Shown here: positions 1 to 64,000 of the stretch, one piece after another
How the letters are laid out: each line of letters starts with the position of its first letter
How positions within the stretch are numbered: the stretch's first letter is position 1
Assembly: GCA_028875225.1 (NCBI GenBank)
Contig: JAPPFB010000021.1
Coordinates: 225,831-289,830, forward strand
Direction: 5' to 3'
From: Chloroflexota bacterium
GTDB lineage: Bacteria; Chloroflexota; Dehalococcoidia; Bin125
DNA: 64,000 nucleotides
The notes under the pieces: generated by a model
Told to the model about the DNA's origin: nothing
What the model saw: the letters and a program-made list of their open reading frames with translations, nothing else
Database searches by the model: none
Translations under genes and position numbers: made by a program

Positions 1-303
1 GGCATTATCCGTCTCATCTTCAGCGGCGAAGGTTCGGATCAGAGCATCACTTTGACGGCGAGAGCGGAGGAGCTGGGCAATCACCGCGGCCGCGTCGATG
101 CCGTGATCGAAGGAGACAACTCACGGATCGCGTACAACGTCCGCTACCTGCAGGATGTGCTGCAGATCGCCAGCGGCGCATCATCTGCGGAGATCGCCAT
201 GGAAACCAGCGGCCCCAGCAATCCCGGCGTCTTCCGGGTGGTCGGCCGCGACAACTATGTGCATGTGCTCATGCCCATGTTCGTCCAGTGGGAGGACGCC
301 TAG
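1..303 (+). CDS. dnaN: DNA polymerase III beta sliding clamp, C-terminal fragment (5-prime truncated by window)
   Basis: Frame open from nt 1; C-terminal motifs ...IAYNVRYLQDVLQ...VHVLMPM typical of the DnaN C-terminus. Confidence 0.65.
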   Translation, partial: GIIRLIFSGEGSDQSITLTARAEELGNHRGRVDAVIEGDNSRIAYNVRYLQDVLQIASGASSAEIAMETSGPSNPGVFRVVGRDNYVHVLMPMFVQWEDA

Positions 304-330
304 GCCGGCCTGAATGTCCCAGGGTGCATC

Positions 331-591
331 GTGGCTGAATGGGAGATCAAGGCGGTTGGTCGCGACCGCGTCGGCAACTCGCTCACATTCTGCGGCGATG
401 AACCGTTCAACTGGAGAGTCTGGATTCTCGACCTGATCGACGATATTGAAGGTCGGCGCCACAGCTACTTCGTCTGCGGCAGCCAGGGACAACGAGTTGA
501 GGTCATCGTCGCGGTCGAGGCGCAGGGCAAAATCGTGAGAACCCACCCCGATGCCGGAGATGATTTGCTGGCGCAGTTGCCTCGCTGTTGA
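331..591 (+). CDS. hypothetical small protein (86 aa), GTG start
   Basis: ORF between dnaN and addB-like gene, protein-like composition, overlaps next start by 4 nt. Confidence 0.4.
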   Translation: MAEWEIKAVGRDRVGNSLTFCGDEPFNWRVWILDLIDDIEGRRHSYFVCGSQGQRVEVIVAVEAQGKIVRTHPDAGDDLLAQLPRC

Positions 592-3500
592 ACGAAAGCC
601 GTATCGGCATGTCCCTGACGGTCTCTGCTCACTCGTATGGACAGGACGCAGAGCGGGCGCTGATCGAAGCGATCGATCGCCTCAAGACCGTTTCCGGCCG
701 GCGTGATCCGCTGGCGCCGGTCACGGTCGTCGTCCCCTCGCCGCTCGCCGGGTACCACATCCGTCGCTCCCTGGGTCGCCGACCCGGGGGCGTGGTCAAT
801 GTCCAGGTCAAGCCGTTGCGAGCGCTGATCGAGCTGATCGGCTCGGCGCCGTTGGCCAATCAGGGACGCAGGCCGCTGCCGGCGCCGCTGCGCGCCGAGA
901 CCATTCGCAACGTCGTTCAGGACGGCGCGTCGGTCTTCGGCGATGTGCCAATTGATGGTCCGCTCCTGGATCACGTGATGCAGCGGTTCGACGAATTCGA
1001 TGAGCTTGATCTCTCGCAGCTCGATGTCATCGAAGCTCAGGCTGGACTGCCGGCGTACCTGGTCGGCAGGTACCGTGCTGTGCTGGAACGCACCCGGGAC
1101 TACTACACGGATCGCGATCTGGCGGAATCCGCCACGCAGGCGCTGGAGAGCCAGCCAGTCGCGCTGCGCGACATCGGCGCCGTGATCGTCTATCTCCCCC
1201 GGCAGTTGAGCGCTTCGCATCGGGCATTTGTGCAAAAGCTCGCAGGCTGCGCCACTGTCGAGATCTTGCTCGGCCTGACCGCTGATCGCGAGACCGTCGA
1301 CCGACACGTCCTGGCATCCTGGGTGCAGGATCCGGACGCCGAATCCGGGGAGATTCCCCTGGCTCAGCAGGTCGTCCAGTCACCGGACGCCGAGGAGGAG
1401 GTTCGCTCGGCGATCCGCCAGATTGCGGCGTCTCTGGTTGCTGACACGCCGATCCCATTGCATCGGACGGCCATTCTCTACCGCCAGGCGGAGCCGTACC
1501 AACGAATCTGCGCCGAACAGCTCGACTCCGCCGGATTCATCTGGAACGGACCGTCCTCTCAAACCCTGGCGCAGTCAATCGCCGGGCGGACGCTAGTTGG
1601 TCTGATCGGGCTCATGTCCGAGTCGTCGATCAGTTGGTTAAGCGACGTCGCGCCCTGGTTGGCTGCTGCCCCGATCAGCGACGCCCACGGAGAACCGGCG
1701 CCGATCGCGCGTTGGAATCAACTCGCTCGCCGGGCCAATCTGCACCGCAATCCCCAGGATTGGACGACGCGCCTCAACCAGTACCGAGCGGCCTGTGCCG
1801 CCGATCTTGAGCGCCTCAGTCGCGTCGCGGATGAGAGCAAACCGGGACGCCGGGCCTGGGTCGACTCGGAGATCCGCGAGTTGGACGACTTCGCCGACTT
1901 TGTTGTTCAGGTTGCCGGTGTCGCCCTGAACACGCCTCCTCACGCGAGGTGGTCGGCATACGTCCAACAGGCGCGGAGCCTGTTGGAGCTGTTGCTCGGA
2001 ACCCGCAGCCGATTCGCCGCCCACATGCTGGATGACGAGGACATCGAACTCGCGCGCTGGGATGACGTCCAGCAGCTGTTGACCGAACTGTCCTGGCTCG
2101 ACGCCCTCGGAGACGCCAAGCCGGAGCGCTTCGCGTCCGCCGTGCGCCGAGGCCTCGGCCGGTCGGCCGGTCATCACGGCCGCTTTGGAGATGGCGTCTA
2201 CGTCGGTCCGTTGAGCTCCGCCGTCGGTCTGCGCTGGGATGTCGTCTACATCGTCGGCGCTGCCGAGAAGTCGCTGCCACAGCGCGGATCAGAGGATCCG
2301 TTACTGCCCGAACCGCTCCGCGTGCGCGCCACACTACCTGTCGCGGCGGATCAATCGCGCCGGGAACGTGCCGACTTCCTGGTCGCGTTGCACGCAGCCG
2401 ATCACCGCGTCCTGAGCTATCCGAGGGCTGACCTGCGATCCCAGAAGGCGAGGTTGCCCGGCCGATGGCTGTTGGAGTCAGCGACCGAGCTGAACGCCGG
2501 CGGACGAGTCTACGCCTCTCAGATCGATCGTGCGCCGGCTCAAGTTGTCGAAGCGACGCCTTCGTTCGAAGGTTCTGTCATCGGCGCCGCCATGCCGGCC
2601 GACCTCCAGGAATTCGATCTGAAGAGCATTCGCCGCTCTCGACGACCCCAACACCACTATCTCTCCAACAGATTCCATTCCCTGGGCCGGGGACTGATTC
2701 AGCGACGTGAGCGCTGGCGACCTCTGCTGACCCGCTGGGACGGTCTCATTGCCGAAGGCGCTTCTGAGGTCATTGCCCGGCCGCATTCAGCCGGCGCGTT
2801 GCAGGACTGGGCCACCTGTCCCTACCGCTACTTCCTTGGCCGCGTGTTGCGGATCGAAGAACGCGATGATCTTCGAGACGACCTGCAGATCACGGCTCTC
2901 GACAAGGGCTCGTTGATCCACGACATCCTCGACCAGTTTCTTCGCCAGGTGACCGCCCAACCGGCATCCGGCACCCGCTGGTCAACGGACGATCGACGAC
3001 GCCTCGAAGCCATCGCGAACAGAACGCTCGACGAGGCGCATCAGCAGGGCCTGACGGGACGTGAACTGCTCTGGCGCCGAGAACGACAGCGAATTCTCGA
3101 CGATCTGCGGACCTTGCTCGAACAGGACGACGAACACCGCAACAGATTCCATGCCGTACAGGTCGACAGCGAGTTGGTCTTCGGAGATCTGCCCGAGAGC
3201 AAGTCGCCGGTTGGCTTCAGGCTCGACGGCGGCGACATCCTCCAGCTGCGAGGCATCATCGACAGAATTGACCGATCGACAACAGGCGGCCGGCTGACGG
3301 TGATCGACTACAAGACCGGCAGCGAGCGGCCGAAACTGTCCCAGCTTCGTGATGACCCCGTGGTCGGCGGTCGCTACCTGCAGCTGCCGATTTACGCGCT
3401 GGCCGCGCGCCGGGTCTATGACCTCGCAGCTGAAGCGACCGTCGGATCTGCCTATTGGTTCATCAGTGACCGGGCCGGGTTCAAGTACAACCCCGTCGAC

Positions 3501-3755
3501 TGGGATCGGGAGAACACCGAACGATTCGAGCGGGCGATCAACCTGATTGTCGAGAACATCCGACTGGGAAGATTCCCGGCCAACCCAGGAACCGACGATC
3601 ACCGCGACCCGGGTTCGAGCTGCCGCTACTGCAGCTTCGACGCAATCTGCCCGGTTGATCGGTCAGTCCGCTGGAAGCAAACCAGGCGCGATCCGGCCCT
3701 TGCCGAGTATCTCGAGCTCGCAGAAGGGCCGACCGAAGTGGAGGAAGAGGCATGA
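588..3755 (+). CDS. addB: AddB/RexB-like helicase-nuclease subunit (RecB-family PD-(D/E)XK nuclease with C-terminal Cys cluster; no Walker A seen)
   Basis: C-terminal VIDYKTG nuclease motif and CRYCSFDAIC Cys cluster; stop overlaps addA-like start (ATGA); alternative ATG start at 609. Confidence 0.7.
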   Translation: MNESRIGMSLTVSAHSYGQDAERALIEAIDRLKTVSGRRDPLAPVTVVVPSPLAGYHIRRSLGRRPGGVVNVQVKPLRALIELIGSAPLANQGRRPLPAPLRAETIRNVVQDGASVFGDVPIDGPLLDHVMQRFDEFDELDLSQLDVIEAQAGLPAYLVGRYRAVLERTRDYYTDRDLAESATQALESQPVALRDIGAVIVYLPRQLSASHRAFVQKLAGCATVEILLGLTADRETVDRHVLASWVQDPDAESGEIPLAQQVVQSPDAEEEVRSAIRQIAASLVADTPIPLHRTAILYRQAEPYQRICAEQLDSAGFIWNGPSSQTLAQSIAGRTLVGLIGLMSESSISWLSDVAPWLAAAPISDAHGEPAPIARWNQLARRANLHRNPQDWTTRLNQYRAACAADLERLSRVADESKPGRRAWVDSEIRELDDFADFVVQVAGVALNTPPHARWSAYVQQARSLLELLLGTRSRFAAHMLDDEDIELARWDDVQQLLTELSWLDALGDAKPERFASAVRRGLGRSAGHHGRFGDGVYVGPLSSAVGLRWDVVYIVGAAEKSLPQRGSEDPLLPEPLRVRATLPVAADQSRRERADFLVALHAADHRVLSYPRADLRSQKARLPGRWLLESATELNAGGRVYASQIDRAPAQVVEATPSFEGSVIGAAMPADLQEFDLKSIRRSRRPQHHYLSNRFHSLGRGLIQRRERWRPLLTRWDGLIAEGASEVIARPHSAGALQDWATCPYRYFLGRVLRIEERDDLRDDLQITALDKGSLIHDILDQFLRQVTAQPASGTRWSTDDRRRLEAIANRTLDEAHQQGLTGRELLWRRERQRILDDLRTLLEQDDEHRNRFHAVQVDSELVFGDLPESKSPVGFRLDGGDILQLRGIIDRIDRSTTGGRLTVIDYKTGSERPKLSQLRDDPVVGGRYLQLPIYALAARRVYDLAAEATVGSAYWFISDRAGFKYNPVDWDRENTERFERAINLIVENIRLGRFPANPGTDDHRDPGSSCRYCSFDAICPVDRSVRWKQTRRDPALAEYLELAEGPTEVEEEA

Positions 3756-6700
3756 CGCTCGCCGACCAGGAGGCACGCGAGCGCATTGAACACAGCCTCG
3801 ATGAGACGTTGTTCGTCGAAGCCGGTGCGGGCACCGGTAAGACGCATCAACTCGTGCAGCGCATCGTCAATCTGATTGCCAGCAGCCAGGTACAGGCAAA
3901 CGAGATCGCCGCGATTACGTTCACCGAAAAGGCGGCCTCCGAACTCTACGACAGAATCCTGGAGGAACTGGATCGGCAGCGCGAGGCAGCGACCGATCCG
4001 GATCAGGCCGCGCTCTACGCGGTCGCCGCCGAACAGCTCGAACAGGCCGCGATCGAGACGCTGCATGCGTTTGCCGCACGCATCCTCAGGTTGCATCCGC
4101 TCGAAGCCGGATTGCCCCCGGGCTTCCGAATCCTCGATGAGTCGGAGGCGTTGCTCTCGTTCAACCGCCGTTGGCAGGACGCATTGGACGAGATCCTTGA
4201 GGACGAGTCATTGGCCGAACCGCTGCTGGCCGCGCTCGATCAGCGCATGACGCTTGAGCACCTGAAGGAACTGGCCGCGGCATTGCACTCCGACTGGGAT
4301 CGAGCCGAATCACAGTCCGCGGAGCTGCAGCCGCCTGATTTGCCTCAAACTGTCGTTGAGATCTCAGCGCCGCTTCGATCGATTACATCGTTGCGGTTCG
4401 ATTGTGACGAACCGGGAGACAAGCTGGCGCAGAATCTGGAGCGCATGGAACGCGTCCTGGATCAGGTGCGGATCATGGCCAATCGTGATCCATCGGGCGC
4501 GGAATTGAGACGCTACCTCCGCAAAGCAGACTTCAAGGTGGGCCCGGGTCGCGGAGGTCGCGCGGCCGCCTGGGGCGGAGCCGAGCGAGTCAAGGAGATC
4601 AAGGAGCGTCTCACAGCGCAGAAGCAACTTCCGGGCCTGTTGTTGGCAGCGGCCTTCGAGCCCGTGCTCGCGCCGATTCACAACGCCCTTCGTGCCTTCG
4701 TGATCGCATACGCCGATGAACGAAGGCGCATGGGTGAGCTGGAGTTCCAGGATCTCCTGATCCGCGCCAGCCGGCTGCTGGAATCGCATGAGGGCGTCGC
4801 GCTCGCCGTTCGCAGTCGTTTCAAGCGCCTGCTGATCGATGAGTTTCAGGACAACGATCCGCTGCAAACGCGAATCATCGACGCCATCACGCAACACGAG
4901 CATGGACGTGCCTTCTATGTCGGCGATCCCAAGCAATCGATCTACCGATTTCGCCGCGCCGACATCCAACAGTTCAACCGGGTCAAGCACGATCAGCAGG
5001 ACGGCCTGACGAAGCTGACGCAGAACTTTCGCTCCGCGCCGGGTGTCACGGCGTTCGTCAACGCAGTCTTTCGGCCCCTGATGGCCGAAGGCGCACCGGA
5101 CCAGGCCGCCTGGGAAGACCTGAACCCGGACCGCGGGCCGATGGCTGACGTTGATCACGCGGTCACCGTGGTTGGCACAGATTATGAGGGTCCGGTCGAC
5201 GCCACCCGTGTCTTGGAGGCCGATGCGCTCGCGCGGATCATCGCCGACATCACCGCATCGCGCTGGCAGGTCTACGACCGGGCCGTCGAAGCATGCCGCG
5301 ACGCGCGGTTCGCCGATACCGCCGTCCTCGTGCCCACCAGAACCGGACTCAGACATCTGCTGCCTGCGCTGGAGGAACGCGACATTCCCTATCGACTGGA
5401 GAGCCGCTCGCTCGTTTACGGCACACGGGAGATTCGCGATCTGTTGAATCTGCTCCGCGCCATCGACGATCCGACCGATCAGATAGCCCTCGTCGCCGCG
5501 TTGCGCTCTCCGGCGTTCGCCTGTGCGGACGATGATCTTCACCGCTGGCGACAGGCGGGCGGGCACTGGGACTACCGTCGGCCGACTCCAACGGGCGTGC
5601 CTGACGACGATCCGGTCGCCGACTCGCAGCGTTGGCTCGGTCGACTGGCCGGCCGGCGCTGGCAGTTGTCGGTCAGCGAACTCGTTGGTCTCTGTATCCG
5701 AGAGCGCCGACTCATGGAGCTGGCAGTGGCCGAACGCCAGCCGCGGGAATCGTGGGCTCGCTATCGCTTCCTGCACGATCAGGCGCGCGCCTTCTGCGAC
5801 GGCGGCGGTTCCACCCTCGGCGAGTTCCTCGACTGGGCTGAACACCAGGCTGAGGCCGACACCCAGGTGATCGAGTCGGTCGTGCCGGAGGAAGACCACG
5901 ACACGGTGCGGATCATGACGATTCACGCGGCGAAGGGTCTCGAGTTCCCAATCGTCGTCTTCGCCGGACTCAATACGCAGCCGCGAAGCGATCCCCCGCG
6001 GCTGCTCTGGAGCCAGGACGGGCGTCCGGAGATCCACCTGAGCGGCGACCTCCAGACCTCCGGCTTCGCCACGCTGAGGAAGCGCGAAGACAAGCTGCAG
6101 CAAGACGAGTACGTACGCCGCAACTATGTGGCCGCCACGCGGGCGCGGGATCACCTGATCGTCAGTCTCTATCGCAAGACCGGCCAGCGTTGTGACGCTC
6201 GAGTCATTGCTGACGTACTTCAGGAGTTCGCTGTTCCCTGCCATGTCCTGGAGCCGGATCAGATTCCCGATCCACCGAGACCAGAGACGTCGTCCTCAGC
6301 GGAACCCGAGTCAGACACATGGGCGGATCGCGAGAAGTGGATCGCGCAACGCGCTGATGCGGTCCGGCGTCTCTCGATCCTGCCTCACGAATCGGCGACC
6401 GGCGTCGTCCGGCTTGCGAGTGGAGAAACGGAGCAACGGGAACGTCAGCCGAATCACGAACCGGACGACGGCCTGCCGCCGTGGCGTCGAGGCCGAGCCG
6501 GCACGGCAATCGGACGTGCGACGCACGCGGTCTTGCAGGTGGTCGACCTACGACATCCAGACGATGCGGAGATACGCCAGGCGGCGAACGCCCAGGCGGC
6601 GGCCGAGTCGCTGAGCGGCCCGGCCGCCGACGCGGTGGGACGCCTCGCGTTGCGTGCGACCCGCAACACCGTGGTCAGGCAGGCGGTCTCCGCCGATCGA

Positions 6701-7054
6701 TACTGGCGCGAACTCTACGCCGCCGCCGAGGTCGACGGCGTCCTGCTCGACGGCTTCATCGATCTTCTCTACGAGTTGCCCAACGGCAATCTCGTCGTCG
6801 TCGACTACAAGACAGACGCGCTGCAGGCGGGTGAATCGCTCGCCGCAGCTGTCGAGCGCTATCGCCTGCAGGCCGCCGCGTACGCGCTCATTCTTCAGGA
6901 GTCGTTGGGCCGAACGGTGGAGCGCTGTGTCCTGCTGTTTCTGGAACCGAACGAGACCGTGGAGATCGCCAACCTGTCTGAATCGATCGCGGACGCGCGC
7001 GCCGCCCTGGCGACGCTGGCCGCGCCTGACATTGGGCGTCGCGCTACCGGGTGA
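3752..7054 (+). CDS. addA: AddA/RexA-like UvrD-family helicase with C-terminal RecB-type nuclease
   Basis: Walker A AGAGTGKT, DEFQD, QNFRS, TIHAAKGLEF, VAATRAR helicase motifs; C-terminal VVVDYKTD nuclease motif. Confidence 0.8.
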   Translation: MTLADQEARERIEHSLDETLFVEAGAGTGKTHQLVQRIVNLIASSQVQANEIAAITFTEKAASELYDRILEELDRQREAATDPDQAALYAVAAEQLEQAAIETLHAFAARILRLHPLEAGLPPGFRILDESEALLSFNRRWQDALDEILEDESLAEPLLAALDQRMTLEHLKELAAALHSDWDRAESQSAELQPPDLPQTVVEISAPLRSITSLRFDCDEPGDKLAQNLERMERVLDQVRIMANRDPSGAELRRYLRKADFKVGPGRGGRAAAWGGAERVKEIKERLTAQKQLPGLLLAAAFEPVLAPIHNALRAFVIAYADERRRMGELEFQDLLIRASRLLESHEGVALAVRSRFKRLLIDEFQDNDPLQTRIIDAITQHEHGRAFYVGDPKQSIYRFRRADIQQFNRVKHDQQDGLTKLTQNFRSAPGVTAFVNAVFRPLMAEGAPDQAAWEDLNPDRGPMADVDHAVTVVGTDYEGPVDATRVLEADALARIIADITASRWQVYDRAVEACRDARFADTAVLVPTRTGLRHLLPALEERDIPYRLESRSLVYGTREIRDLLNLLRAIDDPTDQIALVAALRSPAFACADDDLHRWRQAGGHWDYRRPTPTGVPDDDPVADSQRWLGRLAGRRWQLSVSELVGLCIRERRLMELAVAERQPRESWARYRFLHDQARAFCDGGGSTLGEFLDWAEHQAEADTQVIESVVPEEDHDTVRIMTIHAAKGLEFPIVVFAGLNTQPRSDPPRLLWSQDGRPEIHLSGDLQTSGFATLRKREDKLQQDEYVRRNYVAATRARDHLIVSLYRKTGQRCDARVIADVLQEFAVPCHVLEPDQIPDPPRPETSSSAEPESDTWADREKWIAQRADAVRRLSILPHESATGVVRLASGETEQRERQPNHEPDDGLPPWRRGRAGTAIGRATHAVLQVVDLRHPDDAEIRQAANAQAAAESLSGPAADAVGRLALRATRNTVVRQAVSADRYWRELYAAAEVDGVLLDGFIDLLYELPNGNLVVVDYKTDALQAGESLAAAVERYRLQAAAYALILQESLGRTVERCVLLFLEPNETVEIANLSESIADARAALATLAAPDIGRRATG

Positions 7055-7082
7055 CTTGACGGCGGCTCGCTAGGCTCATGCC

Positions 7083-8078
7083 ATGGCGGTCTATCTGTTC
7101 CACGGCGAGGATCGGTTTGCCCGGCTGGAGGCCGTGGCCGCATTGCGGCGAGAACACGACGCCGACGGCGCGCTGGCGAACAACTCGGTCAGCTTCGACG
7201 GGGCACGACTCTCTGTGGGCGAGCTGGGCGCGGCCGTCTCGGCGGCGCCATTTCTTGGTGGCGTCCGATGGGTGCGAGTCGACGGGCTCTGCGCGCGATT
7301 CGGCGTGGCGCGGCGCGGCGGCCGCCAGCTGGGTGAATGGGATGGGCTCTCCGGCATGTTGGAGCAGATTCCGCCGACGACGGTCCTCGTCTTCGTCGAA
7401 GACGTCTTGCGGCGCGGCAATCCGATGCTCCAATTGCTCGAGCCCATCGCCGATACGCGAGAGTTTGCCCGGCTCAAACCCGAGGAAGCGTTTGAATGGC
7501 TGCGCGGCGAGGTGCGCCGCCGCAACCTGCATCTGACCCGCAACGCGGCCCAGGCGTTGGTCGAACGCACAGGCGGCGACCGAGGATCGCTGACCCAGGC
7601 CATCGACAAGCTCTCGCTCTACGCGGGCGACGCGAATGTCGACCAGACCATTGTTGAAGCGATGGTGCCGGCAACCCGCTCGGTTTCGATATTCAACCTG
7701 GTCGATGCCGTGGCTGAGCGACGCCTCGCCGATGCCATGCGGGCCCTGGACGGCGTCAGAGCCGAAGGCGAGCCGGAAGCGCGAATCATCCAGATGTTGG
7801 CGCGTACCTACCGGCAAATTGTCGTCACCAGGGAAGTGATCGATCGGGGCGGTTCCAATGAAGAGATTCAACAGGCGGCCCGGGCAAACTTCGCCTGGCT
7901 GGCTCGACGCTTGCGACGGCAAGCACAGTCCTACACGCAAGCATCGGCCGATGCGGCGTTGGCGCGGATCCTTGAGGCTGAAGAGGCGATCATCGACTAC
8001 CGACGTGCCGACGGGGGCCTGCCCGAGGATGTGGCCGTGGAACTGCTGATTGCCGATCTGGCCGGCGCCGAGCGCTGA
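7083..8078 (+). CDS. holA: DNA polymerase III delta subunit
   Basis: N-terminus VYLFHGED..., about 330 aa, delta-like layout. Confidence 0.6.
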   Translation: MAVYLFHGEDRFARLEAVAALRREHDADGALANNSVSFDGARLSVGELGAAVSAAPFLGGVRWVRVDGLCARFGVARRGGRQLGEWDGLSGMLEQIPPTTVLVFVEDVLRRGNPMLQLLEPIADTREFARLKPEEAFEWLRGEVRRRNLHLTRNAAQALVERTGGDRGSLTQAIDKLSLYAGDANVDQTIVEAMVPATRSVSIFNLVDAVAERRLADAMRALDGVRAEGEPEARIIQMLARTYRQIVVTREVIDRGGSNEEIQQAARANFAWLARRLRRQAQSYTQASADAALARILEAEEAIIDYRRADGGLPEDVAVELLIADLAGAER

Positions 8079-8086
8079 GAGCGGCC

Positions 8087-9079
8087 TCAGACCTCGAGCA
8101 CCGGGTTGTAGCAGGCCACCCGTTGCCTGATCCGGCCGCCGACGACCTCGCTCAGGGCCGGCTCGCCGTCGGTCCGGCACTTGGTCAGTGCCTTGGGGCA
8201 GCGATCGAGATAGGCGCAATGTTCACCGATCTCCGCGCTGGTGAGGTCGGGCAATCCGCCCGGGATCTGACGCAGCCGCGACCCGCGCCGCCGGTCCAGC
8301 CGCGGCAGCGTATCCAGCAGCGCCCAGGTGTACGGATGACGCGGCTGACGATAGAGCGGAATCACGTCGTCCACTTCCATCATGCTGCCCGCGTAGATGA
8401 TCGCCACCCGTTCGGCGATCTGCGCGACGACGCCCATGTCGTGCGTGATCAGCAGAATCGCCGTGCCGCGTTCGTCCCGCAGCCGCTCGAGTTCGTAGAG
8501 AATCTGGGCCTGGACGGTGACGTCGAGCGACGCGGTCGGTTCGTCTGCGATCAGTACCTGCGGATCGAGCGCCGTAGCGATCGCAATCATGATCCGCTGG
8601 CACATCCCGCCGGACAGCTCGCCCGGATACGATTTCGCCACCCTGATTGGATCCGGTAGTCGCATCGCGTTCAGCGCCTCGAGCGATCGCTCGCGGGCTT
8701 CGTTCTTGGTCACCGTGCGGTGCGACGTGATCACCTCTTCCACCTGTTGTCCGACGGTGATGATCGGATTCAGCCCGGCGATGGGATCCTGGAAGATCAT
8801 CGAGATCTGGTCACCGCGGATGCGTTGCAACTCCTGCCGGTCCATCTGGCCGACGTCGCGATGCTCGTAGCGAATCGTCCCGCTGGTCTGGTTGGCGTTG
8901 CGCGGCAGAATGCGCAGGATGCCCAGTCCCAGGGTGGTCTTGCCGGAACCACTCTCACCGACCAGGGCGACAATCTCGCCCCGTTCCAGCGACAACGACG
9001 CCCCGCGCACGGCCCGCACTGGGCCTTCGCGCGTGTTGTACTCAATGCTGACGTCGTCGATGGTCAGGACAGGCGGCAC
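8087..9079 (-). CDS. ABC transporter ATP-binding protein, OppD/DppD-like, orphan (no permease adjacent)
   Basis: Walker A GESGSGKTT, ABC signature LSGGMCQR, Walker B ILIADE; long ORF N-terminus (to 9310) is Arg/Cys-rich and likely untranslated; GTG start near 9079. Confidence 0.8.
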   Translation of the reverse strand: MPPVLTIDDVSIEYNTREGPVRAVRGASLSLERGEIVALVGESGSGKTTLGLGILRILPRNANQTSGTIRYEHRDVGQMDRQELQRIRGDQISMIFQDPIAGLNPIITVGQQVEEVITSHRTVTKNEARERSLEALNAMRLPDPIRVAKSYPGELSGGMCQRIMIAIATALDPQVLIADEPTASLDVTVQAQILYELERLRDERGTAILLITHDMGVVAQIAERVAIIYAGSMMEVDDVIPLYRQPRHPYTWALLDTLPRLDRRRGSRLRQIPGGLPDLTSAEIGEHCAYLDRCPKALTKCRTDGEPALSEVVGGRIRQRVACYNPVLEV

Positions 9080-9128
9080 GCCATCAGTGTATGCACTTGC
9101 CGGAGTAGCAACACCGGGAAACGGTCGC

Positions 9129-9854
9129 CTACTGCGGTCGACGAATGATCGAGACGACCCGGCCCTGGATCTGCATGTTCGATTCGTCGGTGAACATCGG
9201 ATCCATGGTTGGGTTCTCGGGTTGGAGTCGCACCTGGCCCTGTTCGTAGTACAGGCGCTTGAGCGTGCAAATGTTCTCCTCGCGCAACCAGACCGCGGCC
9301 ATCTGACCATTGGAGATGTGTTGCGCCTCTTCCAGGATCACGGTGTCGTTGTCCGCGATCAGGGCGTCGATCATCGAGTCGCCGCGCACGGTGAGCGCGA
9401 ACACACTCTCAGGATCGCGGCCGGCCAGCATGTCCGACGTGACGGCGATCTTGCTTTCGGCGTGTTCAACGTCAACACCCTCGGGAACCAACGAGCGAGT
9501 GCCGGCCGCGATCGATCCGAGCAACGGCACCGCGAGCGAGGCCACGCTCGGCTCCAGCTGGGCCGGCTGCACCGGATCGACCGGCTGGGTCAGCGAGATC
9601 GTGCGCGCCCGCTCGCGGTCGCGGCGAATGTGACCCTCGCGTTCGAGGATCTTCAGGTTGTAGTCGGCCACCGAGGTTGAAGACAACTGGCAACCCTCGA
9701 CGATGTCGCGCACCGAGGGCGGATAGTGATAGCGGGCGAAGTAGTCCTGCAGAAAGGCCAGGATGCGCTCCGGCTTGTCCGATCGCGGACCGCGCTTGCC
9801 GCGCCGACGCGCCTGTGGTGCATCGGGACTATTCGAGGTGGGCTGGTCTGACAT
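9129..9854 (-). CDS. lexA: LexA repressor
   Basis: wHTH N-domain, AVPLLGSIAAGT cleavage-site region, VRGDSM...K S24 peptidase motifs; ATG at 9854 preferred over ORF-track start 9914. Confidence 0.85.
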   Translation of the reverse strand: MSDQPTSNSPDAPQARRRGKRGPRSDKPERILAFLQDYFARYHYPPSVRDIVEGCQLSSTSVADYNLKILEREGHIRRDRERARTISLTQPVDPVQPAQLEPSVASLAVPLLGSIAAGTRSLVPEGVDVEHAESKIAVTSDMLAGRDPESVFALTVRGDSMIDALIADNDTVILEEAQHISNGQMAAVWLREENICTLKRLYYEQGQVRLQPENPTMDPMFTDESNMQIQGRVVSIIRRPQ

Positions 9855-9964
9855 GTTCAAGATCTCCTGTTCAATGGAGCTGTGCCGGGCGTTCGCACAG
9901 TGACGGCGATGCATAGCCGCTTAACGACATAACTGAGTATAGCATCTCTCCGAGCAGGTGTGCG

Positions 9965-9976
9965 GAACGGCCGTTC
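9965..9976. promoter_or_regulatory. Candidate SOS (Cheo-type) box GAACGGCCGTTC in divergent lexA / PIG-L promoter region
   Basis: Perfect GAAC-N4-GTTC palindrome, 111 bp upstream of lexA ATG and 82 bp upstream of the divergent gene. Confidence 0.55.
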
Positions 9977-10057
9977 TGTACTTTCCTGTCCATTGTGCGC
10001 CTATACGCTGGTGATGTCAAGCCCACGCCCCGTGTTTCGCCCGGAAAGACCAGCTTC

Positions 10058-10810
10058 ATGAACATGCCTCCCGAAACCGACAACAGAGTCGGCCTGGTGA
10101 TCGCCGCGCATCCCGACGATCCGGACTTCGGCGCAGGCGGCACCGCAGCGCTGTGGACCACGCTGGGCTGGGAGATGCACTATCTGGTCGTGACCAACGG
10201 CGCCAAGGGCACCGCCGACCCGGAGATGACCTCTGAACGTCTGGTCCCGATGCGTGAAGTGGAACAGCGAAACGCGGCCGAGGAACTCGGTGTCGTCAGC
10301 TGCACATTCCTCGGTGGCGAAGACGGCGAGCTGGAGTACACGCGCGAGTACCTGGGCGGCATCGTCAGGGCAATCCGCCAGATTCAACCGCACGCGGTCT
10401 TCACCCACTCGACCGACATCATCCATCGCCGGGCGTTGGAGGCCGATCCGTCCGATCCGCTCTCTGAGTGGCGTGGATTCATCAATCACCGCGATCATCG
10501 CTGCACCGGCGAGATGACGATCGACGCCGTCTATCCGACCGCGCGCGACCGGCTCAACTTCCCCGAGCACCTCGATGAGGGCCTCGAATGCCACAAGGTC
10601 GCCGAACTGTTCATCTGGGGCAGTATGGCGGCCAACTACGACATCGATATCACCGACGTGATTCAGACCAAGATTCGCGCCTTGACCCGGCACGTCTCGC
10701 AGTTCGGTGATCGCGGCGAGGACTTCATTGCCAACGTCGAAAAGCGCTGGAGTTCGGCCGATGGCCGCTACTACGAACACTTCGAGCGGGTCTCGCTGCC
10801 GGTCTTCTAG
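10058..10810 (+). CDS. PIG-L/LmbE family deacetylase
   Basis: AHPDDPDFGAGGT motif; start uncertain (9995 GTG or 10058 ATG). Confidence 0.7.
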   Translation: MNMPPETDNRVGLVIAAHPDDPDFGAGGTAALWTTLGWEMHYLVVTNGAKGTADPEMTSERLVPMREVEQRNAAEELGVVSCTFLGGEDGELEYTREYLGGIVRAIRQIQPHAVFTHSTDIIHRRALEADPSDPLSEWRGFINHRDHRCTGEMTIDAVYPTARDRLNFPEHLDEGLECHKVAELFIWGSMAANYDIDITDVIQTKIRALTRHVSQFGDRGEDFIANVEKRWSSADGRYYEHFERVSLPVF

Positions 10811-10850
10811 CCTCTGGTCCTTTGGCCGCTGAGTGGTCCGGCGCGACGAC

Positions 10851-11333
10851 ATGCCGCCTCCGCCCAGGTTCTGTCCCCAATGCGCTGCCTCGTTAAGGGT
10901 GACGACCGGTTGCGATGCATGTGGGTGGATCAACTACGTCGATCCCAAGGTCGCCGCCGTCGTCCTGGTCTCCGACGAACAAGGCCGCTTGCTCTACATT
11001 CGCCGGAACCACGAGCCGGCGATGTATCGGTGGAGCTGGCCGTCAGGCTTTGTCGACGCCGGCGAGCGGGTCGAAGACGCCGCCGTCCGCGAGGTGCGCG
11101 AAGAAACCGGCGTAGAAGTGGAGATCGCCGATCTCCTGGGTGTCTGGTCCAGGACCGGCGATCAGGTGGTCGTCATTGCCTACCGTGCCCGGGAGAGTGG
11201 CGGCGAGTTGCGGCCGGGGCCGGAAGCGCTCGCTGCCGCCTGGATCCCCGTCCGGCCGTCCCGGCGGCGTCCTCCGCCCGTGTTTGCGCACGACGAAGCG
11301 ATTCTCAGGTCATTCCTCGGCCCAGAGCGGTAA
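10851..11333 (+). CDS. NUDIX hydrolase with N-terminal zinc-ribbon
   Basis: Nudix box GFVDAGERVEDAAVREVREETGV; CPQC...CDAC N-terminal. Confidence 0.8.
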   Translation: MPPPPRFCPQCAASLRVTTGCDACGWINYVDPKVAAVVLVSDEQGRLLYIRRNHEPAMYRWSWPSGFVDAGERVEDAAVREVREETGVEVEIADLLGVWSRTGDQVVVIAYRARESGGELRPGPEALAAAWIPVRPSRRRPPPVFAHDEAILRSFLGPER

Positions 11334-11735
11334 TCGAGACCGGCAGTGGTCGCACATCGCCACTGCTTCGGTCTGCAACTCGCCACCCCGTGGAATGGTC
11401 ATGATCACTTGCCGGACGTGCTCAGCGCAGTAGCGGCAGCTGCAGCGTTCGCAGTTCAGGACCAGGGGCTGCAGACACTCGGGCTCGCCGCAACGTTGCG
11501 CCTGATTCAATGTCTTCGCGGCGGCCTTGAACTCCAGGTGCCGCTCGACATCGGTCTGCAGCCGCTGGCAGCGATCCTCAACACAGACTTCCTGTCCGTC
11601 GTCGTGAACGCGTCCGTGCCGAGCGCAGAAGCCGCGGGCGCAGTACTGGCACTGGCCCAGCAGCGGTTCGCGACATCGGCGAAGTCGGGCCCGATGGTCG
11701 CAGTGAGTGGCCTTGTGATACTCGCGGATTTCCAC
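11310..11735 (-). CDS. hypothetical cysteine-rich protein (15 Cys, several CxxC)
   Basis: ORF with four CxxC pairs; convergent 24-nt overlap with NUDIX gene. Confidence 0.45.
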   Translation of the reverse strand: MEIREYHKATHCDHRARLRRCREPLLGQCQYCARGFCARHGRVHDDGQEVCVEDRCQRLQTDVERHLEFKAAAKTLNQAQRCGEPECLQPLVLNCERCSCRYCAEHVRQVIMTIPRGGELQTEAVAMCDHCRSRLPLWAEE

Positions 11736-11867
11736 GCATCCAGCCCCGGTTGCACCTCGGTGGCCCGCCAGTCAGGCCGAGGCGCACCGAAATCAGGCTA
11801 GCGCGGAGGGGCAATTGCTGGGCCTGGAATCGGCGCAGCGAGGAGACCAGTAGGTCGGCGGTGTGAG

Positions 11868-12077
11868 CTAGAGGCGGAGCTTGCCGTGTGACGGCTGGCG
11901 TCGCCGCTGGCGGCCCTCTTCGACGGCCTGTTCACGCTCAAGCTCGAACACCGAGATGATGTTGCTCTCGTAGACGTACCCGCACGACAGGCAACTCGAA
12001 TAGACGCTATGGGCGTCGGACTCGACAAGCATCATGCCTGAGCAGCGCGGGCACTTCGACGGAGGTGTAACGGGCAT
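11868..12077 (-). CDS. hypothetical small zinc-ribbon protein
   Basis: CPRC...CLSC motif; ATG at 12077 (ORF track extends to 12137). Confidence 0.4.
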   Translation of the reverse strand: MPVTPPSKCPRCSGMMLVESDAHSVYSSCLSCGYVYESNIISVFELEREQAVEEGRQRRRQPSHGKLRL

Positions 12078-12329
12078 CTGGCCGACTCGCTTTCCAACTC
12101 GACCGGCGGTGCAGTCCGACTTTGTGAATGACTGCACAATTGGGAGTTTGTGAAACGATGCACATTATGCGCTACCCATGCCTCGCTTGTCAACTTTTTC
12201 ACGAACTCCCCCTCTGTTTCCTCACGTTCCAGTGGGCAACCTTGACGCAACCACCCCAACACAGCCATTCAATGTGAACCAAGACACACTTGAGGCCGCA
12301 GCCGAGGCGGCGGATATGCTCAAAGACCA

Positions 12330-13256
12330 ATGCGACGCGTTGCCGATCGACTCTCAGTGTTTGGCTTGGCCCTGGTCATCCAGGCTCTGGTCAACTACCT
12401 CCTCGGCCCGCCACCGGACGGTCGGCCGACCTGGCTGGCCTGGGTCCTGGCGCAGAGCCGACAACTCGCATCCTTGCCGCCCCGGCTGCGGGTCTTCGCT
12501 CCGTTCGCCGCGTCGTTGGTGATCATCCGCGCCGCCGCATTCGTCGAGCGCAGCCGTCCCCCGGGAGGCGGACGTCTGGTGTCGATTCTGATCCAGGCGA
12601 CCGTACTGGCCCTCACCTACGACATCTGGCGCGGCGTGCGTGCGTCCGACGTCGTGCAACGCCAACTGGCCGATGCCCCCGTCGACGCCGATGGTCGACC
12701 GGTGGCCGCGCTGGACAGCGAACGAATCGAGGCAGAGATCGGCCGGCTCGCCAACGCGCCCAGCGAGAGCGTCGTCGGCCCCTGGGCCGCTTACGCCGCC
12801 TTCGACCTCTCCGGCGCCGTGGCCTACGCCGCGGTCGAGTCTCTGGGCGGACCCATGGCCGGGCCCGGGACTGAGGGACCGCTGACCGCCATGCTTGATC
12901 CCGCTCGGCGACTGGTCTCGGTACGACGCGGCCGCGACGCCATCGCCGCGGCCGCAACGCTTGCGGCTCGCGGCCGTTCCGACCTGCAACCACCCGAGCT
13001 GGAAGAGTTGGCGCTGGGGTCGGAAACACCGATCCCCGTCACCGCGATGTCTGTCGCCCTGGACCGTCGGACATCCTGGAATGGCCGTGCAGTCGGCTGG
13101 CAACGGCCGGCTCCCGACATCAACGATCTGGGCCGCGCTCGCCGGCTGCATCTCAAGGCGCTCGGCCTGCTGGCGCTCACGGCTGCCGGCGTGGTCGCGC
13201 TCGGAGATCTGTTCCGCCCGCCTCGGTCATCGGACGACGATGATTGGACTGAGTGA
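12330..13256 (+). CDS. hypothetical membrane-anchored protein (Ala/Leu-rich, N- and C-terminal hydrophobic segments)
   Basis: Protein-like composition; opposite-strand ORF 12354..13151 is Gly/Arg-rich and rejected. Confidence 0.45.
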   Translation: MRRVADRLSVFGLALVIQALVNYLLGPPPDGRPTWLAWVLAQSRQLASLPPRLRVFAPFAASLVIIRAAAFVERSRPPGGGRLVSILIQATVLALTYDIWRGVRASDVVQRQLADAPVDADGRPVAALDSERIEAEIGRLANAPSESVVGPWAAYAAFDLSGAVAYAAVESLGGPMAGPGTEGPLTAMLDPARRLVSVRRGRDAIAAAATLAARGRSDLQPPELEELALGSETPIPVTAMSVALDRRTSWNGRAVGWQRPAPDINDLGRARRLHLKALGLLALTAAGVVALGDLFRPPRSSDDDDWTE

Positions 13257-13323
13257 CTGGTTCCGAGCTTCTGCAAGTGGTTGCTAAGATCAGCGTCGTA
13301 CCAACAAACAACATCCACCGGAG

Positions 13324-13755
13324 ATGATCATGCCGCAGTTCCCATCGGTCGAATGGTTTGAAGCGCTTCGCGACACCGTGCAGGACGACCCGCATTGGCG
13401 CGACTTCGGAATGATGGATTGCGCCATGGGCGTCAACGTCGGCGAGACCACAATCAAACTGGTCTTCGACGGCTACGAGATTCCGGAGATCGCCGACATC
13501 TCGTCCTCGACCGCTGACGAAGATCTCGACTTCACCCTGGTCATGCCCGAAGACCGCTGGCGAGAGATGATCGAGAACATCAGGAGCAACGGCCACGCCG
13601 ACCTGCACCACACCCTGAACACCATCGACCTTGAGAGCCCCGAGGAGTTGGCCAAGGGTGAGGACTACAACCGCCGCGACCTGTTCTATCGCTTCAACCA
13701 GACCTTGCAGGACTTCTTCGACGCTTCGTCCTCGGTCGAGACGACGTTCGCCTGA
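13324..13755 (+). CDS. hypothetical protein (143 aa)
   Basis: GGAG RBS before ATG; balanced composition; somewhat lower GC. Confidence 0.55.
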   Translation: MIMPQFPSVEWFEALRDTVQDDPHWRDFGMMDCAMGVNVGETTIKLVFDGYEIPEIADISSSTADEDLDFTLVMPEDRWREMIENIRSNGHADLHHTLNTIDLESPEELAKGEDYNRRDLFYRFNQTLQDFFDASSSVETTFA

Positions 13756-13786
13756 CCACTCGCTGCCGCCTTTCCTCGGTCAAGCC

Positions 13787-14101
13787 ATGAAGATTGCAGA
13801 ACCGCGAGTGCGTGAGATCCTGCGCGCCGCCGGATGGCCTCACGACGAACTGGAAAACGCCCTGACGATCGCCTACCACGAAAGCCGTTGGGATCCCCGC
13901 GCGGTCAACAAGGACGACCCGTCCGGCGGCAGCTACGGTCTCTTCCAGATCAACGCCTGGTGGGCGTACTTCGGTGAAGAGGAGATCGGCGAGCGCCTGG
14001 ATCCGGTGCTGGCCATGCGACCGCTCTACAACGCCCGATACGCCCTGCGCATCTGGCGCAAGAGTGGCTGGCAGCCCTGGACCACGGCGCGCTACATCTG
14101 A
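13787..14101 (+). CDS. small lytic-transglycosylase (SLT/lysozyme-like) domain protein, no signal peptide seen
   Basis: AYHESRWDP...SYGLFQIN catalytic-Glu and GLFQI motifs; ORF track start 13631 is an Arg-rich extension. Confidence 0.55.
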   Translation: MKIAEPRVREILRAAGWPHDELENALTIAYHESRWDPRAVNKDDPSGGSYGLFQINAWWAYFGEEEIGERLDPVLAMRPLYNARYALRIWRKSGWQPWTTARYI

Positions 14102-14189
14102 GCCGGCTGATGTCAGGCTCGACCCTCCCTCCGCTATATTCAGTTGACATATTCACCAGCCATCTGGCGCGCCCTGAGAACAGGTAAAC

Positions 14190-15023
14190 GTGGCAATCTC
14201 CGTCAAACTGATCGACCACACCAAGGACCCGATCCGCGCCCTCTACATGGCCTATCGGGTCTGCTATTCGGCTCTGACGCCGCAGCAGGTCCTTGATCGA
14301 ATCGACGACGAGCGCATCTCTCAGGAGAAGATGCTCGAATTCGTCGAGGCCCGGCTGCTCACCGGCCACATGTCGCCGCTGGAACAGGTCCACTTCGAGT
14401 TCGGAATCTCGGGCGTGTCGCGCGCGTTCTCCCACCAGTTCGTGCGCCATCGCATCGGGATCAGCTTCGAGCAGCAGAGCCAGCGCTACGTCACCTACAA
14501 GGGCGGCGCCTTCCCCTACACAGTGCCCAAAACGGTCGAACGGGCCGGACTCGGCGACGACATGACGGCGCTCTTCGCCCAGGCTGGCGCGCTCTATGAA
14601 AAAATGGTCGAGGCTGGCGTCCCGGCCGAGGACGCCCGCTTCTTGCTGCCCAACGCGACGAACACCAACTTCAAGATCACCGTCAACTTCGCCTCGCTGC
14701 TGCACATCTCCGACCTGCGCCTCTGCACCCGAGCCCAGTGGGAGTTTCGCAAGGTCGTCTCGCTGATGCGGGCAGAGGTGGTTAAGGTCGCGCCCGAGTT
14801 GGGCCGCCAGCTCCAGCCCAAGTGCGGCGAGCGGCGGCTCGGCTACTGCGACGAGGACTACGAGGCCTGGGAAGAGTGCCCGATCGGCCGCAAGCGTCCG
14901 CACAAGTCGGAGCTCTTCAACCTCTACGACGCCTACCGCAAGGGCGAACTCGACGACCTCGACGCCGACGACATGGCCATCATCGCCGCCGACAACGACG
15001 ACGCACCCGCCTTCATCCGCTAG
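14190..15023 (+). CDS. thyX: FAD-dependent thymidylate synthase ThyX
   Basis: RHRIGISFEQQSQRY ThyX signature (RHR-x7-S-x-RY); GTG start. Confidence 0.85.
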   Translation: MAISVKLIDHTKDPIRALYMAYRVCYSALTPQQVLDRIDDERISQEKMLEFVEARLLTGHMSPLEQVHFEFGISGVSRAFSHQFVRHRIGISFEQQSQRYVTYKGGAFPYTVPKTVERAGLGDDMTALFAQAGALYEKMVEAGVPAEDARFLLPNATNTNFKITVNFASLLHISDLRLCTRAQWEFRKVVSLMRAEVVKVAPELGRQLQPKCGERRLGYCDEDYEAWEECPIGRKRPHKSELFNLYDAYRKGELDDLDADDMAIIAADNDDAPAFIR

Positions 15024-15033
15024 CCGTCTCCAC

Positions 15034-15075
15034 GCTCCCCCTCGCAGGGGGAGCTGCCGAAGGCTGAGGGGGTCC
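15034..15075 (+). repeat. REP-like structured repeat, copy A (subfamily GCTGCC..GGCTGA)
   Basis: gctccccctcgcagggggagctgccgaaggctgagggggtccc. Confidence 0.8.
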
Positions 15076-15090
15076 CGCTGCCTCGCAGTG

Positions 15091-15516
15091 CTACTCCTCC
15101 TCGATCACCCGCTTCAACGCCGCAATCTGACCCCCGTCCGTGCGCCGGATCGCGAGACGGATCAACGGTCCCAGCAGCAGGTACTGCAAGCCTCTGAACT
15201 GGCAATCCGCCTCAAGACTGACCCGACAGCTCGATTCACCCGTCGGCTCAATCGAATACGTGTAGTCCGCCGTCACGCCCCCCTGCTGGGATCGAAGCGT
15301 CACCGACCGTCCGCGCTCACAGTGCGTGATCACTGACTCACGGTCTTGCCCCCGCGTGAAGAAATGGATCCGAGCCCCCTCGACCGTCTCGCCATCGATC
15401 GACATCGACTCGATCCCGTTCATCCAGCGCACCGCCCCGGGCCAGTCGGTCAGTACCGCCCAGACCTCGTCGGGCGGGCGATCGATCGTCTCACTGACCG
15501 AAATTGTCCGCGCCAT
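15091..15516 (-). CDS. SRPBCC (polyketide cyclase/START-like) family protein
   Basis: About 140 aa; N-terminal ...DEVWAVLTDWPGAVRW... fold signature. Confidence 0.65.
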   Translation of the reverse strand: MARTISVSETIDRPPDEVWAVLTDWPGAVRWMNGIESMSIDGETVEGARIHFFTRGQDRESVITHCERGRSVTLRSQQGGVTADYTYSIEPTGESSCRVSLEADCQFRGLQYLLLGPLIRLAIRRTDGGQIAALKRVIEEE

Positions 15517-15576
15517 GCGATTGCTCCCTCCGTTCGCCCTGGACGCGCCCGGTCTCTCGACCGACAGTTTGGCGAC

Positions 15577-15834
15577 CTACCCAAACAGGTCGTCGTCTTC
15601 GTCCCAATCATCGAGATACTCGGTGAGGTCTTCGTCCGGACCGAACGGCAAGTCCTGCTCAAACAGCTCGACGCCGATGATGCCCAGGCCGACCAACGGA
15701 ATGATGTCATGGTCCACGTGCCTCTGCGCCCGCTCCTCAATCCGCCTCTCAGCCGCCTCGTCGCTGCCGGAGAACAGGAGGCGGGCGATCGCGATGACCG
15801 CGACAACAACCACGATGAGGATGATTGCCTCCAC
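15577..15834 (-). CDS. small membrane protein with acidic C-terminus
   Basis: GTG start with GGGA upstream; TM helix IILIVVVVAVIAIA then DE-rich tail. Confidence 0.4.
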   Translation of the reverse strand: MEAIILIVVVVAVIAIARLLFSGSDEAAERRIEERAQRHVDHDIIPLVGLGIIGVELFEQDLPFGPDEDLTEYLDDWDEDDDLFG

Positions 15835-15889
15835 GTCCCTCTCTCTCTCCGCCGTGCCCGCCGTCCATGGCGCGCGACAGACGCCCGCC

Positions 15890-16249
15890 CTACACCAGTT
15901 CCAGCAACTGAACGAAGTTGCCGTCCGGATCGAGCAGAGTAGCGACTTCGCCGCCCCACGATTCCCGCTCCGGCCGTCGTTGAACCCGGACGCTTGGATC
16001 AGCCGAAACGACCCGCTGGAACTCACTCGAGACATCGTCGACGAACAGATTGATCTGCATCCGCGCGGGCTCCAGCGTCGGGCCGGAGATCTCCGAGTGA
16101 TCGAGCAGGCGGATGAACCCGGCCGCGGCTTCGAACACCGGATCGCGGAACTTCGTGACCCGCTCCAGTCCCAGCGTCGCGCCGTAGAAGCGGGTCATCG
16201 CCTCAATCTGGTCCGTGCCGACCATGATCGTCAGCTCGCGCACTCGCAT
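15890..16249 (-). CDS. VOC/glyoxalase-bleomycin resistance family protein
   Basis: About 119 aa; VOC-like motifs. Confidence 0.65.
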   Translation of the reverse strand: MRVRELTIMVGTDQIEAMTRFYGATLGLERVTKFRDPVFEAAAGFIRLLDHSEISGPTLEPARMQINLFVDDVSSEFQRVVSADPSVRVQRRPERESWGGEVATLLDPDGNFVQLLELV

Positions 16250-16257
16250 GACCGACC

Positions 16258-17082
16258 TCAGACCTCCAGGGACATTCCGTCCGTTGCGACCACGATCGTC
16301 CCGTCATACGCCCGCCGCGCTTCCTCGACCAGCTCCCAATCGCGCTCCAGCGACATGATATGGGTCAGGACCAGCGTTCCCACGCCGGCGTCCCGGGCGA
16401 TCCGGCCCGCCGACTCCGCCGTCGAGTGTGTCCCTGCCACCCCTCGGAAGAGGCCCTGCCGACCCGCTTCAGACAATCCCTCGGCCATACGCTCCAGGCA
16501 CGACTCCGTGTACGCCTCGTGTACCAGCACATCGGCGCCGTCGGCCAGTGGGACCAGGGCCTCTGGCGCATACGTGGTGTCGCCCGTGTAGACCAGCGAT
16601 CGCCCACCCGCCTCGAACCGCCGCGCCAGGCACTCCAGGTACGGCGCGTGGGGCACCTCGACCGAGCGCACCTCCATCCCCCCGATTTCGCGCTCATCGC
16701 CCGGCCTCGTCAACTCCACCGACACTCCGTCCAGCCATCGCCGGATGAAGTCGCTCGTCGCATTGACCCGTGCAAACGCCAGCGCCGCCTCCATGTAAGT
16801 GTCCGTATCGCGCGGCCCGAACACCGTCACCGGCGCTCCCCGGCGAACGATCAGCCGGGTGAACAGCTCCACCACGCCCATCGCATGGTCAAAGTGAAGA
16901 TGAGACAAGACCACGTCCGACACCGCGTCCGCATCCAGCCCCGAGTCCACCATCCGCTCCATGAACCCCGGCCCCGCATCCACCAGGATCCGAGCATCAC
17001 CATGAGCCAGATGGATCGACGCCGCCCCCCGCCGAGGGTTCACCGACCCCCCTGCCCCCGACCCACAAAACGTAATCCGCAT
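16258..17082 (-). CDS. MBL-fold metallo-hydrolase
   Basis: SHLHFDH metal-binding motif. Confidence 0.8.
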   Translation of the reverse strand: MRITFCGSGAGGSVNPRRGAASIHLAHGDARILVDAGPGFMERMVDSGLDADAVSDVVLSHLHFDHAMGVVELFTRLIVRRGAPVTVFGPRDTDTYMEAALAFARVNATSDFIRRWLDGVSVELTRPGDEREIGGMEVRSVEVPHAPYLECLARRFEAGGRSLVYTGDTTYAPEALVPLADGADVLVHEAYTESCLERMAEGLSEAGRQGLFRGVAGTHSTAESAGRIARDAGVGTLVLTHIMSLERDWELVEEARRAYDGTIVVATDGMSLEV

Positions 17083-17534
17083 AACTCAAACTCCTCGCCG
17101 CAGGCTACCCCTACAAAACGTCCGACACCCAGTTCCCTCGCCCGTACCGCCCGCATCTCGGACCGTTTGCGACTTCACACTTGCTGCCTGCTTCATCGAA
17201 CACATGTGCATCTAAGATTGTTTCCAGGCTCATCTCAACCCCCACGAAGGACCCCGGCCATGTCCCTTCAGAACTCGCCGACCACGATCGAACCCTTCCG
17301 ACCAGGCCTGCACCGGCCCGACCAGAGCCGACCAGGGCCGTCCAAAATCGTACAAATCCGAACAAATCCGTACAAGGTGAACCGAAAAAACCCGAAAAAA
17401 CCTGAAAGTGCAAACGCACGATCTCCAGTGTTTCACGCGGGATCGTGCTCTGTCCCGTCCCCGAAAAAAGTTTCGCCAAAACCTGAAACCGGCCAACCTC
17501 GACCGATCCACACGAAAGGCAAACACAACCTAGA
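17083..17534. promoter_or_regulatory. Unusually long (452 bp) lower-GC intergenic region with A6 tracts, short direct repeats and an imperfect inverted repeat
   Basis: ccgaaaaaacccgaaaaaacc, gtacaaatccgaacaaatccgtacaa, gcacgatctccagtgtttcacgcgggatcgtgc. Confidence 0.3.
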
Positions 17535-18783
17535 CTCCCAAACCATGCCGCCTCTCTCCGTGCTCCGCGTCCTCGACCATGGCCATGTGTGGGCCGGGCC
17601 TCTGCTGGGCATGTTTCTTGCGGACCTGGGCGCGGAAGTGATCAAGGTGGGCGCGCCTCACCGGCTGTCGGGGGTCTCCATTGGCGGGCAGCGGGCGCCG
17701 GTGGGCTCGATCGGCGGCGACCGTGGCTCGACGTCTCCCGACGATCCGCGCGCCTTCCACGGCCTCGACCGGGGGAAGAAGTCGATCTCGATCCACCTCG
17801 GCGACCCCCGTGGCCGTGAGCTGTACCTCAGACTGGTCGAGCAATCGGACATTGTCCTTGAGAATTTCTCGCCGCGCGTGATGCCATCGCTGGGGCTCTC
17901 CTACGACGTGCTTGCGGAGGTCAACCCGAGGATCATCATGGTTGCCCTGTCCGCCTCTGGAGCGACCGAGAGTCCATGGCGCAACCTGGTGACCTATGGG
18001 CCGTCGCTGGCGGCGCTCTACGGGCTCAAATCGTTGCTCGGTTATCCCGACGACCCGCAACCGCGCGAAGACACCGCCGATCTTGACCCGACCGCCGCCG
18101 GGCATGCCTTCATCGCCGTGCTGGCCGCGCTCGAGTATCGCGAGCGGACGGGCCGCGGTCAGTTCATTGACCTCGCACAGGGAGAAGCCACGCTGCAGCG
18201 GGCGGCGCAACCGCTGATGGACTGGCTGCTCAACCGACGCGACGCCGGACCGCGCGGCAATCGTGGTTCGGCGATGGCGCCGCACGGCGTCTATCCCGCG
18301 CTGGAGGAGGACTCGTGGCTGGCTATCGTGGTCCGCTCGGACGATGAGTGGTCATCGCTCTGTGGTCTCGCGCCACACCTGGATCAGCCGCAATGGTCGA
18401 CCATGCGAGGCCGACTCAATGACCAGGACGCGCTAGACATCGCCGTCTCGAACTGGACTCGCAGCCACGAGGCGATGGAGTTGAGCATCGAGCTCCAGGG
18501 CGTGGGCGTCCCGGCCTTCCCGATGATGGATCCGACCGCCCTGCTAATCGATGAGGACTACGCCGCCCTGTCGAACGCTGGCATCGACCTCAGCGCCGAA
18601 GCCGCCGAGCCTTTGCGCGGCGGCTCGCTGTACACCGGCACCCCCTGGAAGATGGCTCGCACACCAGCAGCGCTCACCGCGCCGATTCCCAACCGAGGTG
18701 AGCACGACGACGAGATCTACGGCGATCTGCTGGGCATTGGCGAAGCAGCACGCACCGAACTTCGCGATTCCGGAGTGATTTGA
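17535..18783 (+). CDS. CoA transferase family III (CaiB/BaiF)
   Basis: N-terminus LSVLRVLDHGHVWAGPLLGMFLADLGAEVIKV; ORF-track N-terminal extension from 16360 rejected. Confidence 0.85.
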
Positions 18784-18862
18784 TCATGCTCCTTCACGTG
18801 CCGGAGCCTGCGGGCGGTTATCCTCGCAACGCTGAACCAGACAGCCAGAGAGGACATCCATT

Positions 18863-19621
18863 ATGTGCCACCGATACGAAGCGCTGCCCGCCATCACGCC
18901 GATCGCCGGAGCAGCGGTTGACGTCGAAGACCTGACCCTGACCGCCTCCGACGGGACCGAGTTCGCCGCCTTCCATGCGCGCGCCGAGTCGCCCACCGGA
19001 CCGGGCATGGTGATCCTGCCCGACGTGCGCGGCCTCTTCCGCTTCTACGAGGAACTCGCGATTCGCTTCGCCGAGATCGGCGTCGACGCCGTCGCGATCG
19101 ACTACTTCGGCCGCACCGCCGGCAACTCCAAGCGCGACGCCGAGTTCGACTTTTGGCCCCACGTGCGCAGCACGACGGCCGAGGGCATCGTCGCCGACAC
19201 GGCCGCCGCTGTGGCCGTGTTGCGCGCCAACGATTCCGAACGGGCCGTCTTCACCGTCGGCTTCTGCTTCGGCGGCAGCAACAGCTGGCTGCAGGCCTCC
19301 GCCGGACACGGGCTGGCCGGCGCGATCGGCTTCTACGGACGACCAACGGCCGAGGGTCTCAATGGCGCGCCGGCGCCGTCGGCCACCGTCTCCGAGATCG
19401 AGTGTCCCATCCTCGGCCTGATGGGCGGAGCCGACGAGAGCATCCCGGCCGAAGCCGTCGCCGAGTGGGACGCCGCTCTTGGGGCCGGCGGCGTCACTCG
19501 CGAGATTGTCACCTACGAGGGCGCCCCGCACAGCTTCTTCGACCGCAGCTACGACGAACACGTCGACGCCTGCAACGACGCCTGGCAGCGAATCCAGAAC
19601 TTCATCGCAGCCAATAGCTAA
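18863..19621 (+). CDS. dienelactone hydrolase family protein
   Basis: DLH-like length and motifs, nucleophile region FCFGGS. Confidence 0.75.
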   Translation: MCHRYEALPAITPIAGAAVDVEDLTLTASDGTEFAAFHARAESPTGPGMVILPDVRGLFRFYEELAIRFAEIGVDAVAIDYFGRTAGNSKRDAEFDFWPHVRSTTAEGIVADTAAAVAVLRANDSERAVFTVGFCFGGSNSWLQASAGHGLAGAIGFYGRPTAEGLNGAPAPSATVSEIECPILGLMGGADESIPAEAVAEWDAALGAGGVTREIVTYEGAPHSFFDRSYDEHVDACNDAWQRIQNFIAANS

Positions 19622-19633
19622 ACCTCATCCTCC

Positions 19634-19680
19634 CTCTCCCCCGCGAAGCAGGGGGGGAGATGCCGAAGGCAGAGTGGGGC
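19634..19680 (+). repeat. REP-like structured repeat, copy B (subfamily GATGCC..GGCAGA)
   Basis: ctctcccccgcgaagcagggggggagatgccgaaggcagagtggggc; its internal ATG creates a false ORF start at 19660. Confidence 0.8.
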
Positions 19681-19707
19681 ACTCGGACAGAATCACGAAA
19701 GGACCTT

Positions 19708-20097
19708 GCCATGCGAGTCACGAAATCATCCGACGGCGACACCAACCAGGCCAACGCGCCCATCTTCACCGGTGGCAACGTCTGGGTCCGGGCCCTGGCC
19801 GGCTCGATCGGCGGACAGAACGCGGCCGACGACGCCGACTTCAACCTGGCGATCGTCCAGTTCGGCGCGGGAGCTCGGACGAAGATGCACACCCACTCGT
19901 CTGAGCAAATGCTGTACGTCGTCTCGGGCATCGGCAAGGTCGGCACCTCCGACGAGGAGCACACCATTTCGGTCGGTGACTTCGCCATCATCCCACCGGG
20001 CGAGGAGCATTACCACGGCGCCGCCGACACCGGTTCGCCCATGTCGCATCTCGCGATCACCCGCCGCGACTCCGTCACCGAGGTCACCGAGGACTGA
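19708..20097 (+). CDS. cupin domain protein
   Basis: Cupin His motifs (MHTHSSEQ...GEEHYH); RBS gaaagga before ATG 19708. Confidence 0.7.
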   Translation, partial: AMRVTKSSDGDTNQANAPIFTGGNVWVRALAGSIGGQNAADDADFNLAIVQFGAGARTKMHTHSSEQMLYVVSGIGKVGTSDEEHTISVGDFAIIPPGEEHYHGAADTGSPMSHLAITRRDSVTEVTED

Positions 20098-20136
20098 TAG
20101 TATCGGTACCATGATGGCGCTTGGCTGGAGTACATC

Positions 20137-20508
20137 ATGGTGACCGAAGAACGCCCAACCGAAGCATGGGGCCCGCGCCCGGGAGAAGACTGGCGCGCCC
20201 ATCGCATGCGCGTGTTCGCCGACTACCCGGAGCATCTCGCAGTGCTCCGAGTCGCCGAATCGCGCGAGCACGAAGCCGAAATCTGGCGGGAGTGGCATGT
20301 CGCGAGCTCGGACAGCGATCCTGATCTGTTGGAGCTGGCTCGCAAAGCGAGATACGACCTGGAAGCGCCGCCCGAGGAAGATGAGGATGACATCCGCTTC
20401 ATCAGAAGCAAGCGAGGCGGAGCAGACGAACGCGTCATGCAGAAATTCTGGAGCTGGTTTGAGAAGAGGTTCCCTGACCAGGTCTATGGGCGCGCCGCAG
20501 ACGCATGA
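20137..20508 (+). CDS. hypothetical acidic protein, candidate atypical antitoxin partner of downstream ParE/RelE-like toxin
   Basis: Stop overlaps toxin start (ATGA); 123 aa, longer than usual antitoxins. Confidence 0.4.
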   Translation: MVTEERPTEAWGPRPGEDWRAHRMRVFADYPEHLAVLRVAESREHEAEIWREWHVASSDSDPDLLELARKARYDLEAPPEEDEDDIRFIRSKRGGADERVMQKFWSWFEKRFPDQVYGRAADA

Positions 20509-20852
20509 GCTACACCGTCGATTTTGACCCGGAAGCTCGGCGGGAACTCAGCCGGTTAGGTCCTCGTCCAAAGGAACAAGTCAACAAGGTGCTCAAGCGC
20601 CTTCGAGCCGGACCCGACTACGCACTGGATGTGCGCCTACACGGCCAGAACAGCATGTGGCGCGCAACTGCTGGCCGCAGGTGGCGGGTCGTCTACGAGG
20701 TGCGGCCAGATCGGCAAATTCAGATCATGCGGATTCGACGCCGGCGCGACGTGTACGAGGGCATCGAACACCCCGGTCCACGGGACATTCGAGAACCGAA
20801 AGTGATCTACCAGGGAGAGGCAGCCTCAGTACCCGCTGCGGCGGCCGATTGA
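20505..20852 (+). CDS. RelE/ParE-family type II toxin
   Basis: WRVVYEVRPDRQIQIMRIRRRRDVY matches RelE/ParE consensus (RvvYxv....I.ilRI.hR.dvY). Confidence 0.7.
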   Translation: MSYTVDFDPEARRELSRLGPRPKEQVNKVLKRLRAGPDYALDVRLHGQNSMWRATAGRRWRVVYEVRPDRQIQIMRIRRRRDVYEGIEHPGPRDIREPKVIYQGEAASVPAAAAD

Positions 20853-21299
20853 GCGCACGTCCCAGGCGGCGATCGCAACTCCAACAAGCAGGAAGAACGC
20901 GATCAACCCCAGCAAGATGTTACCGCCCGCGCCTTCGATCCCGGCGAGTTGGCGCAGCGCGATCATCACGCCGGCGCTAACCACGGCCAGCGAGATGTAG
21001 ATCCAGTTGTGGATCCACTCGGCCGCGAAGTTCACGGCGATCGCGACCACAACCGCCGCATTGACCACGATCAAGAGGTGCACGTCCGCGTGTCGGCTCC
21101 AGCCGCCCCAGGCCGTGCCCGTCAGTTCATTCAACTCCACCGCCGTACCGCCGCGGATCGCCAGAAACAGCACCACGATCGCCGCCCCAACCGCGCCGCC
21201 GATCAGCGGCCGCAGCATCCGCGGCCCCATCGTGTCCCAGGCGCGTGACGGCAATGCTCCCAGGCGAGTCCGGCTGTGCTCGTAGCGGTGTTCGGCCAT
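20826..21299 (-). CDS. hypothetical membrane protein (4 TM)
   Basis: Hydrophobic helices, protein-like composition. Confidence 0.5.
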   Translation of the reverse strand: MAEHRYEHSRTRLGALPSRAWDTMGPRMLRPLIGGAVGAAIVVLFLAIRGGTAVELNELTGTAWGGWSRHADVHLLIVVNAAVVVAIAVNFAAEWIHNWIYISLAVVSAGVMIALRQLAGIEGAGGNILLGLIAFFLLVGVAIAAWDVRSIGRRSGY

Positions 21300-21320
21300 G
21301 ACCCTCTCCCAGTCCTCAGT

Positions 21321-22100
21321 CTAGATGTTGGATCGGGTCTGCCCGCCGTCGACGTTGAGGCAGGCGCCGGTCACCCAGCTCGCCCGTGGCGAGGCCAGGA
21401 AGGCAACCACGTCGGCGACCTCCTCCGGCCGTCCGAATCGGTTGAACGCGATCGTATCGAGCACGCTGCGCTGGATGCCCTCCGGGTCAGACTCGTAGCG
21501 CGTTTGCCAGCGTGAGTTCGGCCAGGCAATCGATCCGGGCGCGACGGCGTTGGCGCGAACGTTCTGCGGAGCCAGCTCCAGCGCCAGTGACTTGGCGTGA
21601 CTGTGCATGGCCGCTTTCATCGCGTTGTACTGCGCCGAGCCACCCGCTTCGCGTCCGAAGATCGAGCCGATGTGAATGATCGACGAGCTGTCGGCATCCT
21701 CTCCCGACGCTGCCGTCGCGAGATGCGGCAATGCCGCCCGGGTCGTACGTACCGCCGCCATCAGATTGAGGTCGAACATGTCCTGCCAGACCTCGTCGCC
21801 CTCACCGCGCAGCGAGACCCCCATGTTGTTGATCAGGATGTCGAGGCCGCCCAGAGCCTCGACCGCGCCCGCGACCGCGCGGTCGGCCGCGTCCGGCTCG
21901 CCCAGGTCGGCCACGGTCCAGTGCGCTCGCGCATTGCCGGCCGCTTCAATCCGTGCAGCCCCCTGTTCGAGCGCCTCGGCCCGACGCGAGCAGATCGATA
22001 TATCGACGCCCTCTGCCGCCAGCGAAAGCGCACAGTACAGGCCGATCCCTTCAGAGGCTCCGGTGATCAACGCTCGTTTGCCCTCGAGACCAAGATCCAT
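21321..22100 (-). CDS. SDR family oxidoreductase
   Basis: GKRALITGASEGIG Rossmann motif; YxxxK region. Confidence 0.85.
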   Translation of the reverse strand: MDLGLEGKRALITGASEGIGLYCALSLAAEGVDISICSRRAEALEQGAARIEAAGNARAHWTVADLGEPDAADRAVAGAVEALGGLDILINNMGVSLRGEGDEVWQDMFDLNLMAAVRTTRAALPHLATAASGEDADSSSIIHIGSIFGREAGGSAQYNAMKAAMHSHAKSLALELAPQNVRANAVAPGSIAWPNSRWQTRYESDPEGIQRSVLDTIAFNRFGRPEEVADVVAFLASPRASWVTGACLNVDGGQTRSNI

Positions 22101-22156
22101 GGCCGCCTCCACCCTCGTTATGGCCGATTCGCCGGGACCGCTTCGGCGATCATTCT

Positions 22157-24589
22157 ATGACCGCGTACGCTCAGGGCATGAGCGACTCTGGACGCAATCA
22201 GATGTTTGGCGTCGACTGGCGCGGGTTGTCCCTGTCGCTTCGCCAGGGTGGATCATTGTTGCGCGCCCTCGCGGGCACAACCCTCGCGAACGCCCTGCAA
22301 ATGCCCCAGACCCACAAGCGGCGCGGGAAGACGGCGGTCGCCGGGCTCGATGCTCCGGTCGAGATTATCCGCGATCGATTCGACATCCCCCATTGCTTTG
22401 CGGAGTCGGCGGACGACGCGCTGTTCGCGCTCGGCTATGTGCAGGCCCAGGACCGACTCTGGCAGATGCAGTGGAGCCGTCGCGCGGCGATGGGGCGCCT
22501 GGCCGAGATCGCCGGCCCCGCTGCATTGCCGGTTGATCGATTCTGCCGGACGCTCGGCATCGGCCGCGCTTCAGAGCGTGCCTGGGACGAGACTCCCACG
22601 CTACGACGCGACCAACTCTTCCCCTTCATCGCCGGCATCAATGCTGCGATCGCGCGCGCCCCGCGACCGTTTGAAGCGCAAATGCTGGGCGACAGGATCG
22701 GGCCGTGGTCGCCCGCCGACAGCGTCGCCTGGGGCAAACTGCTGTCGATTCTGCTCTCGCCCGCCTGGGAGCAGCAACTGATCCGCGCGCGCGTTGTCGA
22801 AGCGGCCGGGCTGGAAGCGCTGCACGAACTCGATCCGCCGCTCTCACCTGACACGGTGGCTGCCGTTCCGCCCGATGCGCCCTACGAGGAACTCGCGCGA
22901 CCGCTTCAGGCAGCCGCCCAGGCGGCGTCCGAGTTGTTGGGCTTGCAACAGGGCGCCTCCAACAACTGGGCCGTCGATGGCCGCCACACGGCGGACGGCG
23001 TGCCGCTATTCGCCTGCGACCCGCATCTCAATCCGGTGACGCCTCCGCACACCTACTTCGTCCATCTGCATTGTCCCGAGTTCAATGCCGCCGGCGCCAG
23101 CGTCCCCGGACTGCCGGGCATCGTCTGGGGCTTCAACGATCACATCGCCTGGGGACCAACCGCGGCCATGATGTCTATGAACGTCGCCGTCGTGGAACAG
23201 CTCTCGGACGACAGCAGCAAGTCATTGACGCCCGACGGATGGGTCGACATTGCACAGCGAGATGAGACGATCCGTGTTCGCGGGCATCCCGACGAGCCGC
23301 TGACGCTGCGCGAAACCGTTAACGGTCCCATCGTCAGCGAGGTCTTGCCCCCGGACATCGATCGACAATGGAACGGCACGTGCGCCATTTCGCTGCACTC
23401 GCGCATCCTCGCGCCCAGTCATGGCGGCGGTGGGATCGCCGACATGCTCTCGGCCCGCAACTGGGATGAGTTCAGCGCCGCGGCCGGCGACATGGCCGAC
23501 TTCAACCTCTGCTATGCCTACGCCGACAAACGACGCGTCGGACTACGGGTCAGCGCCGACGTACCCGCCGGCGACATGGCGACGATGCGATTCCCGGCCG
23601 CCGGCTGGGCCCCGATCGATCGGGGCGGCGCGCCCACTCGGGCGCTCAACGGAGACAGTCTGCCTCACGTCGTCGATCCTCCCGGCGGTATTGTTGTCAG
23701 CGCCAATGCGCCGCTGGCGCCGTTCGAGGACAGTCGCTTCGGGGCGGAGTACCTCGATCCCGCCCGTGCAGCACGTATTCGCGAACTGCTTGATGAGACG
23801 GGCCCGCACACCACAGAGACCTTCGCCGCCATCCAGTCCGACAACACCTCATTGCCGCTGCGGGAGTTCGCTCGTCATCTTCCAGAAAACTCGTTCACCG
23901 AGTGGGATGGGGAAATGAACGCCAGTTCAGTCACCGCTGCAATTGTCGCGGCGACGTTGATTGAGTATCGGCGCCGCGAACTGACCGAATTGCTGGGACC
24001 GAGTGGTGAGGATTTGCTTTCACCATTGCTGGCGATACCGACCCTGGACATCTTCGCCGCGCACGCAACCTCATGGGCGCTCAAGCGAATCGCCGCCAAC
24101 CCCGAAACGGCCGGCGAGCGCCTGGGAGCGGCTCACAACCGCGCGATCGATGCGTTGCGGCGTCGGTTCGGACCGGACCGTTCCGCCTGGACCTGGGGTC
24201 GCTGTCGCCGCCTGATCCTCAAGCACAGCCTCTCCGACGCGCCGGTCGTTGGTTCCCTGCTCTCACCTGGCCCGTTTGCCTATGGCGGCGAGGCCGACAC
24301 CATCTCACAGTCCGGCGTACTCGGACTGCGCCACTTCGACGCCGCCAGCGCGATCCCGGCGCTGAGGCTGATCGTCAAGATGAGCGATCCGCCACAAGCT
24401 CAGTTCGCCCTCGCCGGGGAACAGATCCACGATCCGCTGCACGCAAACGGCCCGCTGACCGATGCCTGGCTCAAGGACCGGCACCTGCCGCTGCTCCGTG
24501 ATCGGGCGGAGATTGAAGCGGCATCAAAGGCCTCTGCGACCAACCGGGCGCAGCGCCTGCGGCTCGTTCCCAGGGCTTCGGTACACTGA
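22157..24589 (+). CDS. penicillin acylase family Ntn-hydrolase (possible acyl-homoserine-lactone or beta-lactam acylase)
   Basis: alpha-subunit motifs, then SNNWAV nucleophile at beta-subunit N-terminus. Confidence 0.85.
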   Translation: MTAYAQGMSDSGRNQMFGVDWRGLSLSLRQGGSLLRALAGTTLANALQMPQTHKRRGKTAVAGLDAPVEIIRDRFDIPHCFAESADDALFALGYVQAQDRLWQMQWSRRAAMGRLAEIAGPAALPVDRFCRTLGIGRASERAWDETPTLRRDQLFPFIAGINAAIARAPRPFEAQMLGDRIGPWSPADSVAWGKLLSILLSPAWEQQLIRARVVEAAGLEALHELDPPLSPDTVAAVPPDAPYEELARPLQAAAQAASELLGLQQGASNNWAVDGRHTADGVPLFACDPHLNPVTPPHTYFVHLHCPEFNAAGASVPGLPGIVWGFNDHIAWGPTAAMMSMNVAVVEQLSDDSSKSLTPDGWVDIAQRDETIRVRGHPDEPLTLRETVNGPIVSEVLPPDIDRQWNGTCAISLHSRILAPSHGGGGIADMLSARNWDEFSAAAGDMADFNLCYAYADKRRVGLRVSADVPAGDMATMRFPAAGWAPIDRGGAPTRALNGDSLPHVVDPPGGIVVSANAPLAPFEDSRFGAEYLDPARAARIRELLDETGPHTTETFAAIQSDNTSLPLREFARHLPENSFTEWDGEMNASSVTAAIVAATLIEYRRRELTELLGPSGEDLLSPLLAIPTLDIFAAHATSWALKRIAANPETAGERLGAAHNRAIDALRRRFGPDRSAWTWGRCRRLILKHSLSDAPVVGSLLSPGPFAYGGEADTISQSGVLGLRHFDAASAIPALRLIVKMSDPPQAQFALAGEQIHDPLHANGPLTDAWLKDRHLPLLRDRAEIEAASKASATNRAQRLRLVPRASVH

Positions 24590-24620
24590 CTGACTTAGAC
24601 GCACAGAGACGACCGACTGG

Positions 24621-25328
24621 ATGTCCGCCTTGTCCCAGCTCAGCCTCGAGCGCCACGACGACATCGCCGTGATCAGCGGCGGCGTCACGCTGTCGGCCGA
24701 TTTCATCGGTCGACTGGCCGACCTGAGCTCGGCCGTCGCCGATGACGTGCGTGTGGTCGTCCTGCATCCCGACAAGCGCGTGTGGTCGGGATTCGACGGC
24801 GTAACCGACGCCGGTGATCTGTTCGCCGGACTCGCAGAGATCGCGCAGCCGACGATCGCCGTGCTTGACGGACCAACTTTCGGCGGAGGCCTGGAGCTGG
24901 CTTTGACGGCCGACATTCGCGTCGCCGCAACCGACTGCCAGATCGGTCTTGCCGCGTTGACTGACGGATTCCCTCGGGCAGGTGGCGTGCAACGCCTGAC
25001 TCGCGCGGTTGGCCGTTCTCGGGCAACTCAGCTATTGCTTCTGGAAGACCAGATCGATTCGGCGACCGCCTGTGAGTGGGGGCTGGTTAATCTCGTGGCC
25101 GACGACGCGCTTGAGGCCGCCTGGCAGGTCGCGGGCTCGATCGCATCCCGAGGGCCGATCGCCACGCGCTACGCCAAGGACGCGATCCGCCACGGCCTCG
25201 AGATGCCGTTGGCCCAGGCGTTGCACTACGAGACCGAGCTCACCATTCTGCTCCAGGACACGAACGACCGAGCCGAAGGCGTCGACGCCTTCGTGAACAA
25301 ACGAGCACCACAATTCAGCGGAACGTAG
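24621..25328 (+). CDS. enoyl-CoA hydratase/isomerase family protein
   Basis: Crotonase fold motifs GGGLELALTADIRVA. Confidence 0.8.
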   Translation: MSALSQLSLERHDDIAVISGGVTLSADFIGRLADLSSAVADDVRVVVLHPDKRVWSGFDGVTDAGDLFAGLAEIAQPTIAVLDGPTFGGGLELALTADIRVAATDCQIGLAALTDGFPRAGGVQRLTRAVGRSRATQLLLLEDQIDSATACEWGLVNLVADDALEAAWQVAGSIASRGPIATRYAKDAIRHGLEMPLAQALHYETELTILLQDTNDRAEGVDAFVNKRAPQFSGT

Positions 25329-25356
25329 TGACGTACCCGCAGGGAAGGCACATGAG

Positions 25357-25605
25357 ATGCGACTGATTCTTGATGAAGAAGAGACCTGGTCGTTGATGAC
25401 CCTGATCACGGCCCAGGTGTTGGATCAGGTCGAACTCTCCGACGAGGCGGTCCAGGCGATTCGCGACTGGCGCGCCGGCGTCGTCGAGGGCAATGCAGCC
25501 ATGGAAGCCGTGGCCAATGGCGTCAACGAGGCCCTGGGCAACACGATCGACGAAGAGTTGACCCGCCAGATTCGCCGACGCGACTACTACCGGACGGTCC
25601 GTTAG
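25357..25605 (+). CDS. hypothetical small acidic protein, tandem paralog 1
   Basis: 82 aa; clear similarity to next ORF (LxLDxEExW...AIRxW). Confidence 0.55.
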   Translation: MRLILDEEETWSLMTLITAQVLDQVELSDEAVQAIRDWRAGVVEGNAAMEAVANGVNEALGNTIDEELTRQIRRRDYYRTVR

Positions 25606-25642
25606 CCGTCCACACTCCGCGAGGACAGAGGGGAAGACGATC

Positions 25643-25885
25643 ATGGTCAAAGTAGAGCTCGACATCGAAGAGGCCTGGGCAATCTTCAGCCAGGTGGTCA
25701 ATCACATGCTCGAGGAAGTGGAGATTGACAAGTCCGATCGCGCCGCCATCCGCCGCTGGAAGTCCAGCGAGATGCGACCCGGCCGCGAAGAAATGGACGC
25801 CCTCCACGAGAAGATCAACGACGACATCGAGCGACTCTGGGAAGTCCGCCGCAAGAGCGAGATCCGAAGGCCCGACTGGCGCTAG
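25643..25885 (+). CDS. hypothetical small acidic protein, tandem paralog 2
   Basis: 80 aa; GAGGGG RBS; paralog of 25357..25605. Confidence 0.55.
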   Translation: MVKVELDIEEAWAIFSQVVNHMLEEVEIDKSDRAAIRRWKSSEMRPGREEMDALHEKINDDIERLWEVRRKSEIRRPDWR

Positions 25886-26241
25886 CTGAGAGCGTTCAGC
25901 TTCTCGATGAATCGCTCGACATGGGCGAGATAGAGGGCAACCGTCTCGTTGTCCAGCCAGCCTTCATAGAAGTTCATATGCAGGTCGTTGGCATTGCCAA
26001 AGTAGGTGCGCATCTCGTCGTCGTCAGCTTCCCGCGCAAGTTCTTGCACCACCTGCCGAAGCTGGTAATGCGACGCATGATTGAGCCCGCGAGTCGTCGC
26101 GACGGCTTTCACCGAGACGGCCGCAGCACCCCAGCCCTTCTCGGATGCCTGCGTCAGGTCGCCCTCCGACAGGTATGCCCGCGCCCGGCGCAGATATTCT
26201 GAGCTCAGGTCCTCGTAGCGTTCAAGTCTTGGCGTCGTCAT
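25882..26241 (-). CDS. HEPN-like (PaREP1-type) domain protein
   Basis: ...QASEKGWGAAAVSVKAVATTRG...SHYQL...LHMNFYEGW resembles the PaREP1/HEPN family (recalled from memory; PaREP1 identity unverified); ATG at 26241. Confidence 0.45.
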   Translation of the reverse strand: MTTPRLERYEDLSSEYLRRARAYLSEGDLTQASEKGWGAAAVSVKAVATTRGLNHASHYQLRQVVQELAREADDDEMRTYFGNANDLHMNFYEGWLDNETVALYLAHVERFIEKLNALS

Positions 26242-26323
26242 GGCGCGAGCGTAGCAACAAAATTCGCACATACGCCCAGAAAGGAAACGAGCGGCGTTTG
26301 CGCTCAGGAACGTCAGCCCCCAT

Positions 26324-27058
26324 ATGTCCGATCCACTGATCCTCTATGACAAGCCTCTCGACGGCGTTGCCAGCATCACGCTGAACCGTCCTGAGGCGCT
26401 CAATGCGATCAACATGGCCATGAGGGACGACCTCTGGACGTTCATCCACGCCGCCCAGCTGGATCCCGACGTGCGCGTCCTGATCTTCCGAGGCGAAGGT
26501 CCGCGAGCCTTCTCAGCCGGCGCAGACATCTCCGAGTTCGGCAGCGCGCCATCATTGCATGAGTCGCGCGAAGCTCGCCGCCTGCGCGATCTCTGGGCGC
26601 TGCTGGAAGATCTCCCTATGCCCACGATCGCCGCGCTACACGGCTTCTGCTTTGGCGCCGGCATCGAACTGCCGCTCTATTGCGACCTGCGCATCGCCGC
26701 CGAGAACACGCGAATCGGGCTACCCGAAGTCACTCTCGGCTACATCCCCTCCGCCGGCGGCACACAGATGTTGCCGCGAATCGCACCGCCTTCCGCCGCC
26801 AGCGGCATGATTCTCAGCGGCGACCCGATTGACGCCGGACAGGCGTTGCAATGGGGAATCGTGCATCGCATCGTTCTCGCCGAGGACCTGGAGCCCACGG
26901 TGTTCTCGGTCGCCGAGCGGCTTGCCGATGCCGATCCTGCGGTCGTCGCCGCGCTCAAACGCAGCATCCGCCGCGGACTCGATCTGCCTATGTCTGGTGC
27001 GATTCGTCAGGACACGCAGACCGCACGCCGATTGGCCAATAGACTGTCTGATCGTTAA
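26324..27058 (+). CDS. enoyl-CoA hydratase/isomerase family protein
   Basis: ITLNRPEALNA...FSAGADISEF...FCFGAGIELPLYCDLRIAA. Confidence 0.85.
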   Translation: MSDPLILYDKPLDGVASITLNRPEALNAINMAMRDDLWTFIHAAQLDPDVRVLIFRGEGPRAFSAGADISEFGSAPSLHESREARRLRDLWALLEDLPMPTIAALHGFCFGAGIELPLYCDLRIAAENTRIGLPEVTLGYIPSAGGTQMLPRIAPPSAASGMILSGDPIDAGQALQWGIVHRIVLAEDLEPTVFSVAERLADADPAVVAALKRSIRRGLDLPMSGAIRQDTQTARRLANRLSDR

Positions 27059-27118
27059 CCCCTTCACATCCGCATTCGGCCCGAACCATGCAACCGGCCG
27101 GGCCAGGGAGACTGAGAC

Positions 27119-28690
27119 GTGAATACCGCCGATTTCCTCGAACTGTCCGCCGCCGTTGTCCCTGACCGCGCCGCCCTGATCTGTGAAGACACGGTCAAAA
27201 CGTACGCCGATCTACAGGCCGAAGTGACGCGCCTCGGCAACGCCCTGCAAGGCCTGGGTCTGACCCGCGGCGATCACGTCGGCGTCATGTCGGTCAACTC
27301 GGCCGAGTACGTGATCATCTACTACGCCTGCGCCAAGATTGGCGTCACCTTTGTGCCGCTCAACTACCGGGCCAAGCGCGAAGAGCTGACCTACATGATC
27401 AACACGGTCGAGGCCAGGGCGATCTTCGTCTCCGACCGCTACCAGGACCTCGTCCGCGCGATCAAGGACGACTGCCCCACCGTCCGGAACTACATCGCGC
27501 TTGAGCACGACGTCCCACTGGGTCAACAGCACTACCGCGATTTGATGGCCTCCGGCTCCGACGACTTCCTCTGGGCGGAGGTCGACGACAAGGACCCGAC
27601 CGTCATCATCTACACCTCGGGCACCACGGCGATGCCCAAGGGTGTCCAGGTCACCTACCAGGACCTCACGGTCTACGTGACCAATACGATGTCGCCCGCC
27701 GATCCCGACATGCCGCACGAGAAGACGCTGCTCTCGGTGCCGCTCTTCCACATCGCCGGGGCGACCACGATGGTTTCTTCGGTCTGGGGCGGTCGGACGC
27801 TCGTCATCCTGCCGCAGTTCTCGCCGCACTCCTGGATCGACGCGGTCGACGGACACGGGATTACCCACTCGATGGTCGTCCCGACCATGCTCAAGCGGAC
27901 GATGGAGGATCCCCACTTCTCCAACTTCAATGGCGAGACCCTCCAATTGCTCACCTATGGCGCCGCGCCGATGCCCTATGACGTGATCCGCGCCGCCGTC
28001 GATGTCTTCCCCCAGAACGTCGGCTTCATGAACGCCTACGGCCAGACCGAATCGACCAGCTCGATCTCCTTCCTCGGCCCCGACGACCACCGCCTCGACG
28101 GCTCGGCCGAGGAGGTCGCGGTCAAGGAACATCGGTTGCGTTCGGTCGGCAAGGTCATGCCCGACATCGAAGTCCTGATCATGGACCCGACTGACCAGGT
28201 CGTCGGTACGGGCGAAGAGGGCGAAATCTGTGTTCGCGGCGACCGGATCATGGCCGGGTACTACAAGCAGGAGGAGGAAACCGCCTCCGCCATCCGCGAC
28301 GGCATTCTGCACACCGGTGACGTCGGCTACCTCGACGACGAGGGCTACCTCTTCATCACCGGCAGGACCAAGGACCTGATCATCCGCGGCGGCGAGAACA
28401 TCGCGCCCGGCGAGATCGAACAGGTCCTGGAAGCTCACCCGGCCGTCGCCGAGGCGGCCGTCATCGGCGCGCCCGACCTGGAGTGGGGGGAAGTCGTCAA
28501 GGCCGTGGTCATCCTTCACGAGGGCGAATCACTCTCCCTCGACGACGCGGTCGCCCACACCAAGAGTCAGTTAGCCAGCTACAAGGCCCCCACGTACCTC
28601 GCCGTCGTCGACACCCTCCCTCGCAACCACATGGGCAAGGTCCTCAAGAACGACCTCCGCAAGACCCACGGCGAGGCCAAGAACGGCTAG
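27119..28690 (+). CDS. AMP-dependent acyl-CoA synthetase/ligase
   Basis: YTSGTTAMPKGV AMP-binding motif; GTG start. Confidence 0.85.
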   Translation: MNTADFLELSAAVVPDRAALICEDTVKTYADLQAEVTRLGNALQGLGLTRGDHVGVMSVNSAEYVIIYYACAKIGVTFVPLNYRAKREELTYMINTVEARAIFVSDRYQDLVRAIKDDCPTVRNYIALEHDVPLGQQHYRDLMASGSDDFLWAEVDDKDPTVIIYTSGTTAMPKGVQVTYQDLTVYVTNTMSPADPDMPHEKTLLSVPLFHIAGATTMVSSVWGGRTLVILPQFSPHSWIDAVDGHGITHSMVVPTMLKRTMEDPHFSNFNGETLQLLTYGAAPMPYDVIRAAVDVFPQNVGFMNAYGQTESTSSISFLGPDDHRLDGSAEEVAVKEHRLRSVGKVMPDIEVLIMDPTDQVVGTGEEGEICVRGDRIMAGYYKQEEETASAIRDGILHTGDVGYLDDEGYLFITGRTKDLIIRGGENIAPGEIEQVLEAHPAVAEAAVIGAPDLEWGEVVKAVVILHEGESLSLDDAVAHTKSQLASYKAPTYLAVVDTLPRNHMGKVLKNDLRKTHGEAKNG

Positions 28691-28704
28691 GCTTCTTGCG
28701 CCTA

Positions 28705-29919
28705 ATGCGGCGCTCAGCACACGTGTGGACGCGCACGCCTCGACTCCTGTTAGGCGCCGGGGCTATGGCGGCGATCCTGTTGGTGGCAGCTGGCGTTTCG
28801 AGTTCCGGCGCACAGTCGAACGAACTTGAAGTGCGGATCAGTGCACGCCTGTCGGAACGAGGCCAAGTGGAGTTTGCGCTTCAGGAACGCGGCGACTCAG
28901 GCGAATGGGGTCAACGCATTTTGCCGCAGCGCCGGTACTTTCCGAACGTCACCCACACAACGTGGCTGAAGAGCACCGCTTTCGAACTTAGTTTGCCCAA
29001 CGTCTTTGCGCAGATCATCGCTCGCAGGACAACCAGCGGGCAGATAGAGTTCGGTCTCCAGTGGGTTGAGGCGCAGATAGACGGCACACAAGTTCACGAA
29101 GCACTACCCCGCCAGCGCTTCTTTCCCGAAGTCGACCACCACCGCTGGCTCAACAGCAGCGCAATAGCGATCGTCCTTGGAGCGTTCGGCGATATCGACG
29201 CTCTTGGGGTCAGAACGATCAACGTCCTGCGGAACGTTTCCGACGCTGATGATCAGGGCCCGATCGTGGCGCGATACCGACTTGACGGAGGCGGCCCTAC
29301 TTCCATCGGCATCCTGGACTGGAAGTCGCCTGAGTTCACGATTCCCGACGGAATCACCCTATACATGGAACCTCGGTTCCTCGACGGCTTCATACCCGAC
29401 TGGGGCATCGTCTTGATTTTCCCGAGCGGATTTGAACTCGTGCTGCATCCCCAGACAATAGATGCGCTCCTGGCGCGGACGGACATTACTGATCCAGTCG
29501 CGGCAGCGGTCGTCGAGTCAATGCGGCAGTCCGGTGCCTCGCGAGCAGGTCCTGCCACCACCGAGGTGACGGAACAGGTACTGGCCTGCACTAACGTCTC
29601 AAGCCCGTTCCCTACCTCCACAGTGGAGTTCCCTTCTGATCAGTGCATGCACATTTCCGGCTCCGGAACATTGACGATCGCATCCCGCGGACGCCAACTG
29701 ACGCTGGACCTCCCGGACATTCAGGCACCGTGGTTGATGATTGTCATTGACGAAGGCTCAGCTGGCGCTCATCGTCTCTACATCGCGCCAGGTGGGTCTG
29801 ACCATCTGGAAGTCGATTGGCGTACGGGCGCCGAGCGATCGCGGAGTGTCGCGAGCGGGGTCGATTCCAGTCGGATCCATGCCGTCTTCGACGCCATCAT
29901 CGCCTCAATCAGTCGGTGA
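28705..29919 (+). CDS. secreted hypothetical protein with signal peptide and two or three about 50-aa tandem internal repeats
   Basis: Signal-like N-terminus LLLGAGAMAAILLVAAGVSS; repeats ...GQVEFALQ...LPQRRYFPNVTHTTWLKS... / ...GQIEFGLQ...LPRQRFFPEVDHHRWLNS...; GC lower than surroundings. Confidence 0.55.
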   Translation: MRRSAHVWTRTPRLLLGAGAMAAILLVAAGVSSSGAQSNELEVRISARLSERGQVEFALQERGDSGEWGQRILPQRRYFPNVTHTTWLKSTAFELSLPNVFAQIIARRTTSGQIEFGLQWVEAQIDGTQVHEALPRQRFFPEVDHHRWLNSSAIAIVLGAFGDIDALGVRTINVLRNVSDADDQGPIVARYRLDGGGPTSIGILDWKSPEFTIPDGITLYMEPRFLDGFIPDWGIVLIFPSGFELVLHPQTIDALLARTDITDPVAAAVVESMRQSGASRAGPATTEVTEQVLACTNVSSPFPTSTVEFPSDQCMHISGSGTLTIASRGRQLTLDLPDIQAPWLMIVIDEGSAGAHRLYIAPGGSDHLEVDWRTGAERSRSVASGVDSSRIHAVFDAIIASISR

Positions 29920-29996
29920 GGGCATCCGCTGATCGACAGTAGGGCCCATCCGCTAGTTCACACCGCTACGTGCGATAATGCCCTCCGACGAACACG

Positions 29997-32231
29997 ATGG
30001 TTGGGGGTGCTGCGGTGACAAGATCGGCTGACTCCAAACGCCAAACCAGCGCAACGTCGACAAGCAAGCGCGTTTCGGCCCTGGCTATCCCTGCCTGGTT
30101 GCCGTTGGGCGGCATCCTACTCGTCTCCGGCGCCGAGACCGTCCGGGTAACCGGCGCGCACCGCGAACTCTTTTTCAACATCGATCACTTCTGGGTGCTG
30201 TACATGCTGCTCCCGTTCGTGATCGGGATCATCATCTACGGCCTGGTCCGACGCTCTCGCGTCTGGCGATTGGGCAAACCGACGTCGCTGCTGAAGGGCA
30301 ATTTCGACAACCTGCCCGTCAGAATCGGCCGGTTGGTCAAGGGCGGTGGCGGTACCGAGCGCGTCCTCCTCGACCCGTACTCGGGCGTCATGCACCTCTG
30401 CATCATGACCTCGATGATCGTCCTCTTCCTCGTCACCGCGCTACTCGCCATCGACGACTACATTCCCGTCGACATCCTCGTCGGACCGCGCTACCTCGGC
30501 TACTCGCTGGTCGCCGACATCTTCGGCCTCGTCGGCATCATCGGCGTCGCGATGGCGGTTGCTCATCGCTGGGTCCGGCCGCGAACGGCCTGGCTGCCGA
30601 CCTGGGAGGATTGGCTGATCCTCGGCGGCCTCGGCATGCTGTTGATCACCGGCTTCATCGTCGAGGGTCTGCGCATCCACACCTCCGAGATCGACGTCAA
30701 CCCGGAATGGTCCTACTGGTCGCCGGTCGGCTACATCGTGGCCCTGATGTTCTCAGGTGTGAAAGTCTCCGCCGCGCTCGACATCCACACCACGTTCTGG
30801 TGGATCCACATGGTCGGCGCGCTCTCCTGGATCACCCTGCTCGGCTATTCCAAGCTCAACCACCTCGTTCTCGCGCCGGCCAACGCCTTCCTCAAGCGCA
30901 CTTCGGCCCCGGGCAAACTCGACATGATCGAGAACATCGAGGAGCAGGAGCACTTCGGCGTCTCCCAGCTCGAGCACTTCACGATGAAGCAGATCTTCGA
31001 GCTCGACGTCTGCGTGCGCTGCGGCCGCTGCACGGACAACTGTCCCGCAGATATCGCCGGCCAGCCGCTCTCGCCGATGCACATCATCCAGGACCTCAAG
31101 TCCTACGCGACCGCCGTCGGCGAACAGAAAGTGGCCAATCTCGTCCAGGGCAACGACCTCAACTTCGGCCTCGACGATGAAGCGCCGATGGTCGGAGGCG
31201 TCGTCCGCGACGAATCGCTCTGGGCCTGCCGCACCTGCGGCGCCTGCGTCGAGGCGTGTCCTGTCTTCATCGAGCACGTGCCCACCATCGTCGACATGCG
31301 CCGCTCTCTCGTCATGGAAGAGGCACGCATGCCCGACACCGTCCAGGGCACGCTGGAGACGCTCGAGCGTCAGGGTCACCCCTGGCGCGGAACGCCCTAC
31401 ACCCGCGACTCCTGGATGGAGGGCATCGAAGACCAGATCCCCGAGTGGACCGGCGAGCAAGACTACCTCTACTTCGTCGGCTGCACCGGCGCATTCGTCG
31501 ACCGCGCCCAGGAGATCACCCGCTCCGTCGTCTCACTGCTGCGCGAGGCCGACGTCTCGTTCGGCGTCATCAAGGGCATGGAGTCCTGCAACGGCGATCC
31601 GGCCCGCCGACTCGGCCACGAGTACCTCTACCAGATCCTCGCCGAGGGTCTGATCGAACTGTTCAACGAAACCGGCGTCAACGACGAGCAGAAGACCGTC
31701 ATCACGCACTGCCCGCACTGCTTCAACACATTCCTCAACGAATATCCCGACATGGGCGCGAAATTCCAGGTCATCCATCACACCCAGCTCCTGGAACAAC
31801 TCGTCAACGAGGGCCGATTGGTCCCGAACAACGAGGTCCCCAAACAGACCATCACCTACCACGACAGTTGCTACCTGGGCCGCCACAACGACATCTTCGA
31901 GGCCCCGCGACGCATCCTTGAGCAGGTGCCCAACGTGACCCTGATTGAGATGCCGCGCAACCGCGAGCAGGGCCTCTGCTGCGGCGCTGGCGGCGGCAAC
32001 ATGTGGATGGAAGAGCAGGGCAAGAGCCGCGTCAACGAGGTCCGGGTTGAGGAGGCAGTCGCAACCGGCGCCGAGGCCGCCTGCACCGCCTGCCCCTTCT
32101 GCATTCAGATGTTCGACTCCGGCATCGGAACCGTGCAACTCGACGTCGAAGACGACGACAAGCTCAAAGTCCTCGATGTCGCGGAGTTACTTCAGGCGGC
32201 AGCGGTCACCGAGAATCACAACGCTGTCTAG
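29997..32231 (+). CDS. membrane-bound Fe-S oxidoreductase: N-terminal polytopic (cytochrome-b/NarI-like) domain fused to 2x[4Fe-4S] ferredoxin and two CCG (HdrD/GlpC-like) domains; candidate ETF:quinone oxidoreductase
   Basis: 5-6 TM helices; CVRCGRCTDNCP and CRTCGACVEACP ferredoxin motifs; ...CTGAF... and CCGAGGGNMW CCG motifs; immediately upstream of etfBA. Confidence 0.8.
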   Translation: MVGGAAVTRSADSKRQTSATSTSKRVSALAIPAWLPLGGILLVSGAETVRVTGAHRELFFNIDHFWVLYMLLPFVIGIIIYGLVRRSRVWRLGKPTSLLKGNFDNLPVRIGRLVKGGGGTERVLLDPYSGVMHLCIMTSMIVLFLVTALLAIDDYIPVDILVGPRYLGYSLVADIFGLVGIIGVAMAVAHRWVRPRTAWLPTWEDWLILGGLGMLLITGFIVEGLRIHTSEIDVNPEWSYWSPVGYIVALMFSGVKVSAALDIHTTFWWIHMVGALSWITLLGYSKLNHLVLAPANAFLKRTSAPGKLDMIENIEEQEHFGVSQLEHFTMKQIFELDVCVRCGRCTDNCPADIAGQPLSPMHIIQDLKSYATAVGEQKVANLVQGNDLNFGLDDEAPMVGGVVRDESLWACRTCGACVEACPVFIEHVPTIVDMRRSLVMEEARMPDTVQGTLETLERQGHPWRGTPYTRDSWMEGIEDQIPEWTGEQDYLYFVGCTGAFVDRAQEITRSVVSLLREADVSFGVIKGMESCNGDPARRLGHEYLYQILAEGLIELFNETGVNDEQKTVITHCPHCFNTFLNEYPDMGAKFQVIHHTQLLEQLVNEGRLVPNNEVPKQTITYHDSCYLGRHNDIFEAPRRILEQVPNVTLIEMPRNREQGLCCGAGGGNMWMEEQGKSRVNEVRVEEAVATGAEAACTACPFCIQMFDSGIGTVQLDVEDDDKLKVLDVAELLQAAAVTENHNAV

Positions 32232-32251
32232 ACTGAGTACTGGAGTGACGA

Positions 32252-32593
32252 ATGGCAACACCTGAGCCCGAGCCAACCGCTCGCGAAATCGCGCAGCGAA
32301 CCCGCTCGCGCTTGCCCAGTTCACTAACGGGCAGCGAGCGGCGCATTTCGGATGTTCTGGTTGATGCTCTCGCTCCCGAATTCCATTCCCTCCATCGCCG
32401 AATCGGCGGTGTCGAGCAACGCTTGAGTGAGCGCATCGACGGCGTCGAGCAACAGCTGAACGGGCGGATCGACGCACTCGATGCCAAGATTGATCGCCTG
32501 GGAGAGCACGTGATCAACCGGCTCGGCGATATGGACGCCAAACTTGACCGGTTACTCAGCAGAACTGACAACGGTCAATCGCCAAGCAGCTAG
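32252..32593 (+). CDS. hypothetical coiled-coil protein with about 11-residue repeats
   Basis: RIDGVEQQLNGRIDALDAKIDRLGEHVINRLGDMDAKLDRL. Confidence 0.45.
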   Translation: MATPEPEPTAREIAQRTRSRLPSSLTGSERRISDVLVDALAPEFHSLHRRIGGVEQRLSERIDGVEQQLNGRIDALDAKIDRLGEHVINRLGDMDAKLDRLLSRTDNGQSPSS

Positions 32594-32741
32594 GCGTTGG
32601 ACGGGCTCGAGGGCGTCAATCTGTATCCCATCTGACTGCCCAGCTACCTTGGGCGCGACACAATGCGCAATTGGACGCGCGACCTGATTCCCGTCCGCTC
32701 GTGGTTACTTCGAGCTCATTTTCCCAGTCAGTGAGGAACCG

Positions 32742-33545
32742 ATGGATGTCATCGTCTGCGTGAAGCAGATTCCCGACCCCGAAACGCCCGCCGCCGCCTT
32801 CAAGGTGGATGAGGCGGCCATGCAGGTGTTGCCCGCCCAGGGCATCTCGCCTGTTATCTCCCCCTTCGACGCCCAGGCCGTCGAGGCCGCGCTGCGGATC
32901 AAGGACGCCTCCGGCGATGGCACGGTCAACATCATCTCGCTCGGGCCCGACTCGGCCCGCGACGCGATCAAGCACTCGCTCGCGATGGGCGCCGACGAGG
33001 GCTACCACCTCAAGGACGACGCCTTCGAGGGTGGCGATGCCTGGACTACGGCGCTGGCCCTGTCTAAAGCGATCCAGCACCTGGGCGTCCCCGATGTCCT
33101 GATCTTCGGCCGCCAGGCGGCCGACTGGGACCAGGGCACGGTGGGCAGCATCGTCGCTGAGCTGCTCGACCTGCCTTCCGCGACCGTCCTGCGCGCGGTC
33201 GAGCTCAATGGAGGCAGCATCACCGTCTCGCGCGTCGTCGCCGACGGCTTCGAGAACATCGACCTGCCCACGCCCTGCGTGCTGACCATCTCCAATGAGT
33301 TCGGCGATCCGCGCTACCCGCAGCTCCGCCAGATCATGCAGGCTGCGAGAAAGCAGGTCACTGAGCTGACCGCCTCCGACCTCGGTCTCGACCCCTCCGA
33401 AGTCGGAGCCGCCGGCTCGCGCGTCCAGATGCACGCGCTGTTCCAGCCGACCAGTGACGTCGAGGTCGAAATCATCGAGGGCGACACTCCCGAAGAAAAG
33501 GCCGCCGGCCTGGTCAACGCCCTGCGCGAAGCGAAGATTCTCTAG
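32742..33545 (+). CDS. etfB: electron transfer flavoprotein beta subunit
   Basis: MDVIVCVKQIPD... typical EtfB N-terminus and length. Confidence 0.9.
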   Translation: MDVIVCVKQIPDPETPAAAFKVDEAAMQVLPAQGISPVISPFDAQAVEAALRIKDASGDGTVNIISLGPDSARDAIKHSLAMGADEGYHLKDDAFEGGDAWTTALALSKAIQHLGVPDVLIFGRQAADWDQGTVGSIVAELLDLPSATVLRAVELNGGSITVSRVVADGFENIDLPTPCVLTISNEFGDPRYPQLRQIMQAARKQVTELTASDLGLDPSEVGAAGSRVQMHALFQPTSDVEVEIIEGDTPEEKAAGLVNALREAKIL

Positions 33546-33555
33546 CCCCACATTC

Positions 33556-33603
33556 CTTCTCCCCCCTCTGGGGGGAGATGCCGAAGGCAGAGGGGGGTGC
33601 CCT
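33556..33603 (+). repeat. REP-like structured repeat, copy C
   Basis: cttctcccccctctggggggagatgccgaaggcagaggggggtgcc between etfB and etfA. Confidence 0.8.
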
Positions 33604-33631
33604 CGCTGCCTAGCAAGTTAGGAACCTTGAA

Positions 33632-34606
33632 ATGGCCTCCATCCTCGTCTTTGGCGAAACCGACGACACCGGCCTCACCGCCCCGACCCTCGAGATGCTG
33701 GGCGCGGCGTCGCGACTCAGCGGTGACCTCGGTGGCGGAGTCGCCCTCGCCCTGCTCGGCTCGGGGCTGTCCGGCGCCGCGGCGGCGGCCGGACCAGCCG
33801 GCGCCGACACCGTCTACACCGCCGATTCGGACGCGCTCGCCTCGTACCAGACCGATAGTTACCTGCCGGTTGCTCAGGCGATCGTCGAGCAGGATTCCCC
33901 CTCGGTCGTGCTGATGTCCCAGTCGAGCATGGGCCGCGACCTCGCCCCGCGTCTTGCCACTCGACTCGGCACCGCCGCGATCATGGATTCGCTCGGACTC
34001 GAAGTCGACGGCGATCGGGTCAAGGCCACCCGAAGCTGCTACGGCGGCAATGCCCGACAGGTCGTCACCGTCCAGACCGACCCTCAGGTGATCACCGTCC
34101 GGCCCAAATCGCAAGACCCGCTTGAAGCGGATTCCTCTCGATCAGCCGAAGTGGTTGCCGTTAACGTGGCGGAGCCCACCCTGCGCGCTCGAACAACCGG
34201 CAAAGAGCAGGCCGAGTCAGAAGGCATCCGCCTCGAAGACGCCGAGATCGTCGTGTCCGGCGGCCGCGGGTTGGGCGGACCGGAGGCCTTTGCCGACCTG
34301 GAAAGCCTCGCTGGCGTGCTTACCGCTGCTGTCGGCTCTTCGCGCGCCGCCTGCGACCTCGGCTGGTACCCGCCGTCGCAACAGGTCGGACTCACCGGCA
34401 CGGTCGTCTCGCCGACGCTCTACATGGCCATCGCCATCTCCGGCGCCAGTCAGCACATGGCCGGTTGCGGCGGCTCGAAGAACATCGTCGCGATCAACAA
34501 GGATCCCGACGCGCCCATCTTCAGCTTCTCCCGCTTCGGCATCGTCGACGACTACAAGAAGGTCCTGCCCGCCCTCGAAGCCGCCTTCGCCAAGGCGCTC
34601 GACTAA
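33632..34606 (+). CDS. etfA: electron transfer flavoprotein alpha subunit
   Basis: FAD-binding C-terminal motifs PTLYMAIAISGASQHMAG...IVAINKDPDAPIF. Confidence 0.9.
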   Translation: MASILVFGETDDTGLTAPTLEMLGAASRLSGDLGGGVALALLGSGLSGAAAAAGPAGADTVYTADSDALASYQTDSYLPVAQAIVEQDSPSVVLMSQSSMGRDLAPRLATRLGTAAIMDSLGLEVDGDRVKATRSCYGGNARQVVTVQTDPQVITVRPKSQDPLEADSSRSAEVVAVNVAEPTLRARTTGKEQAESEGIRLEDAEIVVSGGRGLGGPEAFADLESLAGVLTAAVGSSRAACDLGWYPPSQQVGLTGTVVSPTLYMAIAISGASQHMAGCGGSKNIVAINKDPDAPIFSFSRFGIVDDYKKVLPALEAAFAKALD

Positions 34607-34700
34607 GCGGAGCGCTCTGGCACAGAGCGGGTCATACGCGCGGGGTCCTCGCCACGCGCGGTCAGTGCAGAGTCAAAGTGAATTGCTTGCGAGACCGGCC

Positions 34701-35180
34701 TCACACGCCCTGAGTCTTGCGCCAGGTGCGGATCTGGCCGGCGTGCTCCATGTCGTGTTCGATCAGGCCGTCAACCAGCTCGTTGACTGAGAGCTGCACA
34801 TCTTCGACCGTCATCGTCTTCTCGTCCCGCTCGTCGTCAGTCAATTGGCTGACGCGGTCAGACAGCGTGTCGCGGATACTGCGCAACATGGTCAGCAACT
34901 CGTCGATCGGCCGCCCAGACCAATCGCTAGGCGCAGCGTCATTGATTTCTCGCTCGGTCGGGAACGGGCCCAGCGGCATTCCGGCGGCGGATCGTTCGAG
35001 TGCATTCACGGCCCAGGCGTCCCAACCAACCAGATGCGCCAGGCAATCTCTGACACTCCAGTCACCGATCACGTCGGGGATGTCAAATGACTCCGGCGGC
35101 AAGCCATCGACCGCTTCGAGCAAACAGCTGCGTCCGTCCGTGCAATCGGTTGTGTCAGACTTGGCCTTGGCGACAACCAT
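34701..35180 (-). CDS. DinB/YfiT-like (mycothiol maleylpyruvate isomerase N-terminal domain) family protein
   Basis: DCLAHLVGWD motif; ATG at 35180 preferred. Confidence 0.6.
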   Translation of the reverse strand: MVVAKAKSDTTDCTDGRSCLLEAVDGLPPESFDIPDVIGDWSVRDCLAHLVGWDAWAVNALERSAAGMPLGPFPTEREINDAAPSDWSGRPIDELLTMLRSIRDTLSDRVSQLTDDERDEKTMTVEDVQLSVNELVDGLIEHDMEHAGQIRTWRKTQGV

Positions 35181-35565
35181 CGGGGCTCCTCGCAGGCGCA
35201 GTGAACTGTGTCGTTCGGAGTGCGCGGTGGTTGCGGAAGACGCCGGAGGCGTTGCCCCGACATCTCCCCACATCGTGATGGCGGACGCGCACCGACATGT
35301 TCAGGCGGCATCCGCAAAATCGTCAACTGATTGTTAACCCTAGCAATCTGGTCAGAGGCGCCCTGCTGACCGTGACACAGTTCGCACTCAGGTCACGCGT
35401 GGCGCGGCGTTTGCCTGGTTGGCGCGTCGGTTGACCACTCCAACGCCCGCCAATAGTCTGTGGACTCAGCGTGCGTCCGCGAGGCCGGTTGTCCTTCCCT
35501 CGGTGAACGGTCAGTTGGTTAGAGGCGGTTGGACGACGCGACACATGCGGAGACGCACACCGATC

Positions 35566-36162
35566 ATGCGCTCGATTGGACTCACCGGCGGAATTGCCTC
35601 TGGCAAGTCGACCGTCGTCAAACAGCTCCAGGAGCTCGGCGCCGCCACCATCGATGCCGACATTCTCGGCCACCAGACCTACGAACCGGGTACCGAGACC
35701 TTCAACCAGGTCGTGGCGGCCTTCGGCGAAGACCTCGTCGCCGAAGACGGCACCATCGACCGAAGCAAGCTCGGTCCCAAGGTGTTCGGCCACCCCGACG
35801 GGATGAAGCGCCTGACCGATATCGTCTGGCCCGGCATCCGCGCCCTGGCCGAGACGGAGCTGGAGCGTCTGGCGGCCAACGGCACGGCCGTCGCCGTGCT
35901 TGAGGCCGCCGTCATGATCGAAGCCGGCTGGCAGGACCTCGTTGATGAGGTCTGGGTCGTCGCGGTCAGTCGTGACACGGCCCGTGAGCGTCTTATGGCC
36001 CGCAACAACTTCACCGCCGAGGAAGCGGACAAACGAATCGACTCTCAGATCACCAACGACGAGCGGCTCAAGCACGCCGACGTGATGATCTCCAACGACT
36101 GCAGCATGGATGTCGCCGCCGAGCGCGTCGCCCGCGCCTGGGCCGGTATGCAGTCCAGATAG
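35566..36162 (+). CDS. coaE: dephospho-CoA kinase
   Basis: MRSIGLTGGIASGKST P-loop; ORF-track N-terminal extension rejected. Confidence 0.85.
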   Translation: MRSIGLTGGIASGKSTVVKQLQELGAATIDADILGHQTYEPGTETFNQVVAAFGEDLVAEDGTIDRSKLGPKVFGHPDGMKRLTDIVWPGIRALAETELERLAANGTAVAVLEAAVMIEAGWQDLVDEVWVVAVSRDTARERLMARNNFTAEEADKRIDSQITNDERLKHADVMISNDCSMDVAAERVARAWAGMQSR

Positions 36163-36248
36163 CGTCGAGCAATAGGCTGGAACCAGACACCACCATCACC
36201 ACTTGTGCACACACTCGCCGCTGACGATGCGGCAGAGCGGGAGAGCGT

Positions 36249-37148
36249 TTGATGACTACTGCCACCGAAGCGATCACCGAATACCGTAGCTGGGCTGTCG
36301 AGGAATTCCGCGCCGAAGAAGAGCCGTACTACGTGCCCGTCGCGGACGAGATTGAGGTCTTCGAGGCCGCCTGGAACAGCAAGATTCCCGTCCTCCTCAA
36401 GGGCCCGACTGGCTGCGGCAAGACTCGTTTTGTTGAGTACATGGCGTATCACCTCAACCGCCCCTTGGCCGTCGTTCGCGACGGCCGGACCGAGATTGAG
36501 GATGAGACCAACCTGCCGCTCGTGACCGTCGCCTGCCACGAAGACCTGACCGCCTCCGACCTCGTCGGCCGCTACCTGCTCGAGGGCAACGAGACCGTCT
36601 GGATCGACGGCCCGCTGACACGCGCCGTCAAGGCCGGCGCGATCTGCTACCTCGACGAGGTGGTCGAAGCGCGAAAAGACACCACCGTCCTCATCCACCC
36701 GCTGACCGACCACCGACGCATCCTGCCCGTCGAGAAAAAGTCGCAGCTCCTCCAGGCCCGCGACGGGTTCCTGCTGGTGATCTCCTTCAACCCCGGCTAC
36801 CAGTCGGCGCTCAAGGACCTCAAGCAGTCGACCCGCCAGCGCTTCATCGCCGTCGAGTTCGACTACCCGCCGCGCGAAACCGAGGCCGAAATCGTCCAGC
36901 ACGAATCCGGCTGCGACCCCGATGTCGCCCTCAACCTGGCCAAGATGGCCGAGAAGATTCGCAACCTGCGAGAACACGGCTTGGCCGAGGGCGCCTCGAC
37001 GCGCCTGCTGATCTACGCCGGCCGAATGATCGCCGAGGGCGTTTCGCCGCGCCGCGCCTGCCAGGTTTCGATCGTCTGGCCGCTGACCGATGACGGCGAA
37101 GTCCAGCGCTCGATCGAGGAAGTCGTCTCCTCAATCTTCGAGGACTAG
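36249..37148 (+). CDS. CbbQ/NorQ/NirQ-type MoxR AAA+ ATPase
   Basis: Walker A GPTGCGKT, Walker B YLDEVVEA, about 300 aa single AAA+ module. Confidence 0.85.
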
Positions 37149-37166
37149 GACCGAGCAGACCTCCCA

Positions 37167-37742
37167 GTGCGGATCGGCATCGTCTCGGACATCCACTGCA
37201 ACGCGGCGGCGCTTGATCGCGCCGTCGAGCAGATGGGTGACATCGACGAACTGCTCTGCGCCGGTGACGCCTGTTACCAGTACCGATTCTCCAACGACGT
37301 CGCCGAACGCCTGCGACAGCTCGGCGGACGCTACGTGCTCGGCAACCACGAGGAAATCCTGCTCTCCGAGGCCGGCGCTCGCGCCCAGGCTTCGCCCAGC
37401 GTCGACAAATCGCTGCTCGAGTGGACTCGCGCACAGCCCTTTCTCCTGCGCACCGAGATCGGCTCGAAGAAGCTGCTCATGTTCCACGCGACCCCATGGG
37501 CGCCGTATCGCGACTATCTCTTCCCCCACGACCCGCAACTCCAGCGTCTGGCCGAGGAAGAGGCCGATTTCATCATCTACGGCCACACCCACGCGCCGCT
37601 GGTCAAGCGGATCGGCCCTGCCCTGATCGTCAACCCCGGCTCGGCCGGAGAGATGCGGGGCACTGAACAGGTCCTGACCTATGCTGTGCTCGATACGTCC
37701 GACGATCACGCCGAGATCCACGAGATTCGCTTCAACGATTGA
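37167..37742 (+). CDS. calcineurin-like metallophosphoesterase (YfcE-type)
   Basis: GIVSDIHCN, GD..., GNHE, IYGHTH motifs. Confidence 0.8.
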   Translation: MRIGIVSDIHCNAAALDRAVEQMGDIDELLCAGDACYQYRFSNDVAERLRQLGGRYVLGNHEEILLSEAGARAQASPSVDKSLLEWTRAQPFLLRTEIGSKKLLMFHATPWAPYRDYLFPHDPQLQRLAEEEADFIIYGHTHAPLVKRIGPALIVNPGSAGEMRGTEQVLTYAVLDTSDDHAEIHEIRFND

Positions 37743-37748
37743 TGACAT

Positions 37749-37795
37749 CTCCTCTCCCCCCTCTGGGGGGAGATGCCGAAGGTAGAGGGGGGCGC
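37749..37795 (+). repeat. REP-like structured repeat, copy D
   Basis: ctcctctcccccctctggggggagatgccgaaggtagaggggggcgc; translated as false N-terminus in ORF-track start 37739. Confidence 0.8.
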
Positions 37796-37831
37796 TCACC
37801 AGCCCGGAAGCCCCCACGAAACGAGACGCCC

Positions 37832-40800
37832 ATGACCGCACAACTGATCGAAGAGGCCCGCGAGGGATTGCGCCAGTTCCCGCCCGCCCTGGCCCAGGAA
37901 TTCGAGGCGGCGGTCGAAGCGGCCCAGCCGATCCTCGAGCCCGACGAACTCGGCCAATGGCTGCGCGACGGCCTCGACATCGCCCGTCATTCCTTGCGTA
38001 GTTGGGAAGCCTCCTCCGAGTACTTCCGCGCTTCGGGCCCGGTGCTGGAGCAGATCACTTACGACCAGATGCGTGAATGGTGCGCCGTCGGTATTGACTT
38101 AATGGAGACCTCACCGGCCCTCTCGGGCGCCCTCTTCCGCGCCTCGCCCGCCGTGTTGCCGCATCTCTCGGTGACGCAGGCCAACGACTGGGCCGCCCAG
38201 GGCAAATCGCTCTACAAGGGAACCTGGAAGTCCGGATCCCTCTCGGCCCAGTACTTCGATGTCTCACCTCAGATTCTTCCCCACCTGCCGCTCTCTCAGA
38301 TGCGGCTCCTGGTCGATCTGATCGACTCGCTCGCCTCGCATTCCTACGAACTGGCCTCGGCCTGCCTCGGCATGGCGCCGGGTGTCCTCGCGCAACTCGA
38401 CCGCGCTGACCGCGCGCCGTTCCTCGAGTTCGGCGGCATCGTCGCGCACACCGCCTGGGTCGACGCTCGCGTCTACTTTGAGCGTGGACCCGGTGCCCTG
38501 CGCCAGGTCTCAGATGAGCAGCGGCCTCGCTACCTCTCCCTGGCCGGACAGGTGGCCATGCAGGTCGGACGCCTTGGCCATCCCTACTTCATCGAGGCCG
38601 CCCAGGCCTTCTCCGAGGTCGACAAGGACATCCACGAGGGCCTGCTCGAACTGGCCGAACAGCTCGCCCAGCACTCCGGCGACGCCGCCATGGAGTTCAT
38701 CAAGTCCTCGCCCCGTGTGGCCCAGCGCCTCGGCATCGACGACATCGCCCGCTGGCAGGAGTTCGGACTGCAGATTCTTCAGCAGTCGCGCGACGGCGGC
38801 GAGGCTTTCTTCCGCCTCGAATCCGCCCGCGGCGAGGAAGTCATGGAGGCGCTCAGCAGCCGAGTTGACCTCGACCGCGTCTCCGAACTCATCCGCATGT
38901 ACTGCAAGGCTCTGACCGGCGTTGATGTCGGCGTGAAAGCCTCTGAGGAGTTGACCGCCAAGGGCGTCGGCTGGGTCGACGAAAGCAGCCCAACCACCGA
39001 GGGCACCACGATTTATCTGCCCGAGAACGTCGAACGTTACCCGACGAAGGAAGAGAACTTCTCGGTCTACAAGGTCTTCGCCACCCACCAGGCCGGACGC
39101 CTGGAATTTGGCTCGTTCGAGTACCAGTCGGAACTCGATCCGAACCTGTTCCCTGCGGCTCAGAACGGTTCCTCGAACGGTCACGGCAACGGGGTCGTTC
39201 CGACCGTCGTCGAAGAAGAAGAACAGATCCACACCGACATGGAGCTGTTCTTCGACCGCTTCGACGACCGGCGCCTGGCGCACGACCTGTTCACGATCGT
39301 CGAGGACACGCGAATCGACACGATCGTCAAACGCGAATATGCCGGCGTGCGCCGCGCCTTTTCGCGTCTCCAGCAGGCCGCCATCGACCGCCGCCGGCCC
39401 GTCGAGGACATGCCTGCCCGCCAGGCGATGGTTGAAAATCTGCTGCGCGCCTCGCTCGACGAGATTGGTCGTATCCGCTGGCCCAACGAACTGGCCGAAG
39501 AAATGCGCACCCCGCTGCGGATCCTTAACCGCATCCGCAGCGAAGGCGCGACCGTCCAGGACAGCGCCGCCGCCACCGCGTTGCTCTACGAGTGGCTCTC
39601 GCAGATTCCCAACGTCGAACTCGACACTGAAGACTGGTCCGACTTCGAACAGGAAATGTCGGGCGACCCGGACGGCGGCGAAGACTCCGACATGATGCCC
39701 GGTTCCGGTTCATCCGGGCTCGAAGAGTCCTTCATGCCCTTCATGCCCGGCTCCGAGGAGCAACCCTACGACAGCCCCGATCCGGTCGACTTCCGCGGCG
39801 ACTTCAAGCCCGAACTCGTCCAGTTGCTGATGAAGCTCAAGGGCGAAACTGGCACCGGCGACGCCCCGCCAATCCCGCTGACCAAGGAACAGCTCCAGGA
39901 ACTGCTGGAGAAGTCGGTCGAGATCTCGATCAATGAGCTGATGGACATGGACCTGGCCGAGTCGTCGGGCATGTTCCTCGACAACCTGCTCAAGGAAGTC
40001 AACCAGATCCAGGGCGAGCGCCAGGAGGGCCAGCAGGCCATGGGCGACGACTCCACCGGCGCCGACGACGGTGAGGAACTGCCGGTCGAAGCCGCGTCGT
40101 TCTACTACGACGAGTGGGACTTCCGCGCTGCCGACTACAAGCCGCGCTGGTGCCGCGTGCAAGAACAACGCGGCGAATCTGGCACGTCCAACTACTACAC
40201 CGAGACCCTGCACGAGCACACACAGCTCGTCCAGGAGACCCGCAAACAGTTCGAGATGCTGCGGCCCGAGATGTTCCGCAAGATGAAGCGCCTGACCGAC
40301 GGCGAGGACTACGACCTCGACGCCGTGATCGAGTGGTACACCGAGAAGATTGCCGGCGCGACCTCCGAGACCAAGCTCTTCTATCGCCGCAACAAGGTCG
40401 ACCGCGACGTCGCCGTCGCCTTCCTGCTCGATGTCTCCGCCTCAACCGACGAGGAGATCCAGAAGCACCACGACCAGCGCCAGGACGACCAGTTCGACGA
40501 CGACCCGCGCAAGTACCTGAGCTGGTGGGCCCAGCGCCGCGCCGAGGCCGCCCGACACCCCGGCAAGCGGATCATCGATCTCGAGAAAGAGGCCACCGTC
40601 CTGTTAATCGAGGCGCTCGAGACCATCGGCGACAAGTACGGCGTCTACGGCTTCTCCGGCTACGGCCGCGACAACGTCGAGTTCTTCGTCTATAAGGACA
40701 TGGACGAGCCCTTCGGCGACCGGATCAAGGAGCGCATCGACAAGATCGCTCCCGTCCGCTCGACCCGCATGGGCCCCGCCATCCGACACTGCATCTGGAA

Positions 40801-41092
40801 GCTGCAGAACACCGACGCCAAGGTCAAGATCCTGATGTTGCTCTCCGACGGGCGTCCGCAGGACCACGGCTACGGCCGCGACCGCACCGAGAAGGAATAC
40901 GCGATCCACGACACCAAGATGGCGCTCACCGAGGCGCGCCGCGAGGGCATGGTCCCGTTCGCCCTGACCGTCGACCGGGCCGGCCACGATTACCTCAAGC
41001 AGATGTGCCAGGACATGGCGTACGAGGTCGTCGCCGACATCGAGTCCCTCCCACGCCGCCTCCCCGCCCTCTACCGCCGCCTCACCGGCTAG
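37832..41092 (+). CDS. giant CbbO/NorD-like protein with C-terminal von Willebrand factor A (MIDAS) domain
   Basis: C-terminal VAFLLDVSAST (DxSxS MIDAS); N-terminal repeated SP.(V/I)LPHL motifs; acidic linker; ATG 37832. Confidence 0.75.
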   Translation: MTAQLIEEAREGLRQFPPALAQEFEAAVEAAQPILEPDELGQWLRDGLDIARHSLRSWEASSEYFRASGPVLEQITYDQMREWCAVGIDLMETSPALSGALFRASPAVLPHLSVTQANDWAAQGKSLYKGTWKSGSLSAQYFDVSPQILPHLPLSQMRLLVDLIDSLASHSYELASACLGMAPGVLAQLDRADRAPFLEFGGIVAHTAWVDARVYFERGPGALRQVSDEQRPRYLSLAGQVAMQVGRLGHPYFIEAAQAFSEVDKDIHEGLLELAEQLAQHSGDAAMEFIKSSPRVAQRLGIDDIARWQEFGLQILQQSRDGGEAFFRLESARGEEVMEALSSRVDLDRVSELIRMYCKALTGVDVGVKASEELTAKGVGWVDESSPTTEGTTIYLPENVERYPTKEENFSVYKVFATHQAGRLEFGSFEYQSELDPNLFPAAQNGSSNGHGNGVVPTVVEEEEQIHTDMELFFDRFDDRRLAHDLFTIVEDTRIDTIVKREYAGVRRAFSRLQQAAIDRRRPVEDMPARQAMVENLLRASLDEIGRIRWPNELAEEMRTPLRILNRIRSEGATVQDSAAATALLYEWLSQIPNVELDTEDWSDFEQEMSGDPDGGEDSDMMPGSGSSGLEESFMPFMPGSEEQPYDSPDPVDFRGDFKPELVQLLMKLKGETGTGDAPPIPLTKEQLQELLEKSVEISINELMDMDLAESSGMFLDNLLKEVNQIQGERQEGQQAMGDDSTGADDGEELPVEAASFYYDEWDFRAADYKPRWCRVQEQRGESGTSNYYTETLHEHTQLVQETRKQFEMLRPEMFRKMKRLTDGEDYDLDAVIEWYTEKIAGATSETKLFYRRNKVDRDVAVAFLLDVSASTDEEIQKHHDQRQDDQFDDDPRKYLSWWAQRRAEAARHPGKRIIDLEKEATVLLIEALETIGDKYGVYGFSGYGRDNVEFFVYKDMDEPFGDRIKERIDKIAPVRSTRMGPAIRHCIWKLQNTDAKVKILMLLSDGRPQDHGYGRDRTEKEYAIHDTKMALTEARREGMVPFALTVDRAGHDYLKQMCQDMAYEVVADIESLPRRLPALYRRLTG

Positions 41093-41100
41093 CAATCAAG

Positions 41101-41146
41101 ACCTCCCCCTCTGGGGGAGGTGCCGCGAAGCGGCGGAGGGGGCCGC
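41101..41146 (+). repeat. REP-like structured repeat, copy E (hairpin 2 re-paired as GCCGC-GAA-GCGGC)
   Basis: acctccccctctgggggaggtgccgcgaagcggcggagggggccgc. Confidence 0.75.
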
Positions 41147-41164
41147 TCCGGCTACCATGACCGC

Positions 41165-41509
41165 ATGTCATTCCTCGCCGCCACCCTGACCACCGCGGGC
41201 ATCGCCGCCGCCTTCGTCGCGACCCTGATCGGTCGTGAATCGCTCAGCCTCTACATCGTCTGTGCCGTGGTTGCCGCCGCCGGCCTCCTCCTGATGCTGC
41301 TGCACATCGCCCGACGCCGCCGCGACGCCGCTCCCTGGTACGCGCTCGCGCCCATGGCGATCGTCGTGGCGCTGCTCGGAGTGGCCGCCTCCGGAGCCAC
41401 TTGCGGAGTCGCCTGCATCGCCTGGGGCAGCCCGGTTGCCGCCGCAACCCTCGTCATCCCCGACATCCGCGGCTGGTTCGACCGCAAGCGACCGCTCAAA
41501 CGCGTCTAG
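41165..41509 (+). CDS. small hypothetical membrane protein
   Basis: 3 hydrophobic helices; ATG 41165 after repeat copy E. Confidence 0.45.
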   Translation: MSFLAATLTTAGIAAAFVATLIGRESLSLYIVCAVVAAAGLLLMLLHIARRRRDAAPWYALAPMAIVVALLGVAASGATCGVACIAWGSPVAAATLVIPDIRGWFDRKRPLKRV

Positions 41510-44500
41510 TTCGTCAGCCGCAGCTCGCGATTCAGCTCCAGCTTCAGGAACCAGCGCCAGGTCGCCAGCACGCCGACCACCAGCACTCCGATCAGTACGG
41601 CAAACGCGATCCCCAGGATCTGCCAGTCCGTCTCAATCTGGAAGGGCGGCAACACGGTGCGCCCGTTCTCGTCGATCTCCAGGTAGCCCAACAGCAACAG
41701 CGAGATCCGGTTGCCCAATAGCACGCCGAGCACCAGACCCGTGCCCACGATGATCGCGTACTCGAAAAACAGCTGGATCAGAATGCTCACGTTGCCCACC
41801 CCGACCGTACGCAACAACGCCATCTCCAGCCGCCGCTGACGCGCCGACACCGCCATCGACACCAGAAACGCCAGCGCCAACAGCAGCGAGATCGCGATGA
41901 AGGCCACCAGCAGAATCCCGGAGCCGCCCGCGGTGGTCAGTGGATCGCGTCCGCTGTCGTCAAGCCGCTGTTCGCGGTCGAAGAATGTGCCCAACGAATA
42001 GCGTGGACGCCTCAGTTCCTCTTTGGCCGCCTCACGCAGCGCCGGATCCTCTGCCAGGTCCAGCCATACCTCCGTCGGCGTCACCGTCGGGCGCAGCGCC
42101 GTCACCGATCCCATGTGGAACAGCGCGTCGTAGTCGGCCACGATGAATGACAGGACATCCGGGCGTAGCGTCGGGAACAGCTCCACGATGCTGGCCACGC
42201 GAGCCGTGATCACGACCGTATCGAGGCGCAGTGGATAGCGGTCACCGACGTCGAGGCGTTGCCGCTCGGCGAAGTCGGCGCTGACGATCGTGGGCAGCGT
42301 GCATCGGGTGTTGGTGCAGAACGACGGATCGGCAAAGTGCGCGGCGCGAAGTCCCGGCGATTGGCCGACTCCTGGCCGAAACGCCATGACGTACTCACCC
42401 GAAATCGGATCCTCGTCGCGCTCGAACTCAATCTCGTCGCCGGTGCCGCGTCTCTGGACGAACTCCAGCCAACGTCGATTCTCGAAATCCTCAATGATCA
42501 GCTCGCGTCCGTCCGGTTGAATCGCCGTCACCGCGTCGAAGTACACCGTGGCCGGCTCCGACACGAATAGACCAAACGGTTCACTCATGGTGATCGCATG
42601 CAGCGAATACGGTGGCGCCGCCCCCGAGCCGACGATCTCATTTTGGAAATCGATGTCGATTGCGGTCCAGGGACTCTCGGCGGCCGGCATCTCGAGTCCG
42701 CCGGCCGTGATGTACCGGCCGTCACCATCGCGCACACGCAGCCAGAATGATTGATCCGTCTCGCCCTCGCCCATCCGGACCCAGACCCGAAGCGTCTCGG
42801 TCTCCTCGGGAATGCCGACCCCGCGTCCGACAGGCGGCACATCGATCGCGCCGATCAACTCCTCAAACGTCAGTAACGACATGTCCTCGCGGAACCACAT
42901 CATCTCGACGGCGGCCTTCGGCTCGAGACCCAGGATCGTCACACTCGTGGTCGTTCCAACGCTGCGGCCCGCCGACACTTTGCTCCGATGAATCGAGGCA
43001 ATGCCCTCGACGCCCTCAATTGGCCCCAGTCGATCACGCACTCCGTTGGCGCTCGAATACCCGCTCTCTCCCAGCTCGACCCTGAACTCCACCCCGTTGT
43101 CGTATTCGATTCGTTCCTCGAGCGAGAGCTCGACCGTATCCGCGTACGAGGCCGCGAACGTGCCAAGCGCGGCGCCAAGCATCAGCAGGATGGTGAGGCG
43201 CGCCGCCGGGCCAACCGTGCGGCTGACGTACCGCAGCGTGGACGCGATCGACAGCGGGAACCGGTCGTAGGTCAGCCACGCGAAGAATCGATACAGATAC
43301 GGCAAGAATCGCAGAATCACCAGCGTCGCCGCCAGCGCGAACAGGATCGGGGTGCTCAACAACAATGGATCAGCCGAGAGTCCGCCCACGCTGTCCCGTT
43401 CAAACACGGTGCCCTTCAGATCCGCTTCGAAGATCAGGCCGACGGCCACGAAGACGAGTGCGACATCCAGGAAGTAACGCTGCAGCGCATTCGGACCGGC
43501 CGGACGCGACACGCCGCGCAGCCGTTCCGACAGCACCCGCGTACGACTCGCGATTACCAGCGGCGCCAGGGTGAACAGCACCGCCACGATCGCCCCCGCT
43601 GCCGAGAGCAGGAACGCCATGTCGGTCAGCGTCGTCGGAATCGTCTCCCCGCCGGTCAACGGTTCAAAGACCGGCGTGAAGCCAAGCAATCCGATCACGC
43701 CCATCGAAATGAACGGGGCCACCGCCGCCGCGACGATCGCGAGCAGAATTCCCTCGATCGCCGTATGCGAGATCACCTGAACGATCGATGCGCCGCGTGA
43801 ACGCATCGAAAACAGTTCTTCTCGACGCTGCGCGACCTGCACTCCCGACACGATCACTACATAGAACAGCGCGATCCCGACCACCTGCGCCAGCAACATC
43901 AGGATCGGTACCTGCGTGAAGTTCAAGTCCTTGACGAACGATTCCAGGCGCGGTTCGATCGGCGAACGCAGCGATGCTCCCACCGATCGCAGATCGGCGC
44001 GCAATAGGTCGAACGACTCCCGCGTATCGTCGAGCACCGCCACGTTCAGTTGGTCGGTGTCCAACTCCGAGATCCACATGGTGTTGAGCAGATATCCGCT
44101 CATCACTCGCGAGAGCGTGCTGTCGAACGTCTGCGAGGGAATGATTAGCGGAGCCGTGATTGGCCGAGCTGGTCCCGAATACACGCCGAACGTGATCTCG
44201 CGCGGTACCCGCGTCCAGTAGGAACTGACCGTGTTGTCGGGTTCCACGATCCCCGTGACCACGACGGGGATCAATCGCGTGATCGCCATGGTCGGCTCGC
44301 ACGGTGGTCGCGGAGGTGGGGGCGGTCCTCCGGGCGGAGGATCGGGTTCGCGGTCGCACTCGTCGTATCCGTCGATGATCTGCCATTCCGACCCCACCCC
44401 TACCCCGAACATCGCCGACCCACGCGGCGTGATGGCGACTTCAATCGGAGCGTCGAGCCAACCGGACTCGTTCAACTCCGGCGGACGCGGAAACCGCCCT

Positions 44501-44925
44501 TCGACCACATTGACGTTGTCCTCGGCCTCGTCCAGTGCGGCGAAGAACGCAGTCGTCGGGAACACCTGGCTCGGCCTCAGCGGGAAGTTGATCTCCGACG
44601 GCACGGTCGTCCGAAAACGCAAGCGTCGCGTCTCGAGATCGCCGAAACGGTCGCCAATTGAATCACTCGTGTAGTTGCGGGCAGACTCGTTTGGCCCGCC
44701 GGCGATCGGCAGTCCGTTGAGGAACGTAAACATCTGCCGACGTTCGGTCAGATCCTCACGCAAGCTGACGGTCAGTGACAGGTCGGACACGGCGCGCGTA
44801 TAGATCGTGGTCGAGGACATCAGCACGGCCGCAACCAGGATCCCTGCCGCGATCACCAATTGCAGCCGCCAGCTATCGCGCATGCGACGCAACACGAACC
44901 CCAGGACGGCGCCGAACGACTCCAC
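41506..44925 (-). CDS. giant FtsX-domain ABC-type permease (two FtsX/MacB-like permease modules), paralog 1
   Basis: 1139 aa, N-terminal TM then large extracytoplasmic region, repeated 4-TM FtsX-like blocks. Confidence 0.75.
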   Translation of the reverse strand: MESFGAVLGFVLRRMRDSWRLQLVIAAGILVAAVLMSSTTIYTRAVSDLSLTVSLREDLTERRQMFTFLNGLPIAGGPNESARNYTSDSIGDRFGDLETRRLRFRTTVPSEINFPLRPSQVFPTTAFFAALDEAEDNVNVVEGRFPRPPELNESGWLDAPIEVAITPRGSAMFGVGVGSEWQIIDGYDECDREPDPPPGGPPPPPRPPCEPTMAITRLIPVVVTGIVEPDNTVSSYWTRVPREITFGVYSGPARPITAPLIIPSQTFDSTLSRVMSGYLLNTMWISELDTDQLNVAVLDDTRESFDLLRADLRSVGASLRSPIEPRLESFVKDLNFTQVPILMLLAQVVGIALFYVVIVSGVQVAQRREELFSMRSRGASIVQVISHTAIEGILLAIVAAAVAPFISMGVIGLLGFTPVFEPLTGGETIPTTLTDMAFLLSAAGAIVAVLFTLAPLVIASRTRVLSERLRGVSRPAGPNALQRYFLDVALVFVAVGLIFEADLKGTVFERDSVGGLSADPLLLSTPILFALAATLVILRFLPYLYRFFAWLTYDRFPLSIASTLRYVSRTVGPAARLTILLMLGAALGTFAASYADTVELSLEERIEYDNGVEFRVELGESGYSSANGVRDRLGPIEGVEGIASIHRSKVSAGRSVGTTTSVTILGLEPKAAVEMMWFREDMSLLTFEELIGAIDVPPVGRGVGIPEETETLRVWVRMGEGETDQSFWLRVRDGDGRYITAGGLEMPAAESPWTAIDIDFQNEIVGSGAAPPYSLHAITMSEPFGLFVSEPATVYFDAVTAIQPDGRELIIEDFENRRWLEFVQRRGTGDEIEFERDEDPISGEYVMAFRPGVGQSPGLRAAHFADPSFCTNTRCTLPTIVSADFAERQRLDVGDRYPLRLDTVVITARVASIVELFPTLRPDVLSFIVADYDALFHMGSVTALRPTVTPTEVWLDLAEDPALREAAKEELRRPRYSLGTFFDREQRLDDSGRDPLTTAGGSGILLVAFIAISLLLALAFLVSMAVSARQRRLEMALLRTVGVGNVSILIQLFFEYAIIVGTGLVLGVLLGNRISLLLLGYLEIDENGRTVLPPFQIETDWQILGIAFAVLIGVLVVGVLATWRWFLKLELNRELRLTN

Positions 44926-45103
44926 CCGAACCCTCGCTGCCTGCTCAGTGTTCGCCGCCGCCGACTACCCGGTGGGACGCTGGAATTTGCCCGATCCCTA
45001 GTAGTCTACGAAGGCGGCGCGGTCGAACATACCCCCTCCAACCCCATCCGCCCCATCGGGCGGCTGCCACCGCTGGAAGCGCGACAGGGCGGCACCAAGC
45101 AGC

Positions 45104-48100
45104 ATGGGCGACATCTTCAGCTCGTTCCCCACGGCCTTCCGAATCGCGGTTCGGCGTCTCAACGGCAACCGTCGGCTGATGGCTGCCGTCGCCGTCGGCG
45201 TGATCCTCGCCGTGGCGCTGATGGCGTCCACGACGATCTACCGCAACGCGCTCCAGGACCTCGGTCTGCAGACTGACCTGCGCCGAGTCTCCGACGCCGA
45301 GCTCGACGTTCGCATCCTCAACGCCGCCCACGGGCTCTCCAGCGGCCTGGCCGATCAATCGTTCGAAGTGATTGATCGCCGGCTCAGAATCCCCCGCGAC
45401 TACATCTCTGAGACGAACCACTCGCTCACGACCGCCACCTTCTTTATGACCGCGGTGGGCGAAACGCCACCGGACGAAGATCCGCGTGATCGTGCCCGTG
45501 TGCTCTGGTTTGAAGGCATCCGCGACCATATTGAACTCGTCGATGGCCAATGGCCCGATCCGACTCCCGCCGCTACCCCTGACGAACCGCCAATAGTCGA
45601 TGTCGCGATGGGAACCGAGGCGGCCGCCTCGGGCGGCTTCAGCCTCGGCCAAATCCGGGACATCCATGCCTCCTGGCGAGACGATGCGCGACCGATCCAG
45701 ATCCGCGTCGTCGGACTCGTCCGGCCCATCGACTACAACGACCGCTACTGGGGCGTGCGCCGCGACCATTTCCACGTGCCGGTCGAGAAAACCGACGCGT
45801 TCGCATTCTTCGCGCCCAGGTCCACGCTAATCGACGCCATGGCCGGCTACATGCCCGAGCTGCGCGCCAGGCTGGAGGCCTACGCGCAGGTGGATCGATC
45901 GGCCTTTGTCGCTGACGACGCCGGCCTGGCCGCGATTCGCTTCCGCGCCGCCTTTGAGGCCATCGCCAAGGAGATCGAGCGAACCCGCGTCGAGACCGAG
46001 ATCGTCAACGTCCTCAACGACTACGAGACCAAGGAGTTTTTCTCCTCGATCCCGCTGCTCGTGTTGACCCTCCAGATCGTGGGGATCGTGCTCTTCTATC
46101 TGGTGCTCGTCTCCACCATGGTGGTCGACCGTCAGTCCGGAGAAGTCGCGTTGCTCAAGTCGCGCGGGGCCGGACTGGGACACATCATGTCGATCTCGAC
46201 GATCGAGGGACTGCTGCTGGTCGCGCTTGCCTTGGGAGTGGGACCGTTCGTCGCGCGCGAAGCGATTGCCTTCCTGGGCTACTCGCCCGCCTTCGAGGGG
46301 CTAACCGGAGGCGCGCGGCTATCGGTGGAATTGACCGGCGAGGTCTACATCTATGCCGCGATCGGCGCCGCCTTGAGCTTCATCGCCCTGATCTGGCCGG
46401 CCTGGCGATCCAATCGCAGCACCGTCGTACATCATGCGCGTTCCACCTCGCGACCCGAGGACAAACCGGTGTTCCAGCGCTACTACCTCGACCTCGTGGT
46501 CGTCGGAGTTGGCGCCCTGCTCTTCTTCCAGTTGCAGGAATCCGGGTCACTGGTCACCGAGGACCTCTTCGGCGGTCTGCAGCAGGACCCGCTGTTACTC
46601 ATCGCCCCCGCCGTGTTTGTCGTCACCGTGGCGGTCCTGTTCCTGCGCCTCTTCCCGCTGTTGCTCTCTGCCTTCGGCGGTGTTGCTCGCCTGCTCGGCG
46701 GCGCTTCGACGCAAATGGTCCTCTGGCATCTGACCCGCGCGCCCGTCCAGCCCGGTCGCCTTGCGCTGCTGCTGATCATGGCGACGTCGCTGGGCATGTT
46801 CGGCGGAACCTTCGGCGCCACGCTCGACAAGTCATTCGACGATCGAGCCGCCTACCGATCGGGAGCGCCGATGCGGCTGGCCGACTTGCGCAGCAGCGGC
46901 GCATCCGCGGACATGTTGGCGGCCGATCTCGCCAATGCCCCCGGCATCGGCAGAATCTCCTATGTCATCCGACAGAATGCCTCGTTCTCTCGCGGGCCGC
47001 TCGATGTGACCGACGCCTCCGTGCTCGGAGTGGATCCCGACTCGTTCGGCGACGTGCTCTGGTACCGCGACGACTTCGCACTTGACGATGTCCGCGAACT
47101 GATCGATCGGGTCACCGCGCCCGAATTTGAGGTCGAGCAGATCGTGATCCCCGCCGACGCCACCTATGTCGGTATGTGGCTCTGGTTACCCGACACCAGC
47201 GGGTCCATCGGCCCCAGCTTGAGGATGCGCGACGGCCAGGGACGCTATCGGGATGTCCGGCTGATCGGTCTGCCGCGAAGCCGCGGGTTCGGCGGCGGTG
47301 AACTCGAAGAAGGTTGGAGATTCCTCTACGGCAATCTCACAGAAGGTACCGGCGCACCGCACGTCGGTCCTTGGACCGTGCAGAACATCTCGATTCGCAC
47401 TGGCGGCAATGCCAATTTCTCTGGCGAGGTCGGCTATGACTCGCTTCAGTACACCACCGAAGCAGCACTGCCCGACGACGTCATCAATCTCGGGTTCCGT
47501 GAAGGCGTGATCGTCGAAAGCTTCGAAGAGCAGGGGCGTTGGACCGTGTTCACCGACACGACGCGCGCCGGCGCGCTCCCGGATGACGCCCGGCTCTCGC
47601 CCGACCAGGCCCGCGACGGCGAGTTCGGCATGCGCTATCGCTGGAATCGCGAAGTGCGTTCCGGCTTGCCTCGCGGGGTGCGGCTGATAGGCCCCGACGC
47701 CGCATTGCCGGTGATCGTGAGTCGGGATTTCCTCACGGAAGCGGCGCTTGACGAGGGCCAGCTTGCCCTGGTCGGCATGGCCGGCGTCTACATACCGATG
47801 CAGATCGTCGGCGCATTCGATCTCTTCCCCACCTGGGACCCAGAGGACGCCCGTTCGCTCATCATCGCCAACCGCGACTATCTCAACTATCGGATCAACC
47901 GAAACCCCGCCACCCTCGGCGCTGGCTCCCCCAACGAGATCTGGATCCAGCCGACCGACGACGATGGGTTGCGGCAACTGCGAACCTTCCTCGAGGTCAC
48001 CCCTCCCTGGAAACACGACCTGTACGATGTCGACGCCATTCGCAACTTGCAGGACGAGGACCCGCTCGTCGCCGCCGGTTGGGAAGGCCTGCTCTTCCTC

Positions 48101-48502
48101 ACCTTCATCGCGATCGTGCTGCTCGCAGCGCTCGGCTTCCTAGTCGCCTCTGTGCTGGTGGCTCAGCAACAACAGGGCGAATTCGCCGTGCTCAGAACGA
48201 TGGGCTTCTCCCTGCCCCAGGTGTTGCTTGTCGTCGGGGTCGAGAAACTCTTGATCATTGCCGTCTCAATGGCGCTCGGTACCGCCGTCGGTCTGCAACT
48301 CGGCACGATGATGCTCGAGTTTGTCGGCTTCATCGAAACCGGCGAGTCCGTCCTCCCGCCATTCGTCACCGTCACCGACTGGGCCACGATCGGCGGCGCC
48401 TACGGAGTCCTGGGCCTTGTCTTCCTCGGCGCCATCGCCGTGATCGTCGCCCTCTACATGAGAATGACCATCGGCCAGATTCTTCGAATCGGCGCTGAGT
48501 AG
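45104..48502 (+). CDS. giant FtsX-domain ABC-type permease, paralog 2 (divergent from paralog 1)
   Basis: 1132 aa; N-terminus aligns with paralog 1 (..RRL..RLM.AVAVG..LAVALMASTTIYRNALQDL..). Confidence 0.75.
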   Translation: MGDIFSSFPTAFRIAVRRLNGNRRLMAAVAVGVILAVALMASTTIYRNALQDLGLQTDLRRVSDAELDVRILNAAHGLSSGLADQSFEVIDRRLRIPRDYISETNHSLTTATFFMTAVGETPPDEDPRDRARVLWFEGIRDHIELVDGQWPDPTPAATPDEPPIVDVAMGTEAAASGGFSLGQIRDIHASWRDDARPIQIRVVGLVRPIDYNDRYWGVRRDHFHVPVEKTDAFAFFAPRSTLIDAMAGYMPELRARLEAYAQVDRSAFVADDAGLAAIRFRAAFEAIAKEIERTRVETEIVNVLNDYETKEFFSSIPLLVLTLQIVGIVLFYLVLVSTMVVDRQSGEVALLKSRGAGLGHIMSISTIEGLLLVALALGVGPFVAREAIAFLGYSPAFEGLTGGARLSVELTGEVYIYAAIGAALSFIALIWPAWRSNRSTVVHHARSTSRPEDKPVFQRYYLDLVVVGVGALLFFQLQESGSLVTEDLFGGLQQDPLLLIAPAVFVVTVAVLFLRLFPLLLSAFGGVARLLGGASTQMVLWHLTRAPVQPGRLALLLIMATSLGMFGGTFGATLDKSFDDRAAYRSGAPMRLADLRSSGASADMLAADLANAPGIGRISYVIRQNASFSRGPLDVTDASVLGVDPDSFGDVLWYRDDFALDDVRELIDRVTAPEFEVEQIVIPADATYVGMWLWLPDTSGSIGPSLRMRDGQGRYRDVRLIGLPRSRGFGGGELEEGWRFLYGNLTEGTGAPHVGPWTVQNISIRTGGNANFSGEVGYDSLQYTTEAALPDDVINLGFREGVIVESFEEQGRWTVFTDTTRAGALPDDARLSPDQARDGEFGMRYRWNREVRSGLPRGVRLIGPDAALPVIVSRDFLTEAALDEGQLALVGMAGVYIPMQIVGAFDLFPTWDPEDARSLIIANRDYLNYRINRNPATLGAGSPNEIWIQPTDDDGLRQLRTFLEVTPPWKHDLYDVDAIRNLQDEDPLVAAGWEGLLFLTFIAIVLLAALGFLVASVLVAQQQQGEFAVLRTMGFSLPQVLLVVGVEKLLIIAVSMALGTAVGLQLGTMMLEFVGFIETGESVLPPFVTVTDWATIGGAYGVLGLVFLGAIAVIVALYMRMTIGQILRIGAE

Positions 48503-48508
48503 CCGGCC

Positions 48509-49948
48509 TCAGCCCCCGCCGCCTCCAGCGCCACCGCCACCACCGCTGCCGAGGCGCTCCTCAACCACATCTTGCTGCGGCGCCCAGCGGGCGGCCGCGC
48601 CGTTGATCACCACCGTGGCAGCGGCGCTCACCGCCGCAGAGGCCCTCGCCAACATGCTCTCCTCAACCAGTTCACCGTGCACGAAGGTGGAACGCAACCT
48701 CGGCATGCCCACGGCCCAGAGCAGCAAGGCGACAAAGAACAGGATCCCCGGAATGGTCAACAGATAGCGGACATTCACCACATCGGAAGCGAGGCCGTTG
48801 GCGAGGATCATCAGGGCCATGATCCCGCCCGCAAACATCGCATAGAGGCTCATCACCCGACCGCGAATCGCGTCCGGTACGACCGCCTGGATCATCACGC
48901 TCGACAGCGCCATAAACATCGCCTGGGTCGCGCCGACCAGCGCGGCGCCCAGGATCGCGATCGGCAAACTGCCGGCGAGTCCCAGGATCGGCATCAGGAT
49001 GCCGCTGGACAGGCCACAGAAGAGCATTAGCCGGCCTCGAATTGGCCCGGCGGGAACCATCGAGAGCGTCACGGTTGCCACCAGCGCCCCGCCCCCTACA
49101 CCCATCACCAGGTAGCCGTACTCATTCGCGCCGCCGTTGAGCACGTTCTTGGCAAACACGACCAGCAGCGCGTCGAACGACATCACCAGCATGCAGTGCA
49201 GCGCCGTCAGCGCAATCAGCATCCGCACCCCCCGAGCCCGTCCCAGGTAGGCCAGTCCTTCGCGAACGTGCGTCGCCGCGTCGCGGAGGATGCCCGACGT
49301 CGTCCCGGCCACGATCCCACCCGTCGAGCGGACCTTAATCCGGGTCATCTGCCAGACTGAAAGCGCCAGCAGGAATGACGCGCCCAGGAACACCCAGCCG
49401 GGCCCGAACTCGGCCAGCACCGGACCTGCCACCGGGCCAATCACGCGCGAGCCGAATTGCATCATCGAGGCCAGGGTGATCGCTGAGAGCAACGCCGCCA
49501 TCTTGACCGTGTTGGGCAGCAGCGCCGCCTGAGCCGGCATCTCGGCGGAACGGATGATCCCCGAGAGCGCCGTCACCAGAATCAGGTTCCAGAGCGCGAT
49601 CTCGCCGGTGAAGGCCAGGACGGCCAGGGCGAGTGCCAGGATCCCGGCGCCAATCCGGCTGAGCATCACCACCCGTGCGCGGTCAAAGCGGTCCGCCAGC
49701 GCGCCGCCGATCGGAGCCAGCACCCACGGGCCAATCGCGGCGAAGTACACCACCCCGACCGCCCAGCCGCTGTTCGTCAGGTCCCCCGCGAGCCAGCCCC
49801 GAGCCGTGATCAACGCCCACAGGGAAATCGCCGATAGGCCCGCCGCATAGAACAGCTTGCGGTACTCAAGCGACTCCATCGCCGGGAACAACCGCAGCAG
49901 GCGCCCGGGCTCCTGAGTCCCTGGCTCCATGTTCCTCAGTTGCGACAT
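48509..49948 (-). CDS. MFS transporter (EntS/MFS_3-like) with C-terminal poly-Gly tail
   Basis: 12-TM profile; ...ALADRFDRARVV...; ends GSGGGGGAGGGGG. Confidence 0.8.
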   Translation of the reverse strand: MSQLRNMEPGTQEPGRLLRLFPAMESLEYRKLFYAAGLSAISLWALITARGWLAGDLTNSGWAVGVVYFAAIGPWVLAPIGGALADRFDRARVVMLSRIGAGILALALAVLAFTGEIALWNLILVTALSGIIRSAEMPAQAALLPNTVKMAALLSAITLASMMQFGSRVIGPVAGPVLAEFGPGWVFLGASFLLALSVWQMTRIKVRSTGGIVAGTTSGILRDAATHVREGLAYLGRARGVRMLIALTALHCMLVMSFDALLVVFAKNVLNGGANEYGYLVMGVGGGALVATVTLSMVPAGPIRGRLMLFCGLSSGILMPILGLAGSLPIAILGAALVGATQAMFMALSSVMIQAVVPDAIRGRVMSLYAMFAGGIMALMILANGLASDVVNVRYLLTIPGILFFVALLLWAVGMPRLRSTFVHGELVEESMLARASAAVSAAATVVINGAAARWAPQQDVVEERLGSGGGGGAGGGGG

Positions 49949-50011
49949 CGATTGACTCCGCTCTCCGACAGACCATGCGGCAACGTCTGGCCGCCTGCTC
50001 GGCGCTGCGGG

Positions 50012-51427
50012 CTAGTCGCCGCCGCCCAGCTGTTCCTCCACCACGCTCCGTTGCGGGGCCGGACGCGACGCCAGGACCACGGGCCGCAGCGCAGCGGAAG
50101 CCGTGGCCGCCGCCTGCCGTGCCACCTCACGCGCCATCCGCCGGCCCTCTTCGACGAGTTCGCCGTTGCGAATCACTGACCGGATCCCCGGGAGGACCAA
50201 TGCGATCAGCATGATCGCGGCGAAGATAAAGCCGGGCGCAACCAACAGCAGACGAATGCTGATGTAATCCGCCGCCAGCCCATTGACCAGGATCATCACC
50301 GCCATGATCCCACCCGCGAACATCATGTAGAGGCTCATCACGCGACCGCGCACGGAATCGGGCAGAACAGCCTGGATCATGGCGCTGGTCAGGACCATAA
50401 ACATCGCCTGACTTGCCCCCGCAATCACGCTGCCGATTAGCGCCAACAGCAACGAATCCACCAATCCGACCCAGACCAGGGAAAGCCCCGAAACGATCCC
50501 CGCGACGATGAAGACACGCCCGCGGATTGCGCCAATCGGCAACATCGACAATCCCACCGACGAAATCAGCGCCCCGCTGCCGAGCGCCATCAGCAGGTAT
50601 CCGTACTCCGACTGCCCGCCGCCCAGGATCAGGTCCGCGTAGGCCGGCAACAGCGAGAAGTCGAAGGCCATCGTGAACATGCAGTGCAACGAGACCATGA
50701 TGATCATCAACCGCACTGACGGCGTACGACCGAGATAGCGCAATCCATCGCGAATATGTCCGACGGTGTCGCGAAGCAGTCCGCCCGTATGACCCGCGAT
50801 GCCACCCGTCGATCGAGTAGTCATCCGGGTCATTTGCAGAATCGACAGCATCAGGAACAACGCCGCCCCGACGAACACCCACTCGGCGCCGAATGCTTGC
50901 AGAACTGGACCCGCAACCGGGCCGATCACCTTAGACCCGAACTGCATCATCGAGGCCATCGTGACCGCGCTCAACAAGGCATGCAGCTTGACCGTGTTCG
51001 GCAACAGCGCCTGCAGCGCCGGCATCTCTCCGGAGCGAATGATGCCGGAGATCAACGTGATGATGACCAGATTCCAAATTGTCAACTGACCGCTAAACGC
51101 CAGGAAGGCAAGTCCGAGCGCGCACAGTGCCGCCCCGCAGCGGCAGATAATCACGATCCTGGCGCGATCGAAGCGGTCCGCCAGCGCGCCCGCGAACGGC
51201 GCCAGCACCCATGGAAAGATCGCCGCAAAGGTGACGATCCCGGTGCCCGATGGATTGCCGGTCAGCTCATAGCCCAACCAGCCGCTGGCGACGATCATCG
51301 CCCACAGGGAAACGGAGGACAGCCCCGCCGCGTAGAACATGCGGCGGTACTCGAGATACTGCATCGCCGGGAAGATGCGGAGTAGGAACCCTTGCGGTCT
51401 GGCCTCGACCTCGGTCTGTTGACTCAT
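50012..51427 (-). CDS. MFS transporter, tandem paralog of 48509..49948
   Basis: Collinear similarity throughout (LRIFPAMQYLEYRRMFYAAGLS...). Confidence 0.8.
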   Translation of the reverse strand: MSQQTEVEARPQGFLLRIFPAMQYLEYRRMFYAAGLSSVSLWAMIVASGWLGYELTGNPSGTGIVTFAAIFPWVLAPFAGALADRFDRARIVIICRCGAALCALGLAFLAFSGQLTIWNLVIITLISGIIRSGEMPALQALLPNTVKLHALLSAVTMASMMQFGSKVIGPVAGPVLQAFGAEWVFVGAALFLMLSILQMTRMTTRSTGGIAGHTGGLLRDTVGHIRDGLRYLGRTPSVRLMIIMVSLHCMFTMAFDFSLLPAYADLILGGGQSEYGYLLMALGSGALISSVGLSMLPIGAIRGRVFIVAGIVSGLSLVWVGLVDSLLLALIGSVIAGASQAMFMVLTSAMIQAVLPDSVRGRVMSLYMMFAGGIMAVMILVNGLAADYISIRLLLVAPGFIFAAIMLIALVLPGIRSVIRNGELVEEGRRMAREVARQAAATASAALRPVVLASRPAPQRSVVEEQLGGGD

Positions 51428-51553
51428 CCGCGCAGCCTTCGCTCAATGCTCCGCATGTTACGGCCTCTCGCACCGTCGTGACTAGCCGCTGCTCGACCGA
51501 CAGCTACGCTATCGGCGATACCGCAGTCCATCCCATCCAGAGCAGGCAGTCAC

Positions 51554-53236
51554 ATGACCTCGCAAGACCACCTCCGCGAACGCTCCAGCGTCCTCGTCGA
51601 CGGCCCCAGTCGCGCCGCCGCCCGATCTCAGTTGTACTCCGTCGGCTACGACGATGAAGCCCTTGCCAAACCGTTGGTCATGGTCGCCCACAACTGGATC
51701 GGCACCATGCCCTGCAACTTCTCCCACCGCGAGCTCGCCCAGGACGTGATGCGCGGCATCCGCGAGGCCGGCGGCACCCCGATGGAGGTGAACACCGTCT
51801 CCATCTCCGATGGCATCACCATGGGCACCGAGGGCATGAAAGCCTCGCTCATCTCCCGCGAAATCATCACCGACTCGATCGAACTCTGCGCCGTCGGCTA
51901 CGCCTTCGACGCCGCCGTCGTCATCTGCGGCTGCGACAAGACCATCCCCGCCGCCGCCATGGCCATGGCCCGGATCAACATCCCTTCCGTCGCGCTGTAC
52001 TCAGGCTCCATCGCCCCCGGACGCCACCACGACGGCCGCGGCCTCACGATCCAGGACGTCTTCGAAGCCGTCGGCCAGCACTCGGCCGGCACGATCGACG
52101 ACGACGAGCTGCACCAGGTCGCACTCAACGCCTGTCCCGGCGCCGGTGCCTGCGGAGCGCAGTACACCGCCAACACCATGGCCACCACGCTCGAGTTTCT
52201 CGGCCTCTCGCCGATGGGCTCCGCCACCGTCGGCGCCACCGACCCGCGCAAGCACAACGTCGGCGAGGCCGCCGGCCAGCTCGTCATGGACGTCCTCCGC
52301 CGCGGGGTCAAACCGCGCGACATCCTCACTCGTGAAGCCTTCGAGAACGGCATCGCCTGCGCCGCCTCGACCGGCGGCTCGACCAACGTCGTCCTCCACC
52401 TGCTCGCCCTGGCCCGCGAGGCGGGCGTCGAACTCAGCATCGACGACTTCGACGAAATCTCCGAGCGCACCCCGCTCATCGGCGACCTCCGCCCCGGCGG
52501 CCGCTACGTCGCGCTCGACATGGACCGCGCCGGCGGCACTCCGCTGCTGGCCAAACGACTACTGGAAGCCGACAAGCTCCACGGCGACGCCACAACCGTC
52601 ACCGGACAGACCATCGCCGAGGCCGCCGCCGACGCCCAGGAAACGCCCGGCCAGGACGTGATCCTGCCCGTCGACCAGGCGCTCAAGGAGACCGGCGGCC
52701 TCGTCATCCTCAAGGGCTCGCTCGCCCCGGACGGCTGCGTCGTCAAGGTCGCCGGCTACGAGCGTCAGCTCCAGACCGGCCCCGCCCGAGTCTTCGAGCG
52801 TGAGGAAGACGCGATGGACGCCGTCACCCATAACCGGATCAACGCCGGCGACATTGTCGTCATCCGTTACGAGGGTCCCAAGGGAGGCCCGGGCATGAGA
52901 GAAATGCTCGGCGTCACCGCCGCCATCGTCGGAGCCGGACTGGGCGAGTCCGTCGCCCTGCTCACCGACGGCCGCTTCTCCGGAGCGACCCGAGGCCTGA
53001 TGGCCGGCCACGTCGCCCCCGAAGCCTACATTGGCGGCCCCATCGCCCTGGTTGAAGAGGGCGACCAGATCACCCTCGACATCGCCAACCGCGAACTCAA
53101 CCTCGACGTCGACGACGCCGAGCTCGCCCGCCGCCGAGCCAACTGGACTCCACCATCCCCCAACTACGCCAACGGAGTCTTCGCCAAGTACGCCACCCTC
53201 GTCTCCGGAGCCGAACGCGGAGCCGTCACGAGCTAG
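51554..53236 (+). CDS. ilvD: dihydroxy-acid dehydratase (IlvD/EDD family)
   Basis: CDKTIP Fe-S motif, ...[12 protein letters not shown]...; 560 aa. Confidence 0.8.
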
Positions 53237-53243
53237 GAACAAA

Positions 53244-53290
53244 GAGCTCCCCCTCCGGGGGAGCTGTCGCGAAGCGACTGAGGGGGCTCG
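53244..53290 (+). repeat. REP-like structured repeat, copy F (hairpin 2 re-paired as GTCGC-GAA-GCGAC)
   Basis: gagctccccctccgggggagctgtcgcgaagcgactgagggggctcg. Confidence 0.75.
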
Positions 53291-53385
53291 CCCGCAATCC
53301 TCGTCATACCCGCGCCTGCCGCGGGTATCTCGCCGCGAACAGCACAGCCGTCGACCGGGATTACCAGGCATCGCCGCGCGGACCG

Positions 53386-53979
53386 TCACCAACCCCGACG
53401 TCGCCGACGCCTTCTCCTCCGACCACCCGAACTCGACGCCGACGCCTTCAACATCGCGACCAACACCGCTCCGAACAGCTTGAACATCCCGCCGACCAGA
53501 ATCACCCACGGCGACTCCGCCGCCTCCCGACGCTGCTTCTGCTGCGCACGCTTCGCCCGTCGATGATCCCACGGCTTGACTGATCCCTGCTGTCCCCAGA
53601 CCCCCACCCGCTCGCGCCTAGCATAACGCTCGGAGTCGTCGAAGCCAAGCTCCGCCCCGCCGTACTCGCGATACCAGTACGCCAGGCCCGACTCGACCAT
53701 CGCGTGATTGGCCGAGTCGCGAACCGATCCACCCTCTGGATACAGCACCCCGACCAACCGCTGATAGCGATCGACGTCAACCACCCGTAACCGCCACTCC
53801 CTGCGACTCCGAACGACCCGTCGCAGATGGTCGTGCGAATCACGCCCCGCCCGCTGATCCTTCTCCGGCGCGTCGATGCCATACATCCGAACCGAGTACT
53901 CGTCACCACCAGGCAGTCGCACCTTGACCGAGTCCCCGTCAATCACCCGTACCACGTGGACCGGATAGTCATCAGCCAT
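53386..53979 (-). CDS. thermonuclease (staphylococcal nuclease, SNc) homolog with C-terminal TM helix and poly-Arg tail
   Basis: VVRVIDGDSVKV...VRMYGIDAPE SNase motifs; C-terminal WVILVGGMFKLFGAVLVAMLKA then RRRRRRRRRGW. Confidence 0.65.
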   Translation of the reverse strand: MADDYPVHVVRVIDGDSVKVRLPGGDEYSVRMYGIDAPEKDQRAGRDSHDHLRRVVRSRREWRLRVVDVDRYQRLVGVLYPEGGSVRDSANHAMVESGLAYWYREYGGAELGFDDSERYARRERVGVWGQQGSVKPWDHRRAKRAQQKQRREAAESPWVILVGGMFKLFGAVLVAMLKASASSSGGRRRRRRRRRGW

Positions 53980-54011
53980 AACGGGAGGATACCTGCGGTA
54001 CGATCTCCGCC

Positions 54012-54803
54012 ATGACTCGACTTCAGATCGCCCCCGACCTCTCCCTCGATATCGCAGACCACGGCGACGGCCCACTCGTCATGCTGATCGCCGGCGGCAT
54101 GATGGACATGGACCAGTGGGCGCCCGTCGCCGACACGCTCTGCAATTCGCACCGCGTCGTCCGCTACGACCAGCGAGGCATCGGCGAGTCCGACCAGCCG
54201 ACCGATGGCTACACCGTCGACCAGTTCGCCCAGGACGCCGTCAACCTGATCAAGACGCTCGACGCCGGCCCGGCCGTCTTGATCGGCAACTCGCTCGGCG
54301 GAACCGTTGCCATGGGCGCCGCCTTCGCTGCGCCCGAGCTCGTTCGAGGCATCGTCACCTGCGCCGCGAACGCTGGACCCACCGGCCCGCCGACGCCTCC
54401 CGAGACGATGCAGCACATGATGCGCGGCGCACAGCTCCCCGTCCCTCAGGCCGCCGCTGCGATGATGGACATCCTCTTCGCCACTGACTTCATCGACGAG
54501 CACCCAGACATGCTCGACGAGGCCGTCGAAAAGCGAAGCAAGGGCGCTCCGATGATCGCCACCCTCGGCCCGCTGCAGTCCGTCCTGACCTTCGACCCCA
54601 TCGAACGCCTCAAGTCACTAGACATCCCCATGCTCGTCCTCCACGGAGAAGAGGACGTCCTCGTCCTCCCCGACCACGCCCAACTCCTCGCCGACGCCGC
54701 CGGGACCACCGCACAACTCATCCCCAACGCCGGCCACGCCCTCGTCGTCGAGCAATCGGATGCCGTCGCCGAAGCGCTGTCGGAATTCCTCGCCTCTCTC
54801 TAA
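54012..54803 (+). CDS. alpha/beta hydrolase
   Basis: GNSLGG nucleophile elbow; HG... and C-terminal His. Confidence 0.85.
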   Translation: MTRLQIAPDLSLDIADHGDGPLVMLIAGGMMDMDQWAPVADTLCNSHRVVRYDQRGIGESDQPTDGYTVDQFAQDAVNLIKTLDAGPAVLIGNSLGGTVAMGAAFAAPELVRGIVTCAANAGPTGPPTPPETMQHMMRGAQLPVPQAAAAMMDILFATDFIDEHPDMLDEAVEKRSKGAPMIATLGPLQSVLTFDPIERLKSLDIPMLVLHGEEDVLVLPDHAQLLADAAGTTAQLIPNAGHALVVEQSDAVAEALSEFLASL

Positions 54804-54885
54804 CCACTGCTCAACGCGACCTGTAGGGGCAGCCCTTGTGGCTGCCCGTCACACATGCCAGCCAGCGGGCTACAGAAGCGCGGGC

Positions 54886-56268
54886 CTACACCTCAAGCTC
54901 CGGACGCTGCATGATCCAGTCCGTCGACTGCTCATACGCATGCGCCACCCGACAGACCGTCGCCTCGTCGAAGTGCCGACCACCGATCATCAAGCCAATC
55001 GGCATCCCGTTGCGGTCATACCCACAGGGAATCGAGATCGCCGGAATGCCGGTCACGTCGTACGGAGCCGTCAATCGGGCCAGTTCCGCCGTCGGATCGC
55101 CATCCTCGATTGACGGCGCTGTCCGAGAGCATGTCGGCGAGATCAACACGTCTACGTCCTGCAACACCTCAACCGTTTCGTCGATGAATCTGCGACGCAG
55201 CCGCTGGTCGTTGATGTAATCCACGGCCGTCACCGACAGCCCGGCCTCAACCCGCTCGAGAATGTCGCCATACTCATCCCGCCGCTCCCGCAGCCACTTG
55301 GCGTGATAGGCCGCGGCCTCGGCGATGATCGTCAGCCCCCGCGGACGATCGGTCTGCAGTGGCATCTCGACCTCGGTCACCGTCGCGCCCATGCTGCGCA
55401 GGTGATCGACTGCGATCTCGCAGTGCTCGACCACATCCTCCTCACAGCCCTGCCAGAGCATCTGACGCGGTATCCCAATCCGAATGCCGTCCACGCCTTC
55501 GACCAGCGTCTCGGTGCAGTCGCCAACCGGCACGTCCGCGCTACCCGGATCCTCCGCGTCGTAGCCCGCGATCGCATTCAGCACCAGCCCGGCGTCTTCG
55601 ACCGTCTTCGTCAGCGGACCGACATGGTCCAGGGTCCACGACAGCGGCAGCACGCCCCGTCGCGAGACCCGGCCGTACGTCCCCATCAGACCGGTCACAC
55701 CACACACGCTGGCCGGAATCCGGATGCTGCCGCCCGTATCCGAGCCCAGCGCCCCCAGCGACGATCCCACAGCCACCGACGCGCCCGAACCGCCGCTGCT
55801 TCCGCCCGGCACCTTCTCCAGATCCCACGGATTGTGCACCGCGCCGTAGTGCGGATTCCGGCTGGTCGTGCCAAACGCAAACTCGTGCAGATTCAGTTTG
55901 CCCGGCATCACCGCGCCGGCCTCTTTCAGCTTCCTGTACACCACCGCATCCGTGTCGGGAATGCGGTCGCGTAGGAATCCACCGCCGCCGGTCGTCGCAA
56001 TGCCCGCCGTATTGACGAGGTCCTTCAGCGCCACCGGAATCCCGTGCAGAGGCCCCAGGTCGCGCCCGTCTCGCAACAGATCGTCCGCTGCCGACGCCTG
56101 CTCGCGCGCTAGCTCGGCGGTGACCGTGATGTACGCGTTGAGCAGCGGCTCGGTCGCCTCCAGCCTGGCAAGCACCGATTCAGTCAGCTCAACAGCCGTG
56201 AGCGTGCCGTCGCGCAGCGCGACCCCGGCCTCGACGATCGAGAGGTCATACGGCTCACGATGATCCAT
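54886..56268 (-). CDS. amidase (amidase-signature family, GatA-like)
   Basis: GGSSGGSGA...GSDTGGSIRIPA AS signature; K..S..S triad context. Confidence 0.9.
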   Translation of the reverse strand: MDHREPYDLSIVEAGVALRDGTLTAVELTESVLARLEATEPLLNAYITVTAELAREQASAADDLLRDGRDLGPLHGIPVALKDLVNTAGIATTGGGGFLRDRIPDTDAVVYRKLKEAGAVMPGKLNLHEFAFGTTSRNPHYGAVHNPWDLEKVPGGSSGGSGASVAVGSSLGALGSDTGGSIRIPASVCGVTGLMGTYGRVSRRGVLPLSWTLDHVGPLTKTVEDAGLVLNAIAGYDAEDPGSADVPVGDCTETLVEGVDGIRIGIPRQMLWQGCEEDVVEHCEIAVDHLRSMGATVTEVEMPLQTDRPRGLTIIAEAAAYHAKWLRERRDEYGDILERVEAGLSVTAVDYINDQRLRRRFIDETVEVLQDVDVLISPTCSRTAPSIEDGDPTAELARLTAPYDVTGIPAISIPCGYDRNGMPIGLMIGGRHFDEATVCRVAHAYEQSTDWIMQRPELEV

Positions 56269-56269
56269 T

Positions 56270-56482
56270 TCAGTCCTCCGCTCCGCCGCGCAGATCGCCG
56301 ACGTCGTAGCGCAGCCCTATTGCGGGCTCAGTTTCGCCCAGGTCGGGCAGCGGATCAGTCCGCAACGCGTTCTTCAGCGTGCGCGTCACGATCGGCAGCG
56401 CCCGCTCCAGATCTGCTTCGCTCGCAGACGCGCCGAGCGACTCGGCCAGCGCCGCCAGCGCTTCCAATGGTGAGTCAGCCAT
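56270..56482 (-). CDS. small (70 aa) protein translationally coupled upstream of amidase; possible GatC/AtzG-like partner subunit
   Basis: Stop 1 nt from amidase ATG; helical acidic sequence with ...DPLPDLGETEPA tail reminiscent of the GatC C-terminus; ATG at 56482. Confidence 0.4.
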   Translation of the reverse strand: MADSPLEALAALAESLGASASEADLERALPIVTRTLKNALRTDPLPDLGETEPAIGLRYDVGDLRGGAED

Positions 56483-56523
56483 ACCCGCTCCTCTCCCGCT
56501 CAATGCGTGGCGCGTCCCACAGT

Positions 56524-56610
56524 TGTCATTCCCAGCTCTGCTGGGAATCTCGTTCCCCTCTGCGCCAACCTCGACATGCGAGATTCCCAGACAAGCTGGG
56601 AATGACACAA
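56524..56610. repeat. composite inverted repeat: two about 28-nt hairpin-forming palindromes (GTCATTCCCAGCTnTGnCTGGGAATCTCG) in inverted orientation separated by 26 nt
   Basis: ttgtcattcccagctctgctgggaatctcg ... cgagattcccagacaagctgggaatgacaca; lies in divergent promoter region. Confidence 0.75.
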
Positions 56611-56695
56611 AGGCAGAAACGAGCGATTTCGGCGCCATTCTACGATGCTGCTCCTATCCTGACCTGGAATGAGACCGCCGTAAGGAGCCCAACCG

Positions 56696-57484
56696 ATGGC
56701 AGATGAAGTCCTCTTCGACGTATCCGAACGAGTCGCCACGATTACGCTCAACCGCCCCGACAAGATGAACACGATTAACAGCGCCCTCGGTTCTCAGTTG
56801 ATCGAGTCGCTGGTCGAAGTGCGCAACAACGACGAGATCCGCTCAGCCGTGATCACCGGCGCGGGCGACCGCGCCTTCTGCGCCGGCGCCGACCTCACCC
56901 AGGGCGACGGACCCGCCGCCTCCGCCGGTCCCGCCGGCCATTTCCCCACCAACGCCGCCGACCGATTCGACGAGTTCGACGCCAAGAAGCCGCTCATCGC
57001 GGCCATCAATGGCCACGCCCTCGGCGGCGGCTTCGAGATCGCCCTCGTCTGCGACCTGCGCATCGGCGCCGAGAACGCCCGCGCCCGCCTCGGCCTGCCC
57101 GAGATCACGCTCGGCTTCTTCCCCCTCGCCGGCGGACCCATGCGCCTGCCCCGCGCCATCCCGCAGGCCTACGCCAACGAGATGCTCTACCTCGGCCGCC
57201 GCCTGAGCATGGAGGAAGCCCACCAGTGGGGCGTCATCTCCCGCCTCGTGCCCCAGGACCAACTCCTTCCCACCGCCCAGGAGATGGCCGCCCAGGTCGC
57301 CGGATACGCTCCCATCGCCGTCCGAGCCATGAAAGAACTGATCAACGCCCAGGGAGACATGACCCTCGCCCAGGCCAACCGTTTCGGCGGCTCCCTGCGC
57401 TGGATCGTCGGCCAAACCGCCGACTCGAAGGAAGGCCCCCGAGCCTTCGCCGAAGGCCGCCAACCCGAGTTCAAGGGCGAGTGA
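56696..57484 (+). CDS. enoyl-CoA hydratase/isomerase family protein
   Basis: ITLNRPDKMNT...FCAGADL...GGGFEIALVCDLRIGA. Confidence 0.85.
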   Translation: MADEVLFDVSERVATITLNRPDKMNTINSALGSQLIESLVEVRNNDEIRSAVITGAGDRAFCAGADLTQGDGPAASAGPAGHFPTNAADRFDEFDAKKPLIAAINGHALGGGFEIALVCDLRIGAENARARLGLPEITLGFFPLAGGPMRLPRAIPQAYANEMLYLGRRLSMEEAHQWGVISRLVPQDQLLPTAQEMAAQVAGYAPIAVRAMKELINAQGDMTLAQANRFGGSLRWIVGQTADSKEGPRAFAEGRQPEFKGE

Positions 57485-57551
57485 GAATCCAGGGCATTGC
57501 CAGGTTCGATAGGCTGGCACCTGAGAACAACGCATCAATCGGGCCAACCCC

Positions 57552-57851
57552 ATGACCACCGCCGACCAGATCGAGCTCAACATCAGGATCGACAAAAGGG
57601 TCAAGCAACGCCTCATTGACGAGGCGTCGCGTCAAGGATTCGAAATCGATGTCTTCTGCCAGCAGGCGATTCAGCAAGCGCTTGAAGACGGCAAGGCCGA
57701 AGAATCTGTGAAGGAAACGAACCTCCAACTCTTCGAGAGACTCCTGGAAGAGAGAGACGAACAGTTCGGAGATCGACGGTTCTTGAAAACTGGCGTTGAG
57801 TTGATTCGTGAGGCCCGCGAACTCCGCTCAAAGCAGATGGACGAGTGGTAG
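57552..57851 (+). CDS. vapB: type II antitoxin (VapB-like)
   Basis: 99 aa, charged helical; stop overlaps PIN gene start; low-GC patch. Confidence 0.65.
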   Translation: MTTADQIELNIRIDKRVKQRLIDEASRQGFEIDVFCQQAIQQALEDGKAEESVKETNLQLFERLLEERDEQFGDRRFLKTGVELIREARELRSKQMDEW

Positions 57852-58294
57852 TGGCGGAGTTGGTTGTCGTCGATGCCAGCTTGGCCTTCAAATGGTTCGT
57901 CAAAGAAGATGACTCTGACCACGCTGATGCACTCGGTCGTACCTGGTTGGAACGGGATGTCCGAGTCGCAGGGCCACTCACTCTGTTGGTAGAGCTGACG
58001 AACGCTGTGCATCGTCGTATCCAATCCGGACGCCTTGAGGAGCGGGAATGGCGATTCGCCATAGGCCGCATGATGCAGTTTCCGTTCGCGATAGAAGAGT
58101 CGCAGCACCTCATCCCCCGTACCCTCGAACTGGCCAGACAGCTCGGACAAGGTGCCGTCTACGACTCCCACTATCTCGCTCTCGCAGAGTCTCTGGACTG
58201 CGAACTCTGGACCGCGGACGAGCGCTTTCAGCGCGCCGCACGAGGGCAACATCCGCGCGTACGCCTACTCGCAGAGTTCGCCCCTCTAGCCTGA
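57845..58294 (+). CDS. vapC: PIN-domain toxin VapC
   Basis: VVVDASLAFKWF..E(D)...DSHYLALAE..DCELWTAD PIN acidic residues; GTG start overlapping vapB stop. Confidence 0.8.
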   Translation: MVVAELVVVDASLAFKWFVKEDDSDHADALGRTWLERDVRVAGPLTLLVELTNAVHRRIQSGRLEEREWRFAIGRMMQFPFAIEESQHLIPRTLELARQLGQGAVYDSHYLALAESLDCELWTADERFQRAARGQHPRVRLLAEFAPLA

Positions 58295-58320
58295 GAGCTC
58301 GACACGACAGGATCCAACCC

Positions 58321-58920
58321 ATGAGAAGCCAGGAATCGCTCAACGAACTCCGCTACCTCCGACGCATCCAGGAAGACGTCGAGGACCAGTGGCGCGCCCG
58401 ACAACCCGACCTCGACCGTCTCCACCGGACCATGGCCCTGCTCTACTCCAGCCACGGCCTCGTCTGGAAATCCCACGGTTGCTCCGGCACCGGCGAGCAC
58501 GACCCCTACGCCGGCGAGATCGTCGAACTCGCCCTGCGCATCGAGTCCTCAGCCCAGCGAGGCGCCCACCGAGCCTTCAACCTCTTCGAGCAGTGGCGCT
58601 GCGAGGCCTGCAGCTGGAACCACAACGCCCTCTACACCCTCTGGGCCACCACCGCCGAGCCTGGAGCCGAGTTCCAACCCCTCGACGCCATCGACGACCA
58701 CCGCCTCATGCACGAACGCGCCGACCAGGGCCTCGACCAACCCCTCCCCGAAGCTCTCGACATCCGCAACAACGCCGCATCCATCCGCCTCGAAGCCAAC
58801 GCCCGAATCGCCGAACGCCTCGCCCACTGGACCTCGGAAGGCCTCCTCAGCAACAACGTCGACGAACGCTACGCCACCGAACTCACCGCGCCAGCCGCAG
58901 TGCCGGTCTCAACCTCATGA
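58321..58920 (+). CDS. hypothetical protein (199 aa), translationally coupled to downstream CoA transferase
   Basis: ATGA overlap at 58917-58920; protein-like composition. Confidence 0.5.
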   Translation: MRSQESLNELRYLRRIQEDVEDQWRARQPDLDRLHRTMALLYSSHGLVWKSHGCSGTGEHDPYAGEIVELALRIESSAQRGAHRAFNLFEQWRCEACSWNHNALYTLWATTAEPGAEFQPLDAIDDHRLMHERADQGLDQPLPEALDIRNNAASIRLEANARIAERLAHWTSEGLLSNNVDERYATELTAPAAVPVSTS

Positions 58921-60104
58921 CCTACCTCCCCCTCGACCACCTCTTCGTCCTCGACCTCACCCGCGCCCGCGCCGGACCCACCGCCACGCGACAGCTCGGC
59001 GACTGGGGCGCCGACGTGCTCAAGATCGAGCAGCCCGAGGTCCCCGGACAGGGCGAAGGCGTCACCGGCGCCCGCGAGTCCTCCGACTTCCTCAACCTGC
59101 ACCGCAACAAGCGCTCCCTCACCCTCAACCTCAAGGAGCCTGAGGCGGTCGAGATCTTCCTCTCCCTCGTCGAGCGCGCCGACGTCGTCGTCGAGAACTA
59201 CCGCGCCGACGTCAAGCGACGCCTCGGCATCGACTACGACGCCTGCCGCGCCCGCAACCCGCGCATCGTCTACGGCTCGATCTCCGGCTTCGGACAGGAC
59301 GGACCCTACGCCTGGCGCGCCGGCGTCGACCAGATCGCCCAGGGCCTCGGCGGGATCATGTCCGTCAACGGACTGCCCGGCTCGGGACCCGTCCGCGTCG
59401 GCATCCCCATCGCCGACCTTACCGCCGGCAACTTCCTCGCCCAGGCCATCCTCATCGCCCTGATCGAGCGGGAGCGCTCCGGCGAGGGCCAGTGGGTCCA
59501 CACCTCGCTGCTCGAGGCCCAGATCGCCATGCTCGACCTCCAGGCCACCCGCTGGACCATCGACGGAGAGGTTCCGCCGCAGGCCGGCAACGACCACCCC
59601 ACGCTGATGCCCACCGGCGTCTACGAGACTTCCGACGGCCACATCAACATCGCCGCCTCCGGCGGCGTCATGTACACCCGACTCTGCCGAGCCATCGGCG
59701 CCGAGGAGCTCCTCGACCACCCCGACTACGCCAGCTCGGTCCGCCGCTCCAAGAATCGAGTCGCACTCAACGAGGCCATCAACCAGCGCACCCGAACCAA
59801 CACCTCCGAGCACTGGATCCAGTGCCTCAACGAGGCCGGCGTCCCCTGCGGACCGATCTACGACATCCCCGGAACCTTCGACGACAAACAGGTCAAGCAC
59901 CTCGACATCGCCCGCCAGGCCCCGCACCCCGAGCGAGGCGAAATCACCGTCGTCGGACAACCGATCAACCTCGCCCGAACTCCCCAACCCGACAAGATGC
60001 GCCTCGGCACCCCCGCCCTCGGCCAACACAACCATGAAGTCCTCACCGACCTCGGCTACACCCCCGAATCCATCACCGACCTCCAAAATCGAGGAGTCAT
60101 CTAG
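58917..60104 (+). CDS. CoA transferase family III (CaiB/BaiF)
   Basis: 395 aa; DHLFVLDLTRARAGPTATRQLGDWGADVLKIE... family signature. Confidence 0.85.
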   Translation: MTYLPLDHLFVLDLTRARAGPTATRQLGDWGADVLKIEQPEVPGQGEGVTGARESSDFLNLHRNKRSLTLNLKEPEAVEIFLSLVERADVVVENYRADVKRRLGIDYDACRARNPRIVYGSISGFGQDGPYAWRAGVDQIAQGLGGIMSVNGLPGSGPVRVGIPIADLTAGNFLAQAILIALIERERSGEGQWVHTSLLEAQIAMLDLQATRWTIDGEVPPQAGNDHPTLMPTGVYETSDGHINIAASGGVMYTRLCRAIGAEELLDHPDYASSVRRSKNRVALNEAINQRTRTNTSEHWIQCLNEAGVPCGPIYDIPGTFDDKQVKHLDIARQAPHPERGEITVVGQPINLARTPQPDKMRLGTPALGQHNHEVLTDLGYTPESITDLQNRGVI

Positions 60105-60108
60105 CGTG

Positions 60109-60160
60109 CTCCCCCTGCTCCCCCTTTGCAGGGGGAGCTGCCGAAGGCTGAGGGGGTCCC
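60109..60160 (+). repeat. REP-like structured repeat, copy G1 (tandem with G2)
   Basis: ctccccctgctccccctttgcagggggagctgccgaaggctgagggggtcccc. Confidence 0.8.
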
Positions 60161-60200
60161 CCGCCGCAACCAACTCTCCCTCTCGCCCGTCCGTTTCCGC

Positions 60201-60250
60201 TCTCCCCCCGCGAAGCGGGGGGAGATGCCGCAGGCAGAGGGGGGCTCCCC
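60201..60250 (+). repeat. REP-like structured repeat, copy G2
   Basis: ctctccccccgcgaagcggggggagatgccgcaggcagaggggggctccc. Confidence 0.8.
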
Positions 60251-60300
60251 TGAGTACCAACTACCCTCCAACTAACCCGCCAACCCGCCGGAGACCCCCA

Positions 60301-61107
60301 ATGAAGAACCACGTCCCCCTCGACACCGACAAGATGCTCGCCTGGTCAGAGGACGGCATCGGCTGGATGGTCTTCAACAACCCCGACAAGCTCAACGCCA
60401 TGGGCGTCGCCATGAACGCCGCTATCCCCACCATCATGCACACCTTCCGCGACGACCCCGACGTCCGCGTCGTCGTCATGGCCGGCGCCGGCGACCGCGC
60501 CTTCGTCTCCGGCGCCGACATCTCCGAGTTCGAAGCCCAGCGCTCCAACCCCGAGACGATCAAGAAGTACGACGAAATCGGCGCCGCCGCCGGTCGCGCC
60601 TACGGCGAGCTCGACAAGCCGATCATCGCCATGATCCAGGGCTTCTGCATGGGCGGCGGCCTGCTCACCGCGCTCCGCGCCGACCTCCGCATCGCCTCCG
60701 ACGACTCCCAGTTCGGTGTCCCCGCCGCCCGCCTCGGCCTCGGCTACGGCTATGGCGGCGTCAAGACCCTCTGCGACCTCGTCGGCTTCCCCGCCGCCCA
60801 GGAAATCCTGCTCACCGGCAAACGCTTCCCCGCCGCCGACGCCGCCCGCTGGGGCCTCGTCAACCGCGTCACCACTCGCGACGACCTCGAACCCACCGTC
60901 CACGAGCTCGCCGCCACCATCGCACAGAACGCCCCCAAGACCATCCGAGCCATCCGCCGAGCCATCCAGGAAATCCCCAAAGACCCCGACCACCGAAACC
61001 TCGACGAAGTCAACGCCCTCGTCCAGGCCTGCTTCGCCTCAGCCGACTACAAAGAAGGCCGAACCGCCTTCATGGAAAAACGCCGCCCCCAGTTCCGCGA
61101 CGCCTGA
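60301..61107 (+). CDS. enoyl-CoA hydratase/isomerase family protein
   Basis: 268 aa; FVSGADISEF...GFCMGGGLLTALRADLRIAS. Confidence 0.85.
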   Translation: MKNHVPLDTDKMLAWSEDGIGWMVFNNPDKLNAMGVAMNAAIPTIMHTFRDDPDVRVVVMAGAGDRAFVSGADISEFEAQRSNPETIKKYDEIGAAAGRAYGELDKPIIAMIQGFCMGGGLLTALRADLRIASDDSQFGVPAARLGLGYGYGGVKTLCDLVGFPAAQEILLTGKRFPAADAARWGLVNRVTTRDDLEPTVHELAATIAQNAPKTIRAIRRAIQEIPKDPDHRNLDEVNALVQACFASADYKEGRTAFMEKRRPQFRDA

Positions 61108-61317
61108 CCTCCGATCCCCTCTCCCTCTGGAGAGTTGCGCGTAAACATTTGAAGAAGTCGCCCCCGCGAAGGCAGGGGCCGCCCGACCACTGCTCGCCTA
61201 ACTCCGATGCCCCGCACTTGCCTGCCCCTGGCTTGAACAGGGGATGCGGGGCCCAGACCCAGATCGCCGCCCAACCCCGTCATTCTCGCGCAAACGGGGG
61301 AATCTCGCCCCTTCACG

Positions 61318-61367
61318 CTCTCCCCCCGCGAAGCGGGGGGAGATGCCGAAGGCAGAGGGGGGGGCTC
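61318..61367 (+). repeat. REP-like structured repeat, copy H
   Basis: ctctccccccgcgaagcggggggagatgccgaaggcagagggggggg. Confidence 0.8.
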
Positions 61368-61411
61368 TACGCCCCTCAACTACGCTTGCCCTATCCCCGA
61401 TAGGACGAGCA

Positions 61412-64000
61412 GTGCCCCAAGCCGCAGCCCTCTCCGCCGCCGAGTTCGCCGCCAAGTGGCGCGACAACGCCCGACGCGAGAGCGCCTCCTCCCAGGAACA
61501 CTTCCTCGACCTCTGCCGGCTCCTCGGCGTGCCGACCCCCGCCGAAGCCGATCCCTCCGGCGAGTCCTACACCTTCGAGGCCGGTGTGGAGAAACTGGGC
61601 GGCGGCCAGGGCTGGGCCGACGTCTGGAAGCGCGGACACTTCGGCTGGGAGTACAAGGGCGACCGCGCCGACCTCGCCGCCGCCTACCGACAGCTCCTCG
61701 ACTACCGCGAAGACCTGGAAAACCCGCCCGCCCTCGTTGTCAGCGACATGGACCGCATCGAGGTCCACACCAACTTCACCAATACTCGGCCCCGCGTCCA
61801 CGAAATCACGCTCGACGACCTCGCAGCAGGCGGTGATCGCACAGGGCTTGCCCTCGACATTCTGCGCTCGGTAATGAGCGACCCGGCCAAACTGCGCCCG
61901 CGCCAGACGCCGGACGAAGTCACCCAGGCCGCCGCCACACGCTTCGCCGACCTCGCCCGCTCCATGCAGGAGCGCGGACACGATCCCGAGGCGGTCGCCC
62001 ACTTCCTCAATCGCGTCCTCTTCTGCCTCTTCGCCGAGGATGTCGGCCTGCTGCCGCGACGGCTGATGACCGACCTGGTCGAGTCGCGCAAGGACGATCC
62101 CGAGGAGTTCGCCAAGGGACTTACCGACCTCTTCCGGCTGATGTCGGATCGTGAAGCGGGCCGATTCTTCGGCACCCAGCGGATCGAGTGGTTCAACGGC
62201 GGACTGTTCGACGACGATTCCGTGCTGCCGTTCACCCGCGACGAACTGCGCACCGTCGCCGACGCCTCCAGTCTCGACTGGTCGCAGGTCGAGCCCGCCA
62301 TCCTCGGCACTCTCTTCGAGCGCGGGCTCGACCCCGATAAGCGGGGACAACTCGGCGCGCACTACACCGACCGCGAGAAGATCCTGATGGTCGTCGAGCC
62401 CGTCGTCATGACCCCGCTGCGCCGCGAGTTCGCATCAATGCAGGAGCGCGTCGCCGCGCTGATGAAGGACCGCCAGCCCAGCCCGCTCACCCGCGACGGC
62501 CTGCGCCGAGCCAACCTGCCCAGATGGGAGCGGGACGCCGAGACCGAGTGGCGCTCGTACCTCAAGCGCCTGCGCGACGTGCGCGTGCTCGACCCCGCCT
62601 GCGGCTCGGGCAACTTCCTCTACGTCACCCTGCGCCTGCTCAAGGACCTCGAACAGGAAGCCATCCGCTGGGGCGCCGAGCGGCTGCGCATCACCGGCGA
62701 GTTCCCCCGCGTCGACCCGCACAACGTGCTTGGCATCGAGATCAACCCCTACGCCAAGGAGCTCGCCGGCGTCGCCATCTGGATCGGCCACATCCAGTGG
62801 ATGCTCGACCACGGCTACGGCTTCCCCCGAGACCCCGTCCTCCAACCCCTCGACAACATCGAACTCCGGGACGCCATCCTCGCCTACGACGAAGACGGCA
62901 ACCCTACTCCGGCGACGTGGCCGGAGGCCGAGTTCATCGTTGGCAATCCGCCGTTCTTGGGAACCAAGTACATGCGCGAGAAGCTAACTGACCCATATGT
63001 AGACGACCTGTTCGTTGCGTGGGATGAGGAAGTGGCTCGGGAGTCGGATCTCGTTTGCTACTGGCACGAACAGGCGCGTCGGCGTATAGCCGCCGGCGAG
63101 TCACTTCGAGCTGGACTGCTGGCCACGAACTCCATACGGGGTGGCGCAAATCGAAGTGTGCTCGACGAGGTCAAGCGAACGGGCGACATCTTCAATGCCT
63201 GGTCCGATGAGCCGTGGATTGTAGACGGAGCGGCGGTACGGGTATCCATCGTCGGCCAAGACAATGGCAGCGAAGAGGCAAAAGCTCTCGACGGCCATGC
63301 CGTTTCCGCTATCAACTCCGACCTGACTGTTGGAGTTGATGTGACCAAAGCCCGTGCCCTTGTCGAAAACCAAGCCGTTGCGTTCATGGGCGACACGAAA
63401 GGCGGGCAGTTCAATGTCTCAGGTGGCGTTGCCCGTGAAATGCTGATCCTTCCAACCAACATCAACGGTCGTTCGAATGCCGATGTTGTTGTTCCCAGAG
63501 TGAACGCAATGGATGTCGCTCGACGGCCTCGTGACGAGTTCATCGTCGACTTCGGCACTGACTCACGGGAGGTTGCAGCAGCAGAGTACGAGGCCCCGTT
63601 CGAGTTCATCCGCGAGCATGTCAAGCCTGCTAGAGAGCAGAATCGGCGCAAAGCCTATAGGGAACGATGGTGGCTTCACGTTGAGCCCCGGCCAGCCATG
63701 CGAAGCGCTGTCAAGTCTCTACGTCGCTTCATCGCCACCCCCGCTGTAGCTAAACATCGACTTTTCGTGTGGCTTGAGGCCCCGACCTTGCCGGACCACG
63801 CCCTCTTCGCGTTCGCTCGCGAAGATGATTATGCCTTTGGCGTCCTCCACTCTGTAGTCCACGAGCTTTGGTCGTTGCGAACGTGTACTTGGTTAGGCAA
63901 GGGAAACGATCCGCGCTACACGCCGACCACGACCTTCGAGACCTTCCCCTTCCCCTGGCCGCTCAATACCCCCGACGACGCCCTGACGCCCGAACAGTGC
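61412..64000 (+). CDS. MmeI-family type IIL restriction-modification enzyme (fused PD-ExK endonuclease, gamma-class N6-adenine MTase; target recognition domain beyond window), 3-prime truncated
   Basis: No stop to window end; N-terminus AALSAAEFAAKWRDNARRESASSQEHFLDLCRLLG like MmeI N-terminus; D...EYK nuclease motif; VLDPACGSGNFL (motif I) and FIVGNPPFLG (motif IV); GTG start 61412. Confidence 0.8.
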   Translation, partial: MPQAAALSAAEFAAKWRDNARRESASSQEHFLDLCRLLGVPTPAEADPSGESYTFEAGVEKLGGGQGWADVWKRGHFGWEYKGDRADLAAAYRQLLDYREDLENPPALVVSDMDRIEVHTNFTNTRPRVHEITLDDLAAGGDRTGLALDILRSVMSDPAKLRPRQTPDEVTQAAATRFADLARSMQERGHDPEAVAHFLNRVLFCLFAEDVGLLPRRLMTDLVESRKDDPEEFAKGLTDLFRLMSDREAGRFFGTQRIEWFNGGLFDDDSVLPFTRDELRTVADASSLDWSQVEPAILGTLFERGLDPDKRGQLGAHYTDREKILMVVEPVVMTPLRREFASMQERVAALMKDRQPSPLTRDGLRRANLPRWERDAETEWRSYLKRLRDVRVLDPACGSGNFLYVTLRLLKDLEQEAIRWGAERLRITGEFPRVDPHNVLGIEINPYAKELAGVAIWIGHIQWMLDHGYGFPRDPVLQPLDNIELRDAILAYDEDGNPTPATWPEAEFIVGNPPFLGTKYMREKLTDPYVDDLFVAWDEEVARESDLVCYWHEQARRRIAAGESLRAGLLATNSIRGGANRSVLDEVKRTGDIFNAWSDEPWIVDGAAVRVSIVGQDNGSEEAKALDGHAVSAINSDLTVGVDVTKARALVENQAVAFMGDTKGGQFNVSGGVAREMLILPTNINGRSNADVVVPRVNAMDVARRPRDEFIVDFGTDSREVAAAEYEAPFEFIREHVKPAREQNRRKAYRERWWLHVEPRPAMRSAVKSLRRFIATPAVAKHRLFVWLEAPTLPDHALFAFAREDDYAFGVLHSVVHELWSLRTCTWLGKGNDPRYTPTTTFETFPFPWPLNTPDDALTPEQC

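Follow-up and report, generated by a model that had tools for sequence, protein, structure and literature searches.

The window, by which we mean the whole 64-kb stretch of DNA that was analysed, carries nine copies of a short structured repeat, all on the + strand. Measured from the first paired base to the end of the 3' G-run, the copies are 39-46 bp long (n=9). The sequence-only reading had reported nine copies of uniform polarity, and it was right on both points; every copy lies at most 8 nt from the position it gave. Seven copies start 9-13 nt past a stop codon, and the genes before them (Pfam) are thyX, DLH, etfB, a metallophosphoesterase gene, a VWA gene, ilvD and a CoA-transferase gene.

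Copy 1, 15034-15072, + strand: C..T subfamily, starts 10 nt past the thyX stop; pyrimidine arm (Y) 15034-15041, purine arm (R) 15047-15054, linker TGCCGAAGGC 15055-15064, mirror run (RH) 15065-15072.
Copy 2, 19635-19679, + strand: A..A subfamily, starts 13 nt past the dienelactone hydrolase stop, upstream of a cupin gene.
Copy 3, 33558-33597, + strand: A..A subfamily with a TCT loop, starts 12 nt past the etfB stop, with 34 nt between its end and the etfA start, thus within the etfB-etfA operon.
Copy 4, 37753-37792, + strand: A..A subfamily, starts 10 nt past the metallophosphoesterase stop, with the VWA gene downstream; its linker TGCCGAAGGT gives a G-T pair.
Copy 5, 41102-41142, + strand: G..G subfamily, starts 9 nt past the VWA gene stop; hairpin 2 extended (TGCCGC-GAA-GCGGCG).
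Copy 6, 53246-53286, + strand: C..T subfamily, starts 9 nt past the ilvD stop, convergent with a - strand SNase-domain gene; hairpin 2 extended (TGTCGC-GAA-GCGACT).
Copy 7, 60117-60156, + strand: C..T subfamily, starts 12 nt past the CoA-transferase stop; preceded by a partial extra pyrimidine arm CTCCCCCTG at 60109-60116.
Copy 8, 60201-60244, + strand: A..A subfamily, 44 nt past copy 7 and 96 nt from the stop, upstream of an enoyl-CoA hydratase gene; loop GCGAAGC lengthens hairpin 1 to 11 bp, linker TGCCGCAGGC.
Copy 9, 61319-61364, + strand: A..A subfamily with a longer 3' G-run (G8); starts 211 nt past the enoyl-CoA hydratase stop, leaving 47 nt between its end and the MmeI-like start.

The copies fall into three subfamilies (A..A, C..T and G..G, the last at 41102) where two had been proposed. 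The claim that each follows a + strand stop codon describes the seven stop-proximal copies; those at 60201 and 61319 lie farther away. The sites at 15034 and 53246 are between convergent genes and are therefore downstream of a - strand gene too, which at copy 1 is a polyketide-cyclase gene ending at 15091 (Pfam context). Copy 2 is the most decayed of the nine, with a longer loop, a G7 purine run and the mirror run GAGTGGGG, and the ATG at 19660 inside it does create a false ORF start, as had been noted.

Several searches agree on this inventory. The pattern CTCCCCCN{3,9}GGGGGAG matches the window eight times against 0.00 expected (100 shuffles), and copy 2 is the one it leaves out. A strict, generic finder of class II triplex motifs also recovered eight of the nine, with copy 2 the sole miss, and gave zero matches on 20 block-shuffles of the window. 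A profile search (nhmmer, with 144 copies in the profile) returned exactly these nine and no full copy on the - strand of the window. The family was the top-ranked short interspersed repeat of the window in an independent repeat finder (families D2/D3), and comparison with Rfam gave no match for it. The nine copies are solo members of a 39-46 bp interspersed DNA repeat family.

Architecture and covariation

Read 5' to 3', the element consists of a pyrimidine run (N0-CTCCCCC), a loop, the complementary purine run (GGGGGAG-N1), a linker and a mirror run (N2-GAGGGGG); the linker is itself a mini-hairpin of the form T-G-stem-GNA-stem-C. The two hairpins proposed earlier are both real. Hairpin 1 shows covariation at its closing pair (T:A 97, G:C 31, C:G 11), and hairpin 2 is 94.7% paired, with two-sided changes at three pairs and a score attained by 0 of 500 shuffles. 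Pairing is kept in all 23 variants of the hairpin 2 linker, and the copies at 41102 and 53246 lengthen hairpin 2 by 2 bp through compensatory changes. An A-rich linker substitutes for hairpin 2 in some MITE arms. Hairpin 2 is thus a turn that can be replaced.

The suggestion that the G-run pairs with the 5' C-run fared less well. As sequence, the 3' run GAGGGGG mirrors GGGGGAG and is not its complement. The alternative C-run/G-run helix is the RNA minimum-free-energy fold of two of the nine copies (TCT loop), copy 3 among them, but not of the other seven.

Conservation is tightest in the mirror symmetry between the two purine runs, taken with a three-way covariation. At N0/N1/N2, 126 distinct copies show T/A/A 76 times, G/C/T 23 times and C/G/G 16 times; among the 55 copies not selected by the scanned core, the corresponding counts are 34, 10 and 7. 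The C-run, purine run and mirror run are equal in length (6-6-6 or 5-5-5), with purine and mirror runs of (6,6) in 51 copies and (5,5) in 35, and length switches inside subfamilies. AAG variants, found in Pasteurellaceae and one Chloroflexi MAG, change all three domains (CTTCCCC / GGGGAAG / GAAGGGG), and the table of AG/AAG against GAG/GAAG reads 64/0/1/4 (Fisher p=6e-6). An RNA hairpin model leaves mirror symmetry and three-way covariation unexplained, whereas a purine-motif triple helix, of which A*A:T and G*G:C are canonical triplets (PMC4666352), explains both. Judged by its sequence, the element has the design of a potential intrastrand triplex of class II (purine motif) and belongs to the same type as BoxC/PIT/TMECO of E. 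coli.

The three-way covariation comes from three subfamilies plus the AAG variants, and hence from few independent events. In the C..T subfamily the outermost triplet, T*C:G, is non-canonical.

Orientation, spread and the DUF559 association

Strict strand polarity, which had been taken as a mark of the repeat, holds within the window; in about 100 copies taken from related Chloroflexota genomes the sense bias is roughly 2:1. Strict polarity is a property of the window, not of the repeat family. Genes at related loci were called with our own codon-usage caller, so that orientation counts are approximate: co-directional spacers outside the window hold 35 sense and 18 antisense copies (p=0.027), and in related genomes antisense placements make up 18 of 94 and divergent-spacer placements 9 of 94. 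The 5' side of the element lies a median of 70 nt from a same-strand stop, and the 3' side 138 nt from an opposite-strand stop (p=0.001). By both measures, the proposed polar link to gene ends is borne out. Convergent gene pairs at two loci (L042, L111) hold a pair of copies arranged tail to tail, one in sense to each gene, and in other phyla the element is antisense within coding sequences. Orientation also follows strand composition (75:32 on the C-rich strand); gene direction and strand composition predict it equally well, and their effects are not separable in this sample.

At least six phyla are represented among the more than 117 stretches of species-representative genomes that contain the exact 26-nt core, and the repeat ranges from sponge Chloroflexota to Haemophilus. 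MnmE, RecJ and a tRNA methyltransferase carry the core as an in-frame insertion, as do DUF559 genes at their C-termini. Full copies stand in both ends of a 1.35-kb unit encoding an IS110-family transposase, and copies are also built into MITE arms. With its place in MITE and IS ends, its in-frame gene insertions and its DUF559 neighbours, the element behaves as mobile DNA. In species with 80-88% coding identity, orthologous spacers hold a copy of a different subfamily: the copy 5 site (G..G in the window) has A..A-type copies in L058 and L080, and the copy 6 site (C..T in the window) has one in L084. The copy 4 site has orthologous copies with different loops in L058, L080 and L105, and copy 3 has an orthologous copy in L011. 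Among three assemblies of the source species we found no presence/absence polymorphism of the family.

Triplex-type motifs are concentrated around DUF559 nuclease genes. Such motifs are present in 64 of 80 DUF559 loci picked solely for their protein similarity (165 motifs; shuffles gave 0), at densities of 4.1/kb in the 5' window, 3.1/kb in the 3' window and 0.33/kb elsewhere. The motifs are oriented, with 50 sense against 21 antisense upstream of the gene (p=8e-4) and 41 antisense against 9 sense at its 3' end (p=6e-6). DUF559 genes flanked by the window family itself are found in Aggregatibacter, Haemophilus, Rodentibacter, an Abditibacteriales MAG and Chloroflexota-type loci, and in E. coli a TMECO comes after the DUF559 gene ycjD. 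A profile of DUF559 also hits the homing endonuclease of a mobile intron (PDB 3r3p). The window has no DUF559 gene, and none was seen in about 100 Dehalococcoidia loci sampled. DUF559 may be the cognate enzyme of the repeat, at slightly less than even odds in our judgement. Alternatively, DUF559 genes could merely be tolerant landing sites for repeats.

Known relatives and interpretation

The closest known elements are BoxC/PIT/TMECO of E. coli and other Proteobacteria (Hoyne et al. 2000; Holder et al. 2015, PMC4666352). These and our repeat share the class II purine-motif plan of a C-rich run, loop, G-rich run, loop and mirror G-rich run on one strand. Both are 35-45 bp, multi-copy and intergenic, and in both the stems are very conserved while the loops vary; both often form inverted pairs, lie in spacers that vary between relatives and occur in several phyla, and TMECO and this repeat both adjoin DUF559 genes (E. 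coli ycjD; metagenome loci). The exact TMECO pattern occurs in eight fetched loci, seven of them from Chloroflexota MAGs, and has 0 matches in the window. The sequences are unrelated (CTCCCCC/GGGGGAG/GAGGGGG here, CCCTCNCCC/GGGNGAGGG/GGGNGAGGG in TMECO). Unlike TMECO, this repeat has stems of 7-9 triplets and, in place of a 3-nt second loop, a covarying mini-hairpin of 10-14 nt. At 12-16 nt, its second loop is beyond published search definitions; the reported triplex searches admitted loops of <=6 or <=10 nt and would have missed this repeat. TMECO is reported to show no strand bias and to be always intergenic and never near mobility genes (PMC4666352), whereas this repeat has a roughly 2:1 orientation bias, in-frame gene insertions and a part in MITE/IS ends. 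TMECO oligonucleotides are reported to fold into a stable triplex in vitro, as judged by CD and NMR; in vivo, the triplex is reported as undetected by DMS footprinting, and double-stranded DNA as staying duplex (PMC4666352).

REP/BIME/REPtron elements (REP plus RAYT; GTAG/CGTC superfamilies, as described in PMC3733652) are, like this repeat, short, palindromic, extragenic and concentrated after ORFs. Both kinds lie between same-direction or convergent genes, with some copies inside genes and several subfamilies per genome; both have a nuclease gene between inverted copies (RAYT for REP, DUF559 here), and both serve IS110-family elements as parts or targets. This repeat differs in lacking a GTAG/CGTC tag, in adding a third, mirror-repeat domain that REPs lack, in the fold of the associated gene product (PD-(D/E)XK Vsr-like versus HUH tyrosine transposase) and in the near-identity of its 26-nt core across phyla, where REP families are usually species- or genus-specific. 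Rickettsia palindromic elements (RPE), reportedly described by Ogata et al. in 2000, and mitochondrial GC clusters or double-hairpin elements are, like this repeat, small palindromic selfish elements that occur in frame in genes and are tolerated as surface peptides. RPE, unlike this repeat, are 100-150 bp long and belong to one lineage, and we know of no triplex-type mirror repeat or DUF559 link described for them.

The sequence-only reading favoured an RNA-level role, which we consider unlikely as the main explanation. Two GC-rich hairpins, sense past a stop codon, would end transcription, or would block 3'-5' exonucleases and set cistron levels as E. coli REPs do. Much of the placement fits: the seven stop-proximal copies, the 35:18 sense bias, the nearness of the 5' side to stops and the tail-to-tail copies, together with predicted hairpin energies of -21 to -28 kcal/mol. 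REPs, too, are generally found 3' of ORFs, and many of them are believed to work at the RNA level (PMC3733652). From that reading the structured REP-like family and its polar link to gene ends survive; strict polarity and the terminator role do not, and the mirror purine run and three-way covariation stay outside an RNA model. A terminator role is unlikely, as a T-run 3' of the copies is absent at 9 of 9 window copies, no sense-strand terminator-like site coincides with any copy, and copy 3 lies inside etfB-etfA. About one third of co-directional copies are antisense, nine are in divergent spacers, and the in-gene copies of other phyla are antisense. RNA fold z-scores are just -1 to -2.9, and mismatches at the hairpin 1 closing pair are C.A (5-6) over G.U (1), giving no hint of wobble tolerance in a sense RNA. 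Purine-motif triplex is reported not to form in RNA, and the related PIT/TMECO elements to have no terminator or promoter activity (PMC4666352).

It is improbable that this is an ordinary REP/MITE moved by a single-strand transposase (HUH/Y1, RAYT or IS200-type), the G-run being a recognition sequence with no triplex or DUF559 role. REP traits are present (short, GC-rich, hairpin-forming, extragenic, in same-direction and convergent spacers, sometimes in genes; PMC3733652). A GTAG or CGTC tag is absent at both ends of the copies, and no Y1 transposase gene was noticed beside them, neighbours having been Pfam-checked in a few loci. Replication-coupled transposition, as in IS608-type elements, would give a strand-composition orientation bias, and the 75:32 correlation is in line with this. 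However, such a model does not account for mirror symmetry, for the equal lengths of the runs or for an AAG change made jointly in three domains, and the strong oriented association observed is with DUF559. We give very little credence to an IS110/IS1111-family by-product, in which the motif would be a sub-terminal IS repeat or bridge-RNA target and solo copies would be scars or safe-harbour targets. The 1.35-kb unit at three loci (L020, L071, L072) does encode a DEDD IS110-family transposase and has inverted full copies about 20 nt inside each end, and REP-type repeats are known targets of IS110-family elements (PMC1525189, PMC11208160). That unit, however, is bounded by its own terminal repeats (GGAGRCCTTTG.ATAAT), which solo copies lack; it inserts into loops of other hairpins, not into this repeat, and was seen in few genomes, against at least six phyla for the motif. 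No IS110-family gene was noticed in the window, and a 40-bp solo element cannot be an excised double-stranded circle.

The reading we prefer, with a probability of roughly 0.6, is a non-autonomous, REP-like DNA repeat whose probable partner is DUF559; triplex folding and the role of the nuclease are what we infer. That the family is a REP-like interspersed DNA repeat with triplex-type architecture is highly probable; we put the odds that the triplex forms and matters at about even. When the strand becomes single-stranded, in replication, repair or a transcription bubble, hairpin 1 would form, hairpin 2 would fold the chain back on itself, and the 3' G-run could then enter the major groove of hairpin 1 to make G*G:C and A*A:T triplets. 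Selection would conserve the folded DNA, not a transcript, and the folded DNA would be the probable substrate recognised by the small DUF559 (Vsr-like, PD-(D/E)XK) endonuclease. The placement of DUF559 genes across bacteria, between an upstream sense copy and a 3'-end antisense copy, resembles that of RAYT transposase genes between REPs. Solo copies, as in the window, would be dispersed, non-autonomous progeny that accumulate where they are least harmful (past stop codons, in convergent spacers, in protein surface loops) and turn over or are converted in place. In a transcript, a sense copy would make two stable hairpins and may shield the mRNA 3' end as a by-product, but it does not have the make-up of a canonical terminator. 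A purely DNA-level model predicts neither the sense bias nor the nearness to stop codons, and these leave room for selection at the RNA level.

The nine copies and their layout

All nine copies named by the sequence-only reading are present, and all share one polarity. In the window, which has a G+C content of 64.7%, the pattern CTCCCCCN{3,9}GGGGGAG returns 8 matches against an expectation of 0.00, missing only a ninth copy with a longer loop. With an nhmmer profile of 144 family members, exactly these nine copies are recovered; its - strand matches are confined to palindromic hairpin 1. An independent repeat finder reports the family as the main short interspersed repeat of the window. Parsed into pyrimidine run (Y), loop 1, purine run (R), linker and mirror purine run (RH), with neighbours named by Pfam, the copies extend as follows:

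15034-15072, + strand, copy by thyX
19635-19679, + strand, copy by the dienelactone hydrolase gene
33558-33597, + strand, copy between etfB and etfA
37753-37792, + strand, copy by the metallophosphoesterase gene
41102-41142, + strand, copy by the VWA protein gene
53246-53286, + strand, copy by ilvD
60117-60156, + strand, copy by the CoA-transferase gene
60201-60244, + strand, second copy of the tandem
61319-61364, + strand, copy by the MmeI-like gene

An enoyl-CoA hydratase gene is also among the Pfam-identified neighbours. The claim that every copy directly follows a + strand stop codon holds for seven copies, which start 9-13 nt past the stop, two of them in convergent spacers. It fails for copy 60201, which comes after another copy, and for copy 61319, which lies 211 nt past the preceding stop. 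We considered and rejected the 9-13 nt spacing as a rule of the family: the gap is broad in other genomes and is 13 nt or less in only 10 of 96 copies. Window copies are close to stops because the window's spacers, only 67-149 nt long, force this position. An enrichment of TAG stops beside copies was likewise rejected, TAG being the commonest stop in the lineage, at 25 of the window's 50 stops and 226 of the 486 counted in relatives. The false ORF start attributed to an ATG inside a copy does occur at 19660; the elements create false start codons and false C-terminal extensions, and annotators would have grounds to mask them if the DUF559 link described below holds.

Each copy reads N0-CTCCCCC(C), loop 1, (G)GGGGGAG-N1, T-G-stem-GNA-stem-C and N2-GAGGGGG(G), where N0, N1 and N2 are the outermost positions of the three runs. 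In a MAFFT alignment the 5' arm falls out of register because loop 1 varies in length; the family was analysed by nhmmer profile, regular-expression parsing and explicit pair counts. The closing pair of hairpin 1 (N0:N1) is T:A in 97 copies, G:C in 31 and C:G in 11. Its loop of 3-8 nt is hypervariable, and the stem is often lengthened as GC-NNN-GC. Hairpin 2 occurs in 23 variants and keeps its pairing in all of them, including TGCC/GGCA, TGTCAC/GTGACA, TGTCGC/GCGACA, TGTCCC/GGGACA, TGCCCC/GGGGCG, TGCCGC/GCGGCG and TCCCGC/GCGGGT. Across 25 distinct 14-nt linkers, 94.7% of cells are paired and both sides have changed at three pairs, a covariation score reached by 0 of 500 shuffles.

The 3' run, GAGGGGG, is the mirror of the purine arm GGGGGAG and is not complementary to it. 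In 126 copies, the N0/N1/N2 triples are predominantly T/A/A (76), G/C/T (23) and C/G/G (16), in proportions that are unchanged among copies not chosen by the scanned pattern. The lengths of the three runs agree as well (6-6-6 or 5-5-5), and length switches within subfamilies too. Rare AAG variants carry AAG in all three domains (association p=6e-6), and some MITE arms have an A-rich linker in place of hairpin 2 and retain the mirror layout. Pairing of N2 with the T that opens hairpin 2 did not hold up as an alternative (U:A 9, U:G 8, unpaired 8). Nor did a protein-coding role: despite the suggestive frame G-E-[LMV]-P-K-A-E-G, all three antisense frames are represented among the insertions.

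A class II triplex plan and the proposed RNA role

In class II (purine-motif) intrastrand triplexes, one strand carries a pyrimidine run, its complementary purine run and a mirror purine run, joined in G*G:C and A(T)*A:T triplets; such triplexes are reported not to form in RNA (PMC4666352). The order 5' pyrimidine, purine, reverse-Hoogsteen 3' is found in nine of nine window copies. A strict generic class II finder identifies eight of them, with 7-9 triplets each, and nothing in 20 block-shuffles. The mirror rule applied, at least 6-7 triplet positions with at most one mismatch (Hoyne 2000; ITxF, Holder 2015), leaves out copy 19635, whose mirror run is GAGTGGGG. Copies of the C..T subfamily have T*C:G as their outermost triplet. 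Loop 1 is short enough for published searches, which allow loops of 1-6 nt (ITxF) or 0-10 nt (Hoyne et al.); the spacer of 12-16 nt between purine run and mirror forms a hairpin and exceeds these limits. Because this second loop is a structured hairpin of 10-14 nt, such searches would miss the family. From this layout we infer that the window copies may fold as intrastrand triplexes, a three-domain fold that the built-in covarying hairpin makes testable by comparative analysis.

The nearest structural relatives are the BoxC/PIT/TMECO repeats of E. coli. TMECO oligonucleotides are reported to form a stable triplex in vitro. Published work places these repeats in intergenic regions, finds no terminator or promoter activity, ties them to local genomic variability and does not find them near mobility genes. 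The window family shares their class II plan. However, the TMECO sequence, CCCTCNCCC-N3-6-GGGNGAGGG-N3-GGGNGAGGG, is unlike that of the window family, and its second loop is N3 where the window family has a structured hairpin; the TMECO pattern has no match in the 64-kb window. Exact TMECO/BoxC patterns were seen in eight fetched loci (L019 at 5800-5832, L036, L040, L044, L045, L069, L085 and L101), seven from Chloroflexota MAGs and one from a MAG labelled Proteobacteria. The classical repeat coexists with the window family in those MAGs, beyond the proteobacterial genomes of the original reports. BoxC/PIT/TMECO repeats are abundant, highly conserved and known since the 1990s, and we know of no origin, mobility gene or function for them. 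The window family is a second, far more widespread family of this structural kind.

The sequence-only reading took the strict strand polarity of the copies as a sign of an RNA-level role. A polarity exists, but it is neither strict across the family nor specific to RNA. Roughly 100 copies in related genomes, oriented against genes called by our own codon-usage gene caller, comprise 35 sense, 18 antisense, 32 convergent and 9 divergent. A sense bias does exist (35:18, p=0.027), and the median distance from the 5' side to a same-strand stop is 70 nt versus 138 nt from the 3' side to an opposite-strand stop (p=0.001). Orientation nonetheless fits strand composition equally well, with 75 copies on the C-rich strand against 32. 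When copies are split by third-codon and intergenic GC skew, only those that are both sense and on the C-rich strand are enriched (27 versus 8-9 in each other cell), a pattern compatible with either a transcription-linked or a replication-linked bias. In the window, third codon positions are C-rich on the + strand for genes of both strands, with a skew of -0.28 in + strand genes and +0.12 (coding sense) in - strand genes. Overall GC skew is -0.088 (+ strand C-rich) and intergenic skew -0.11. Yet the + strand holds about 77% of coding sequence, an unusual distribution should the leading strand be the G-rich one.

Several observations speak against an RNA 3' element. No T-run occurs in the 12 nt after any window copy, as an intrinsic terminator would require; no + strand terminator-like site overlaps any of the seven copies scanned; and one copy sits between etfB and etfA. 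An Rfam scan, which had been suggested as a check, gave 0 matches in the whole window (Rfam 15, gathering thresholds), and permissive thresholds around three copies returned only chance-level matches (E at least 1.4). Predicted RNA folds contain the two hairpins in seven copies, and fold z-scores are modest (-1.0 to -2.9). The proposed alternative helix between the 3' G-run and the 5' C-run, the best RNA fold only in the two TCT-loop copies, was rejected; GAGGGGG mirrors GGGGGAG and is no complement of the C-run. It is possible that sense copies have an incidental or secondary role at mRNA 3' ends, which would explain the polarity. Copies in the source organism are markers of gene ends and of spacers that evolve fast, and they may influence mRNA 3' ends. 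On our data the element is best read as a non-autonomous, REP-like DNA repeat of intrastrand-triplex type in which the hairpin forms the turn.

Spread of the repeat and its association with DUF559 genes

Among the matches listed, over 117 stretches of species-representative genomes contain the core GGGGGAGNTGCCGAAGGCNGAGGGGG without a mismatch; their hosts are Chloroflexota, Pasteurellaceae, Phenylobacterium, Dialister, Clostridia, several Bacteroidota families, Abditibacteriales and a Candidatus Nomurabacteria MAG. The element is conspicuous in AT-rich hosts as a GC-rich block of about 40 bp. Antisense copies are inserted in frame in MnmE (two Flavobacteriaceae), RecJ (a Candidatus Nomurabacteria MAG), a tRNA methyltransferase (Aequorivita) and the C-terminus of DUF559 proteins, where the insertions of about 40 bp add peptides such as PSAFGISPQGGE. 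These fetched loci carry in-frame insertions:

L033, 1983-3407, - strand, in-frame insertion locus
L102, 6923-7999, - strand, in-frame insertion locus
L109, 4998-6845, - strand, in-frame insertion locus
L038, 389-1126, - strand, in-frame insertion locus

About 24 of 120 MnmE homologues retain the peptide footprint of the insertion in the same loop. At four orthologous spacers, relatives have a copy at the same place and in the same orientation that belongs to another subfamily or loop type, between unalignable flanks. This change means turnover, recurrent insertion or conversion. Divergence in these spacers and in the MnmE loop is too great for insertion boundaries or target duplications to be read from alignments, and solo window copies show no shared flanks or target-site duplications. 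Other genomes hold MITE-like units, about 200-250 bp in size, with the motif in them, and on Dialister and Paludibacteraceae contigs it is a module of long MITE arms. Loci at 80-88% coding identity to the window are Chloroflexota/Dehalococcoidia MAGs, whose isolate names suggest marine sponges as their source. The window's ilvD protein recurs without a single residue changed on a 242-kb metagenome scaffold from ENA and in assembly GCA_028874415.1.

By blastn, the element has no match in plasmids, phages or 5,426 E. coli genomes. The same tool found TMECO in 4,420 E. coli genomes, so these negatives are real at that sensitivity. Viral contigs yielded only four stretches, and the element is therefore no phage feature. 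Classical REPs are palindromes of 20-40 bp tagged at one end by a conserved tetranucleotide, GTAG or CGTC (PMC3733652). The window copies differ in this respect, with neither tag in or beside any of the nine. No gene for RAYT, a Y1 HUH transposase, was noticed among the few neighbouring genes scanned.

A different gene recurs beside the element. In Aggregatibacter and Haemophilus, it overlaps the 3' end of a gene for DUF559, a family of small nucleases, with a variant copy just upstream; one Abditibacteriales and one Anaerolineales locus also pair the element with a DUF559 gene, and Chloroflexota-type DUF559 genes are adjoined by window-family copies. In many DUF559 homologues the C-terminal peptides are encoded by antisense repeats of the window family or of TMECO type. 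The order sense motif, DUF559, antisense motif is found in an alphaproteobacterial MAG, Rodentibacter and Actinobacillus, and TMECO lies downstream of the E. coli DUF559 gene ycjD (L125). In Rodentibacter rarus (L127, 1250-2560), an AAG-variant copy, DUF559 and an antisense canonical copy form about three tandem units with two intact DUF559 genes.

A reciprocal test used 80 metagenome DUF559 loci (L130-L209) fetched by protein similarity alone. Strict class II motifs occur in 64 of these 80 loci, with 165 motifs versus 0 in shuffles. Motifs are about ten-fold denser beside the gene: there are 4.1 per kb on its upstream side and 3.1 per kb around the 3' end, compared with 0.33 per kb elsewhere. 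Upstream motifs are mostly sense (50 versus 21 antisense, p=8e-4), and those at the 3' end mostly antisense (41 versus 9 sense, p=6e-6). Class II motifs in general thus bracket DUF559 genes in inverted orientation, a REPtron-like arrangement. The motif family varies from locus to locus, with hairpin linkers frequent, including the linker TGCCGAAGGC on other stems. The window family itself is inverted around DUF559 in L012, L037 and L127, and lies beside it without the full inverted arrangement in L107, L152, L206 and L210; L126-L128 are also among the loci bracketed by class II repeats. The G-run of the upstream sense copy often ends 1-8 nt before the DUF559 ATG, where it resembles an RBS, and the antisense one is placed at the stop codon or across it.

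DUF559 has a Vsr-like PD-(D/E)XK fold and is kin to a mobile-intron homing endonuclease. A DUF559 nuclease is the probable partner of the window element; the 64-kb window itself contains no DUF559 ORF. If the link is true, bacteria would hold a REP/RAYT-like system with a different DNA fold and a different nuclease, and GC-rich 40-mers in frame within MnmE or RecJ of AT-rich genomes would be explained. More broadly, one could envision that class II repeats, including the window family, BoxC/TMECO and many others, are non-autonomous offspring of a pan-bacterial selfish DUF559 system, a view we hold tentatively and consider possible but on balance doubtful. Its autonomous unit would be a small DUF559 endonuclease gene between inverted copies of its own motif. 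The nuclease would recognise the folded single-stranded triplex-hairpin and cause the motif to be copied or converted into new sites, including in-frame positions in essential genes, and the module would cross phyla (Chloroflexota, Pasteurellaceae, Bacteroidota, Bacillota, Abditibacteriota and candidate-phyla-radiation bacteria). Such a system would provide an origin for BoxC/PIT and a function for DUF559, both open for more than 20 years. To our knowledge, the role of this very large protein family is unknown. In the literature searched, we found no association of triplex-type repeats with DUF559: the papers there that mention DUF559 do not do so in title or abstract, none has a title on repeats, and the TMECO paper does not mention DUF559. 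The core sequence is absent on either strand from a full-text literature search.

An IS110-type unit, a second hairpin family and other window features

A 1.35-kb unit with an IS110-family DEDD transposase is present at three Dehalococcoidia loci (L071 at 5060-6408, L072 and L020). It ends in inverted repeats GGAGRCCTTTG.ATAAT, with a full window element about 20 nt inside each end. The unit is 98% identical between genomes. Its insertion sites are loops of other hairpins, where 5 bp (ATGAC, GCAGG) are duplicated; gene-less derivatives of about 200 bp are multi-copy in OZ242281. The non-coding left end of the unit (L071 5229-5351, - strand) has a sub-threshold Rfam match to the Xanthomonadaceae sRNA sX15 (33 bits, E=0.002), and the sX15 family might itself have its origin in a non-coding RNA of IS110 type.

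The window also holds another family of hairpin repeats, GTCATTCCCAGC-loop-GCTGGGAAT(GAC), seen at these positions:

56525-56549, + strand, hairpin copy
56582-56606, inverted, hairpin copy
61279-61304, hairpin copy

The first two form a pair within a 99-bp stretch in the spacer upstream of the enoyl-CoA hydratase gene at 56696. This stretch is present in L001, as in the window, and absent in L002, a strain-level difference. In L072 the IS110-type unit has inserted into a related hairpin.

Other features of the window include:

48509-49948, - strand, MFS transporter gene
50012-51427, - strand, tandem paralogous MFS transporter gene
57552-58294, small ORF then PIN-domain gene
61412-64000, MmeI-like type IIL restriction-modification gene, continuing past the window end

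The ORF and PIN-domain gene look like a toxin-antitoxin pair. Along much of their length the two MFS genes share 70-75% identity, and they account for repeat families D1, D4, D6 and D9, at a spacing of 1485 nt.

Follow-up and report, generated by a model that had tools for sequence, protein, structure and literature searches.

What a MoxR-type AAA+ ATPase and a 1086-aa VWA protein act on, when the gene of a calcineurin-like metallophosphoesterase (MPE) stands between theirs, is the question raised by this locus. It lies in a window of 64,000 nucleotides (the whole stretch of DNA analysed) from contig JAPPFB010000021.1 of a Chloroflexota bacterium. The original prediction, made from the sequence alone, held that the AAA+/VWA pair matures the adjacent di-metal MPE by inserting or exchanging its metals, and offered a stress or defence module as the alternative.

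Layout of the locus

All three predicted ORFs were present on the + strand (36252-41092), and their spacers (18 bp between the AAA+ and MPE genes, 89 bp between the MPE and VWA genes) agreed with the 18-90 bp given beforehand. The most constant partner in the cassette is coaE, which lies directly upstream and was absent from the first account. The AAA+ ATPase is referred to below as Q, the VWA protein as D and the gene between them as X. The genes and repeats were placed as follows:

35566 to 36162, + strand: coaE (dephospho-CoA kinase; Pfam CoaE 1.4e-48; NCBIfam TIGR00152 159.6 bits, cut-off 65.55)
36252 to 37148, + strand: Q, CbbQ/NorQ-type single-module MoxR AAA+ ATPase, 298 aa (Pfam AAA_5, CbbQ_C)
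37167 to 37742, + strand: YfcE-type calcineurin-like MPE, 191 aa, GTG start (Pfam Metallophos_2, TIGR00040)
37748 to 37795, + strand: REP-like G/C-run hairpin repeat between the MPE and VWA genes
37832 to 41092, + strand: D, VWA protein, 1086 aa (C-terminal part homologous to NorD)
41098 to 41148, + strand: REP-like G/C-run hairpin repeat past the VWA stop codon

The start of Q was set at ATG 36252 by an exact match to NCBI protein MDE2746712 (annotated 'CbbQ/NirQ/NorQ/GpvN family protein'), and the MPE matched MDE2746713 exactly. D was started at ATG 37832 rather than at the upstream TTG 37739, as backed by an exact match in the MDE2746712-714 series and by homologue alignment, and the predicted length of 1086 aa was upheld with this start. 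For coaE, ATG 35566 is the likely start, the longest ORF beginning at 35419. The repeat copies that had been described as bracketing the VWA gene were real but are not specific to it; they belong to a dispersed ~45-nt G/C-run hairpin element with 4 copies in the window vs 0.23 expected.

The ATPase and its long VWA partner

Q was matched by Pfam AAA_5 (1.8e-30) followed by the helical domain CbbQ_C (3.8e-31), and carried Walker A GPTGCGKT (nt 36402-36425), Walker B ICYLDEV and, as read from the sequence, the helix-2 insert motif GRxLLxxxxT. Its best PDB match was CbbQ 5c3c (1.6e-103); NorQ 9qh4 and 9qhd were matched at 8.3e-95 and 6e-93. By its domains, its motifs and its similarity to CbbQ and NorQ, Q is assigned to the CbbQ/GvpN/NorQ subfamily of MoxR ATPases, as had been predicted. 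In CbbQ/NorQ-type ATPases the GRxLL/IxxxxT helix-2 insert contacts the finger of the VWA protein (PMC13036017).

D was divided into four parts:

37832 to 38821, + strand: residues 1-330, family-specific helical-repeat (alpha-solenoid) domain with SPxVLPHL-like repeats (AF2, Foldseek)
38834 to 39667, + strand: residues 335-612, second conserved alpha/beta domain (invariant columns, AF2)
39668 to 40111, + strand: residues 613-760, acidic linker, largely disordered (composition, pLDDT <50)
40112 to 41092, + strand: residues 761-1086, NorD-homologous putative 'finger' region and VWA domain (NorD profile match, Foldseek)

The first domain was modelled as all helical by AF2 (pLDDT mostly >90), and its Foldseek matches were designed helical repeats only. 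It holds five SPxVLPHL-like motifs (residues ~69, 106, 146, 183 and 294), in keeping with the repeated motif noticed at the outset. When the N-terminal 623 residues were searched against 1.84 billion representatives, 1101 clusters were retrieved at E<=1e-3; among the matches listed, these were proteins of ~1000-1100 aa or shorter, apparently partial sequences, and neither this search nor Pfam gave a match to the N-terminal region beyond its own family. The second domain (pLDDT about 71-89) is marked in the family alignment by the motifs THQAxHLEFGSF (THQAGR here) and EDTRID...REYxGxR. A PDB fold search with this domain gave no significant match, Pfam CobT matches were weak and sub-threshold (4 of 45 members, best E 0.0041), and the domain may be CobT-N/NorD-N-like. 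The linker, which had been picked out as acidic beforehand, contained 24% Asp+Glu and 5% Lys+Arg.

The Pfam VWA match of D was marginal (3.5e-5); a profile of the D family matched solved NorD chains at 1.9e-44, the last ~330 residues of D covering NorD residues 355-644. LLDVSAST of D was aligned with the DxSxS of NorD, and the DxSxS-T-D MIDAS was complete (D867, S869, S871, T978 and D1006) and invariant across 45 sequences, so that the predicted CbbO/NorD-type VWA domain with a MIDAS was borne out. The best Foldseek matches of this domain were the VWA domains of NorD (probability 1.0, with low AF2 confidence in this part of the model). D was also aligned to the finger-containing NorD segment 355-472, again in a low-confidence part of the model, and its C-terminal tail LPALYRRLTG carries an LPxxYRxL that aligns to the NorD C-terminus. 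The N-terminal ~750 residues gave no significant match to NorD chains.

D and NorD follow the same plan of N-terminal domain, disordered linker and VWA domain (AF2; PMC13036017). NorD is shorter, at ~640 aa; D carries the helical repeat as an addition, its acidic linker is longer, and its DxSxS is followed by an insertion of ~28 positions. The extra length is the ~330-aa N-terminal helical repeat. In MoxR-associated VWA proteins, variable N-terminal regions determine target specificity (PMC9976466). CobS-CobT likewise combines a MoxR-type AAA+ with a VWA protein that has an acidic linker, but here the AAA+ carries CbbQ_C, no CobS-specific domain was reported for it, and no cobN was seen. The cassette is a variant of a known protein-remodelling machine with an unusually long NorD-like adaptor.

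The middle gene across related loci

Recurrence of the AAA+/MPE/VWA order had been proposed as a check, and the order was found in 58 of 130 informative loci. The named records were from Chloroflexota, Dehalococcoidia or SAR202, except two, and the MPE and NUDIX clades counted here were drawn from different collections using different queries:

coaE-AAA-MPE-VWA: 58 loci
coaE-AAA-NUDIX-VWA: 49 loci
coaE-AAA-VWA: 11 loci
VWA alone: 11 loci
Disrupted architecture: 1 locus

The AAA+ and VWA genes were directly adjacent in 11 loci, split by an MPE or NUDIX gene in 107 and unlinked in 11. Wherever the AAA+ gene adjoined the VWA gene, with or without a middle gene, coaE lay immediately upstream of it (118/118 loci), at a median distance of ~5 bp (NUDIX clade) or ~76 bp (MPE clade). 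In MPE loci the median gap after the AAA+ gene was 21 bp, and in the SAR202 clade stop and start codons overlapped within the cassette. Q is 71% identical to its SAR202-clade orthologue; the D proteins of the MPE and NUDIX clades align colinearly at 42% identity over 1106 columns, the whole N-terminal region included. On a neighbour-joining tree the states of the middle slot were clade-specific (6 parsimony changes), with essentially one MPE clade, one NUDIX clade and X-less clades between, so that any argument from the 'same slot' has just two acquisition events behind it. The cassette was single-copy and vertically inherited, and its housekeeping synteny (ETF, coaE) was kept over the whole class. 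The region is a Chloroflexota-wide four-gene operon, coaE-Q-X-D, in which X is a facultative, swappable phosphohydrolase; no description of such a cassette was found in the literature searched. Further operon insertions occur, for example a four-helix-bundle gene, and coaE, a housekeeping gene, could be a neighbour purely for expression reasons.

By family assignment, the source clade has a YfcE-type MPE as X and the SAR202 clade a NUDIX of the CoA-diphosphatase type; other clades have no X. The MPE was matched by Pfam Metallophos_2 (9.9e-29) and scored 64.2 bits against NCBIfam YfcE TIGR00040, over the cut-off of 56.25 bits. Its motifs DxH, GD, GNHE, H and GHTH were at least 97% conserved among 67 orthologues, down to 43% identity. 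All catalytic and metal-binding motifs are kept, as expected of the calcineurin-like dinuclear enzyme that had been described, and from their conservation the MPE is predicted to be catalytically intact. To our knowledge, a natural substrate has been established for no member of the YfcE/MJ0936 family.

For the NUDIX of the SAR202 clade, the best NCBIfam match was CoA pyrophosphatase PRK10707 (1e-27 to 2e-30), with scores below the curated equivalog cut-off of 134 bits, and the best PDB matches were CoA pyrophosphatase 1nqy and NUDT7. A CoA motif stands upstream of the Nudix box, both conserved in 69 NUDIX orthologues, and a CoA-type motif is shared with its closest known relatives (NudL/PRK10707, D. 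radiodurans 1nqy and NUDT7). In the window, by contrast, the slot holds the non-homologous YfcE-type MPE and no NUDIX.

Function of the cassette

The best explanation, to which we give about even chances, is a NorQD/CbbQO-like remodelling chaperone for a client encoded elsewhere, co-transcribed with CoA-nucleotide enzymes and with the hydrolase as an accessory. As judged from the homologous NorQD and CbbQO pairs, a hexamer of Q would bind one D through its VWA finger and C-terminal tail, and the client would be gripped by the MIDAS and the family-specific N-terminal region of D (helical repeat and second domain). ATP hydrolysis would then pull the acidic linker, remodelling the client to let a cofactor, a metal or a tightly bound ligand in or out. 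This client would be common to all clades and encoded elsewhere, and would not be the MPE.

An unlikely though serious alternative is mere co-transcription, in which the hydrolase gene and coaE, both housekeeping, would share a promoter with Q and D, and Q and D would serve an unrelated client such as a metalloenzyme, respiratory or otherwise. Several clades do without X, D can be alone, the flanking genes are those of ordinary metabolism and other genes have entered the operon, all of which would suit such an arrangement. The invariable coaE-Q adjacency is however maintained across lineages with only 42% identity between their D proteins, the slot was filled by two different nucleotide phosphohydrolases, of which one is, by its motif, CoA-specific, and the overlapping codons of the SAR202 clade also argue against it.

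That the MPE itself is the client appears quite improbable. In 58 loci the MPE stands close behind Q and ahead of D; this position and its conserved active site are compatible with the original prediction, as is the role of NorQD as a metal-insertion factor (PMC13036017). In 49 loci, nevertheless, the slot holds a NUDIX of unrelated fold, and the MPE is missing in 22 more (no middle gene in 11, VWA alone in 11). Because D, its N-terminal specificity region included, remains orthologous and colinear whatever the middle gene, the MPE is an unlikely client of metal insertion. The literature searched described neither a metallophosphoesterase as the target of a MoxR/VWA pair (a Riemerella anatipestifer MoxR ATPase study was left aside) nor a YfcE-type gene set between the two genes of such a pair, and characterised YfcE/MJ0936-type enzymes have reportedly been produced, and their structures solved, without a dedicated chaperone. 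The target of the remodelling machine is probably not the phosphoesterase.

A genuine NorQD pair (cNOR maturation) or CbbQO pair (Rubisco activase) is very improbable, strong as the similarity of Q to CbbQ and NorQ and of D to the NorD VWA domain is, and although JGI annotates homologues as 'nitric oxide reductase NorD protein'. Here a hydrolase gene intervenes between Q and D, and coaE precedes Q; the ~30 window ORFs scanned included none for Rubisco, NOR or CODH, no nor or cbb genes occurred in these ORFs or in the flanks of four related gene-called loci, and both these ORFs and the inspected related loci were free of Rubisco, carboxysome and nor genes. Some 750 residues of D are without counterpart in solved NorD sequences, and its family-specific N-terminal region shows no sequence relationship to Pfam or PDB entries. 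MoxR-vWA cores are found in some conflict systems, and effectors may be phosphoesterases or NUDIX enzymes, but an anti-phage, conflict or stress module can scarcely be credited here, as PADLOC gave nothing meaningful (weak IetA matches confined to the P-loop, a marginal PDC-S10 match, none for D), no mobile-element genes were seen near the window cassette or the inspected related loci, and the cassette is inherited vertically in a housekeeping context.

Within the reading of a remodelling chaperone with its client elsewhere, the link to CoA is drawn more weakly, from gene order and family assignment. The middle hydrolase might break down a nucleotide of the CoA type, be it CoA, its damaged form or the product 3',5'-ADP, and CoaE might provide the final step of CoA resynthesis. 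CbbQ-CbbO (PDB 5c3c, 6l1q) is a MoxR/VWA pair that remodels its client so that a tightly bound phosphorylated ligand is released, and in the Rubisco system a separate hydrolase, the phosphatase CbbY, removes the inhibitory sugar phosphate. CbbY is of the HAD family, whereas the hydrolase here is of the MPE or NUDIX family. The module would be comparable to Rubisco activase with CbbY, or to the cofactor reactivases, a dead-end nucleotide cofactor being released, degraded and remade. CoA-dependent enzymes are numerous in these bacteria; the window by itself encodes enoyl-CoA hydratases, an acyl-CoA synthetase and two CoA-transferases of family III. A complete CoA repair machine, in which Q and D extract a dead-end or damaged CoA-type nucleotide from a CoA-dependent client, the hydrolase destroys it and CoaE completes resynthesis, is distinctly unlikely. 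If it were true, the YfcE-type MPE would be a previously unrecognised, non-NUDIX class of CoA (or 3',5'-ADP) hydrolase.

The AAA+ protein and its NorD-like partner

The cassette is written here as coaE-Q-X-D, where X is the hydrolase gene of the middle slot, encoding a YfcE-type metallophosphoesterase (MPE) or a NUDIX protein, or absent. Q, X and D were located in the window (G+C content 62–68%) as follows.

36252–37148, + strand, AAA+ ATPase (Q), 298 aa, exact match to MDE2746712
37167–37742, + strand, MPE, 191 aa, exact match to MDE2746713
37832–41092, + strand, large VWA protein (D), 1086 aa, exact match to MDE2746714

The intergenic spacers are 18 bp (AAA+/MPE) and 89 bp (MPE/VWA). A longer VWA ORF with a TTG start (37739) was rejected, as it crosses a repeated intergenic element and is without homologue support. 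MDE2746714 is a "hypothetical protein" at NCBI, and its homologues are labelled NorD at JGI.

Q contains the Pfam domains AAA_5 and CbbQ_C and matched solved chains of CbbQ (5c3c, 1.6e-103) and NorQ (9qh4, 8e-95; 9qhd, 6e-93), in keeping with its original assignment to the CbbQ/NorQ type. It carries Walker A (GPTGCGKT) and Walker B (ICYLDEV) motifs, and its helix-2 insert, as read from the sequence, agrees with GRxLL/IxxxxT, the motif by which the finger of NorD is held in the NorQD cryo-EM structures of 2026 (PMC13036017). Conservation of Q is strong, with 71% identity to the SAR202-clade orthologue versus 42% for D. Residues ~68–90 of Q (window 36450–36520) look like an insertion; they lie outside the best-scoring stretch of the match to P. 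denitrificans NorQ (query 90–297), other NorQ and CbbQ matches span them in shorter chains, and the segment differs between clades.

Pfam gave only a marginal VWA match on D. A profile of 14 D family members was compared with NorD chains (1.9e-44), and profile positions 761–1088 aligned to NorD residues 355–644, a stretch covering the pore-inserting finger region, the DxSxS/T/D MIDAS residues and the C-terminal LPxxYRxL tail. In NorD this tail binds NorQ and the finger inserts in the pore. MIDAS residues D867, S869, S871, T978 and D1006 were invariant in 45 sequences, and with the NorD alignment they uphold the C-terminal VWA/MIDAS domain of the original prediction. The best fold matches of the AF2 model of D were NorD VWA domains (probability 1.0); AF2 confidence was low in the VWA part, so the MIDAS call leans mainly on the alignment. 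Right after DxSxS, ~28 profile positions (residues ~873–916, window 40448–40580) are without a NorD counterpart and carry the invariant or near-invariant residues DDDPRKY..W....KRIID; this stretch may form an extra contact surface beside the MIDAS face.

Upstream of the linker, D residues 1–330 form an all-helical repeat, confidently predicted (AF2 pLDDT > 90). The repeated SPxVLPHL-like motifs reported earlier fall within it at a spacing of ~37–40 residues, and it accounts for the ~300 residues by which D had been found to exceed typical CbbO/NorD. Without this repeat, D keeps the NorD plan of N-domain, linker, then finger and VWA. Residues 335–612 are predicted to form a second conserved alpha/beta domain with the motifs THQAxHLEFGSF, which reads THQAGR in the clade of the window, and EDTRID...REYxGxR; the acidic linker (residues 613–760) is predicted to be disordered. 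A domain-only AF2 model of residues 335–612 gave no significant Foldseek match in the PDB (top, selecase, E=1.4), and a profile search of this domain against PDB sequences returned designed proteins and noise only. The only recurring hint was a sub-threshold match to the Pfam CobT N-domain in 4 of 45 members. T-H-Q-A is invariant at residues ~419–430 (window 39086–39121); most family members have a further His behind it (HQxxH), where the window's clade reads HQAGR. HQxxH and the downstream EDxRID resemble a degenerate HExxH zincin motif, and selecase is a minimal metallopeptidase; a degenerate zincin is kept as a lead, based on motif likeness.

Shorter D matches (700–790 aa) look like proteins without the helical repeat, or truncated ORFs. 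P0181, considered as a client-revealing fusion because of its PAS and HisKA domains, was set aside as an apparent chimera produced by gene mis-calling.

Gene order, neighbourhood and distribution

Loci were fetched from genomes (80), from metagenomes (80) and by exact protein look-up (4), and neighbours were mapped with tblastn. The AAA+/MPE/VWA order was found to recur in other genomes, and coaE lies directly upstream of the AAA+ gene in every locus in which the latter adjoins the VWA gene. The coaE product, dephospho-CoA kinase, scored well over the TIGR00152 cut-off.

Architectures in the 130 loci with at least 2.2 kb upstream; the MPE clade (that of the window's cassette) and the NUDIX clade (SAR202) were drawn from different collections
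coaE-AAA-MPE-VWA: 58 loci
coaE-AAA-NUDIX-VWA: 49 loci
coaE-AAA-VWA: 11 loci
VWA alone: 11 loci
Disrupted: 1 locus

Intergenic gaps in the cassette
coaE to AAA+: NUDIX clade ~5 bp; MPE clade ~76 bp
AAA+ to X: NUDIX clade ~21 bp; MPE clade ~21 bp
X to VWA: NUDIX clade ~-23 bp (overlap); MPE clade ~+85 bp

These gaps are operon-like. In a crude NJ tree of the VWA proteins, the NUDIX and MPE states each formed one major clade, with X-less and unlinked lineages beside the MPE clade and two losses within the NUDIX clade; Fitch parsimony on this tree gave 6 changes of middle-gene state. In five loci a small gene lies between the AAA+ and MPE genes, at the following positions in the loci's own coordinates.

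L057, 4919–5387
L066, 1917–2362
L074, 3424–3861
L076, 4733–5221
L080, 4850–5354

Several of these come from MAGs with the label Tepidiformaceae or Anaerolinea. The gene product shows the pattern RFEDLIAWQKAR...ANIAEGFERNR...CAEVRSHLY, which resembles that of the four-helix-bundle / 23S rRNA intervening-sequence protein type. Extra genes are apparently tolerated at this point of the operon.

Inspection of the spacers, together with pattern matching, revealed a repeat of ~45 nt that is dispersed over intergenic sites and contains G/C-run hairpins (core CTCCCCCCTCTGGGGGGAG-ATGCC-GAAGG-CAGAGGGGGG); the window has 4 matches against 0.23 expected.

33555–33600, + strand, REP-like repeat
37748–37795, + strand, REP-like repeat
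41098–41148, + strand, REP-like repeat
53242–53290, + strand, REP-like repeat

Each copy is 3' of + strand genes, and the repeat may be a terminator or RNA-stability element. It had no Rfam match, and Rfam returned no RNA element at gathering thresholds across the whole window. A promoter and terminator scan of 35300–41700 was uninformative, and a DNA repeat search gave chance-level matches only.

The flanks of 4 related loci with called genes had nothing in common beyond the cassette, and an ETF alpha/beta neighbourhood is kept in two subclades only. At 29997–34606 the window encodes a membrane FeS protein (NarI-like N-terminus, 4Fe-4S dicluster, two CCG domains), which resembles EtfD, and then ETF beta and alpha. 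Upstream of coaE this pair is kept both in the MPE clade and in the sister clade that lacks X, but not in SAR202-clade loci with listed genes. Two divergent genes, at 41506–44925 (- strand, 1139 aa) and 45104–48502 (+ strand, 1132 aa), encode giant proteins in which only a C-terminal FtsX-like permease was recognised, ~1000 residues of each being unannotated; both are conserved at the downstream side in close relatives. Two family-III CoA-transferases, two enoyl-CoA hydratases and an acyl-CoA synthetase are encoded at 16360–18783, 58389–60104 and 24621–28690. This CoA-heavy metabolism fits reports on SAR202-like Chloroflexota and is context only for a CoA role of the cassette.

The D family was matched in at least 437 species genomes and at least 550 metagenome stretches, with many full-length homologues (~1070–1130 aa), and ranges over sponge symbionts, soil and wastewater Chloroflexota and the abundant marine SAR202 group. 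The N-terminal 623 residues of D, searched against 1.84 billion representatives, matched 1101 clusters at E<=1e-3, those listed being proteins of ~1000–1100 aa or shorter, apparently partial ones. Records that bear a name belong to Chloroflexota, Dehalococcoidia, SAR202, Tepidiformales or Anaerolineaceae, with two exceptions, MAGs given as "Acidobacteriota bacterium" and as "Bacterium". The most closely related loci come from MAGs with the label Chloroflexota, Chloroflexi or Dehalococcoidia, and their isolate names (IRC, RHO, COS) resemble, going by name only, those used in sponge metagenome studies.

The middle gene and a possible link to coenzyme A

The MPE scored over the NCBIfam YfcE-family cut-off. 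Across 67 orthologues, with identities as low as 43%, its motifs (DxH, GD, GNHE, H, GHTH) show at least 97% conservation, and the enzyme is very probably active. Among solved structures, its remote relatives carry the annotations phosphoesterase, phosphodiesterase or uncharacterised protein. The NUDIX protein of the SAR202-clade cassette has an unrelated fold, and its best matches were CoA pyrophosphatase PRK10707 (1e-27 to 2e-30; under the curated cut-off), 1nqy (the D. radiodurans CoA pyrophosphatase) and NUDT7. A CoA-type signature (...KRSxxxxxHxGExxFPGG...) and the Nudix box are kept in 69 NUDIX orthologues.

Because two different nucleotide phosphohydrolases, one CoA-specific by motif, were recruited to one slot, and because coaE, for the final step of CoA synthesis, is always the first gene of the operon, the data suggest that the middle gene acts on a CoA-type nucleotide. 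We consider less probable the more sober reading, in which coaE and X are housekeeping genes that simply share a transcript. With such an activity in the middle slot, the cassette could follow a release-degrade-resynthesise logic, as do Rubisco activase with CbbY and the cofactor reactivases.

The client and meaning of the cassette

Since the helix-2 insert motif and the MIDAS are conserved, and the finger region and C-terminal tail align with those of NorD in sequence, the Q/D pair most likely works, by analogy, like NorQD or CbbQO. In NorQD the MIDAS binds the client, and the helix-2 insert, finger and C-terminal tail mediate AAA+-adaptor contact. A Q hexamer would hold one D adaptor and remodel the client with ATP. 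Adaptor N-terminal regions are reported to set target specificity (PMC9976466). In D this region is large and peculiar to the family, and it stays colinear in all clades, so the client should be common to all of them. The MPE, which the pair had been proposed to mature, is an unlikely client because NUDIX replaces it in the sister clade (49 loci) and 22 loci lack it. There is no support for a genuine NorQD or CbbQO role, with no nor, cbb or cox genes in ~30 window ORFs scanned or in 4 related-locus flanks. The other early suggestion, a defence module, was discarded, as PADLOC gave P-loop noise only and the cassette is inherited vertically.

To our knowledge, characterised MoxR/VWA pairs are few (Rubisco, cNOR, CODH, chelatases, RavA-ViaA), and each new client has taught about enzyme maturation or repair. 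The components of the cassette are known families; what appears to be new is their arrangement, a long adaptor with a helical repeat, coaE linkage and an interchangeable MPE or CoA-NUDIX. A literature search on CbbQ/NorQ/MoxR with Chloroflexi, SAR202, Dehalococcoidia or metallophosphoesterase found no account of it. In a sponge metaproteome study a NorQ annotation (Tectomicrobia) was read as evidence of NO reduction (PMC6081418), and NorQ or NorD labels on this cassette could likewise be over-read as denitrification. The tight linkage to coaE and a CoA-type NUDIX is a concrete, testable hint that an AAA+ remodeller may be tied to CoA metabolism. Relatives are present in MAGs assigned to Tepidiformaceae and Tepidiformales, the latter an order with cultured members, so experiments may be feasible. 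The value of the cassette lies in offering a MoxR/VWA system that is widespread, within reach of experiments and unexpectedly connected to CoA.

Follow-up and report, generated by a model that had tools for sequence, protein, structure and literature searches.

What structure is conserved in a repeat that recurs through a bacterial gene neighbourhood, and on which molecule would it act? The 64-kb stretch of Chloroflexota DNA analysed here (the window) contains nine copies of a repeat of about 40 nt, all on the + strand. The original prediction held that the second hairpin of two copies, E and F, had been preserved by compensatory base changes, as expected of a selected secondary structure.

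Nine copies of a three-block repeat

The element is laid out as N1-CTCCCCC, a first loop, GGGGGAG-N2, a T followed by hairpin 2, and N3-GAGGGGG, and the purine arm of hairpin 1 recurs in mirror image as the 3' G-run (Table 1). The CTCCCCC and GGGGGAG arms (Y-arm and R-arm) with a covarying N1-N2 pair were found in all nine copies, and hairpin 1 is predicted by DNA folding. The full three-block pattern has eight exact matches in the window and none in 100 shuffles. Folded as DNA, hairpins 1 and 2 together reach -14.5 kcal/mol in copy E (z -2.98) and -14.0 kcal/mol in copy F (z -2.80). Across the elements, the two-hairpin fold alone beats shuffles modestly (z -2 to -3) in folding programs, which are blind to triplexes.

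Table 1. Copies of the repeat in the window and the parts of copies E and F.
Feature	Type	Positions	Strand	Composition	Placement
Copy 1	C-type	15034..15072	+	GCTCCCCC-TCGCA-GGGGGAGC-T-GCC-GAA-GGC-T-GAGGGGG	starts 10 nt past thyX stop; flanking genes convergent
Copy 2	A-type, degenerate	19635..19679	+	loop 1 GCGAAGCA; R-arm G7AG; third strand AGAGTGGGG, one mismatch	starts 13 nt past dienelactone-hydrolase stop
Copy 3	A-type	33558..33597	+	TCTCCCCCC-TCT-GGGGGGAGA-TGCC-GAA-GGCA-GAGGGGGG	between etfB and etfA; starts 12 nt past etfB stop, ends 34 nt ahead of etfA start
Copy 4	A-type	37753..37792	+	hairpin 2 TGCC-GAA-GGTA, G.T wobble	starts 10 nt past metallophosphoesterase stop
Copy E	G-type	41102..41142	+	CCTCCCCC-TCT-GGGGGAGG-T-GCCGC-GAA-GCGGC-G-GAGGGGG	starts 9 nt past stop of 1086-aa gene
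Copy E, hairpin 1		41102..41120		N1=C 41102; Y-arm CTCCCCC 41103-41109; loop TCT 41110-41112; R-arm GGGGGAG 41113-41119; N2=G 41120	
Copy E, linker		41121..41134		T 41121; hairpin 2 GCCGC 41122-41126, GAA 41127-41129, GCGGC 41130-41134	
Copy E, 3' block		41135..41142		N3=G 41135; third strand GAGGGGG 41136-41142	
Copy F	C-type	53246..53286	+	GCTCCCCC-TCC-GGGGGAGC-T-GTCGC-GAA-GCGAC-T-GAGGGGG	starts 9 nt past ilvD stop
Copy F, hairpin 1		53246..53264		N1=G 53246; Y-arm 53247-53253; loop TCC 53254-53256; R-arm 53257-53263; N2=C 53264	
Copy F, linker		53265..53278		T 53265; hairpin 2 GTCGC 53266-53270, GAA 53271-53273, GCGAC 53274-53278	
Copy F, 3' block		53279..53286		N3=T 53279; third strand GAGGGGG 53280-53286	
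Copy 7	C-type	60117..60156	+	loop 1 TTTGCA	starts 12 nt past CoA-transferase stop
Copy 8	A-type	60201..60244	+	loop 1 GCGAAGC; hairpin 2 loop GCA	direct tandem with copy 7
Copy 9	A-type	61319..61364	+	loop 1 GCGAAGC; third strand GAG8	211 nt past ECH stop; 47 nt ahead of MmeI-like gene

That the pattern marks a protein site in double-stranded DNA, or merely a chance likeness of G/C-rich low-complexity sequence, is highly improbable. With a genome of 65% GC, G- and C-runs amount to simple sequence, and shuffled elements also fold fairly well, but the pattern has eight exact matches where shuffles give none. The mirror of GGGGGAG and GAGGGGG is not readable as two equal half-sites in a duplex, and the covariation of hairpin 2 and of N1/N2/N3 described below needs single-strand folding. 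The covariation and shuffle results contradict this reading.

Covariation in hairpin 2

The second hairpins of copies E (GCCGC-GAA-GCGGC) and F (GTCGC-GAA-GCGAC) read as originally described. For the other seven copies the description had given CTGCC-GAA-GGCAG or ATGCC-GAA-GGCAG; the second form occurs in three of them and the first in none, the remainder being CTGCC-GAA-GGCTG (two copies), ATGCC-GAA-GGTAG with a G.T wobble (one) and ATGCC-GCA-GGCAG (one). None of these seven has a 5-bp Watson-Crick stem; theirs has 4 bp (TGCC/GGCA) or 3 bp (GCC/GGC). Copies E and F had been taken for 5-bp stems substituted on both sides; one compensatory change of this kind, C-G to T-A, is indeed present in F, but the stems are instead 2 bp longer. 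The 4 additional nt supply an extra G-C and C-G pair around GAA, giving a GCGAAGC core that we take to be the classic extra-stable DNA mini-hairpin of the Hirao and Yoshizawa work.

Neither the GAA loop nor the stem length, whose invariance had been proposed as a check, is fixed. The loop is GCA in the copy at 60201, and relatives carry GAA (40), GGCA (34), GGA (15) or GCA (11). Stems range from 3 to 7 bp under a GNA or GNNA loop, and family-wide the loops GAA, GGA, GCA or GTA are closed by C-G.

Evidence for covariation from the window alone is thin, consisting of one double substitution and paired insertions; it is statistically solid once external copies are added, and only then. Relatives were collected with a pattern that left hairpin 2 unconstrained, which yielded 123 unique copies from more than 100 genomes. 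In these, 93.8% of stem positions are paired, against 80.0 ± 1.1% after shuffling of 3' halves among copies of the same length class. Stem positions show three or four Watson-Crick pair types, for example T-A 49, C-G 37 and G-C 20 at one position and C-G 57, G-C 21 and A-T 15 at another. The 15-nt class, which holds E and F, has 99% of its cells paired, with double-sided changes at three of five pairs and 34-48% pairing in slid registers; its covariation score of 0.512 (shuffles, 0.112 ± 0.035) was reached in 0 of 500 shuffles. Viral contigs, with 180 unique copies, gave the covariation again.

Hairpin 2 is preserved through two-sided changes and is therefore a constrained structure. The central claim of the original prediction, a selected structure and not a drifting junk repeat, thus stands in the larger alignment, having passed the covariation test it called for. 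Two pairs are near-invariant, G-C at the base of the stem and C-G at position 3, which suggests that the sequence itself is recognised, possibly by a protein, and that hairpin 2 is more than a linker. Hairpin 2 is also not autonomous, a point missed earlier: it joins the duplex to the third strand in a three-part fold.

Three-way covariation and the fold-back triplex

At all eight triplets, eight of the nine window copies fit the code G.G-C, A.A-T and T.A-T, and copy 2 has a single mismatch. Among unique elements with a paired N1-N2, N1/N2/N3 read C/G/G, T/A/A, T/A/T or G/C/T in 187 of 193 (97%). The N2/N3 rule is obeyed in 189 of 206 elements (115 ± 6 when permuted), a result replicated in IMG/VR with 173 of 180 (92.5 ± 5.6 when permuted). 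Family-wide, the code holds at the variable position in 97% of cases against about 56% in permutations, and in long-arm (BoxC-like) relatives it holds at three more positions (92-97%). The three bases switch jointly on one hairpin-2 core, with 9 of 68 cores bearing two canonical types, and the canonical types are spread over 34, 31 and 8 different cores. Triplet types number just three or four and, however varied the hairpin-2 contexts, it is uncertain without a phylogeny how many of the switches are truly independent. A rival scheme in which the 3' G-run pairs antiparallel with the C-run and loop 1 was rejected; it leaves N3 unexplained, with 38 of 123 pairable against 35.8 ± 3.5.

The combinations in which N1/N2/N3 covary, C-G·G, T-A·A and G-C·T, are those of the antiparallel purine-motif triplet code. 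We favour, at a probability of roughly 0.6, the interpretation that the nine copies form a REP-like non-coding structured repeat whose conserved design is a single-strand fold-back purine (Y-R-R, 'class II') triple helix. Triplex formation by the element is suggested here by sequence covariation alone. In the proposed fold, N1-CTCCCCC and GGGGGAG-N2 would pair as hairpin 1 (8 bp), and N3-GAGGGGG would occupy the major groove, antiparallel to the purine arm, with G.G-C, A.A-T and T.C-G as the resulting triplets. Hairpin 2, with its invariant T, G-C-closed stem and GNA/GNNA cap, would be a structured linker that reverses the chain and brings in the third strand. Folding ability would be its sole requirement, and its stem, as in E and F, would undergo compensatory and length changes because only foldability counts.

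T.A-T triplets, of which 43 cases were found, are legal on the G-rich strand alone, so that the G-rich strand would be the selected one (argument of PMC4666352). According to the same source, RNA does not form purine-motif triplexes, and the selected fold is therefore most likely that of the G-rich DNA strand while transiently single-stranded. In the window, the upstream gene has this strand as its non-template strand.

By its architecture and purine-motif code, the element is a relative of the intrastrand-triplex repeats known as BoxC, PIT (potential intrastrand triplex) or TMECO in E. coli and other bacteria (Hoyne, Maher et al. 2000; Holder et al. 2015, PMC4666352). Its linker, hairpin 2, is structured and exceeds the loop limits of published triplex searches (1-6 nt and 0-10 nt; PMC4666352). 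Like them, the element is intergenic, G/C-rich and strongly conserved in many copies and many taxa, carries C-rich, G-rich and mirror G-rich arms consecutively on one strand (class II purine-motif), and is found either alone or in inverted pairs made up of two sub-types; BoxC-like and hybrid forms were found by the same pattern scan. Its stem differs, with eight triplets of NCTCCCCC against their 9-nt CCCTCNCCC, and the window arms NCTCCCCC / GGGGGAGN / NGAGGGGG do not fit the consensus CCCTCNCCC N3-6 GGGNGAGGG N3 GGGNGAGGG. The second loop of BoxC is short (3 nt, TTA or CCG) and unstructured, whereas that of the element spans 12-16 nt in the window and up to about 20 elsewhere and folds as a covarying GNA-capped hairpin. 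Chloroflexota, Rhizobiales, Caulobacterales and Sphingomonadales hosts go unmentioned in PMC4666352, and the strand and distance bias of this window is present in neither form in TMECO. As single-stranded DNA, BoxC/PIT/TMECO forms a stable triplex in vitro by CD and NMR; in vivo DMS footprinting of TMECO detected no stable triplex, and double-stranded DNA remained duplex (PMC4666352).

H-DNA shares the purine-motif triplet chemistry and the required mirror repeat, but arises when supercoiling acts on a single long duplex tract of homopurine-homopyrimidine sequence, whereas all three triplex strands of the element would come from one DNA strand, two of them first forming a hairpin. The extra-stable d(GCGAAGC) / C-GNA-G DNA mini-hairpins of Hirao, Yoshizawa et al. 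are reportedly isolated oligonucleotide motifs or origin hairpins. E and F have exactly GCGAAGC as the core of hairpin 2, copies 2, 8 and 9 have it as loop 1, and in contrast to those motifs the mini-hairpin of the element is embedded in a larger fold as a linker.

Gene-end placement and spread across genomes

In seven of the eight occupied intergenic regions of the window, the element lies 9-13 nt past a stop codon (p≈1e-5; 15 of 2,000,000 simulations matched seven of eight regions at 9-13 nt). Five of these regions have co-directional flanking genes, such as etfB-etfA, and all nine copies are sense-oriented. The sense orientation and the spacing point to the transcript or the ribosome, not to DNA, and count against a DNA triplex. 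In this genome the fixed spacing is a regularity in its own right.

Such placement would suit an RNA element of the 3' UTR, in which hairpins 1 and 2 act as a terminator without a U-tract, a barrier to 3'-exonucleases or a modulator of translation termination (as reported for E. coli REPs near stops) and the G-run is incidental or engaged in alternative pairing. We consider this unlikely. RNA folds of the elements are strong (-21 to -25 kcal/mol), though their z-scores are weak (-1 to -1.8), and the copy 4 variant is G.U-compatible, though counts of G.T and A.C mismatches reveal no clear strand asymmetry. Canonical terminators are not enriched in the terminator scan (12 against 10.2 ± 3.4 expected), so other 3'-end signals may be needed, which favours an RNA element. 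Rho-independent terminators likewise place a G+C-rich hairpin right after the gene, but the element has no U-tract and also lies between genes of one operon (etfB-etfA). On the + strand, the scan found no terminator at the elements and no U-tract after either hairpin, with GAGGGGG and G/C-rich sequence there instead. Rfam covariance models gave 0 matches at gathering thresholds across the window, and an E-value scan of 60050-61450 returned noise alone (E>1). An RNA element would also leave the N3-N2 mirror covariation unexplained; the GNA loops are not the RNA-typical GNRA or UNCG, and PIT elements showed neither terminator nor promoter activity in E. coli (PMC4666352).

Relatives of the repeat occur in many bacterial phyla, among them members of Chloroflexota, Rhizobiales, Caulobacterales, Sphingomonadales and Acidimicrobiia, and in prophages; viral and prophage contigs are rich in copies. 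Outside this genome both orientations are found, also as inverted pairs (Rhizobiales, Caulobacter), which again speaks against the RNA reading. Copy F matches a Caulobacter vibrioides copy at 40 of 41 positions, and E and F are separate, widespread sub-families, not diverged descendants of the other seven copies. The element is absent from the 479 kb surrounding ilvD homologues that are 63-77% identical, and its proliferation is therefore lineage-specific.

Possible, if tentative, is that the repeat is selfish and mobile (REP/REPIN- or MITE-like). An enzyme acting in trans, for instance a RAYT-like HUH/Y1 transposase, would copy it as ssDNA and read hairpin 2 with its invariant pairs, and the structure would be selected for propagation, not host function. 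Those near-invariant pairs agree with it, as do the density of copies in 64 kb, the strict strand bias of the window, the lineage specificity, the near-identity across phyla, the abundance in viral/prophage contigs and the inverted pairs. However, the genes called in about 70 kb include no Y1_Tnp or RAYT domain, and the element lacks a GTAG-type 5' tetranucleotide. No terminal inverted repeats or target-site duplication are apparent, the 25 nt on each side of the nine copies revealing by eye neither shared flanks nor duplications. BoxC is reported without mobile-element association, and mobility alone accounts for neither the mirror code nor the stop spacing.

REP / BIME / REPIN elements of Enterobacteria and Pseudomonas resemble the repeat in being short (20-40 nt), structured and extragenic, in lying at the 3' ends of genes and within operons, and in numbering hundreds of copies per genome. 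Many E. coli REPs are said to lie within 15 nt of the stop codon and to affect translation and mRNA stability (work of Liang, Rudd and Deutscher from 2015). REPs have no mirror third strand, and the window holds nine direct copies without the inverted doublets or GTAG-type 5' motif of REP/REPIN.

Under the fold-back triplex interpretation, we infer that the triplex may form in vivo; our best guess for its role is that of a structural repeat, either self-propagating or tolerated, which marks the 3' ends of genes and is able to impede polymerases there. A stronger version is put forward only tentatively: a cross-phylum intergenic family may encode an 8-triplet purine-motif ssDNA fold with a GNA mini-hairpin tether, perhaps serving here as a non-template-strand gene-end signal 9-13 nt past stops.

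Covariation is the standard evolutionary proof of RNA helices. Here its logic extends to a third strand: across hundreds of copies in distantly related phyla, the base on that strand follows the Watson-Crick pair as the purine-motif code prescribes. Short oligonucleotides and triple compensatory mutants thereby bring the triplex question within reach of experiment. For annotation, such elements would account for many conserved post-gene 'hairpins' in high-GC genomes that are not riboswitches, small RNAs or terminators, and a large class with a hairpin linker would be overlooked by the triplex searches published so far, which allowed loops of at most 6 or 10 nt. DNA triplex formation in bacterial cells and its importance are still an open question, and the published BoxC/TMECO work established the triplex in vitro only and found no function (PMC4666352). 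If true, the three-way covariation (C-G.G / T-A.A / G-C.T) would be evolutionary evidence of selection on DNA triplex formation in living bacteria.

Nine copies of a three-block repeat

A generic C-run/G-run/G-run search of the 64-kb window returned nine copies of one element of ~40 nt, all on the + strand (table below). The full three-block pattern has 8 exact matches in the window and none in 100 dinucleotide-preserving shuffles, and all nine occurrences of GGGGGAG on the + strand of the 64 kb fall in elements. The layout is N1-CTCCCCC(C), loop 1, (G)GGGGGAG-N2, T plus hairpin 2, and N3-GAGGGGG(G), an architecture overlooked in the original prediction. The 3' block mirrors the purine arm of hairpin 1, the stem formed by the first two blocks, and is not complementary to it. 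All three sub-types, named by the base at N2, are present in the window.

Copies of the element, in order of window position
Copy	Start	End	Strand	Sub-type	Contains
1	15034		+	C-type	
2	19635		+	A-type	
3	33558	33597	+	A-type	
4	37753	37792	+	A-type	
E	41102		+	G-type	GCCGC-GAA-GCGGC
F	53246		+	C-type	GTCGC-GAA-GCGAC
7	60117		+	C-type	
8	60201		+	A-type	
9	61319		+	A-type	

Copies E and F had been proposed to carry compensatory changes that keep a 5-bp hairpin-2 stem with a GAA loop. The sequences quoted for both were confirmed on reading the two sites. The CTGCC-GAA-GGCAG attributed to the seven ordinary copies was read in none of them; they carry CTGCC-GAA-GGCTG (two copies), ATGCC-GAA-GGCAG (three), ATGCC-GAA-GGTAG (one, with a G.T wobble) and ATGCC-GCA-GGCAG (one), with a Watson-Crick stem of TGCC/GGCA (4 bp) or GCC/GGC (3 bp). 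E and F exceed these copies by 4 nt, extra G-C and C-G pairs around the GAA loop producing GCGAAGC; F additionally has one genuine double change, from C-G to T-A. Within the window, the evidence for compensatory evolution consists of one double substitution plus paired insertions and is suggestive, not significant.

The heptamer GCGAAGC is a recurring module (window positions 19643, 41125, 53269, 60210 and 61328). It forms loop 1 in copies 2, 8 and 9 and the hairpin-2 core in E and F, so the same mini-hairpin can lengthen either apical region of the element. At 60105-60300, a C-type and an A-type copy stand in direct tandem, 84 nt apart, and a partial Y-arm duplicate (GCTCCCCCT) lies immediately 5' of copy 7. 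At 46668-46680 on the - strand, CCGCCGAAGGCAG agrees with the hairpin-2 consensus but for one mismatch; it was rejected as a tenth copy, being a chance match in a coding region, without flanking C- or G-runs.

Covariation in hairpin 2 and across the three blocks

One genome per GTDB species was scanned with the pattern CTCCCCC N2-10 GGGGGAG N11-19 GAGGGGG, with hairpin 2 unconstrained, which matched at least 120 stretches. The matches listed include Mesorhizobium, Rhizobium, Agrobacterium, Brucella, Caulobacter, Brevundimonas, Sphingomonas, Acidimicrobiia and Dehalococcoidia/Chloroflexota MAGs, and the window's own sub-types were found in Chloroflexota loci (L058, L068, L081, L090, L108, L053, L113). 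Because the MAFFT alignment of the nine window copies is not structure-aware (both loop 1 and hairpin 2 contain indels), pairing was judged by outside-in pairing registers and a gap-free length class, not by a covariance model.

Among the matches listed, 123 unique elements have a linker starting with TG, and 93.8% of their hairpin-2 stem positions are paired; permuting the 3' halves of the same elements within length classes gave 80.0 ± 1.1%, with a maximum of 83.0% in 2000 permutations. Several pair types occur among these matches at stem position 2 (T-A 49, C-G 37, G-C 20) and position 4 (C-G 57, G-C 21, A-T 15), and the basal G-C and third C-G pairs are near-invariant. The 15-nt gap-free class that holds E and F (21 distinct sequences among the matches listed) has 99% of cells paired, slid registers giving 34-48%. 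It shows, among the same matches, double-sided changes at three of five pairs and a covariation score of 0.512 vs 0.112 ± 0.035 in shuffles (0/500 reach it). An independent search through viral and prophage contigs contributed another 180 unique copies, which are 93-99% Watson-Crick paired and again show several pair types, the same as above. Pairing and covariation above permutations thus indicate that hairpin 2 is conserved as a structure: the observation first made on E and F is real in substance, and its reading as structural constraint is statistically supported by the larger alignment.

The original prediction had suggested checking whether the GAA loop and the stem length are invariant; neither is. 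Loops among the matches listed are GAA (40), GGCA (34), GGA (15), GCA (11), GACA (4) and GTA (2), on stems of 3-7 bp. The C-GNA-G triloop, GCGAAGC especially, is a classic extra-stable DNA mini-hairpin. An RNA-level fold would be expected to show GNRA or UNCG loops, and the GNA loops fit a DNA-level fold better.

The single positions N1, N2 and N3 covary as well. In 216 parsed elements among the matches listed they read T/A/A (91), C/G/G (49), T/A/T (43) or G/C/T (13), every other combination occurring at most 6 times. The triplets C-G.G, T-A.A, T-A.T or G-C.T fit 187/193 (97%) of the unique listed elements with paired N1-N2. The N2/N3 rule is kept in 189/206 of the listed elements vs 115 ± 6 after permutation, and in 173/180 of the viral-contig set vs 92.5 ± 5.6. 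The matches listed comprise 68 distinct hairpin-2 cores, of which 34, 31 and 8 are found with the canonical triplets; nine cores are seen with two canonical triplet types, all three positions having switched while hairpin 2 is unchanged. The N1/N2/N3 covariation is more than sub-family descent.

In work from the Dervan laboratory, T is reportedly the preferred third-strand base against a C-G inversion in the purine motif. The antiparallel purine-motif triplets are G.G-C, A.A-T and T.A-T (PMC4666352). T.A-T triplets are legal on the G-rich strand only, which makes this the strand under selection.

Antiparallel pairing of the 3' G-run with the C-run plus loop 1 was considered as an RNA or DNA switch. 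It is found only in copies 3 and 4, has no family-wide association with N3 (38/123 vs 35.8 ± 3.5 among the matches listed) and was rejected as the cause of N3. In these two copies, whose loop is TCT, CCCCCCTCTG is perfectly complementary to CAGAGGGGGG; the two make an alternative 10-bp long-range hairpin, which is the RNA minimum-energy fold and is not conserved in the family.

Relation to published triplex repeats

No Rfam family was found at gathering thresholds in the whole window or in an E-value scan of 60050-61450. Literature searches by sequence strings returned unrelated eukaryotic papers only, and those on RIME, Bru-RS or Sm-repeats and on REPs in Chloroflexi gave nothing usable. Holder et al. 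2015 (PMC4666352) treat BoxC, PIT elements and TMECO as one repeat with the consensus CCCTCNCCC N3-6 GGGNGAGGG N3 GGGNGAGGG. This intrastrand triplex motif of class II (Y-R-reverse-Hoogsteen) has 3610 occurrences in 262 proteobacterial genomes; it acts neither as a promoter nor as a terminator, and its presence is associated with variability of the local genome. As single-stranded DNA it forms a stable triplex in vitro by CD and NMR, which DMS footprinting did not detect in vivo; according to the same study (PMC4666352), RNA does not form purine-motif triplexes.

Long-arm matches of the external scan (CCCTCTCCCCC..GGGGGAGAGGG-TYA-GGGTGAGGGGG) are the BoxC/TMECO motif itself, and among the matches listed they keep the triplet code at three further positions (92-97%). 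The window element shares the Y-R-R design, but its arms are of 8 nt and different in sequence, outside the family definition, and its second loop is a folded 12-16-nt hairpin, outside the limits of both published searches (1-6 nt and 0-10 nt). Its host taxa are also absent from PMC4666352. With a shared design and these two departures from the definition, the element is a variant of the triplex-repeat kind and not a TMECO member. Hybrids at L016, L048 and L070 have long arms but a TGCC-GNA-GGCG hairpin instead of TYA in loop 2, and bridge both designs. BoxC/TMECO-like long-arm motifs were also seen in Planctomycetota, Verrucomicrobiota, Acidobacteriota, Thermoanaerobaculia and other phyla (also L015, L018, L032, L035, L061 and others).

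The best reading of hairpin 2 is as the structured linker of a putative hairpin-tethered intrastrand triplex motif. Such a triplex would form in vivo on transiently single-stranded DNA.

Placement, spread and possible roles

The window lies within a 242,556-bp metagenome scaffold (ERZ23495471 scaffold_63) and carries ordinary chromosomal genes, among them thyX, etfBA, ilvD, CoA-transferases and enoyl-CoA hydratases. By the deposited gene calls, the first element starts 9-13 nt past the stop codon of a + strand gene in seven of the eight occupied intergenic regions (15024-61411): 10 nt after thyX, 13 after a dienelactone hydrolase gene, 12 after etfB, 10 after a metallophosphoesterase gene, 9 between a 1086-aa gene and copy E, 9 between ilvD and copy F, and 12 after a CoA-transferase gene. 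With uniform placement per intergenic region, seven of eight gaps fell in any 5-nt window in 15 of 2,000,000 simulations (p about 1e-5). These spacers contain little G and share no conserved sequence. Of the seven regions, five separate co-directional genes and leave 22-56 nt up to the next start, and two separate convergent genes. All nine copies are sense-oriented, which makes the non-template strand the G-rich, triplex-competent one. The stop-codon spacing and the sense orientation keep an RNA- or translation-linked role in view, as a rival to the triplex linker or as an additional layer. No T-run occurs 3' of the elements, and the window shows no enrichment of canonical terminators (12 vs 10.2 ± 3.4). 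A TAG stop or CTAG target site (six of the nine copies) was discarded as a signal because TAG ends about half of all window genes; such a share among called genes is unusual at 65% GC.

Other Chloroflexota loci follow a looser rule by rough gene calls, with copies in either orientation and 0-44 nt away from gene ends; orientation at external loci comes from our own ORF heuristic, which is noisy and supports only nearness to gene ends in both orientations. In Rhizobiales loci (L002, L012, L017, L080) the element occurs as divergent inverted pairs with a spacing of about 70 nt. Convergent pairs of one G-type and one C-type copy occur in Caulobacter (L021, L043, L100) and recall the TMECO type A plus type B pairs (PMC4666352).

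No copy was found in 80 metagenomic loci encoding IlvD relatives (63-77% identity; 479 kb), against nine in the window's 64 kb. Copy F is identical to a Caulobacter vibrioides copy at 40/41 positions, copy 1 is one base apart from a Dehalococcoidia MAG copy, and the family is abundant in IMG/VR contigs. The pattern is that of a lineage-specific proliferating repeat, possibly horizontally spread, rather than a conserved cis-regulatory site. This proliferation keeps a selfish, enzyme-mobilised repeat in view as another reading; no RAYT/Y1-type transposase was found among the called genes of ~70 kb inspected.

The neighbourhood has further features of its own. Most genes lie on the + strand, which is nevertheless rich in C and A over its full length (GC skew between -0.05 and -0.20, with a cumulative value of -1.39 over the whole window). 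An AddAB-like helicase-nuclease pair, LexA, ParE and PIN toxin genes, a PaREP1-domain gene and an MmeI-like restriction-modification gene lie at 588-7054 and 61412-64000, and dnaN is directly upstream of the window start (L122, 5404-6552).

A structured linker in a triplex motif that may fold on single-stranded DNA, an RNA- or translation-linked role and a selfish repeat are not mutually exclusive.
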